NCBI GenBank assembly: GCA_037444445.1
Contig: JBBIMK010000004.1
Location: 1 to 32,000 of the forward strand
DNA length: 32,000 bases
Source: a bacterium
GTDB lineage: Bacteria > UBP7 > UBA6624 > JBBIMK01
Direction of reading: 5' to 3'
Shown: piece by piece, positions 1-32,000 of the stretch
Numbering within the stretch: the stretch's first letter is position 1
Layout of the letters: every line of letters starts with the position of its first letter
Notes under the pieces: model-generated
The model's database searches: none
What the model saw: the letters and a program-made list of their open reading frames with translations, nothing else
Told to the model about the DNA's origin: nothing
Program-made: the position numbers and the translations under genes

Positions 1-23
1 CAGGCACCAAACGGTGTCAAAAT
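1..23 (+). repeat. REP-like palindromic repeat, partial copy cut by the window start
   Basis: Bases 1-11 (CAGGCACCAAA) equal the right arm of the TTTGGTGCC-A-GGCACCAAA palindrome that is complete at 30100, 31086 and 31894. The next bases (cGGTGTcAAAAT) loosely match the GGTGTTATTATT tail of those copies. Confidence 0.5.
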
Positions 24-340
24 GGGTGTGATTTTAACCCTGTCAAGAAAAAAAAGAAGTTTTAACGGTTCATTAGCGAATAAGTTGGACTTTCCTGAGC
101 GCGGTGCAACAGCGTCCATATACGGATTTTCAGGTGATTTTGCCATAGAAAAGCCTGTATGAAGGGATGTTCCATTGCCATAAGGGTGACGGGTTTATGG
201 AGGTTCAGGCGTATAATGATAATGGAATGACCGGAAGGTGATAGAAATGCGGATAAGGCAAATTTTGAGAATGGAGGGGCAAATGGGATGACCCTCAAAA
301 GAAAAGAGAAGGGGGGTTGCAGAAAAAGAAAAAGGGAGTT

Positions 341-1036
341 ATGATGATGGTAGTGATGGCTTTGGTGGTGATTTCGGGGCTGATGGCTACGCCGATGCGG
401 ACGGAAGCGCCAGAAGAGGGCATAGTAACTCCAACTGCCACCAATTCAGTGAATTCCGGGGAATGCTCACTCACAAACTCAATGGCGAGACAGAAATTTT
501 CTTCCCACGAGGTGGAAGACATTCAGTGTAATGAAAATCCCACCCAACCTTGCATGAGGATATACGATGAGTATAATCCTCAGTGTGGGCATGGGAAAAA
601 ACAGGATGCTACCCAATGTCCTGACTGTGACCCTTGCCCCGATACCCAACCCTGCCGTCTGGTGGATTTACAGGGTTGGTATTACAAGTATGACCCTTTA
701 CAGACGCCACCTGCAGAAGTATTCAATTGTAACTGCACCCCTAACACACCTCCCTGTAACGGCGGAGCAGGATGTGGAAGGCACACCCACTATGTGTTCG
801 TTCCTACTCAATACTACTACAAAGCCTGCGCATGTGGTATCTATCGTCGGTATGGTGATACTGCCCCTTATCTTCAAGCTCATGAGCGAACTTGTTTGAT
901 GTGTTGTCTAGAGGGTGGGTGCAACTCCTGCACTGACGCGGAAGAATGTTACTGCGAGAATGATTCATACGGTCGAACAAAGGATGTTGATTGGGATGAC
1001 CTTAGCCCCTGCCTTTACTGCCAGGTACCTTATTAA
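341..1036 (+). CDS. Secreted cysteine-rich protein, unknown function
   Basis: ORF 317..1036 opens with TTG. An ATG triplet at 341-349 follows AAAGGGAG. The N-terminus MMMVVMALVVISGLMATPMRTEA looks like a signal peptide. There are 23 Cys in about 210 mature residues, including CPDCDPCPDTQPC and CLMCCLEGGCNSC. No family recognised. Confidence 0.6.
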   Translation: MMMVVMALVVISGLMATPMRTEAPEEGIVTPTATNSVNSGECSLTNSMARQKFSSHEVEDIQCNENPTQPCMRIYDEYNPQCGHGKKQDATQCPDCDPCPDTQPCRLVDLQGWYYKYDPLQTPPAEVFNCNCTPNTPPCNGGAGCGRHTHYVFVPTQYYYKACACGIYRRYGDTAPYLQAHERTCLMCCLEGGCNSCTDAEECYCENDSYGRTKDVDWDDLSPCLYCQVPY

Positions 1037-1066
1037 CCATTTTTGAAAATGAGAGGTGAAGAAGAG

Positions 1067-2281
1067 ATGAATCAAAATCTGAGGAAGTGGAAATCGCTGA
1101 TATTGCCTGGCATTGTGGCTTTTCTCAGCCTGCTCGCCCTGACGATTTCTGACCATCTCCTTCCGGAACCTGTAATGGCAGAAGAAATCCGGATGGAGAA
1201 TGTCGTTTTACCCCCCTGGGCGGAGCCCCGAAAAACCAGCGCCTTGTCAGATTCCCACCTAACTCCAGAAGAAGCACAGAAGAATGTAGAAAACCGAGTG
1301 GCGTATATTCAGGGGCTTTATTCCCTGCCGGATGCTGATAAATATGTCTTCGCTCTGGCGAACACACTCCAGGTGATGGTGAATCAATTTGCGATGTATG
1401 AAGCCCGTCTGCCCACTCTGGAAGAGTTTCTTAATTCTCCCTACAACAATTTGATGGAAGATGCCTGGATCAATCCTTATACTGGAGAAAGGATTCAGTG
1501 GACATCAGAGCCCATCCGCGGGCACCTGTATTATTCCTATCCTTCCCCTAACGACAGATTCGCACTAATTAGTCCTCTGGTGATTGTTCCCTGGATTCCC
1601 CGATTTGAAGGGGTCAGATATGAGTGGGGAGGTCCGGCCCCGGAGGGGGCAACCCTGGGTATCTGGGGCACCTGGCCTGGAAGCGACCCAGAATTGCCCA
1701 GACGCCAACGCTCAGAATTCTTTGATAGAATTTGCCAGAGGGAGTATGGTGTCGTCTGGTATCCCTGTCATGTCCGCAGGTACCACGCTGTGAAAATGAA
1801 TTACTCGGAAAATGACTGGAGAACCCTGATGGTGACAGACGCCCTGGCGTTCATTTTCTCCCGAATCTTCTGGAGTTTTGAGACGGGATTGCCTGCCTCC
1901 CTGGATGAAATGCGGCAGAACTACTGGTGGCTTTACAATACGAACTTGAAAAACCCTTTCACCTCACATCCTGTAGAAGAGGTTCCTTTCGGCACCCTCT
2001 CTCCCGGAAACTTCGTCTATGGTTCGGATTATCAGAAGGGAATTGCTGCTCCGGAATTCATCCCCCTGGGTGAAAACGGCAAGTGGCTTTATCCCTATGA
2101 TGAGAGCGGCGGTATCGTTACTGCTTTGAGAAACCTTTCCAGCGCAGATTACATTCGGGGGTTAGAGGGTCGTTCCTTCTGTGAGGCGGCACGGGAATTT
2201 ATGGGGGAAGAAATATGGGAGCAAAAGGGGAGACATTATTGCATAGACAAACAGTTACTTTCCACCCCACCCCGGAAATAA
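1067..2281 (+). CDS. Membrane-anchored or secreted hypothetical protein
   Basis: ORF 1043..2281. The ATG at 1067 lies 8 nt after GAGGTGA. The N-terminus MNQNLRKWKSLILPGIVAFLSLLALTI has a basic n-region and one hydrophobic helix. The gene begins about 30 nt after the Cys-rich gene stop, so co-transcription is likely. No family recognised. Confidence 0.6.
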   Translation: MNQNLRKWKSLILPGIVAFLSLLALTISDHLLPEPVMAEEIRMENVVLPPWAEPRKTSALSDSHLTPEEAQKNVENRVAYIQGLYSLPDADKYVFALANTLQVMVNQFAMYEARLPTLEEFLNSPYNNLMEDAWINPYTGERIQWTSEPIRGHLYYSYPSPNDRFALISPLVIVPWIPRFEGVRYEWGGPAPEGATLGIWGTWPGSDPELPRRQRSEFFDRICQREYGVVWYPCHVRRYHAVKMNYSENDWRTLMVTDALAFIFSRIFWSFETGLPASLDEMRQNYWWLYNTNLKNPFTSHPVEEVPFGTLSPGNFVYGSDYQKGIAAPEFIPLGENGKWLYPYDESGGIVTALRNLSSADYIRGLEGRSFCEAAREFMGEEIWEQKGRHYCIDKQLLSTPPRK

Positions 2282-3194
2282 TTTTCTGAAAGCCACTCCC
2301 TTCTTTTCAGCCCCTTTCCCCAAGCCAAGCACGACCTCCCGAATGACCCTTTAGGGTCTGCCCCCAAGAGTGCATTTCCTATTTATTCATTTACTTGCCC
2401 CCTATTTGCACCTTATCTGCACCCCTATTTTCCGCAAAACCTGTTGGCAACTATCTCCGGGGTGCTAAAATAGTTACGATGATGGATGGCAGGGATGCCG
2501 GAAGCTGGAAAACAAAAGGGGGGGTAGAATGTGGGTCTTGTAAAAAGATAAAGGTGGATTGCTATGCTCCCCTTCCCTGGCCAGTCTGTGTCATATCGAA
2601 CACGTGTAATGTGGTATATATTTGTACTACAGACTGCACAAGGTGTGGAGGAGGGATAAGGACTCAATTTGAGGCTGGTGGCAAAGAAACTTTTAAGGGT
2701 AAATTCAGCCCACTGCAGTTCAGCAAGTATCACAGCCATCGGCAGGCGATATTTCCTGGCAAACCGCCCCTACTACCCTAACGGTTACCTATTACTACCT
2801 CTGTAATGGAGAGATTTTATCCTTCTCAACGATTAGCTATGATGAAGAATTTCTGAACGAAGCCGTGGCTGCTACTCTGTTTATTCCGGAGCACCTCACC
2901 CAGCAAAATGACGGGTATACCTTTATGGTTTGTGAGTTTATGGACTCCTGATTTCTATTTTTTCATGCGAATGAAGGGCGGAATGCCAAACTCTTTTGAT
3001 GAACTGGCAAACCTCTTTCCATTTTTGAGGAAAGTTCGCAATGAATTCACCGGGGGCTATGCTCAAAATGTGGCTCCAGAAACCCCTGCTCCGGTAACTT
3101 TAGCTATCAACCTTTCTACACGATAAGCAGGGGAATTACGACTCGTATGGTTTATGGTGCTACGGTTCGGATAACGGGGCCCTCTAAACGCACC

Positions 3195-4262
3195 TCAGGG
3201 AGCTGACGGAGGAAAGGTGCGGGGATTTTTCCTTCGGCGGACTTCTTCTATAAGAGCCGGGATGACGCGGTATAAATCGCCTACAATTCCATAATCCGCC
3301 ATCTGGAAAATGGGGGCATTGGGGTCTGTGTTGATGGCCACCACCACATCAGAATCTTTCATTCCCACCAGATGCTGGATGGCGCCGGAGATACCGCAGG
3401 CGAAGTAGATTTTCGGGCGGACGGTTTTCCCCGTCTGCCCCACCTGATGGTCGTGAGAAATCCAGCCTGCATCCACCACGGCTCTGGAGGCACCCACCAC
3501 ACCTCCGATTTCCTGTGCAAATTCTTGTAACAGTTGGAAGCCGGCTTTATTTCCCAGTCCCCGCCCGCCAGAAACAATGATTTCCGCATAGGAAAGGTCA
3601 AAATGATTCTCACTTCCGGAGGAAATGAAATCTATGACACGGCTCGGCACATCCTCCTCAGAAATACCGAGTGAATGATGAATTACATTGTCAGAAGTAA
3701 TCTCTCTGGGTCGTCTTGGGGGGATAGGAAATACCCTTGGACGAACCGTTGCCATCTGGGGAGTGTGCTTCGGGTTGGGGCACACAATCGTCGCCATCAG
3801 GTTGCCCGCAAATGTAGGACGAGATGCCAGTAACTGACGCATTTCTACATCCACATCAATCTGGGTGGAATCGGCGGTGAGTCCCGTTTCCAACTCCGTG
3901 GCGACCGCACCCGCCAGACTCCTTCCCAGCGTCGTAGCGCCTACGAAAAAAATGTTCGGATTATACTTTTTGCAGAGTGCGGATATCTTCTTCCGATACG
4001 GATAGACCCGATAATCCTTCAGCACCGGGTCATCTACCACATGCACCTGGTCCGCTCCATACGCCAGCGCCTCTGGCGGGATGTGGTCAATCTGATACCC
4101 CAGCACTACCGCCACCAGTTTCACCTGAAGTTTGTCCGCAACCACACGCCCGACGCCTAATAACTCCCAGGAAACCGGGTGCACCTCCCCCCTTTCCTGC
4201 TCAATAAAAACCCAGACATCTCCAGCCCTTTGCCCTTCTAATAAAATGACTTTCTTTGCCAT
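3195..4262 (-). CDS. etfA: Electron transfer flavoprotein, alpha subunit
   Basis: The translation has the ETF-alpha layout. The C-terminal FAD-binding region reads IVSGGRGLG...[16 protein letters not shown]...[29 protein letters not shown]...[22 protein letters not shown]. The start is set at ATG 4262 (MAKKVILL); the longer ORF opens with TTG at 4280. Confidence 0.85.
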
Positions 4263-4311
4263 CTCAGGACAAAACTCCAAATTCCGAACAGAGGTTGGGA
4301 ATTTGCATATC

Positions 4312-5259
4312 CTACGCTTCAGTCGGCACTTTTTCTATCTCACCGCGGGTTTCCGCTTCGCGAGTGACTTTCCATTGCATCCGCTCCTGAAGAGCATCCA
4401 GCAGGAACGAAGCCATTTCTTCAACTCTACCATTCAGGCGAATGCCGGGCTTCTTCTCCTCGGGCACGAACACTTCTTGCACAATTGTGGGCGAGCCCTT
4501 GAGCCCAATTCGCACCTCCCCGGTTCTGTCAGGGTCCATATCAATGATTTTCGTATTTACTACAATGGGCTTGTACTCAGATGCCCGAAGGATTCTTTCA
4601 GGAGAAACCCTTTCCTCCTGAGCAATTTCGGGAAGCACCATAAAGAGAGCGGGAAGGCGAGCCTCCACAACCTCTATCCCTCGCTCCACCTGCCGATGAA
4701 CCACCGTTTTATTCCTCTCAAAGTCAATCCACTCTATCTTGCGAACATAGGTGAGTTGTGTGAATCTCACCCGGGTAGCGATACCCGGTCCCACCTGAGC
4801 GGTGTCTCCATCTATGGTTTGCTTCCCCGTAAAAATTAAGTGTAAGGGCTCCTTTTTTCTCCCCAATGGGTCAAGAGAAGGCTGTTCATTCGCCGACTGC
4901 TCCCTCATCCTTTTGTGCCAGTCCACATCAAAGAAAGCCTGAATGGTTCGCCAGAGGGCGTAGGTGGTGGCAAGGGTGTCCGCACCTGCCAGCAGCCGGT
5001 CCGTCAGGTGAATTGCTTCATCACAACCCATGGCGATACACTCTTTCAACGCTTCCTCAGCCATAGGAGGACCCATAGTAAGAGCGGTAATCTTGCCACC
5101 GTAGCGTCGCTTCACTTCTACCGCGGCTGCCACCGCATACACATCATACGGATTCAGCACCGCTGGAACTCCGGTTCGGATTAATGTTCCCGTCGTCCGG
5201 TCAATTCGCATCTGCGTGGAATCCGGCACCTGCTTCACACAAACCAGATATTGTAGCAT
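4312..5259 (-). CDS. etfB: Electron transfer flavoprotein, beta subunit (carries an internal insertion)
   Basis: MLQYLVCVKQVPDST...LNPYD...ITALTMGPP...GKQTIDGDTAQVGP...GLKGSPT are classic ETF-beta motifs. The gene sits directly upstream of etfA on the same strand. The start could be ATG 5259 or ATG 5286; family N-termini normally start just before the VC[IV]KQVPD motif, which favours 5259. Confidence 0.85.
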   Translation of the reverse strand: MLQYLVCVKQVPDSTQMRIDRTTGTLIRTGVPAVLNPYDVYAVAAAVEVKRRYGGKITALTMGPPMAEEALKECIAMGCDEAIHLTDRLLAGADTLATTYALWRTIQAFFDVDWHKRMREQSANEQPSLDPLGRKKEPLHLIFTGKQTIDGDTAQVGPGIATRVRFTQLTYVRKIEWIDFERNKTVVHRQVERGIEVVEARLPALFMVLPEIAQEERVSPERILRASEYKPIVVNTKIIDMDPDRTGEVRIGLKGSPTIVQEVFVPEEKKPGIRLNGRVEEMASFLLDALQERMQWKVTREAETRGEIEKVPTEA

Positions 5260-5289
5260 TTTCTCTTTTTCATCCCCTCTATCCATCCT

Positions 5290-5318
5290 ATTTTAGCATA
5301 CCCAGCGTAGTGCGTCCA
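5290..5318 (-). promoter_or_regulatory. Possible sigma70-like promoter for etfBA (TGGACG-N17-TAAAAT)
   Basis: On the minus strand the -35 TGGACG is at 5318..5313, followed by a 17-nt spacer and the -10 TAAAAT at 5295..5290. A transcript starting just downstream would exclude ATG 5286 and favour ATG 5259. This is a hexamer match only. Confidence 0.3.
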
Positions 5319-5396
5319 TCTACTTCTGGGTTCTACCCCCGGTCTCCTGCTCCAGGCTTTCTATCCTCCTATGATATTCTCTACTCTCCCCTTCTA

Positions 5397-5405
5397 TGTT
5401 ATAAT
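5397..5405 (+). promoter_or_regulatory. Possible extended -10 promoter (TGtTATAAT) for the SCO1-cox operon
   Basis: TG at 5397-5398 and TATAAT at 5400-5405. The site is about 34 nt upstream of ATG 5439, which is preceded by AAGAGAGG. The -35 (TTCTCT) is weak. Confidence 0.35.
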
Positions 5406-5438
5406 TCTATAGGTTTTGAAAGAATAAAGAGAGGTTAT

Positions 5439-6305
5439 ATGGACGGGGGATTTACAGGGGTGAGGAATTTCGGGGTTAGCCTCCTGGCCAAAGAGAGGAG
5501 GAGGCGTGGAAGAGAGGTGAAACTTTATTTACTTCTCGGGTTTTTGCTTCTTACTCTCCTATCAACAGGAAAAGCCCTGGCAGAATCCATGGAGATAGGA
5601 ATCGCCCAGAGGCCTGGCGAATTCGTCCCCCTATCTCTCACTTTCCGGGATGAGAATGGAACCTCCCTCAGTTTGCGCCAACTGGTGAATAAGCCCACCA
5701 TCCTCGCCCTGGTGTATTACCGATGCACCCATATCTGCACGCCATTATTGACGGGACTGGCGGATGTGTTAAACCAGTTACCCGCAGAGCCCGGGAAGGA
5801 TTTCTCGGTTCTCACCGTGAGTTTTGACGAAAATGACACGCCAGAAATAGCCCGCCAGAAGAAAAAGAATTACTTGAAACTTCTCCATAAGCCCTTTCCA
5901 GAAGATGCCTGGAAGTTCTTGACCGGCGATGCAGAAAATATCCATTCCCTCGCGGAAGCGGTGGGCTTCCTGTACAAAAGAGAAGGCGAAGACTTTGAGC
6001 ACCCCGTGTCCCTTATCGTGCTATCGCCGCAAGGAAAGATTATCCGCTATCTTTATGGTGTTGACTTTCTACCTATGGATGTGAAACTGGCGCTGGTGGA
6101 AGCCAATGCTGGAAGGGCGGGACCCACCATCAGTAAGGTGCTCAAATTCTGCTTTTCTTACGACCCGAAAAGCCATAAACTGGTGTTCAACACTTTGAGA
6201 GTAAGCGGAACCGCCACCTTGCTTCTACTCCTGTCATTTGCCACTTTTCTCGCTTTTACCGGGAAAAAACGCGAAGTTCAAGGGGGGATAAAGAATGCCA
6301 CCTGA
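5439..6305 (+). CDS. SCO1/SenC-family copper chaperone (thioredoxin fold)
   Basis: It has an N-terminal TM helix ([14 protein letters not shown]), the CxxxC copper motif in [12 protein letters not shown], and a downstream conserved His ([15 protein letters not shown]). It overlaps coxI by 11 nt. The long upstream ORF extension from 5184 overlaps etfB and is rejected. Confidence 0.8.
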
Positions 6306-7932
6306 TGGAGTGCTGGAAGGAGTTCATCCGGGAATCAGTTTCTACGAACAAAAAGGGAGGTTCAGTGGAATTCTTGCCTGGATTCTTTCCACCGACCACA
6401 AACGAATCGGTTTACTTTATTTCTTTTCCATCCTCACTTTCTTTTTCATCGGTGTTGTTCTCGGATTCCTGATTCGCCTGGAACTCATCGCCCCTGGAAA
6501 AACCATTATGGACGCCCAGACCTATAATTCCGTCTTCACTCTTCACGGAGTGATTATGATATTTCTGTTCGTCATCCCGGGAATTCCTGCTATTTTTGGG
6601 AACTTCTTCCTCCCGCTGCAGATAGGTGCCCGGGATGTATCGTTCCCGGTGGTGAACCTGATGTCATGGTATTTCTACATCACAGGCGCTATTTTAGCCG
6701 TCGTTTCTCTGTTTACCGGCGGCGGTCCCGTGGACACAGGATGGACATTTTACGCTCCCTACAGCCTCCGAACCAATGCCAATGTGCCTCTGGCTGTGTT
6801 TGCTGTGTTTCTCCTGGGCTTTTCCTCCATCTTAACCGGCATTAACTTCGTTACCACGATTCATCGTCTTCGGGCTCCTGGCATGTCCTGGTTCCGCCTT
6901 CCACTATTCGTCTGGGCGCTTTATGCTACTGGCTGGATTCAGGTTCTTGCCACACCGGTGGTAGGAATTACCCTTTTGCTCATCCTTCTGGAAAGGTTAT
7001 TTGGGGTGGGTGTATTTGACCCGGCAAAGGGGGGTGACCCAATCCTGTATCAGCATTTGTTCTGGATTTACTCCCACCCCGCGGTGTATATTATGATTCT
7101 GCCTGCCATGGGAATCATTTCAGAAATCATTCCTACCTTTGCCCGCCGAACCATCTTCGGTTATAAAGCCATCGCCTTTTCCAGCCTCGCCATCGCCCTG
7201 GTCGGCTCCCTCGTCTGGGGTCACCACATGTTCGTCAGCGGGCAGAGTTATACCGCCGACTGGATTTTTTCCCTCTTCACATTTTTAGTTGCCATCCCCA
7301 GCGCCATCAAAGTATTCAACTGGGTCGCCACTCTTTACAAAGGCAGTATCCATCTGGACCCCCCTATGCTGTTCGCCATGGCTTTCCTCTTCCTCTTCTC
7401 CATCGGAGGGCTAACCGGCATGTTCCAGGGCTCTCTGGCAACGGATGTTCATCTCCACGACACCTACTTCGTGGTAGGACATTTCCACTACATTATCTTC
7501 GGCGGAATGGGCTTCGCCTTCTTCGGCGGACTTCACTACTGGTTTCCAAAAATGTTCGGGAAAATGTTCAACAAAACCGTTGCTTCCTGGGCTTGCCTGA
7601 TAACCTTCATCGGGTTTAACATCCTCTATTTCCCGATGTTCATCCTCGGCTGGGAAGGTATGCCCCGCCGATATTACGATTATCTCCCGCGATTTCATAC
7701 CCTTCACCTCCTTTCCACCATCGGCTCCTGGATTCTCATCTCTGGCTTGATTCTGATGTTCGGAAACCTCGCTGTAGCCCTGTTCAAAGGGAAGAAAGCG
7801 GTAGCCAACCCCTGGGGCGGTGCCACCTTAGAGTGGCAAATCCCTTCCCCGCCACCCGCGGAAAACTTTGAAAAAATCCCCGTCATTGACCGGGGTCCTT
7901 ATGTCTTTAAGGGTGCTGAATCGGTGGGTTGA
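6295..7932 (+). CDS. ctaD: Cytochrome c oxidase subunit I, A2-type (YS motif)
   Basis: 12-TM heme-copper oxidase signatures are present: [14 protein letters not shown] (CuB His plus cross-linked Tyr), WGHHMFVSG and [10 protein letters not shown]. The RBS AGGGGGGA lies 7 nt upstream of the ATG. Confidence 0.95.
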
Positions 7933-7954
7933 TGCGTGAATGGGTAAGGAGGGC

Positions 7955-8578
7955 ATGATGAACGAAACCGCAGAAATGGTTCTGGAGCATCACAAAGATT
8001 ACACGGGCGCCAAACTCGGAATGTGGCTCTTCCTCCTCACCGAAATCCTGTTGTTCGGTGGGATGTTCATCCTCTATGCCGCCTACCGGTATCATCATCC
8101 GGCGGAGTTTCACCAGGCCGCCGAGGAATTGAACCGTATCATCGGCGCCCTCAACACCCTCATTCTTCTTACCAGCAGTTTGACCATGGCTCTCTCCATC
8201 TCTGCCATCCAGAAGGGGCATCGCAAACTCTCCACTTACTTCCTCATCGCCACTATCTTACTCGGGTTTCTATTCCTTGTGAATAAATATATAGAGTGGA
8301 GCGGAAAGTTTCAGCATGGCATCTATCCCAATTCTCCAGAACTCCTTGCCCGTAGCCAGGGAGAAATTCTTTTCTATGGCCTCTACTATGCGATGACGGG
8401 CTTTCACGGCCTCCATGTCCTCGCCGGTATCCTCCTGCTGAATGTGATGCTGTATCTTGTGATGACCGGAACCATCCACAAGGGCGATTTCATCCTCCTG
8501 GAAAATTCCGGCTTATACTGGCATCTGGTGGACATCATCTGGATATTTTTATTCCCACTTTTCTACCTCATCACTTGA
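7955..8578 (+). CDS. ctaE: Cytochrome c oxidase subunit III
   Basis: Multi-TM protein with TGFHGLHVLAGILLL and YWHLVDIIWIFLFPLFYL, matching the Cox3 family pattern. AAGGAGG at 7946-7952 favours ATG 7955 or 7958 over ATG 7940. Confidence 0.9.
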   Translation: MMNETAEMVLEHHKDYTGAKLGMWLFLLTEILLFGGMFILYAAYRYHHPAEFHQAAEELNRIIGALNTLILLTSSLTMALSISAIQKGHRKLSTYFLIATILLGFLFLVNKYIEWSGKFQHGIYPNSPELLARSQGEILFYGLYYAMTGFHGLHVLAGILLLNVMLYLVMTGTIHKGDFILLENSGLYWHLVDIIWIFLFPLFYLIT

Positions 8579-8595
8579 AGGGAGGGAGATAGAAT

Positions 8596-8886
8596 ATGGA
8601 GCATTCTGAAGCCAGGTTTCACATCAGTTATTACGGGGTCTACATTCTCGTCTGGCTGGCGCTGGTGATTCTAACTGGAATCACCGTGTTCGTAGCAGGG
8701 TTGAATGTGGGGCACCTGACGGTTCTCGCGGCTCTCTTCATCGCCGCCCTCAAATCTACCCTCGTCCTTTCCTACTTTATGCACCTGAAATATGAAAGGG
8801 GGGGCTTTCATATTCTGATTCCTCTCGTTTTGGTCACTCTTGCCATATTCCTCGGCTTAACATTCAGCGATGTGGCTTTCCGGTGA
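8596..8886 (+). CDS. Cytochrome c oxidase subunit IV (prokaryotic COX4 type)
   Basis: 96 aa with 3 TM helices and the conserved AALKSTLVLSYFMHLKYE motif. The RBS GGAGGGAG lies upstream. Its position within the cox operon supports the call. Confidence 0.85.
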   Translation: MEHSEARFHISYYGVYILVWLALVILTGITVFVAGLNVGHLTVLAALFIAALKSTLVLSYFMHLKYERGGFHILIPLVLVTLAIFLGLTFSDVAFR

Positions 8887-8898
8887 GGTGAAAGGGCA

Positions 8899-9828
8899 AT
8901 GATATGGATTGGAACCGTAGGACAATACGGAAAAATGGTGGACCAGATTTTCCTGTATATCCTTACCATCACCCTTTTCTTCTTTCTGCTCATCACCGTT
9001 CTGATGGTCTATTTCGTTATTCGGTATCATCGGACGAGAAACCCGCAACCCGAAGATATTGAGGGAAATACCTGGCTGGAAATCACCTGGACCGTGGTGC
9101 CCACTCTTCTGGTTCTCACGATGTTCTTCTACGCCCTGACAGGGTTCAAGTTCCTGAAAAAAGCCCCGGAGGGGGCCATGGAAGTGAAAGTCATAGCCCG
9201 TCAGTGGTCCTGGCTGTTTGAGTATTCTGACGGTGTCAAAACCACGGAGTTGACCGTGCCTTTGAACAAGCCCGTGAAACTTCTCCTTTCCTCCCAAGAT
9301 GTTATCCATAGTTTCTACATCCCGGCCTTCCGAATGAAACAGGATGCGGTGCCGGGAATAGAAACTTCTCTGTGGTTCCAGGCTGATGAAGCAGGAGATT
9401 ATGAGGCCTTCTGCGCCGAATACTGCGGTCAACAGCACTCTAAAATGCTCACCACCGTTCATGTGGTTCCGGAAGAGCAATTTGCTACCTGGCTGGAAAG
9501 CCAAAAGCAACCCGTTCTCGTAGCCGTGAGCCCGGAGCGAGGCAAGCAACTGTATCAGGAAAAAGGATGCATCGCCTGCCACACCACAGATGGTTCTCCC
9601 CTCGTGGGTCCCACCTGGAAAGGCATTTACGGCTCCACGGAAAAGGTGTTCACCAGTGGAAAGGAGCGGGAAATTACCGTGGATGACGAGTATATCCGCA
9701 AGTCCATCTTAAATCCCAACGCAGATGTGGTGGCGGGGTTTCCGGAGAATCTGATGCCTTCTATGGAAGGGCAAATTACTGACGAAGAAATCCAGGCAAT
9801 CATTGAATTCATCAAGAGTCTCAAGTAA
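8899..9828 (+). CDS. ctaC: Cytochrome c oxidase subunit II fused to a cytochrome c domain (caa3 type)
   Basis: Two N-terminal TM helices, a cupredoxin domain with CuA ligands (HSFYIP...CAEYCGQQHSKM), and a C-terminal CIACH heme-c motif at 9568-9582 with a distal Met (LMPSM). GAGGTG lies 8 nt upstream of the ATG. Confidence 0.92.
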   Translation: MIWIGTVGQYGKMVDQIFLYILTITLFFFLLITVLMVYFVIRYHRTRNPQPEDIEGNTWLEITWTVVPTLLVLTMFFYALTGFKFLKKAPEGAMEVKVIARQWSWLFEYSDGVKTTELTVPLNKPVKLLLSSQDVIHSFYIPAFRMKQDAVPGIETSLWFQADEAGDYEAFCAEYCGQQHSKMLTTVHVVPEEQFATWLESQKQPVLVAVSPERGKQLYQEKGCIACHTTDGSPLVGPTWKGIYGSTEKVFTSGKEREITVDDEYIRKSILNPNADVVAGFPENLMPSMEGQITDEEIQAIIEFIKSLK

Positions 9829-10768
9829 AGAATCTGCGGGGTGGCTTCCTTCTGCCATATCCGCGGCGAATCAAACGGCAGAGGAACGGCTTTTCATAGA
9901 CCATTTCCACGATTGGCTGACCATTCTTTTGAACCTCACCAAGTTCAAGATATCTCTTCTCGCCACCTTCACCACTGCCACCGGATATATCCTGTGCACC
10001 GGCCGGGTGACGACGCAAATTCTGGCGCCGGTCGCCGGCATTTTCCTTCTCGCCTGTGGTTCCTCTGCCTTGAACCACTACCAGGAAAACCGCATTGATG
10101 CCCGGATGGAAAGGACCTGGGCAAGACCTATTCCAGCCGGCAAAGTTACCCCACTTCTGGTACTGATTCTATCTTTCCTGTTGATTTTGACAGGCTCCCT
10201 CATTCTGCTTTACGGAGCCAATTCCAGTGCCCTCGCTCTGGGCAACTTCGCTGTTTTCTGGTATAACGGGGTGTACACGAGGCTGAAGCAGAAAACCGCT
10301 TTTGCAGTGTTTCCCGGTTCACTGGTGGGTGCTATCCCGCCGGCGGTAGGCTGGGTTGCCGCCGAAGGCTCCCTTTTTGACCCACGAATCCTTGCCCTCT
10401 GCCTCTTCTTCTTCCTCTGGCAGGTTCCACATTTCTGGCTCCTTTTACTCCTTTACGGCACTCAATACGAGAAAGCCGGCTTACCTTCCCTCACCCGGAT
10501 TTTCACGCGGGAGCAACTCATCCGAATCACCTATATCTGGATTATTGCCACTGCTGTTGCCAGCCTCTTTTTGCCCCTCTTCGGAGTGACTCAATCCCCT
10601 TTCACCACTGTTTCACTGCTCATCGGGGCAATAGGGCTGGTTTGGTGCGCTACGAAGTTTCTTTTCCTTCAAGGTAGCAATGCTTCCTTCCGCCCCGTCT
10701 TTCGGGTAATCAATCTCTTTGCTCTACTGGTGATGCTTCTATTGAGTCTGGATAGCCTTCTCTCCTAA
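9803..10768 (+). CDS. ctaB: Protoheme IX farnesyltransferase (heme O synthase)
   Basis: UbiA-type polytopic protein with NHYQENRIDARMERTWARP and the second Asp-rich region context. The only upstream in-frame start is TTG 9803, which overlaps ctaC by 26 nt, so the start is uncertain. Confidence 0.85.
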   Translation: MNSSRVSSKESAGWLPSAISAANQTAEERLFIDHFHDWLTILLNLTKFKISLLATFTTATGYILCTGRVTTQILAPVAGIFLLACGSSALNHYQENRIDARMERTWARPIPAGKVTPLLVLILSFLLILTGSLILLYGANSSALALGNFAVFWYNGVYTRLKQKTAFAVFPGSLVGAIPPAVGWVAAEGSLFDPRILALCLFFFLWQVPHFWLLLLLYGTQYEKAGLPSLTRIFTREQLIRITYIWIIATAVASLFLPLFGVTQSPFTTVSLLIGAIGLVWCATKFLFLQGSNASFRPVFRVINLFALLVMLLLSLDSLLS

Positions 10769-10977
10769 CCACCCGGCAGAACTGGTTTCTTCTCCTCGGC
10801 AGGTCCTGGAGCCTCTGGCGGTGTGACGGGCGCTTCTACTTGCGGTTTCGTGCGCAGCGCCTCCGCTTTCTGCTTCATCTCCGCCTCCATCTGCTTCCCC
10901 CTCATCCAGAATAACCCGAAAATGAGAATTCCTACCACGACCACGACACCGATAATCAAGCCGGCAGTTTTTGACAT
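10765..10977 (-). CDS. Small single-pass membrane protein, unknown function
   Basis: MSKTAGLIIGVVVVVGILIFGLFWMRGKQ... is followed by a charged, Pro-rich tail. A strong GGAGGTG lies 10 nt upstream of ATG 10977. Its stop overlaps the ctaB stop in convergent orientation. Confidence 0.5.
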   Translation of the reverse strand: MSKTAGLIIGVVVVVGILIFGLFWMRGKQMEAEMKQKAEALRTKPQVEAPVTPPEAPGPAEEKKPVLPGG

Positions 10978-11073
10978 CAGCCCGACACCTCCTCTCACTT
11001 TCAAGTTTACCACACTGGGGGTAGAAAATCAAGAGTGTAACCCTTGCGGAGATGAAATTGGCGGAATATGGTG

Positions 11074-11147
11074 TGGGCCTTCCTGGAGTCGAACCAGGGA
11101 CCTCGCCCTTATCAGGGGCGCGCTCTTGCCTGCTGAGCTAAAGGCCC
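11074..11147 (-). tRNA. tRNA-Ile (anticodon GAU)
   Basis: The reverse complement folds as a 74-nt cloverleaf: acceptor GGGCCTT/AAGGCCC, D-arm GCTC-AGCAGGCAA-GAGC, anticodon arm CGCCC-CTGATAA-GGGCG, variable loop AGGTC, T-arm CCTGG-TTCGACT-CCAGG, discriminator A. CCA is not encoded. Confidence 0.95.
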
Positions 11148-11169
11148 CCACTATGCCTGTGGCATCCTA

Positions 11170-11198
11170 ATTATAAATCAAATCCTCTACCGTTGAAA
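11170..11198 (-). promoter_or_regulatory. Possible promoter for tRNA-Ile (TTTCAA-N17-TATAAT)
   Basis: On the minus strand a perfect -10 TATAAT lies at 11175..11170, preceded by a 17-nt spacer and a weak -35 TTTCAA at 11198..11193. The site is about 25 nt upstream of the tRNA 5' end. Confidence 0.35.
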
Positions 11199-11281
11199 GA
11201 AATGAAAGATATTTTTCGTTTGCTGAATAAAATTCAACAACCTGCGGGGGCACAACAGTAAGAACCTGTGCCTGCAAAATG

Positions 11282-14200
11282 TTACGGGGGTAAGCACTGG
11301 GTAGTGGCGTTATAAAAACTGCCCGGTCGGCAGCGATTCCGACGAAATGCAGGCCACCGGACATCATTATTAGAGGTCGTGAGGGGGAATGTCCAGAGGG
11401 TGTGGAAGCGGAAGTCATCGGCGCCCAGCGTGATTTCCACATAGTTATCACCCGTCGCTTGATCCAGATTATCCACAGCGGTGGAGGAGAAGATGGGAAA
11501 GCCGAAATCCACGGGCCAGCCATTGATGATGGCGCAGCGATTATCCGGAGTTTGTGACGATGGAATCTGAGGTTTACAAAGATTAAAGAGAGGGTCACGG
11601 GGGTCGGTATGTGGGTGATTTTTGCCATCCCAGTAGAGGGCATAGAGTTTGCCATCAAAGGAGCCGATGATGATGTCCGGCTCCCCATCGCCGTCCACAT
11701 CGGCGATAGAGGGGGAGGCACGGACCACATCGTCGGTTTGGAAGGGCCAGCCATCATTCACACCATCATTGATGAGAACGCCCTGGAGTGCGACCATGCT
11801 CGCCAGACCATCAAAGGCGTAAATACTTCCGTTGTCCGAGCCAATCACCACATCCAGGAAGTTATCCCCGTTTAAGTCAGCGAAAGCGGGAGAGGATTCC
11901 ACAGTTCCACCCGTCTGGAAGAACTGACTGAAAGAGCCATCGCACTCCACGAGGTAGATATTGCCGTTGTCGGCGCCGAGAATAATTTCCGGACAGTTGT
12001 TCTGGTCAAAGTCGGCGATAGTGGGGGAGGAACGGAAGGAAGTTGTAGGGCAGACGGGGAAGCCGAAAATGGGCTCGCCGCCACCCTGAGACACGGGCCG
12101 CCCGCTGGCGTCCCAGGCGTAGATACAGCCGTTGGTGGCCGCCACAATCAAGTCCTGATACCCGTCAGGACCCCCCGGGTTATTCGGCTGTCCAATATCC
12201 GCCACCGCCGGAGACGCCCGAACCGGCACACCTATCTGCTTGGGATAACCTGAAAGGAAAGGTGGAGTATACAACATCACCGGCGATTGTGGCTCACATT
12301 GAGGGTCATTTACGAAGGGAATAAACATGGCATCCGGTTTGCCATCCTGAGCGCCGTAACCAGCAGGACCTGCCACATCCAGGAACCGCCAGATGGCAAT
12401 AATGCCGGATTCCGAGGCAGCCGCTACTTCTGGATACCCATCCGGATCCGGATCCCCTTGCAGGTTCACCACATCCAGCAGGGTTGGAGTTGCGGAAACG
12501 AAGCCGAGGAAATAGCCCAACTGGTGCGTGGTGAGTTGCGCCGCCAGCGTATGGGGAGAGTCACCCCAGCTCCTACCTTCCGAACGGATGACATAGACAG
12601 CATCCTGTCCACCGATAATGACCTGTTGGTCCACCATGCCATCCACCGCTACATTGTCGCTGACGAAGCACTCGTCTTCATCGGGATCGTAATAGAGATA
12701 ACAGTAGTGAGTATTTCCGCCGAGAGTATTTCCGCTTTCATCCATCAGGATACCCATGGTGGGAGATGACCGAAACGCTACCGTTCCACCCTGACCCGGG
12801 AAGGGAAAAGGTATGTCACAATAGCTGAAGAAGGGCAGAGAAGGGGGAAAATCACCTAAAAAGTTCAAGATGACCAATTCATCCGTTTGAGTCACGGGCC
12901 AGGTGGCAGGGTGAAAGCCAGTGCCGGCAAAATTTGCGCCACCGGGCGTGAACACATACACCCTCCCCCCATAATCTGCGCCTGCTATCTCTCGGACATT
13001 ATTGTTATTTGGAGGTGTGTTCAAATCTCCCGTGGCATTGGAAGACTTCACCCAACCCGTGGCACTCCGTGGCCAGGAGAAAGGCTTATAGGGTGGTGTT
13101 GCCCATGCCCGCACTTCGTCCGAGGGGTTGCTCTTCAAGTTTCCGCTGTCCACAGCCACCACCACATAGAAGTAGATTCCGCCATAGCAAACCTCGTCTA
13201 TCTCATTGAAATTGGCATCCCCATCACAGGGCCTGCTGTCGGTGTAGGATACGGTGGATTTATTCAGTGTAGCGATGCGGTTACTATCTACGACAGGAAC
13301 CGGGGAAGAGGTGGATTTATAGATTTCGTAGTGGTCTAAATCTGGCTCTGTGTTGGCTCTCCAGGTGAGGACCATAGAAGTTCCACCGCCTGGAAGGGGG
13401 CGGGGCGTGAGAACCACATCCTGGGGCGCTGACGGAGGCGTGTTCACGACGGAAGCATAGCCAGAATCCAGGGCAGAGGATAGCCCGCTCCGCCCCGCCG
13501 GGTTAAACGCTTCCACTTTATACCAGTAGACCGTGCCGGGAACCGCATTCCCGCCGTTTGCTGTTGTCAGGTCCCAATAGCACATATTGTCCGGAGGTAG
13601 ACCCGTGCAGGACTCTCCCGGCGGGAACAGGTCGGAGCCAATTTGCAGGTAGGGTCCAAAAGCAGATTGGGAACGGTAGAGGTGATAATACTGACCCGGG
13701 GCGTTGGGGTTCGTTACCAGGGGCCAGAAAACCTCAATACGGTCCGAAAAGGCACCATCACTGGCGGTGATAGAAGTGGGAGCCGAAGGGGCGGAGATGG
13801 AAGTCCGCCCCAGGTCCCCGTTCGTGGGCTTGAAATCGCTCCAGAGGGTCCCGCTGGGTGTATCTACCCCGGCACGGACTCTGAAATAATAATCCGACCC
13901 GGGAGTAATGGAGTTGTCGTCAAAAAAGAACTCCAGGTCAGGGTCGCTATCACAATTGACGGTGCCGGTAGGGGCTCCGGGAATATTCACATATCCAGAG
14001 GTGGGGTTGATAGAGCGCCAGACTTCGTAGCGGGTGGCGCCAAAAGAAGAGTCCCAGCAGACGCGGACCCGGTCTGGAAAGGGCGTGCACCCCTGTGGGT
14101 CGTTGGGGTCCGAGGCGCACACGAAATTCGGTGGATTCGGCGCCGCAGGCGCCGCATACCCGGTGTCTGGAGATGCATTGGGGCTGGAGCCAAAATTGTT

Positions 14201-16345
14201 CTTCGCCACCACGGTGTAGCAGAATGTGGTGCCGATGATGGCTGGAGGTTGAACATCATCAAAATAGTTCTGAGTGGCAGGAAGGTCGGGGCTAATGGGT
14301 GTGTAAACCGTAGAGGGGTTGCAAGGAACATCCCCGCGCAAAACCTGATAGGTGATCGCACCGGGTGTAACATTCCAGGTGATACGAACGATGCCCGGGC
14401 GTGTGGTATCCCCATCCGTGGCTTGCACTCCCGTAGGCGCGGGGGGAACGGGAGGAACGCCTCCCGCAAACCCCCAGCACTTCAACTCGTTCGTGTTCAG
14501 GTCCACCTCGCACTCGCTGAAATCAGAATCCAGATTTGCATCCACGCCCGCCGTCTTCACCCAGTAGTAGTACACCACACTCTGACTGACCTGGGAATCC
14601 TCGTATTCGTTCACATTGGGGGTGGCGATGAACAGGTCATTCGGCGATGGAGGAACAGGAGCCTGGGTCCGGTACACCTTGTAAAGGCTGAAACCGGACA
14701 CCGGGTCCCAGGTAATCTTGATGGCGGTATCAATCAAATTCCCGTTCGGGTCTACATAAGCACCCCGGGATGCCTGGACATTGGATGGTTTGACAGGCTT
14801 CCGCCAGCCCGGGTCAGTCGTAGAGGGGGCACTTAATCCGATGGGATTTCCTGCACGCACATAATAAGAATACTGAACGCCCTGCAGAGCCGTGGTATCC
14901 GAAAAGGTTACCGCAGGAGAGGCAACTTCTCCGATGGCTTGAAACCCGCTGGGGGGATTCTGTCGGCTCCGATAAATGCGATAGAAAGTGGCATTGGGAA
15001 CAGGATTCCAAGAGATGTCCACCCGGTCATCATAAAGCCCATCGGTGGCGCTCACCCCTGTGGGAACAGCTGGAGGCGTCTCCACCGCTGAGGTCGTGCC
15101 CACATCAGGGGCAGACAGGTCGCTGGCGCGATTGTTTATCACCACGCGAACCTTGTAATAAAATTGCGAACCCGGTGGAACAGGGTCATCATAGAGTTTG
15201 GCACCGGTAGTAACGATTATGCTATAAGAAGAATCTGGAGTCTGGGTGAGAGAGCGAAAGACTTCATAAGTGGCGTTCTGGTCCGACACCCAGGAAATCC
15301 GAATCACATTCGGAAAATCACCATCCGTAGCCTGAACATTGGTGGGAGGCAGAGGTTTTTTCCAGCCCTCATCCACAGCGGCGGACAGGTCGCCAAGAAA
15401 CGGATTATCGCAGGTATTATTGATTTCCCGACCGGATTTTACACGATAATAATACGATTGGGCAGGCTGGAGAACAGGGTCCTGGTCTTCATAAGCAGTG
15501 GTGGTGGTGAAAGCATTGATGGGTGCATAGGGACCACTGGGAGCAGGCGCTCGGTAGACCTGATAACAGGTGGCATTCACGACCGCCGACCACGACACCA
15601 CAACTTTGTTCGTGAACTCCCCGTCCGTCGCAGACACCGTTAGAGGAGGAGAAACCGGGCTGGTATTCAAGTAGCCCTGGGCTGGCTCGCTTTCCGGGCT
15701 TGCCCCGTATAAGTTGAAAGCCTGAACCCTGTAAAAATACGAAATGCCACCCTGTAATCCAGCGGTATCATCATACACATTCAGCGTCAGGTCGCCATCT
15801 AATTGAACCCACGAATTAGGGTCAGCAGGGGTCGTCGTTCGGAAAAGTCGGTAATGCGTGGCATCGGGAATGGGTAACCAGGTAATGTGAATTTTTTCGT
15901 AGAACTCTCCTCTGGATGCTTGCACGTTCTCAGGTTTGGGAGGAGGATTTCCACCGACATACCCGGAATCAAAGGAAATAGAGAGACCCGAGAACCCTGC
16001 CGCATTCCCCGCCTTTACCCTGTAATAATAGGTTTTCCCGGCTTCCGCGGTGGTGTCATCGTAAGATGTGGTGGCAACCGTCCCGCTCAACTGAGTATAG
16101 TTCAACTGGTTCAGGGAACGCCAGACTTGATAGACTGTAGCGCCCACGGAAGGGGTCCAGGAAATTTTTACCCGGTCAGTAAATACCCCTTTCGTCGCCG
16201 AGATAGAAGCCGGTGCCGCTGGCGGATTGGCAGATGGCTGGGGGCCACCCCCTCCACCCTGGTTACAACCCGTCCATATCAAAAGCCCTGCGCTCCCGAG
16301 TATTATTCCCGGGAAAATCCACCGAACTATTTTTGTATTTTTCAC
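11282..16345 (-). CDS. Giant lipoprotein-like surface protein (1687 aa): 10 Fn3-like domains plus an FG-GAP/VCBS-like beta-propeller
   Basis: GTG 16345 lies 8 nt after GGGAGG, while the ORF-track start GTG 16354 sits inside the SD. The signal peptide is MKNTKIVRWIFPGIILGSAGLLIWTGC-NQGGGGGP. Ten repeats follow the ..DG.F.D.V.ISW..V.GAT.Y.VYRS....Y..I....Y.D......YYY.V.A.N..G.S pattern. The C-terminal third has blades such as SSPAFADLNGDNFLDVVIGSDNGSIYAF and ASPSIADVDGDGEPDIIIGSFDGKLYAL. Confidence 0.85.
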   Translation of the reverse strand: MKNTKIVRWIFPGIILGSAGLLIWTGCNQGGGGGPQPSANPPAAPASISATKGVFTDRVKISWTPSVGATVYQVWRSLNQLNYTQLSGTVATTSYDDTTAEAGKTYYYRVKAGNAAGFSGLSISFDSGYVGGNPPPKPENVQASRGEFYEKIHITWLPIPDATHYRLFRTTTPADPNSWVQLDGDLTLNVYDDTAGLQGGISYFYRVQAFNLYGASPESEPAQGYLNTSPVSPPLTVSATDGEFTNKVVVSWSAVVNATCYQVYRAPAPSGPYAPINAFTTTTAYEDQDPVLQPAQSYYYRVKSGREINNTCDNPFLGDLSAAVDEGWKKPLPPTNVQATDGDFPNVIRISWVSDQNATYEVFRSLTQTPDSSYSIIVTTGAKLYDDPVPPGSQFYYKVRVVINNRASDLSAPDVGTTSAVETPPAVPTGVSATDGLYDDRVDISWNPVPNATFYRIYRSRQNPPSGFQAIGEVASPAVTFSDTTALQGVQYSYYVRAGNPIGLSAPSTTDPGWRKPVKPSNVQASRGAYVDPNGNLIDTAIKITWDPVSGFSLYKVYRTQAPVPPSPNDLFIATPNVNEYEDSQVSQSVVYYYWVKTAGVDANLDSDFSECEVDLNTNELKCWGFAGGVPPVPPAPTGVQATDGDTTRPGIVRITWNVTPGAITYQVLRGDVPCNPSTVYTPISPDLPATQNYFDDVQPPAIIGTTFCYTVVAKNNFGSSPNASPDTGYAAPAAPNPPNFVCASDPNDPQGCTPFPDRVRVCWDSSFGATRYEVWRSINPTSGYVNIPGAPTGTVNCDSDPDLEFFFDDNSITPGSDYYFRVRAGVDTPSGTLWSDFKPTNGDLGRTSISAPSAPTSITASDGAFSDRIEVFWPLVTNPNAPGQYYHLYRSQSAFGPYLQIGSDLFPPGESCTGLPPDNMCYWDLTTANGGNAVPGTVYWYKVEAFNPAGRSGLSSALDSGYASVVNTPPSAPQDVVLTPRPLPGGGTSMVLTWRANTEPDLDHYEIYKSTSSPVPVVDSNRIATLNKSTVSYTDSRPCDGDANFNEIDEVCYGGIYFYVVVAVDSGNLKSNPSDEVRAWATPPYKPFSWPRSATGWVKSSNATGDLNTPPNNNNVREIAGADYGGRVYVFTPGGANFAGTGFHPATWPVTQTDELVILNFLGDFPPSLPFFSYCDIPFPFPGQGGTVAFRSSPTMGILMDESGNTLGGNTHYCYLYYDPDEDECFVSDNVAVDGMVDQQVIIGGQDAVYVIRSEGRSWGDSPHTLAAQLTTHQLGYFLGFVSATPTLLDVVNLQGDPDPDGYPEVAAASESGIIAIWRFLDVAGPAGYGAQDGKPDAMFIPFVNDPQCEPQSPVMLYTPPFLSGYPKQIGVPVRASPAVADIGQPNNPGGPDGYQDLIVAATNGCIYAWDASGRPVSQGGGEPIFGFPVCPTTSFRSSPTIADFDQNNCPEIILGADNGNIYLVECDGSFSQFFQTGGTVESSPAFADLNGDNFLDVVIGSDNGSIYAFDGLASMVALQGVLINDGVNDGWPFQTDDVVRASPSIADVDGDGEPDIIIGSFDGKLYALYWDGKNHPHTDPRDPLFNLCKPQIPSSQTPDNRCAIINGWPVDFGFPIFSSTAVDNLDQATGDNYVEITLGADDFRFHTLWTFPLTTSNNDVRWPAFRRNRCRPGSFYNATTQCLPP
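13100..16216 (-). repeat. Array of ten tandem Fn3-like domain repeats (about 90-115 codons each) inside the 1687-aa gene
   Basis: The repeats are diverged at DNA level. At protein level they share I[ST]W, AT.Y.[VL][YWF]R, Y.D and YYY.V.A motifs at regular spacing, spanning residues about 47-1085 of the ORF-track protein. Confidence 0.75.
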
Positions 16346-16398
16346 TTCATCCACCTCCCTTCTTTTTTTCCTTCAGTGTAGCAAAGTTCCAGTGCTTA

Positions 16399-16470
16399 TT
16401 GCTTTTCCTCATTTCCTTTCTATTCCTCCTCATCCCTCTTCCCCTGTTCCCTCTTCCCTCCCCTTCTTCC
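16399..16470 (-). repeat. Polypurine (GA-rich) tract in the leader of the 1687-aa gene
   Basis: The plus strand here is almost pure pyrimidine (tgcttttcctcatttcctttctattcctcctcatccctcttcccctgttccctcttccctccccttcttcc). The mRNA sense is GGAAGAAGGGGAGGGAAGAGGGAACAGGGGAAGAGGGATGAGGAGGAA..., with many SD-like GGAGG/GAGG units. Confidence 0.8.
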
Positions 16471-19400
16471 CTATGGACAAACCGGGGGAGTTCCCTCAAT
16501 GAAGAAGCAATCGTGGGTATTGCCGGTGAAGGAATTGGAGCCACCGAAGTTCTGGATTCCATCAATATTGAAGGCAGAAGCCCCCTTCTCCAGGAAGCCG
16601 GCATAGATATTATTGGACTCAAAAATGGTGTTGTTAATCTGGGGCCAGGCATAGTTCTGCAGGGCATTTGCCGGGTTAGTGGGGTCACAGCACGGCCAGT
16701 AGCCGAGAAAGGACCAGTCCACGGGGTCGCTGTTTACCGCCAGGGCAAAGGGCGTCGGTCGGCCAGTGCCATTGGCATACACTCCATTGGTGGCGGAGAA
16801 AGCAATCCGGGAAGCACCCGGCTGGGTAGCATGGATATAAGGCGAGGCATTCACCATGTAAATCGCTCCTTCAATGTTGCTTCCTCCATAGAGAACCTGA
16901 GAGTTTAAGAGGTCGCTGACTGCGTCGTAGGCATCCACCCCGAGGCGGCAAACCAGAATCGTGCCCGGGACGAAGGCGCAGGGCTCCGGGTCCGCATCGT
17001 CATCTGCACTCCGCAGAGAATCATACCAGTCCCGACTATCCTCGTGGAAGCGGATGGCACCCCAATCCCCTGGCAGGGGCATACCGGTCGTCCCATCCGA
17101 GTCGCCAAAGAAGGAATCATCCCGGATGGAAGTGAAAACGGTATTGGTTGCCCGAAGAGCGGAATGAACCTGGATATCTATGGCTTCCTTGCTGTATCCA
17201 GGGTGTTCCGGGGTGGTGAGGAATTTCACCACCGTGTCCGTAATGCGGAGAATCACCCGGGACTGCAGTGCGTCCTCAGTGGGATGATTGACCCGTCCCA
17301 GAGCCGCATCCGCGTCCTCCTGAAGAATCAAGAGGTCATCCCCCACCACATACACAATGTCATTCTCAAAGGAACGCCACCAGGCGTCATAGCCCGTGGC
17401 ATCGGGTTGCATATCGTATGTATCTGGATTAGCCGGGTCCAGGCTTTCCGGATTTCGGTCGTAAATCACTCCCCGGGTGAGACGAATGATATTGAGGGTG
17501 TTAGGGTTAGTAACCGGGGTGGGCTGGAAGAAGTTGCCGGGATTCAAAGTGATGAAAGGGGGCATCAGAATCGGATACGGGTCGTTATCTGCATAGCAGT
17601 TATAATCGTTTGCCACCGGAAGAGTGGTGGTGCAGGCACCAGGGGTTGCGGTAGCGGGCGCCCCCAACCCCACCCCCGGGCTCGTCAGGTCCATCTTTAC
17701 CCGGCTGACCAGTGAAAGAGCCCCCGGATTTAATACCAGATTATCCGGGTCAATTATATCCTCCTCTATGTCTCCCATCACAAAGGCTTCATCGTAGTCA
17801 ATCCACAGCCCGTTGCGATGGTTCCGGACCATAGAAATCCGCTGAAGAGCGGGAGAGGCTTGATATACATACACGCCAGAGCCCGAATTGTCCACGGAAA
17901 CAAAGTTATCCACGACCGTAATGAGGACATTGACGATGGAGATAACGCCTCCCGTTTCCTGATTCCGAAACCTCAGCCCATCCCCACCATTATTCCGGCT
18001 GATCGTATCCGTAATCTGGCTAAAAATAGGGGTGGTCGGGTTGTTGTCAATACAGATGAAAATGCCATGATTGGCATTATTTTCTACGGTGAGTTCATCA
18101 ATCTGGAAGCGCTCGGGATTGTGCAAATAGACCCCCATGCGCATGCCGATAGGGTCCTGGACGCCACAGAGGGCAATAGATTGAGGCATAGCGGTTCCGT
18201 TGTGAGCCACCCGGTGAGGGAAAACCGGGTTCAGGAATGAGTTCACAATCGTGGGGCGAGAACCCTCCACCTCTACCCCGTTAGCCCCATTGTCGTGAAC
18301 ATAAATGGCATCCAGGTGTGTCAAAACCCGGGTGACCACATAAATTCCCCTCTGCCCGTTGAAGGCGGATTCCGTCTTCAAAACCCGCAGGGGGCTGTCC
18401 CGAATTTCTATTCCATTGGTGGTATTATTGAGAATATTGGATTCACTGATTTCGAGGTTGAATTGATTCTGCCCGTATATCCCGTTGGTCTTGCTGTATT
18501 GCACCACCGTGCCGAGGAGGGTGTAAAGGGAAGTGGGAAGGGAAGGGCCCTGGAAAATCAGGGCGCCCTGGGCGCCACCACCGCCACCGTAGAGGATTTT
18601 CACATTGGATAGAGTTCCAGACAGTTGCGTCTTGATGAGGATAGACCCCCAATCCCCCGGAGCCGGAGAGGTAGCCACGCCATCCCCGTTCGTATCCCCA
18701 CCGCTGGCGTCATCCCTGAAAGAAGTGAATATATTGCGATTCAAGCGGGTGCCGAGGCTGGTTAACACACCGTCCACTACAAGCCCCGGATTCTCCCCGA
18801 AGGGCTGCTGGTCAAAGAACTTAATCAGCACATTTTCCATCAGCCGGAGTTCCACCCCCTGACCCACAGTAATCAGACCGAGGGGAACATAGGGAATGAC
18901 GGCGCCCGTATCCAGAGAGTTCATCACTCCCCAGATGGCTACGGGGAAGGTGGAAGGGATGGGACCGGGATAAATAGCGACTGCGTTATAGCGATTCTTC
19001 CCGGCACCGGTGGCGACGAAGGTGTTTGAATTTTCCAGCCCCGAGCCCGTGCGGAGGTAAAAGGGCGGAATGATGAGAGGGAAAGATTGGATACCCGAGA
19101 AGGTATTATTCCGAATGATGGGGTTGGTCTTCGCTGGGTCCCCGTTCCGGTCCACCACAATCGCCGCCGAAGCGCTATCCGAAATCAGCACCGAGTCCAC
19201 AACCGGGCTGGAAGAGAGGACCCGAATGGCTCCGTTGAAGAATGGAGCAGAGGGGGTATCCGGAAGGCCGGCATAATAGATTTGAACCCCTTTTAAGCGT
19301 CCAGCACCGTCCGCATCAAAGAGAATCCCTGCCCAATCTCCTGCTGCCGGCGTGGTGGCGGTTATATCTCCGTTCGTATCCCCCCCACGGCTGTCATCCT

Positions 19401-22395
19401 TTCCAGAGGTGAGCACAATATCAGAGCCCCCCGCCACATCAGCCACCAGATTACCCTGCACACGAAAACCAGCACTACTACCAGCAAATTTCACCAGCAG
19501 AGGCCTGGATGGGTCAGAAGGGTCAGAGCGCAATGTCAATTGCGCCGAAGGGGCAATCCTTATCTCCTGCGAAATCACATACGGAATCGGTTGAACATCC
19601 CAGACAACGGAAAGAGGAGCAGGAATCGTGAATTCCGCGGGTGTAGCACCTGAAACTTGAATCCCCTGGTAGCGATTCCCCGCATAAGTGTTGGTGCTGG
19701 GAACTGGCAGGGAAAAATAAGGGGGCATAGTAATGGGATAACCCCCGTTATCGCGAATGGTATTGTTGTTGTTCAGAGTGGGAGTTAACTTTGCCGGGTC
19801 ACCGTGTAAGCGGATGCCATCGGTGGCGCTGAAAGCGATGGTGCAATTTCCGAAGGAAGGAGATGCGGAATCAATATCCACAGCGGCGGAAGCACCGCTT
19901 CCCCCTGCGTATAGAATGGAGGTATTCGTGAAAATGCCCGTGGAATCGGGAAGGAAGAAGAGCCCCTGCCAGTCGCCGGGGCGAGGTGCCTGCGCCACCC
20001 CATCGCCATTGCTATCCGCTCCCGTGTCATCTGCAAAGGAAGTGAAAAGGGTGCCGTCGGCATCTAACTGCCCTTCCACCTGGAAATTCCCCGTGGATTT
20101 TTGAAATTTCACAATCACGCCGGGGGCCAGTTTCAGTTGCCCACCTTTACCCACCCGCACGCTATCCAGAATTACATAAGGGAAAGTAAGAGGATTCCAG
20201 GTGACGAGCCCTACCTGCGCCAGCACATCGCCCTTCAGAACTGCGATAGCCTTATTCGTGTTATCCGGCAAGATATTGTTCCCGGCAGGAACAGAATAGA
20301 AGGGCGGAATAATCACGGGGAAGGCTCTATTTCTGCTAATCGTATTGCCAGTGAAAGTGGGGCGGAGGGCGGAGGAGGAGCCGGAGAATTTCACTCCGGA
20401 GGACACGCTGTCCACGATAAAGGAATCCACCACCGTGGGGGAGGAGGAGAATATCTCCAGGGCGGCTTCTGCACCACCACCACCGGCGAAGAAAATCTGA
20501 GCCCGCTGGAGACGACCCGCAGAGCCAGCGCCAAAGAAAATCTGCGACCAGTGCCGGTCATCTGGAACCGGGGTTAGACCATCCCCGTTTGTATCCCCAC
20601 CAAAGCGGTCATCCCACAGAGAGGTGAAGACCACATCCGTCGCATTGAGGGCACCTCCGCTGAGCGCAATTCCCGCATCCGAGTTCAACTTCACTATCGC
20701 TCCATCACTCACAGTCAACTGGCCCCCCACCGGAACCACGAGAGTGCCCTGAACTGCATAAGGAATCCCCAGAGCCTTCCATTCCGTGGGCACAGAAACG
20801 GTGCCCCCTTCCACCCGGATGGCTTGCGTTCGGTTCCCTGAGAACACATTGTTGCTGGCGAGCCCGCTGAATGATGGAGCCATCACCACCGGATAGGTGC
20901 CATTCTGCTGGAAGGTATTTCCCAGTATCTGAGAGCCTATCGCGGTGGCCGTAACTCTAACGCCAGCGGAAGCGCTGTTCCGTAAGATGGAGCCCGTGAG
21001 AACCACATTATTTGACTGGATGTCTATCATCTCACCGGTATTTCCGCCTCCGAACTCAAAAACGGTATTGAGGAGGTTACCGGATGAGCCCGACAGGAAG
21101 GAAATGGAGCCCCAGTCGCCCGGGGAAGAGAAGCCGGCATTTTCCAGGCAGAAACCCTCGGCAACGGAAGTGAACACGGCACCGGCTGAAGTGTTCAACC
21201 GACCGCTCACCACGAGTTTCTTCCCCTGGAAAAACTTTATCCGAACATTCCCGGTGGTGCTCACCGTTCCCGTAATCGTAATGTCATTCGTGATGAAATA
21301 AGGGCTCTCGCTCTCTGTCAGAACCCGATTGCTGATATTCTGCGACAGAGCGGTGCCACAATTCAGCAGGAAAAAACCCAGAGGGGGTGTAGTGAGCAGT
21401 GCATTCCCCGCCTGGTCAAAAGCCCTGGCAATCAGCGTGTGAGGGCCTGACATTTCGGGCTGATCAAAAGGAGGGTTTAGAAAATTCCATTCACAGGTCC
21501 ACGAATCACTCCCGTCCCGGTCCACATTATCCTTCGGGGTTGCGGTAGAGTTATCACAAATCAATTTATGGTTTTCATCCGCTATATCATAGAAGAAGTG
21601 AACCTCGGAGATATTGGGGTCAAAGGCTGCGACTTCCACCACCAGCGGCGAGGGAGTGGCCCTGTTGACCTGGATTCCACTGGCAGGCTTGAGGAAATAG
21701 ATAGTGGAAGGGCTCGTATTATCCACCTTCAGCGTGATCTGTGTGGAGCCGAAGTTCATCGCCGCATCCGTAACCCTGACACCAATGGCATGGGGACCAT
21801 CGGTAGTTGCACGGGTGTCCCAGGTAAAACTGAAACTTCCATCCGGGTTCACCGCATTGGTCTCGCCTATCTCCAGCGTCAGCGTCTGGGAATCCAGAAA
21901 GGGCTGGAAAGTGGCTGGGGGCTGGAAAGTGAGCACCCGTCCAGTAATGGGCACCCGCCCCCCCACCACGCTCAACGGCTCCGGACTGAGTAGACTCACC
22001 ACCAGATTGGAAATGTTGATGACGATGGTTTTCTGAACCGTTCCATTCGCCTTCCCATCAGATACCGTCGCCGTGATTGTGTAAGATATTCCCGGCGTCG
22101 CCGGAGCAGTCCAGGACACAGTGGGCCCTCCATTGATGAAGATACCGGAAAGGTTATCAAAAAGCCCTCCGGTAGCCGCCCAGGAATAGGTCAGTGCGTC
22201 ATTATCTGCATCCACCGCTGTAGCGGTGAGATGAGTGACTCCCCCGGGTCCCACAATCGCCGGGTTCATCGTCAGACCCGTGATAACCGGCGGAGTATTG
22301 GCGGGCGCTATCGGCCCCGGACCCCCACCGCCATTGCAGGCAGTGAAAACCGAATAGAGGGCAAAGAGAACCACGATTCCAACAGCTCTTTTCAT
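16471..22395 (-). CDS. Giant lipoprotein-like surface protein (1974 aa): Ig/PKD-like domains plus a right-handed parallel beta-helix with a repeated Ca-loop module
   Basis: ATG 22395 lies 11 nt after AAGGGAGG. The signal peptide is MKRAVGIVVLFALYSVFTAC-NGGGGPGP. The N-terminal Ig-like domains include DADNDALTYSW and TWDTRATTDGPHAIGVRVTD. PbH1-type turns are present (NGIEIRDS.., NGVEVEGS.., HGIFICID.., SGVYVYQA..). There are six FTS..DD..GGDTNGDG...PGDW modules. Confidence 0.85.
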   Translation of the reverse strand: MKRAVGIVVLFALYSVFTACNGGGGPGPIAPANTPPVITGLTMNPAIVGPGGVTHLTATAVDADNDALTYSWAATGGLFDNLSGIFINGGPTVSWTAPATPGISYTITATVSDGKANGTVQKTIVINISNLVVSLLSPEPLSVVGGRVPITGRVLTFQPPATFQPFLDSQTLTLEIGETNAVNPDGSFSFTWDTRATTDGPHAIGVRVTDAAMNFGSTQITLKVDNTSPSTIYFLKPASGIQVNRATPSPLVVEVAAFDPNISEVHFFYDIADENHKLICDNSTATPKDNVDRDGSDSWTCEWNFLNPPFDQPEMSGPHTLIARAFDQAGNALLTTPPLGFFLLNCGTALSQNISNRVLTESESPYFITNDITITGTVSTTGNVRIKFFQGKKLVVSGRLNTSAGAVFTSVAEGFCLENAGFSSPGDWGSISFLSGSSGNLLNTVFEFGGGNTGEMIDIQSNNVVLTGSILRNSASAGVRVTATAIGSQILGNTFQQNGTYPVVMAPSFSGLASNNVFSGNRTQAIRVEGGTVSVPTEWKALGIPYAVQGTLVVPVGGQLTVSDGAIVKLNSDAGIALSGGALNATDVVFTSLWDDRFGGDTNGDGLTPVPDDRHWSQIFFGAGSAGRLQRAQIFFAGGGGAEAALEIFSSSPTVVDSFIVDSVSSGVKFSGSSSALRPTFTGNTISRNRAFPVIIPPFYSVPAGNNILPDNTNKAIAVLKGDVLAQVGLVTWNPLTFPYVILDSVRVGKGGQLKLAPGVIVKFQKSTGNFQVEGQLDADGTLFTSFADDTGADSNGDGVAQAPRPGDWQGLFFLPDSTGIFTNTSILYAGGSGASAAVDIDSASPSFGNCTIAFSATDGIRLHGDPAKLTPTLNNNNTIRDNGGYPITMPPYFSLPVPSTNTYAGNRYQGIQVSGATPAEFTIPAPLSVVWDVQPIPYVISQEIRIAPSAQLTLRSDPSDPSRPLLVKFAGSSAGFRVQGNLVADVAGGSDIVLTSGKDDSRGGDTNGDITATTPAAGDWAGILFDADGAGRLKGVQIYYAGLPDTPSAPFFNGAIRVLSSSPVVDSVLISDSASAAIVVDRNGDPAKTNPIIRNNTFSGIQSFPLIIPPFYLRTGSGLENSNTFVATGAGKNRYNAVAIYPGPIPSTFPVAIWGVMNSLDTGAVIPYVPLGLITVGQGVELRLMENVLIKFFDQQPFGENPGLVVDGVLTSLGTRLNRNIFTSFRDDASGGDTNGDGVATSPAPGDWGSILIKTQLSGTLSNVKILYGGGGGAQGALIFQGPSLPTSLYTLLGTVVQYSKTNGIYGQNQFNLEISESNILNNTTNGIEIRDSPLRVLKTESAFNGQRGIYVVTRVLTHLDAIYVHDNGANGVEVEGSRPTIVNSFLNPVFPHRVAHNGTAMPQSIALCGVQDPIGMRMGVYLHNPERFQIDELTVENNANHGIFICIDNNPTTPIFSQITDTISRNNGGDGLRFRNQETGGVISIVNVLITVVDNFVSVDNSGSGVYVYQASPALQRISMVRNHRNGLWIDYDEAFVMGDIEEDIIDPDNLVLNPGALSLVSRVKMDLTSPGVGLGAPATATPGACTTTLPVANDYNCYADNDPYPILMPPFITLNPGNFFQPTPVTNPNTLNIIRLTRGVIYDRNPESLDPANPDTYDMQPDATGYDAWWRSFENDIVYVVGDDLLILQEDADAALGRVNHPTEDALQSRVILRITDTVVKFLTTPEHPGYSKEAIDIQVHSALRATNTVFTSIRDDSFFGDSDGTTGMPLPGDWGAIRFHEDSRDWYDSLRSADDDADPEPCAFVPGTILVCRLGVDAYDAVSDLLNSQVLYGGSNIEGAIYMVNASPYIHATQPGASRIAFSATNGVYANGTGRPTPFALAVNSDPVDWSFLGYWPCCDPTNPANALQNYAWPQINNTIFESNNIYAGFLEKGASAFNIDGIQNFGGSNSFTGNTHDCFFIEGTPPVCP
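17058..21180 (-). repeat. Six copies of a roughly 190-230-aa protein super-repeat marked by FTS-x2-DD-x2-GGDTNGDG-x4-6-PxPGDWxxIxF
   Basis: The motif DNA lies at 21101-21180, 20540-20631, 19969-20052, 19332-19415, 18647-18735 and 17058-17142. Copies 2 to 6 are preceded by a YP[IV].[MI]PP[FY][FY]-like segment; copy 1 has no such segment upstream. Confidence 0.75.
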
Positions 22396-22491
22396 TGTCA
22401 GCCACACCTCCCTTTTGGCTCTTTTTTCGGTTTCATCTTTCTATTTCGCTCCTTTTTTTCTCTTCCCTGTCACCTTATCCATCCTCACTCC

Positions 22492-25400
22492 TCACGGAAC
22501 GAGAGTGGCTTTGGCGCTTTCAATCGGCGGAGCGACGACAATGACCTCCGCAGGAGAGGAGGTAACAGCATCTTCCGCCCGAACATCAAAATTAGAAGTG
22601 ATTCGTGCCCAGAATTGTAAGGGTGGAAGAGAAGGACCCGCACCTCCGCCACCATTGCAGGATGTGAACAGCCCCACCGCCACCAGAAGGACAAGGGCAG
22701 TTGCCAGAAGGCTCCGACGACGGAAGCCCAATCCCAGCCCGGCCACCAGAGTCAGGGCAAAGAGCAGGGGAAGCCCACCTGCCTTGCCGGTGTGAGAAGT
22801 TGCCCCGGAGATGGGGGCTCCTATGACTCCCGCTGATGCGGATAGGTTACTGGCGAAATCATAGGTTACTACATAAGTGCGGGTGGTGCCTTTTGGAATC
22901 ACCTCACTCACCGCCAGCGTCAGGTCCGCAATGCCATTGTCATTCGCATAGTAACCGGTAGCCAGAGGGGTAGTGCCATTGGGCTTCCCATCCCCATCCG
23001 TATCCGTCCACAACTTCACCAGGATATTGGGGTAGGCATCATTGCCGGTACCCTGAGCGAACAGGCTAAGCCCTTTCAGACGGATATCGTTGCCGGTGGG
23101 GTCTGCGGTCATCTTCAACTGGAGCATGCTCACTTTCATGTTGCCCGGATAAACCTGAATAAATTCAGGAATGACTCCGCCCTTTTCCACCTTCAAAGAG
23201 GCGGTGGCAGGAGAGACGGGATTCACCAACGCCCTCAGGGAATCGGCCTTTGTGCCATCTCCGCTGGAAACCATATTCAGAATGAAGGTCTGAATCGCGC
23301 TGGCGGAAGTCGGTGAAGTGATGCGTAACTGTAAAGAGTTCGGGAACTGCGGGAAAGAGCTGCCCGGTGGGATGACAGGGGTCTGACCCAGGAGCACATT
23401 ATTGTAATAAACGCCCACGGCCCAGCCCGGAGGGGGTGACCCCAGGAAGTTGAAGGTATACAGGTCGTTCACATTTCCGGTGTTCACAATAGTGATGTCA
23501 AAGTTAGCGGTATTGCCGGGGGGAGCGAATTTAGAGGAAGAGCCGCCGGCGCCGGAATTGGGTGCCCCGATGATGCCCGCTCCATTGCCGTCAATGGCAC
23601 CATCCACACCATAGCGAATTGCCTGGATATTCGCTCTCGCTTCCAGGGAATCCGACTTCGTCGGGTCGCCCTGGGATACCGCATCTACAATAAAGGTCTG
23701 GCTGATGTCATTCCCCAGGAAAGGTGGAGTCGGTTTCGTCACTTTGAAGGTGAAGCTCATACTTCCGCCCGCAGTAACAACCGGCGTGATGTAGCCCGAT
23801 GCCCGGTCTGCGGTGCCATCATTCAGAACCGCCGTGAAGCCCGAAGGCGTTACCCAGGTGAACTGGTAGGTATCCGAGGTATTGCCTGTATTCCGGAGTA
23901 GAATGGAATAACTCGCTGTCTGTCCGTCTACAACGGTTTTCGTAGAAGAGCCACCCAGTCCTGTGCCGGGAGCGCCCTGGATGTTATTTCCATTGTTATC
24001 CACCTGCAGGTCTGTTCCGTAGAAGATATTAGGAGGAGTCTGGCGGGAGGTAACTGCTTTCACTGCGTCGGCAGCACCCGGGGCGGAGAGGCTACGCACC
24101 TGAACCGCCACCGTCTTCGTGGTGCCGGAGGCCTGTGATGTAGGAGTAACCTCCAGACGCACGACCCTGTAGTTCCCGGTACTGAATGTCCCGGTACGCC
24201 AGCCGGTAGAAGTCAGCAGCGCGGTAATTTCAGAGCCCGATGCCTCGTCAAAGTAATGAATGTCCCAGCCATCGGAAGTGGGAGGAGTGCCCGTCAATAG
24301 AAACTCGTCCTCCAGCCCGATATTTTCTGCGAAGATATAGTAGATTGCTGGGGAGCCTGTGTTGGCTACCCGGCTCAGGCTCTGCCCCGTGGCGTTTGTA
24401 TTGATAATCCTCCGGCCGATGGCGCCGTTGATGTCGTTATCCTGGTCAATGGATAAGTCGGGCATATAACTCAGCCTCGTTCGGGCTTTCACCGTGTCGC
24501 TCCGGGTGCCATCAAAAACGGAAGTGGCGGTGAAGGAAATCTCCAGAAGGTCGCCGAGGGAGCCGGAAGCGGCAGTAACCTCCCCTCGGAAGAAAACTTC
24601 CTCATTCCGGTTCAGCGTGGCAGTAATATAAGAGCCAGCGGTCACAGCCCCCGTAATGTCAGTTCCACCGGAGATAGCGTCGTAGTATTTCACATCCCAT
24701 TGCCCGGAACCTGCGGTGCCAGAAATCCTCATCTGGTCCGATGTATTCCCGTCATTTTGAACCCTGAAGTAATAAGTGGCGGTAACACCCGGACCCGTAT
24801 CGCGGGACACAATCTGGGTGGGGTCAAAGAGGTTATTGCCGATGTAATCAATGTTGTCGCTGGAGGCGAGGACATCCGGGCGGTAGATGGGTCCCACCAC
24901 GGATTCTGCTATCACTTTGTCTGACTTCTGTGGTTCCTGAACCGGCGTGAGTGTGATGCCCGGTGCAAATGTATCGCCCGCATTCAGCGTGTTCACATCT
25001 GGAGTCACTTCCAGGCGATAAATTCCGGAGAGGCTGAATTTCGGGATCTGGACTGTATAACCGCCGAGGATAGCGGAAGTAATGTCCGCCCCACCCGTCT
25101 GCTGAGTGTAGTATCGGGCGGTCCAGCCAGCGGGAGGCGCTGTATCCGCCCTCAGCGTGAAGTTGCCCAGCACATTCCCATCGTTCTCCAGCCAGAAGTA
25201 ATAAGTAAGAGTCTGCCCCGTCGTGGCCTGCTGAAGCGTCTGATTCTCCACCGGGTCCGGTGGGGTGTACACATCATTCCCGATGCGCATAGAAGGCAAG
25301 GGCTGTAAGCCAATGGACAAATCCGCCTGGCGGAACAGGATGACCGTCGTGTGAGCCTTCACGGCATCCACCTTCGTGGCATCGCTTACAGAAGTAGAGG

Positions 25401-27819
25401 TCAGAAGAACATCGTAGGAAGCGTTGCCTTCCACCGTTCGGTCAGGAGTGATTTCTATCCGGATGTCCTGGGTTCCAGCCTGGGGGATGGCAAAGACCCT
25501 GCCTGCGCCCATAACCGACCCGGTGATGTTATTCCCGCCGGTGAAAGCATCCCAGTAAGTCACGGTCCAGCCCGACGGGTTCGTTTGCGGACCTTTTACC
25601 CGAACATTATCCGTGGTGTTCCCTTCATTCTCCAGGCGAACATAATAGGTGGCGGTTGCATTGTTGACGACGGTGAGAGATTTCGTTTGATTCGTTCCGT
25701 CAGAGTTATAGATGCCATCGCCAACCGCATCCGAAAGCCCGGCATCTGTGGCGATGAGACCATCAATGCTGTAAAAGATTCTGGCAGAGGCGCTGGCAAC
25801 CACCACATCCAGAACGGCTTTATCCGCATCGGAGGTTGCGGTAACAGGGATGGTAAAGGTAACGCCACCCGGGGCATTGGAGTTGATGGTGAGTTCCGCA
25901 CGAATGGTGGTGGATGCGGATACAGCGAGGGTGCCGGTATTCCATCCCGCGCCGGCAATCTGGGCGGTAATATCATTCCCGCCCGTCTCCGCATCGTAGT
26001 AAATAAGAGTGCATCCGGCGGTGCATCCGTTGGGCTGTGCCGGAGCGGTGACGGTGAAACTATCAGCAATCACGCCGTCGTTTTGTATCTTCACTACAAA
26101 AACGGTGGTGATGGGACCCGCCTGCACATCCACCTCCCGGTAGGCGGTCTGGTTGGTTCCATCGGTGTTATAGACATTATCGCCCTGGAAAGTCGGGTCG
26201 CCAGAAATCTTGATTTGCCCATCCGCACGAGATTGTGAGTAGTCCATCGTAATATCATCTAAAATCACCTGGAGTTGGCCGTTGGAATGGAGGAAGGCGC
26301 GCCAGTAGATGTTTCCCTGGTAGGGGAATTGACGGATATTGGCAGACACATCGGCGGTGGGGGAAGCCTCATCGTAGGTGCCGTTAGAGGCTATCCAGCC
26401 CGCCCCACCCCAGCGATACCAGTTCGTCCCGTCTGCAGAAAGGATATAGCGGATTCCCGCATTGGGAAGCCCCTGATAAGTCCCCGTTTCCTGAAATCTC
26501 AGGAGAGATGCGAAGGCGGGGCGAACCGCCGTATTCTCTATCATCGGATTAGAGGTAGGATACCTCGTCTGCAGTCCGCTAATAGTCTGCGTCAGGGAAG
26601 GCGTAGGAATCGCATAAAACTTCACCGAGTTCGCCTGGTTTAAGGGGGCAGTGTTCGGTGCACGGTTGTAGCCAGGAACAGTATACCTTGTGCCCCCTAC
26701 ACCCCGACCAATAGCCACCACAGGAGGACAGGGATAAGAGGAGCAGGGAGTAAGATAATTGCCCGTAATATCTGCATAATCAAACTGGATATTCCCGTTC
26801 CGGAACAGCCGGACCTGATATTCATCGGTTCCGTCATTTCCATAGGGGTGAGCACACCATCGGATAACGACTACAGTTGAATTCGGAGAAGGATTCCGAA
26901 AAACACCCTGCTGGGAACAATTGTCACTTCCAACGCCGGACCCATTCCACTGGTCCTGGGCATAGGGGTCAATGACACGACTATTCAGAGTTCCTGACCA
27001 GGCTGAATCATTTAAAGATGCCCACGGGCAATTCGGAGTGCCTGAGTTAGAAGTGTTTGGCATAACGCAACCATTGGCATGAATCCGGATATAGCGGTAG
27101 CGGTTAGTGCCCCAGTATGGGAAGTAAGTACTTCCAAAGTAAGTGCTTAAATCTATGCCAGTTACGCCTTCATCCCCAAGTGTTCCGATAAATGTGCTGG
27201 CTGATGGTGGGTCGTTAAAGCGATTGGACCCCAGGTTCGCCAGAACATAATCTACGGGAGCAGTGCCGGGATAAGAATCCGGCACACCGGCGCCGAACAT
27301 CGCTTCCACATCAGTCGTGCGACCAGAGCAGGATGCACCAATATTCCCGAAATACATAAAAATATCCGTCGTTTGCCCGGTGGGAATGCTGGGCACACGA
27401 ACCCAGAAAGTAGCGGTTTGACTGCCAGCCGGAGAAGGCGTCCAGGTTGCAAGATAGGTGGTCAGAATCGCCCCGGTGGAGTCGGTGAAACAGATGTCGC
27501 TATTGGATGTGGTAGCACCATAATAACTCCAGAAATCGGTCTGATTGGAACCTATATCCACCCTCACTAACTGGTTCGTGTAACTCGTTCCAGTAGTATT
27601 TCCAATGCTAATGGTTTTCCGAACAGGCCAGGGAATCAGCCAGGGAGTATTTTCAAACAGACTTGCCACACCTCCACTGACCACAATTTGACCCGGTGGA
27701 TTGACGGTATAATCCCCCGCATTGGAAAAGTCCCAGGTGGTGGTAGCCCCCATCAGAAAAAAACTGGTGATGAGAGCAAAAAAATTAGATAAAAGCCTCC
27801 TGTTTACGCCATTTGCCAT
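22492..27819 (-). CDS. Giant exported protein (1775 aa): DUF2341-like N-domain, NIDO-like region, 7 CARDB/NEW3-like beta-sandwich repeats, C-terminal hydrophobic anchor
   Basis: ATG 27819 lies 7 nt after AAGGAGGTG. The signal peptide is MANGVNRRLLSNFFALITSFFLMGATTTW. WPVRKTISIGN...SDICFTDSTG...ATFWVRVPSIP...IFMYFGN fits the DUF2341 pattern. The seven repeats carry motifs such as TYYVRLENEGNTTDNVRV...GWTVTYWDAFTGGNNIT. The C-terminus reads LPLLFALTLVAGLGLGFRRRS.... Confidence 0.85.
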   Translation of the reverse strand: MANGVNRRLLSNFFALITSFFLMGATTTWDFSNAGDYTVNPPGQIVVSGGVASLFENTPWLIPWPVRKTISIGNTTGTSYTNQLVRVDIGSNQTDFWSYYGATTSNSDICFTDSTGAILTTYLATWTPSPAGSQTATFWVRVPSIPTGQTTDIFMYFGNIGASCSGRTTDVEAMFGAGVPDSYPGTAPVDYVLANLGSNRFNDPPSASTFIGTLGDEGVTGIDLSTYFGSTYFPYWGTNRYRYIRIHANGCVMPNTSNSGTPNCPWASLNDSAWSGTLNSRVIDPYAQDQWNGSGVGSDNCSQQGVFRNPSPNSTVVVIRWCAHPYGNDGTDEYQVRLFRNGNIQFDYADITGNYLTPCSSYPCPPVVAIGRGVGGTRYTVPGYNRAPNTAPLNQANSVKFYAIPTPSLTQTISGLQTRYPTSNPMIENTAVRPAFASLLRFQETGTYQGLPNAGIRYILSADGTNWYRWGGAGWIASNGTYDEASPTADVSANIRQFPYQGNIYWRAFLHSNGQLQVILDDITMDYSQSRADGQIKISGDPTFQGDNVYNTDGTNQTAYREVDVQAGPITTVFVVKIQNDGVIADSFTVTAPAQPNGCTAGCTLIYYDAETGGNDITAQIAGAGWNTGTLAVSASTTIRAELTINSNAPGGVTFTIPVTATSDADKAVLDVVVASASARIFYSIDGLIATDAGLSDAVGDGIYNSDGTNQTKSLTVVNNATATYYVRLENEGNTTDNVRVKGPQTNPSGWTVTYWDAFTGGNNITGSVMGAGRVFAIPQAGTQDIRIEITPDRTVEGNASYDVLLTSTSVSDATKVDAVKAHTTVILFRQADLSIGLQPLPSMRIGNDVYTPPDPVENQTLQQATTGQTLTYYFWLENDGNVLGNFTLRADTAPPAGWTARYYTQQTGGADITSAILGGYTVQIPKFSLSGIYRLEVTPDVNTLNAGDTFAPGITLTPVQEPQKSDKVIAESVVGPIYRPDVLASSDNIDYIGNNLFDPTQIVSRDTGPGVTATYYFRVQNDGNTSDQMRISGTAGSGQWDVKYYDAISGGTDITGAVTAGSYITATLNRNEEVFFRGEVTAASGSLGDLLEISFTATSVFDGTRSDTVKARTRLSYMPDLSIDQDNDINGAIGRRIINTNATGQSLSRVANTGSPAIYYIFAENIGLEDEFLLTGTPPTSDGWDIHYFDEASGSEITALLTSTGWRTGTFSTGNYRVVRLEVTPTSQASGTTKTVAVQVRSLSAPGAADAVKAVTSRQTPPNIFYGTDLQVDNNGNNIQGAPGTGLGGSSTKTVVDGQTASYSILLRNTGNTSDTYQFTWVTPSGFTAVLNDGTADRASGYITPVVTAGGSMSFTFKVTKPTPPFLGNDISQTFIVDAVSQGDPTKSDSLEARANIQAIRYGVDGAIDGNGAGIIGAPNSGAGGSSSKFAPPGNTANFDITIVNTGNVNDLYTFNFLGSPPPGWAVGVYYNNVLLGQTPVIPPGSSFPQFPNSLQLRITSPTSASAIQTFILNMVSSGDGTKADSLRALVNPVSPATASLKVEKGGVIPEFIQVYPGNMKVSMLQLKMTADPTGNDIRLKGLSLFAQGTGNDAYPNILVKLWTDTDGDGKPNGTTPLATGYYANDNGIADLTLAVSEVIPKGTTRTYVVTYDFASNLSASAGVIGAPISGATSHTGKAGGLPLLFALTLVAGLGLGFRRRSLLATALVLLVAVGLFTSCNGGGGAGPSLPPLQFWARITSNFDVRAEDAVTSSPAEVIVVAPPIESAKATLVP
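23221..26223 (-). repeat. Seven tandem CARDB/NEW3-like domain repeats (about 140-150 codons each) inside the 1775-aa gene
   Basis: Recurrent [YF]Y[FV].[VL][EQ]N.GN..D.[FVM].[VLI] is followed by GW...Y[YW]D...GG.[DN]IT. The core motifs lie at ORF-track residues about 600, 752, 899, 1042, 1186, 1330 and 1466. Confidence 0.7.
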
Positions 27820-27856
27820 TTCTGGCACCTCCTTTCTATTTTCAAGGTTAAATTTT

Positions 27857-28306
27857 TCATCTTCCCCTTCTCCATTCTTCCCGCTCTTCAAATAGTTCAA
27901 TCAGGGGAGTATCCGGCGATTCGGGGCGAGGTCCCAGCACTCCTTTCTTCGGGTCGGGAATCAAGTCCAGCCTTTCTAACACAATCTGTCCCAGCAAAAT
28001 TTTCCCGTCCGGCTCCACGATGGCATCAAATTCTCCCTGCCTGCCCAGAATTTCCAAGATAATCCCATAAGCCACCTTTCTGGATGCCCTCCGACCATCT
28101 GCATAGGCCACCGTCGTTTCCTTCTCAAAATAAGGGAGTTGTAATTTCTGAGCCACCTCTTGCGGTATCACCAGAGAAGTGGCCCCGGTATCTACTAACC
28201 CTTCCTCTTCCATCACTTGAATCTCTGAGGCTCTCCGAATGCCTTTCACATATTCCAACTGATGCGCCATACTCCACAATCTCACTTTCGTCGTCACTTT
28301 GCCCAT
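27857..28306 (-). CDS. Retropepsin-like (clan AA) aspartyl protease, canonical DTG
   Basis: 149 aa starting MGKVTTKVRLW. The catalytic loop is GLVDTGATSLVIP and the C-terminal dimerisation-strand pattern is KILLGQIVLERLDLIPDPKKG. AGGGG lies 7 nt upstream of ATG 28306. No signal peptide. Confidence 0.75.
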   Translation of the reverse strand: MGKVTTKVRLWSMAHQLEYVKGIRRASEIQVMEEEGLVDTGATSLVIPQEVAQKLQLPYFEKETTVAYADGRRASRKVAYGIILEILGRQGEFDAIVEPDGKILLGQIVLERLDLIPDPKKGVLGPRPESPDTPLIELFEEREEWRRGR

Positions 28307-28378
28307 TTCTACCCCTGACACCATAGCCAGTGGCAACATGCTCTTACGATTGCCTCGCCACCTCCCTTCCTAATCTCC

Positions 28379-28738
28379 TTATGCCTCAGCCTCTGGAACA
28401 ATGAGCCGCTCCTTTTTGGGTTCCACCCAGAGGCCAGTGGCCTGTAGCACATCCGCCCCGAGAGTAGCCCTGTCCCTTATCTCACCAAAAACCACCGGGC
28501 GCAAGGCGGATTTCCCTTCTACCTGGAAAATGACATAACCCACCCACCGACTGATTCTGCAAGAATCCATCACTTCCAAATCAATGGGAAAGGGAGAGGG
28601 CTCTATGCCAATTTTCTTCAACCTTTTTGCGGGTATCACACTCATCACTGCGTCTGTGTCCACCGAATGGTTCACCTTTTCCTCCCGCCGGCGTTCCCCC
28701 GGGTTAGAAATCTTCACCGCCCACTGGAAGAGACCCAT
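28379..28738 (-). CDS. Retropepsin-like protein paralogue with a variant active-site loop (DTD)
   Basis: 119 aa starting MGLFQWAVKISN. The loop is HSVDTDAVMSVIP, with Asp in place of the Gly of DTG. The C-terminal pattern ATLGADVLQATGLWVEPKKERL parallels the neighbouring paralogue. Confidence 0.65.
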   Translation of the reverse strand: MGLFQWAVKISNPGERRREEKVNHSVDTDAVMSVIPAKRLKKIGIEPSPFPIDLEVMDSCRISRWVGYVIFQVEGKSALRPVVFGEIRDRATLGADVLQATGLWVEPKKERLIVPEAEA

Positions 28739-28868
28739 TTTCCTTTTCTCTACCTCTCTAAAGCCCTTGATAGCGGGCTATGGAGATAAAAATTATCCCC
28801 TTTTTCTACCCTCCCCTTTTCCAAAATTTTCCTCCTTCTTTCCTCCTCAAACACCTATTTCACATTCT

Positions 28869-28897
28869 ATTATAAATGCGACCCCCTGTCATGTCAA
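28869..28897 (-). promoter_or_regulatory. Perfect-consensus sigma70-type promoter (TTGACA-N17-TATAAT) facing the retropepsin/giant-protein cluster
   Basis: The minus strand reads GGTTGACAtgacagggggtcgcattTATAATag. The -35 is at 28897..28892, the spacer is exactly 17 nt, and the -10 is at 28874..28869. It lies about 130 nt upstream of ATG 28738, and the leader is GA-rich. Confidence 0.6.
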
Positions 28898-29010
28898 CCC
28901 TGAAGGTGGAAATCCCATAGAAGAAAAATGGAAAAGGGATGAACAAAGAAAAGGGACAGGTGAAAAAAGCACATTCCGTCCCGCTTTCTGGCAGGATTCC
29001 GACGATTTTT

Positions 29011-29039
29011 TTGTCAGAGCACTCCAGCATTCCTTAATC
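29011..29039 (+). promoter_or_regulatory. Possible promoter for pheS (TTGTCA-N17-TTAATC)
   Basis: TTGTCA at 29011-29016, a 17-nt spacer, and TTAATC at 29034-29039. The site is about 33 nt upstream of ATG 29073. This is a hexamer match only, and the SD is weak. Confidence 0.3.
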
Positions 29040-29072
29040 CTCAGTGTTGGCTGTGGTAAAATGGTGTAGGTT

Positions 29073-30092
29073 ATGAAAGAACGAATAGAATCCGGGAAAA
29101 AAATTCTGACAGAAAAACTGACGAGAGCCACCTCCGTAGCGGAAGTAGAATCTTTACGGGTAGAGGTTCTGGGAAGGAAAGGATTCCTGAGGACTATTCT
29201 GGAGGACCTGAAAAAAGCACCCCCGGAAGAGCGCCCTGCCCTCGGAAAACTTATCAATGAATTCAAACAACTGGCTGAACAGGAGATTGAAAAGAGGCTG
29301 AAGGAATTGACAGGCCTGGCGCTGGAGGAACGCCACCTGCAGGAAAAATTGGATGTCACCCTCCCCGGCAGTCGTCCACCCAGAGGAAACTGGCATATCC
29401 TGACAAAAACTCTGAAAAAAATCTTAGAAGTCTTCTTGAGAATGGGCTTTGAAGTGGTGGACGGACCGGAGATGGAGGAAGAATACTATAATTTTGAGGC
29501 GCTGAATATCCCCTGGTTTCACCCCGCCAGAGATGAGCAGGATTCTTTCTATATAGAAAAGGGATGGCTGTTAAGGACTCAGACCTCTCCGGTGCAGATT
29601 CGGGTGATGAAGGAGCGAAAGCCTCCCTTCCGCATCATCTCCCCCGGAAAGGTGTATAGGCGGGACCCCTTTGATGCCCGCCACTCCCCTTGCTTCCACC
29701 AGATTGAAGGATTGATGGTGGGGGAGAAGGTGTCTTTCTCGGACCTGAAAGGGATATTGGACCTATTCTGCAAGGAGATATTTGGTGAAGACACAAGCAC
29801 CCGCTTTCGCCCCTCCTACTTTCCCTTCACCGAGCCCTCTGCGGAGGTGGATATTTCCTGCCAGATTTGCCACAGGGCAGGATGCCCCGTGTGCAAACGC
29901 ACAGGCTGGGTAGAAATTTTAGGCTGTGGAATGGTCCACCCCCAGGTGTTCAAGAATGTGGGCTACAACCCGAAGAAAATTCAGGGATTCGCCTTCGGTA
30001 TGGGATTAGAGCGTATCACCATGCTGATTCACCGGATTGACGACATCCGGCTGTTTTACGAGAACGACCTTCGCTTCCTCCGCCAATTCTAA
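29073..30092 (+). CDS. pheS: Phenylalanine--tRNA ligase alpha subunit
   Basis: N-terminal coiled-coil region (LRVEVLGRKGFL). Class II motif 2 context is KVYRRDPFDARHSPCFHQIEGLMVG, and motif 3 is GFAFGMGLERITMLIHRIDDIRLFYENDLRFLRQF. Confidence 0.95.
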   Translation: MKERIESGKKILTEKLTRATSVAEVESLRVEVLGRKGFLRTILEDLKKAPPEERPALGKLINEFKQLAEQEIEKRLKELTGLALEERHLQEKLDVTLPGSRPPRGNWHILTKTLKKILEVFLRMGFEVVDGPEMEEEYYNFEALNIPWFHPARDEQDSFYIEKGWLLRTQTSPVQIRVMKERKPPFRIISPGKVYRRDPFDARHSPCFHQIEGLMVGEKVSFSDLKGILDLFCKEIFGEDTSTRFRPSYFPFTEPSAEVDISCQICHRAGCPVCKRTGWVEILGCGMVHPQVFKNVGYNPKKIQGFAFGMGLERITMLIHRIDDIRLFYENDLRFLRQF

Positions 30093-30099
30093 ATATTAA

Positions 30100-30134
30100 C
30101 CCTTTTGGTGCCAGGCACCAAAGGTGTTATTATT
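30100..30134 (+). repeat. REP-like palindromic element, full copy
   Basis: CCCTTTTGGTGCCAGGCACCAAAGGtGTTATTATT. The stem is TTTGGTG/CACCAAA around CCAGG. It starts 8 nt after the pheS stop and matches 31894-31928 at 34 of 35 positions. Confidence 0.8.
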
Positions 30135-30143
30135 TTAGTTAGC

Positions 30144-31127
30144 ATGCCACGACTACCCCGAATTGAATTTGAGGGCGCCTGTTACCATGTTTTCTCCCGG
30201 GGAAATAATCGCCAGCCCATCTTTTACACCGACAAAGACCGCCTGTATTTCCTGAAAAATTTAGAATCGCTCAAGGTAAAACTCCAGGTCAAAATTTACG
30301 CCTTTTGCCTTTTGACCACCCATTTTCACCTGCTGTTAGAAACGGAAAAAGCGAACCTCTCCACTCTGATGCAGAATTTGCTGACGAATTATGCGAGTTA
30401 TTTTAGGCGACAATATCGGACGGATGGGCACATCTTTCATGGGCGGTATCGTGCTATCCTGTGCGACAGGGATTCCTACTTTCTCCAGTTAACCCGTTAC
30501 ATCCACTTAAATCCTTATCATGCAGGGTTGTGTAGTGTTCCTGAAGATTATCCCTGGAGTAGCCTCAGAGCCTACCTGAACCTACCCTGCTCTTATCCAG
30601 TAAAAGTGGATATGGACCTGGCATTAAAACTGATAGGAGATGCGAATTCATATCGGCGATTTATTTGGGATGAAGTCACTGGCGTAACCCCTGTCTGGAA
30701 GCCTGAACCCCGGAGCAACTTTCTGGGTTCAACAGAATTCCTTGAAATGCTTTTAGATAAATTAAAAAGTTGTGGATGGACCCAGGAAAGTCTATCCGAA
30801 CTCAGCGAAAGGTTACGGGGCGTAAAGGAAATTCCTCTACCCGGTCTTATCCAACGAGTTTGTGAGTTTTATAAAATTACCCCCGAGGACCTTCGTAGCA
30901 CCACCCGACGGCGGAAAGTGGCAAAGGCGCGAGGAGTTCTAATCTATCTGGCGAAAGAAAATCTGGGATTAAAAATATCCAGCCTGAAAAACGAATTAGC
31001 GGCAGGTGAATCTACTTTTAAGCGATGGGTGAGGTTGATTCGGCGAGATGAAAAACTTCAGCGGGAGGCGAAAGAAATAATGACACCCTTTGGTGCCAGG
31101 CACCAGGGGGGTCATTTTCGCGCTTGA
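30144..31127 (+). CDS. REP-associated tyrosine transposase (IS200/Y1 family) with a C-terminal DnaA-C-like HTH domain
   Basis: MPRLPRIEFEGACYHVFSRGNNRQPIF. The HUH motif is HFHLLLE (30321-30329). The catalytic Tyr context is LTRYIHLNPYHAGL...YPWSS. The C-terminal ITPEDLRSTTRRRKVAKARGVLIYLAKENLGLKISSL resembles the DnaA domain IV HTH. The ORF-track N-extension MVPGTKGVIILVS is a translation of the REP. Confidence 0.85.
   Translation: MPRLPRIEFEGACYHVFSRGNNRQPIFYTDKDRLYFLKNLESLKVKLQVKIYAFCLLTTHFHLLLETEKANLSTLMQNLLTNYASYFRRQYRTDGHIFHGRYRAILCDRDSYFLQLTRYIHLNPYHAGLCSVPEDYPWSSLRAYLNLPCSYPVKVDMDLALKLIGDANSYRRFIWDEVTGVTPVWKPEPRSNFLGSTEFLEMLLDKLKSCGWTQESLSELSERLRGVKEIPLPGLIQRVCEFYKITPEDLRSTTRRRKVAKARGVLIYLAKENLGLKISSLKNELAAGESTFKRWVRLIRRDEKLQREAKEIMTPFGARHQGGHFRA
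31086..31118 (+). repeat. REP-like palindromic element, diverged copy
   Basis: CCCTTTGGTGCCAGGCACCAggggggGTcATTtT. It keeps the core palindrome TGGTGCC-A-GGCACCA. It lies inside the last 14 codons of the RAYT ORF and spans the convergent overlap with the 31112 gene. Confidence 0.7.
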
Positions 31128-31864
31128 AGGATTTCAACAACCGCACGAACATAGGCTGAAAGGAGGGATTTCTCTTTCTTGTCCACCGACTGGAGAGCCT
31201 GTGTGAGAAGAACCACCAGATAGTAATCCGGATTCTCGTCGGAGTCCACAACTTTACCGGAGCGGGCGTCAATATCCACCACGGTTTTCCCCAGGTCTGC
31301 TTCCCGGGTTGCCAGGTAGGCTTTGACTTCCACTTCATCCGCAAGGAGGGGAAGAGGGATCTGAAGGAACTCACCCCGATTCAGCCATTTTCCCACATCT
31401 TTTTTAAGTTCACCTGTGATGCCCGCCATACGGTAGGAAACCGTCACTTCCTTCAAATACACATCACCGTTATTGCGGAAGAGGTCTCGCTTTTGAGGCA
31501 CAAAGACACTGATGACGGCAGCGGGGCCGCCCTTCGCTATCACGGGCTGAGGTTCGGATTCCAGAGAGGTCAATTTAGCGGAAGCGAGGGTTTTCCACCC
31601 TTCTTTAATGTCCGTTTTACTCCCCGTTTCTGGCTGTATGCGAGCAAATTGATACCCCTCCTGTGAAGGTGAGCGGAGATAATGAAGGGCCTCCCGCAGA
31701 GGGTCCCGGGCTTTCGTCAGGTCCGGCAGGGGGTCCTGCAAAAGCGAGTGAACGACCTTCACCCGCTCATAAGCCATAGAAAGAGGAGTCGGAGGACTTC
31801 CCTCTTTCGCAACCGCAAAAAGGAAGGCGGGTAGCAGGAGGTAAAGGGAAGAAATTTTTTTCAT
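31112..31864 (-). CDS. Secreted hypothetical protein (250 aa)
   Basis: ATG 31864 lies 7 nt after GAGGTG. The signal peptide is MKKISSLYLLLPAFLFAVAKEG. No family recognised. The ORF-track extension MVPGTKRVIIRNRGDRR is a translation of the REP. Confidence 0.6.
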   Translation of the reverse strand: MKKISSLYLLLPAFLFAVAKEGSPPTPLSMAYERVKVVHSLLQDPLPDLTKARDPLREALHYLRSPSQEGYQFARIQPETGSKTDIKEGWKTLASAKLTSLESEPQPVIAKGGPAAVISVFVPQKRDLFRNNGDVYLKEVTVSYRMAGITGELKKDVGKWLNRGEFLQIPLPLLADEVEVKAYLATREADLGKTVVDIDARSGKVVDSDENPDYYLVVLLTQALQSVDKKEKSLLSAYVRAVVEILQARK

Positions 31865-31893
31865 TCTTCTATCACCTCTATTTCTAATAATGA

Positions 31894-31928
31894 CCCTTTT
31901 GGTGCCAGGCACCAAAGGGGTTATTATT
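31894..31928 (+). repeat. REP-like palindromic element, full copy
   Basis: CCCTTTTGGTGCCAGGCACCAAAGGgGTTATTATT. It has the same orientation as the copy at 30100. Its TTATTATT tail contains the stop codon of the minus-strand gatC fragment. Confidence 0.8.
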
Positions 31929-32000
31929 CTTTTACGACGCGAGGAACGGTGAAAAGGCCGCCCTTTTTTTCCGGGGCGTTGGCGAGGGCTTGCTGTTGCG
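31924..32000 (-). CDS. gatC: Asp/Glu-tRNA amidotransferase subunit C, 3' end only (runs off the window)
   Basis: The minus-strand frame reads QQQALANAPEKKGGLFTVPRVVKE*. This matches the conserved GatC C-terminus pattern (..L.NAP....g.F.VP.V..). Only 25 codons are visible. Confidence 0.55.
   Translation of the reverse strand, partial: QQQALANAPEKKGGLFTVPRVVKE

Follow-up and report, generated by a model that had tools for sequence, protein, structure and literature searches.

A rare syntenic trio of genes for giant putative envelope proteins, one with a candidate inverted lipoprotein anchor

Five neighbouring genes, three of them coding for giant exported proteins, had been proposed from their sequence to form one dedicated cell-surface apparatus. 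The locus therefore raises the question of whether these genes really belong together, which of them make up the unit, and how proteins of this size might be held at the cell envelope.

Gene layout and the two small upstream genes

In the window, i.e. the whole stretch of 32,000 nucleotides that was analysed, an ORF scan revealed five co-directional ORFs on the minus strand (11282-28738), here named g1 to g5 from upstream to downstream. As originally predicted, they are preceded by a perfect sigma-70-type consensus promoter (TTGACA-N17-TATAAT, minus strand, 28869..28897), which is located between the divergent genes pheS and g1, some 130 nt ahead of g1. It is the single match of this kind in the whole window and none of 100 shuffles gave any. 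In three further loci that were scanned for one (L002, L004 and L005; see below), no promoter-like site was found ahead of g3, and the perfect consensus is a feature of this genome only. The PheS encoded in the window is 51-60% identical to PheS from MAGs of several phyla, including Nitrospirota, Thermodesulfobacteriota and Nitrospinota.

Depending on the start codons chosen for g2 and g5, the gaps between the five genes measure 72 (or 39), 37, 96 and 125 (or 116) nt, and none of the four contains a terminator-like site, in agreement with the earlier observation that a GC hairpin followed by a U-run is missing. The spacers are 70-84% purine on the transcribed strand. GC3 of the three giant genes (0.59-0.61) falls into the range of the neighbouring housekeeping genes (0.52-0.66), and a recent horizontal transfer of the trio was therefore rejected on composition. 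Just downstream of g5 a tRNA-Ile(GAU) is located (11073..11147, minus strand), which is retained next to the trio in two clades; as its orientation varies, it probably lies outside the unit.

Both small upstream genes had been described as retropepsin-like, and this could be confirmed for g2 (27857..28339, minus strand; 160 aa, shortened to 149 aa if the ATG at 28306 is the start). It encodes a clan AA aspartic protease with a DTGA motif that scores above the cut-offs of PF13975 (33.3 bits, cut-off 28.2) and PF13650 (30.5 bits, cut-off 24.3), the Pfam names matched being gag-asp_proteas and Asp_protease_2, and below the cut-off of TIGR03698 from NCBIfam. The product of g1 (28379..28738, minus strand; 119 aa, cytoplasmic) is only weakly retropepsin-like: it matches no family model in Pfam or NCBIfam, its sole retropepsin support comes from weak similarity to g2 in a pairwise comparison (29% identity, E 2e-4), and DTDA stands where g2 carries DTGA. 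Neither protein has a signal peptide, and a metagenome scan returned no relatives of g2.

Conservation and rarity of the three giant genes

To take up the question of which genes belong together, we compared nine loci from five clades (the window, L001, L002, L003, L004, L005/L006, L089 and L090). In every relative found, g3, g4 and g5 are adjacent and have the same order and strand, with g3 orthologues as the first gene of the trio in all nine loci; in L089 and L090 g3 is followed by g4, inside which both contigs break off. Identity to the window ranges over the loci from 31 to 70% for g3, from 40 to 89% for g4 and from 39 to 80% for g5, the most diverged clades being about 31-44% identical. 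The gaps between the trio genes are 12-106 nt long, the smallest measuring 12-30 nt, and the flanking genes differ among the loci. Elsewhere the trio is preceded by genes for M42/M20 peptidases or a divergent IleRS, or by unrelated ORFs, and in the closest relative the contig ends just upstream of g3. In none of the eight other loci was a retropepsin homologue detected in the flanking sequence (up to 10 kb). The conserved block thus comprises three genes and not the five that had been proposed; going by these gene neighbourhoods, g1 and g2, which are absent from all related loci, are not part of the conserved unit.

The family is also very rare. Only six full-length g4 homologues were found among 5.8 billion protein clusters, and a scan of the GTDB species representatives with an alignment of g4 yielded no relative. 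When full-length g3 was the query of a word-based search, the only proteins recovered were g3 itself and an unrelated one with repeats; g3 orthologues were drawn from the trio loci and from an exhaustive search. The 79 loci with weaker g4-like matches contain neither the g3 head nor the g3 C-terminus nor both partners, and a metagenome scan with g4 gave 347 weaker matches that have beta-helix modules and no new trio. No trio member was found alone in these loci and searches. The lineage carrying the trio occurs in metagenomes from iron-rich hot springs and from serpentinite groundwater.

Scattered orthologues were looked for, and the trio genes proved to be not scattered but syntenic in all nine loci. 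Since their order is kept throughout and the family is so rare, the statement that these are not three unrelated genes is well supported. At the level of gene order, the conservation indicates a functional linkage of g3, g4 and g5, not a physical assembly.

Architecture and predicted anchors of the giants

The last gene, g5 (11282..16354, minus strand), encodes a predicted lipoprotein of 1690 aa, or of 1687 aa from the next GTG. Its lipobox IWTGC (Cys30, encoded at 16265-16267, minus strand) is followed by NQGGGGGP. Ten Fn3 domains (aa 48-1070; 13145-16213, minus strand), detected with a self-built HMM, precede an FG-GAP/PQQ-like beta-propeller region (11285-13129, minus strand) that was recognised by Pfam and PDB sequence matches, and the predicted combination of ten Fn3-like domains with an FG-GAP propeller was thereby confirmed. 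Pfam scores are 47.2 bits for fn3 (PF00041, cut-off 25), 47.2 bits for FG-GAP (PF01839, cut-off 22.1) and 34.2 bits for FG-GAP_3 (PF13517, cut-off 26.9). The PDB matches are designed 'Cake' propellers and the Fn3 domains of titin, and a propeller search with g5 gave generic FG-GAP/PQQ-like propellers only.

Upstream of it, g4 (16471..22395, minus strand) codes for a predicted lipoprotein of 1974 aa with Ig-like domains, six acidic-loop beta-helix modules and a PbH1-type beta-helix. Self-built HMMs support the count of six loop-bearing modules ('FTS..DD..GGDTNGDG..PGDW'), which are located at aa 402-1338 and 1748-1889. Pfam matches above cut-off are Beta_helix (PF13229, 79.3 bits vs 25.9) and NosD (27.3 bits vs 23.6), and the PDB contains no sequence relative of g4. 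The lipobox VFTAC (Cys20 at 22336-22338, minus strand), followed by NGGGGPGP, is conserved in all clades in orthologues with a called start and has the consensus ACNGGGGPGP. The lipoprotein-type signals claimed for g4 and g5 are thus present, each with a [LVI][ASTVI][GAS]C-like lipobox inside the first 35 or so residues, and the lipoboxes of both proteins are kept in every orthologue with a called start.

The protein encoded by g3 (22492..27819, minus strand; 1775 aa) is exported as well and consists of a Sec signal, a DUF2341-containing head, seven Ig-like modules and a split beta-sandwich with an anchor. From the sequence and orthologue alignments the Sec-type signal peptide covers aa 1-25 (27745..27819, minus strand; ...FFLMGA|TTTWDF), and the mature N-terminus T-x-T-W-x-F is conserved in the alignments. 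In the head, DUF2341 (PF10102; 27322..27504, minus strand) reached 45 bits, well above the gathering score of 23.4, as expected from the original prediction, while for the NIDO-like region also claimed for g3 (aa ~200-420) no Pfam family matched at E<=5. The head contains a divergent cassette (~aa 50-423; 26551..27670, minus strand), seen as a blastn gap against the closest relative: there is no detectable nucleotide similarity to this relative within the cassette, whereas the flanks are about 80-82% identical, and protein identity is 25-33% in the cassette vs 71-89% elsewhere. An AlphaFold2 model of the head from five sequences had a mean pLDDT of 48 and was unusable.

The head is followed by seven Ig-like modules in tandem, each about 145 aa long (aa 571-1530; 23230..26109, minus strand), all found by a self-built HMM with E-values of 2e-18 to 3e-42. 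Seven is the number that had been given for CARDB-like domains; the count stands and the CARDB label was not confirmed, as four individual repeats failed to match CARDB (PF07705) at E<=5. One repeat showed a weak match to DUF11 (E 5e-4, 20.8 bits vs a cut-off of 24.6). Like g4, g3 has no sequence relatives in the PDB.

A C-terminal anchor of g3 had also been predicted. An anchor is present, and hydropathy together with a lipobox scan points not to a single helix but to a membrane hairpin (22657..22779, minus strand) of TM1 (GLPLLFALTLVAGLGLGF), RRRS and TM2 (LLATALVLLVAVGLF) that ends in the lipobox FTSC with Cys1721 (encoded at 22657-22659). After the Cys 54 aa remain, comprising the Gly-rich linker NGGGGAGP and a tail of about 45 aa (22495..22656, minus strand). 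The hairpin sits inserted inside the last beta-sandwich domain of g3, the N-terminal two-thirds of which (aa 1541-1654; 22858..23199, minus strand) were modelled by AlphaFold2 with pLDDT >90 and align to positions 1 to ~120 of a 159-position domain HMM built only from 164 non-anchored tandem copies. The g3 tail alone maps to HMM positions 123-158 with 9.0 bits, a score reached by none of 50 shuffles, and all 34 tails of the family align to positions ~115-159, i.e. the last ~40 positions; this comparison of tails was decisive in assigning to the tail the closing strands of the split beta-sandwich. When the pre-hairpin part and the tail were joined, the HMM score rose in only six of the 34 proteins, the window g3 not being one of them. 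The AlphaFold2 model of the C-terminus has a pTM of 0.70 and a tail pLDDT of 90-96. The split-domain topology of the anchor holds at the level of sequence and model. Foldseek with this model gave no functional lead, as only weak jelly-roll or cohesin-like matches were obtained (best E 2.6e-3).

Hairpin, Cys and tail are conserved in six full-length g3 orthologues and two further g3-like proteins. The domain type itself is widespread (255 matches in an exhaustive search) and has no Pfam match. Among the best 150 homologues, 36 possess the hairpin and 35 of these (effectively 36) retain the Cys; in the alignment of hairpin proteins (A2) RR and Cys are invariant. This architecture, with a TM helix, a basic loop, a second TM helix ending in a lipobox Cys and a short tail, is the one described for the NCBIfam model NF058595 ('invert_tail'). 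The window g3 reaches 19.1 bits (E 1.2e-3) and the L002 orthologue 20.0 bits, and the L005 orthologue does not match; with a cut-off of 37 bits g3 is at best a divergent relative. Lipo-invert-like modules were found on at least 30 otherwise unrelated proteins, including S8 proteases, and in the one genomic context examined no dedicated sorting enzyme was seen beside a lipo-invert protein. The lipobox behind a membrane hairpin inside a folded domain makes the C-terminus of g3 an unusual, putative 'inverted lipoprotein' anchor.

Proposed model, alternatives and known systems

We consider it fairly probable that the region 11282-27819 (minus strand) is a three-gene operon for co-expressed, lipid-tethered giant envelope proteins forming a binding or coat layer, and that g1 and g2 are unrelated cytoplasmic genes which share its consensus promoter in this genome. 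Co-transcription of g3, g4 and g5 is suggested by the terminator-free gaps, the purine-rich spacers and the gaps of 12-30 nt in relatives, and the operon would be run from the promoter that here also serves g1 and g2. Each giant of 1.7-2.0 thousand residues would be exported by Sec and then probably stay attached to the cytoplasmic membrane, on its outer face, via a lipid-modified Cys and a Gly-rich linker, lipidation and cleavage of all three being suggested by the lipobox motifs. For g4 and g5, ordinary N-terminal lipoprotein signal peptides would provide the tether. In g3, which would combine an N-terminal Sec signal with a C-terminal lipo-invert, TM2 would in effect act as an internal lipoprotein signal peptide ending in FTSC, and the 54 residues behind the Cys would fold back to close the beta-sandwich. 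After processing by Lgt and signal peptidase II, a lipidated C-terminal fragment would keep the giant ectodomain at the membrane. Beginning at the anchor, a stalk of repeated beta domains (seven Ig-like modules, about six beta-helix modules and ten Fn3 domains, respectively) would carry a distal head, which would be the DUF2341-containing region in g3, the C-terminal beta-helix region in g4 and the FG-GAP propeller in g5. By textbook domain sizes each giant may reach a few tens of nanometres. If the cell has two membranes, the proteins would reside in the periplasm or have to cross it. The cysteine counts of the giants (about 11, 16 and 27), kept in most orthologues, were taken as extracytoplasmic character; an electron-transfer role was rejected because CXXCH haem motifs are absent from the trio. 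As no catalytic or ligand-specific domain was found and the g3 head gave no usable model, a binding or coat function is suggested by analogy with what such folds generally do. The three proteins may also co-assemble.

A further-reaching version, which we put forward tentatively and regard as rather doubtful, describes the trio as an undescribed envelope apparatus with all three proteins on the same Cys-Gly4 tether. Cut by signal peptidase II, g3 would become a two-chain protein in which beta-strand complementation alone holds the ectodomain to the lipidated peptide of about 54 residues. This would be a new route to such a tether, and the split-domain anchor would be a general sorting device of dozens of unrelated surface proteins.

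The proposal that all five genes form one apparatus, with the retropepsin-like proteins as maturation proteases or partners of the giants, appears very improbable to us. The common consensus promoter and the short terminator-free gaps in this genome fit it, but neither g1 nor g2 has a counterpart in the flanks of the other loci, where quite different upstream genes are present; g1 moreover matches no protease model and has DTDA in place of DTGA, and without signal peptides both proteins would not meet exported substrates. Synteny thus largely refutes this reading, with the proviso that a very recent, lineage-specific association of g1 and g2 with the trio may exist, given where the contig of the closest relative ends. 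More serious, yet still unlikely in our view, is an independent action of the three giants as adhesins or surface proteins that are clustered by shared regulation or ancestry without a joint structure. Each giant has its own signal and anchor, and Fn3, FG-GAP, beta-helix and Ig-like domains are widespread in stand-alone surface proteins. Against this stand the order and adjacency kept across five clades at about 31-44% identity with fully replaced flanks, the failure to find any member alone, and the similar length and anchor-stalk-head layout of all three; synteny, missing lone members and like layout favour a joint function without proving contact.

The trio could also be an envelope-tethered set for binding or degrading polysaccharides, similar to the lipid-anchored glycan binders of Bacteroidota utilisation loci, with the beta-helix of g4 as catalytic or binding part. 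The PbH1-type beta-helix is typically seen in polysaccharide lyases and hydrolases, and the Beta_helix and NosD matches of g4 as well as weak sub-threshold matches of g5 to the pectate lyase PelI model and to GH85_C point in this direction. On the other hand, no catalytic family of glycoside hydrolases or lyases was matched at threshold, genes for transporters, SusC/D-like proteins, regulators or sugar metabolism are adjacent in no locus, and g3 and g4 lack PDB sequence relatives, which leaves this explanation quite improbable.

If the favoured reading of a three-gene operon is true, an uncultured lineage spends about 16.5 kb on a single conserved envelope structure of three proteins, and the trio would be a concrete target for studying how such cells contact minerals, polymers or other cells. 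If the g3 anchor is validated, ordinary lipoprotein machinery could also attach proteins by their C-terminal end, which would explain the presence of this module, so far a curated prediction only, on many unrelated surface proteins.

Apart from the g3 anchor, which NCBIfam curates as a putative lipo-invert, the statement that no characterised system has this composition stands. In Pfam and NCBIfam searches the giants gave no RTX, T1SS, autotransporter, Rhs, LPXTG or T9SS-tail matches, in line with the absences listed originally; the lone T9SS-related match scored 28.9 bits vs a 600-bit cut-off in NCBIfam. The neighbouring genes of the loci include no secretion or sortase genes for RTX/T1SS, autotransporter, Rhs, LPXTG or T9SS systems, and the absence of a glycosyltransferase nearby was confirmed. 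Surface-layer glycoproteins (Haloferax PGF-CTERM/ArtA) and glycan-binding proteins of Bacteroidota resemble the trio in their covalent lipid and extended beta-domain stalks, but for the trio there is no PGF-CTERM, exosortase or archaeosortase signal, no SusC/D partner and no evidence of a lattice. With RTX adhesins (LapA, MpIBP and SiiE) the trio has in common an Ig/Fn3-like extender stalk, distal ligand-binding modules and acidic Ca-type loops, whereas an RTX nonapeptide array, T1SS genes and a retention module are missing; these adhesins are single proteins held by an outer-membrane plug, in contrast to three proteins from a fixed operon with predicted lipid anchors.

Closer to the predicted anchors are classical lipoproteins (Lgt/Lsp/Lnt). 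As in these, the signal peptides of g4 and g5 have a positively charged n-region and a hydrophobic core, and the lipobox Cys comes no later than residue 30. Both proteins are at the size extreme of this group (about 1,700-2,000 aa) and differ from it by their lineage-specific Cys-N/G-GGGG-P linker, which is common to the internal site of g3. For the MYXO-CTERM protein TraA from Myxococcus xanthus it was proposed that the Cys is lipidated and the protein then cut, resulting in a lipid anchor at the C-terminal end (PMC11980579). A C-terminal sorting region with an invariant Cys, a membrane helix and an Arg-rich cytoplasmic stretch is found in both MYXO-CTERM and g3, but in MYXO-CTERM the Cys precedes a single helix, has no defined lipobox and is cut by a CPBP-type protease (PMC11980579). 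In g3 the Cys follows the second helix in a classical lipobox context with about 54 residues behind it, and no sortase-like gene (cf. the myxosortase of MYXO-CTERM sorting) is adjacent. The best counterpart is NF058595, whose model aligns to exactly the anchor stretch of g3 and which agrees with it in TM helix, Arg cluster, second TM, lipobox Cys, Gly-rich linker and short tail. It is a curated prediction for which we found no paper, and we know of no experiment on it. Beyond its description, the hairpin of g3 lies inside a recognisable beta-sandwich, with the tail forming the predicted last strands of this domain.

Gene layout and domain content

The cluster consists of five co-directional ORFs, all on the minus strand, namely the two small retropepsin-like candidates g1 (28379-28738, 119 aa) and g2 (27857-28339, 160 aa, or 149 aa when started at the ATG at 28306), followed by the DUF2341 giant g3 (22492-27819, 1775 aa), the beta-helix giant g4 (16471-22395, 1974 aa) and the Fn3/FG-GAP giant g5 (11282-16354, 1690 aa). 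Upstream lies a perfect TTGACA-N17-TATAAT promoter (28897..28869, minus strand), the sole such match in the window, with none found in 100 shuffles. The ORF coordinates bear out the originally predicted gap lengths, with 72 or 39 nt for g1/g2, 37 nt for g2/g3, 96 nt for g3/g4 and 125 or 116 nt for g4/g5, and a gap scan detected no terminator-like site in any of these four gaps, in agreement with the claim that they lack a terminator hairpin. Purines make up 70–84% of the gaps on the transcribed strand and 48% of the spacer 3' of g5. The minus-strand spacers within or upstream of the cluster at 16355-16470, 22396-22491 and 28739-28868 are GA-rich (72–84% purine) and carry strong GGAGG-type ribosome-binding sites. 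On either side of the cluster are housekeeping genes (an aa3-type oxidase operon, ETF and pheS), and the GC3 of the trio g3-g4-g5 is in line with that of these neighbours. Directly after pheS we also noted a 340-aa ORF (30105-31127, plus strand) in which a DnaA C-terminal helix-turn-helix is joined to an IS200-like Y1 transposase domain, and two further ORFs of the window (1043-2281, plus strand, 412 aa; 31112-31915, minus strand, 267 aa) had no Pfam match.

In Pfam searches g3 matched DUF2341 above the cut-off, g4 matched Beta_helix and NosD (and, more weakly, Ig-like models), g5 matched fn3, FG-GAP and FG-GAP_3, and g2 matched gag-asp_proteas and Asp_protease_2. Self-built HMMs reproduced exactly the repeat counts of the original prediction: g3 has seven modules, each about 145 aa long, g4 has six 'FTS..DD..GGDTNGDG..PGDW' beta-helix modules and g5 has 10 Fn3-like domains. 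The CARDB and NIDO labels proposed for g3 found no support, as neither gave a Pfam match even at E ≤ 5; a single g3 repeat showed a sub-threshold match to DUF11. Of the two proposed retropepsin-like genes only g2 could be upheld, whereas g1 matched no family model, has DTDA in place of the DTGA motif of g2 and resembles g2 weakly (29% identity, E 2e-4). No signal peptide was read from the sequence of g1 or g2. RTX, autotransporter, Rhs, LPXTG and T9SS signals, all predicted to be absent, were not found in searches with Pfam and other family models. No haem motifs were found in the trio proteins, and their cysteine counts are kept in most orthologues.

A conserved three-gene block

Full-length homologues of g4 are rare, with only six among 5.8 billion protein clusters, and on the contigs of all six a DUF2341 giant precedes and an Fn3/FG-GAP giant follows on the same strand. 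An exhaustive search with the g3 C-terminus added two g3-like proteins with a g4-like lipoprotein 22 nt and 12 nt downstream, after which both contigs end. In total nine loci from five clades were obtained, with identities to the window of 31–70% for g3, 40–89% for g4 and 39–80% for g5. Comparison of gene order in relatives, which had been proposed as a check, showed g3, g4 and g5 in the same order and on the same strand while the flanks change by clade (M42/M20 peptidases and patatin, a divergent IleRS, or unrelated ORFs). No retropepsin homologue was found in the flanks (up to 10 kb) of any related trio locus, and the three related loci scanned have no promoter-like site upstream of g3. The conserved unit is therefore the g3-g4-g5 trio, to which the promoter and the retropepsin genes were added locally. 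The idea of one five-gene cluster thus holds for the g3-g4-g5 part, kept in nine loci, but not for g1 and g2.

Weaker g4-like matches (25–35% identity) are common in metagenomes (at least 347 loci), but neither the g3 head, nor the g3 C-terminus, nor both partners were present in any of the 79 such loci examined, and two individually inspected proteins stand alone. What recurs in these at least 347 loci, including L092-L170, is the g4-type module, a beta-helix with the GGDTNGDG..PGDW acidic loop; one stand-alone homologue (P0008) carries a T9SS tail.

A tRNA-Ile(GAU) gene lies directly downstream of g5 in the window (11073-11147, minus strand). In related loci it is found on the trio strand in L002 (21680-21754) and L004 (21596-21670) and on the opposite strand in L001 (17036-17112, with a small GIY-YIG-like ORF, as read from the sequence, between it and g5) and L003 (21786-21862). 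It is located directly 3' of g5 in two clades, and its orientation flips even between close relatives.

The closest relative comes from the Chocolate Pots hot spring, Yellowstone (PMC6137239), and another from Oman serpentinite groundwater (PMC9586279). The PheS of the window is 51–60% identical to its counterparts in MAGs of several phyla, including Nitrospirota, Thermodesulfobacteriota and Nitrospinota. Compared with the closest relative, g3 (70% identity) is the fastest-evolving member, followed by g5 (80%) and g4 (89%). Its head (nt 26551-27670, minus strand, aa ~50-423) has no detectable nucleotide similarity to that relative, amid flanks that are about 80–82% identical, and the head of L089, a locus of a more distant clade, is closer to that of the window than the head of the closest relative is. 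Such a pattern points to replacement of a cassette, to fast divergence of an exposed tip or to diversifying selection.

Predicted membrane anchors and the g3 C-terminus

Both g4 (...VFTAC-NGGGGPGP) and g5 (...IWTGC-NQGGGGGP) start with a lipoprotein signal peptide that is kept in every clade, as expected from their original classification as lipoprotein-type. The N-terminus of g3 is an ordinary Sec signal; its unusual C-terminus runs from a beta-rich domain through a hydrophobic helix, RRRS and a second helix ending in FTSC to NGGGGAGP and a tail of about 45 aa, all kept in all orthologues. From RRRS up to the cysteine, the sequence is shaped like a lipoprotein signal peptide. Searching exhaustively with this C-terminus gave 255 hits at E ≤ 1e-3, and the hairpin-cysteine-tail module is located at the C-terminal end in 36 of the best 150, with the cysteine retained in 35 of them and the sole exception having cysteines a few residues earlier. 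The N-terminal parts of its bearers are unrelated and include S8 subtilisin-like proteases and DUF7619 proteins (P0038, P0132, P0165, P0041 and others). This module is already modelled as NF058595 (NCBIfam, 'lipo-invert putative C-terminal anchoring domain'), which matches these proteins and, weakly, g3 (19.1 bits, E 1.2e-3, below the cut-off of 37); a literature search found no publication on it.

The beta-rich domain bearing the g3 anchor recurs widely as a tandem repeat (about 160 aa per copy) that no Pfam or NCBIfam model matched. The copy number in homologues such as P0019-P0035, P0024 and P0067 rises to 26, in proteins longer than 5,000 aa, and P0139 combines the same domain type with another end tag, made up of a stretch containing Cys, a single helix and an Arg cluster. 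In the tandem-repeat proteins the sequence that follows the 'YDF' strand is similar to the g3 tail. Using a domain HMM of 159 positions trained on 164 tandem, non-anchored copies, the pre-hairpin parts map to positions 1 to about 120. The tails, 34 of 34, map to about 115-159, and for 33 of them no fewer than 48 of 50 shuffles score lower. The g3 tail of the window reached 9.0 bits at positions 123-158, a score reached by none of 50 shuffles. An AlphaFold2 model of g3 residues 1536-1775 (pTM 0.70) shows the hairpin as two helices and confident strands (pLDDT >90 in the N-terminal part, 90-96 in the tail); a fold search with it gave jelly-roll or cohesin-like matches, all weak. According to profile and model, the membrane hairpin sits inside the g3 beta-sandwich, making it a putative split-domain anchor.

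Comparison with known systems

The trio is thus a conserved block of three genes whose products are each laid out as anchor, stalk and head, with predicted export and lipobox signals conserved on all three. Lgt and Lsp would lipidate and cleave them, and from textbook sizes of Fn3 domains, Ig domains and beta-helix rungs they might reach a few tens of nanometres and could jointly form a binding or coat layer. With its putative anchors the trio would fall among the lipid-anchored giant surface proteins, a kind already known, and its main interest lies in the strict conservation and in the directly testable g3 anchor. Among characterised mechanisms for lipid anchoring through a C-terminal cysteine, the closest is the MYXO-CTERM/myxosortase system (PMC11980579), which differs from the g3 anchor in topology, motif and enzyme.
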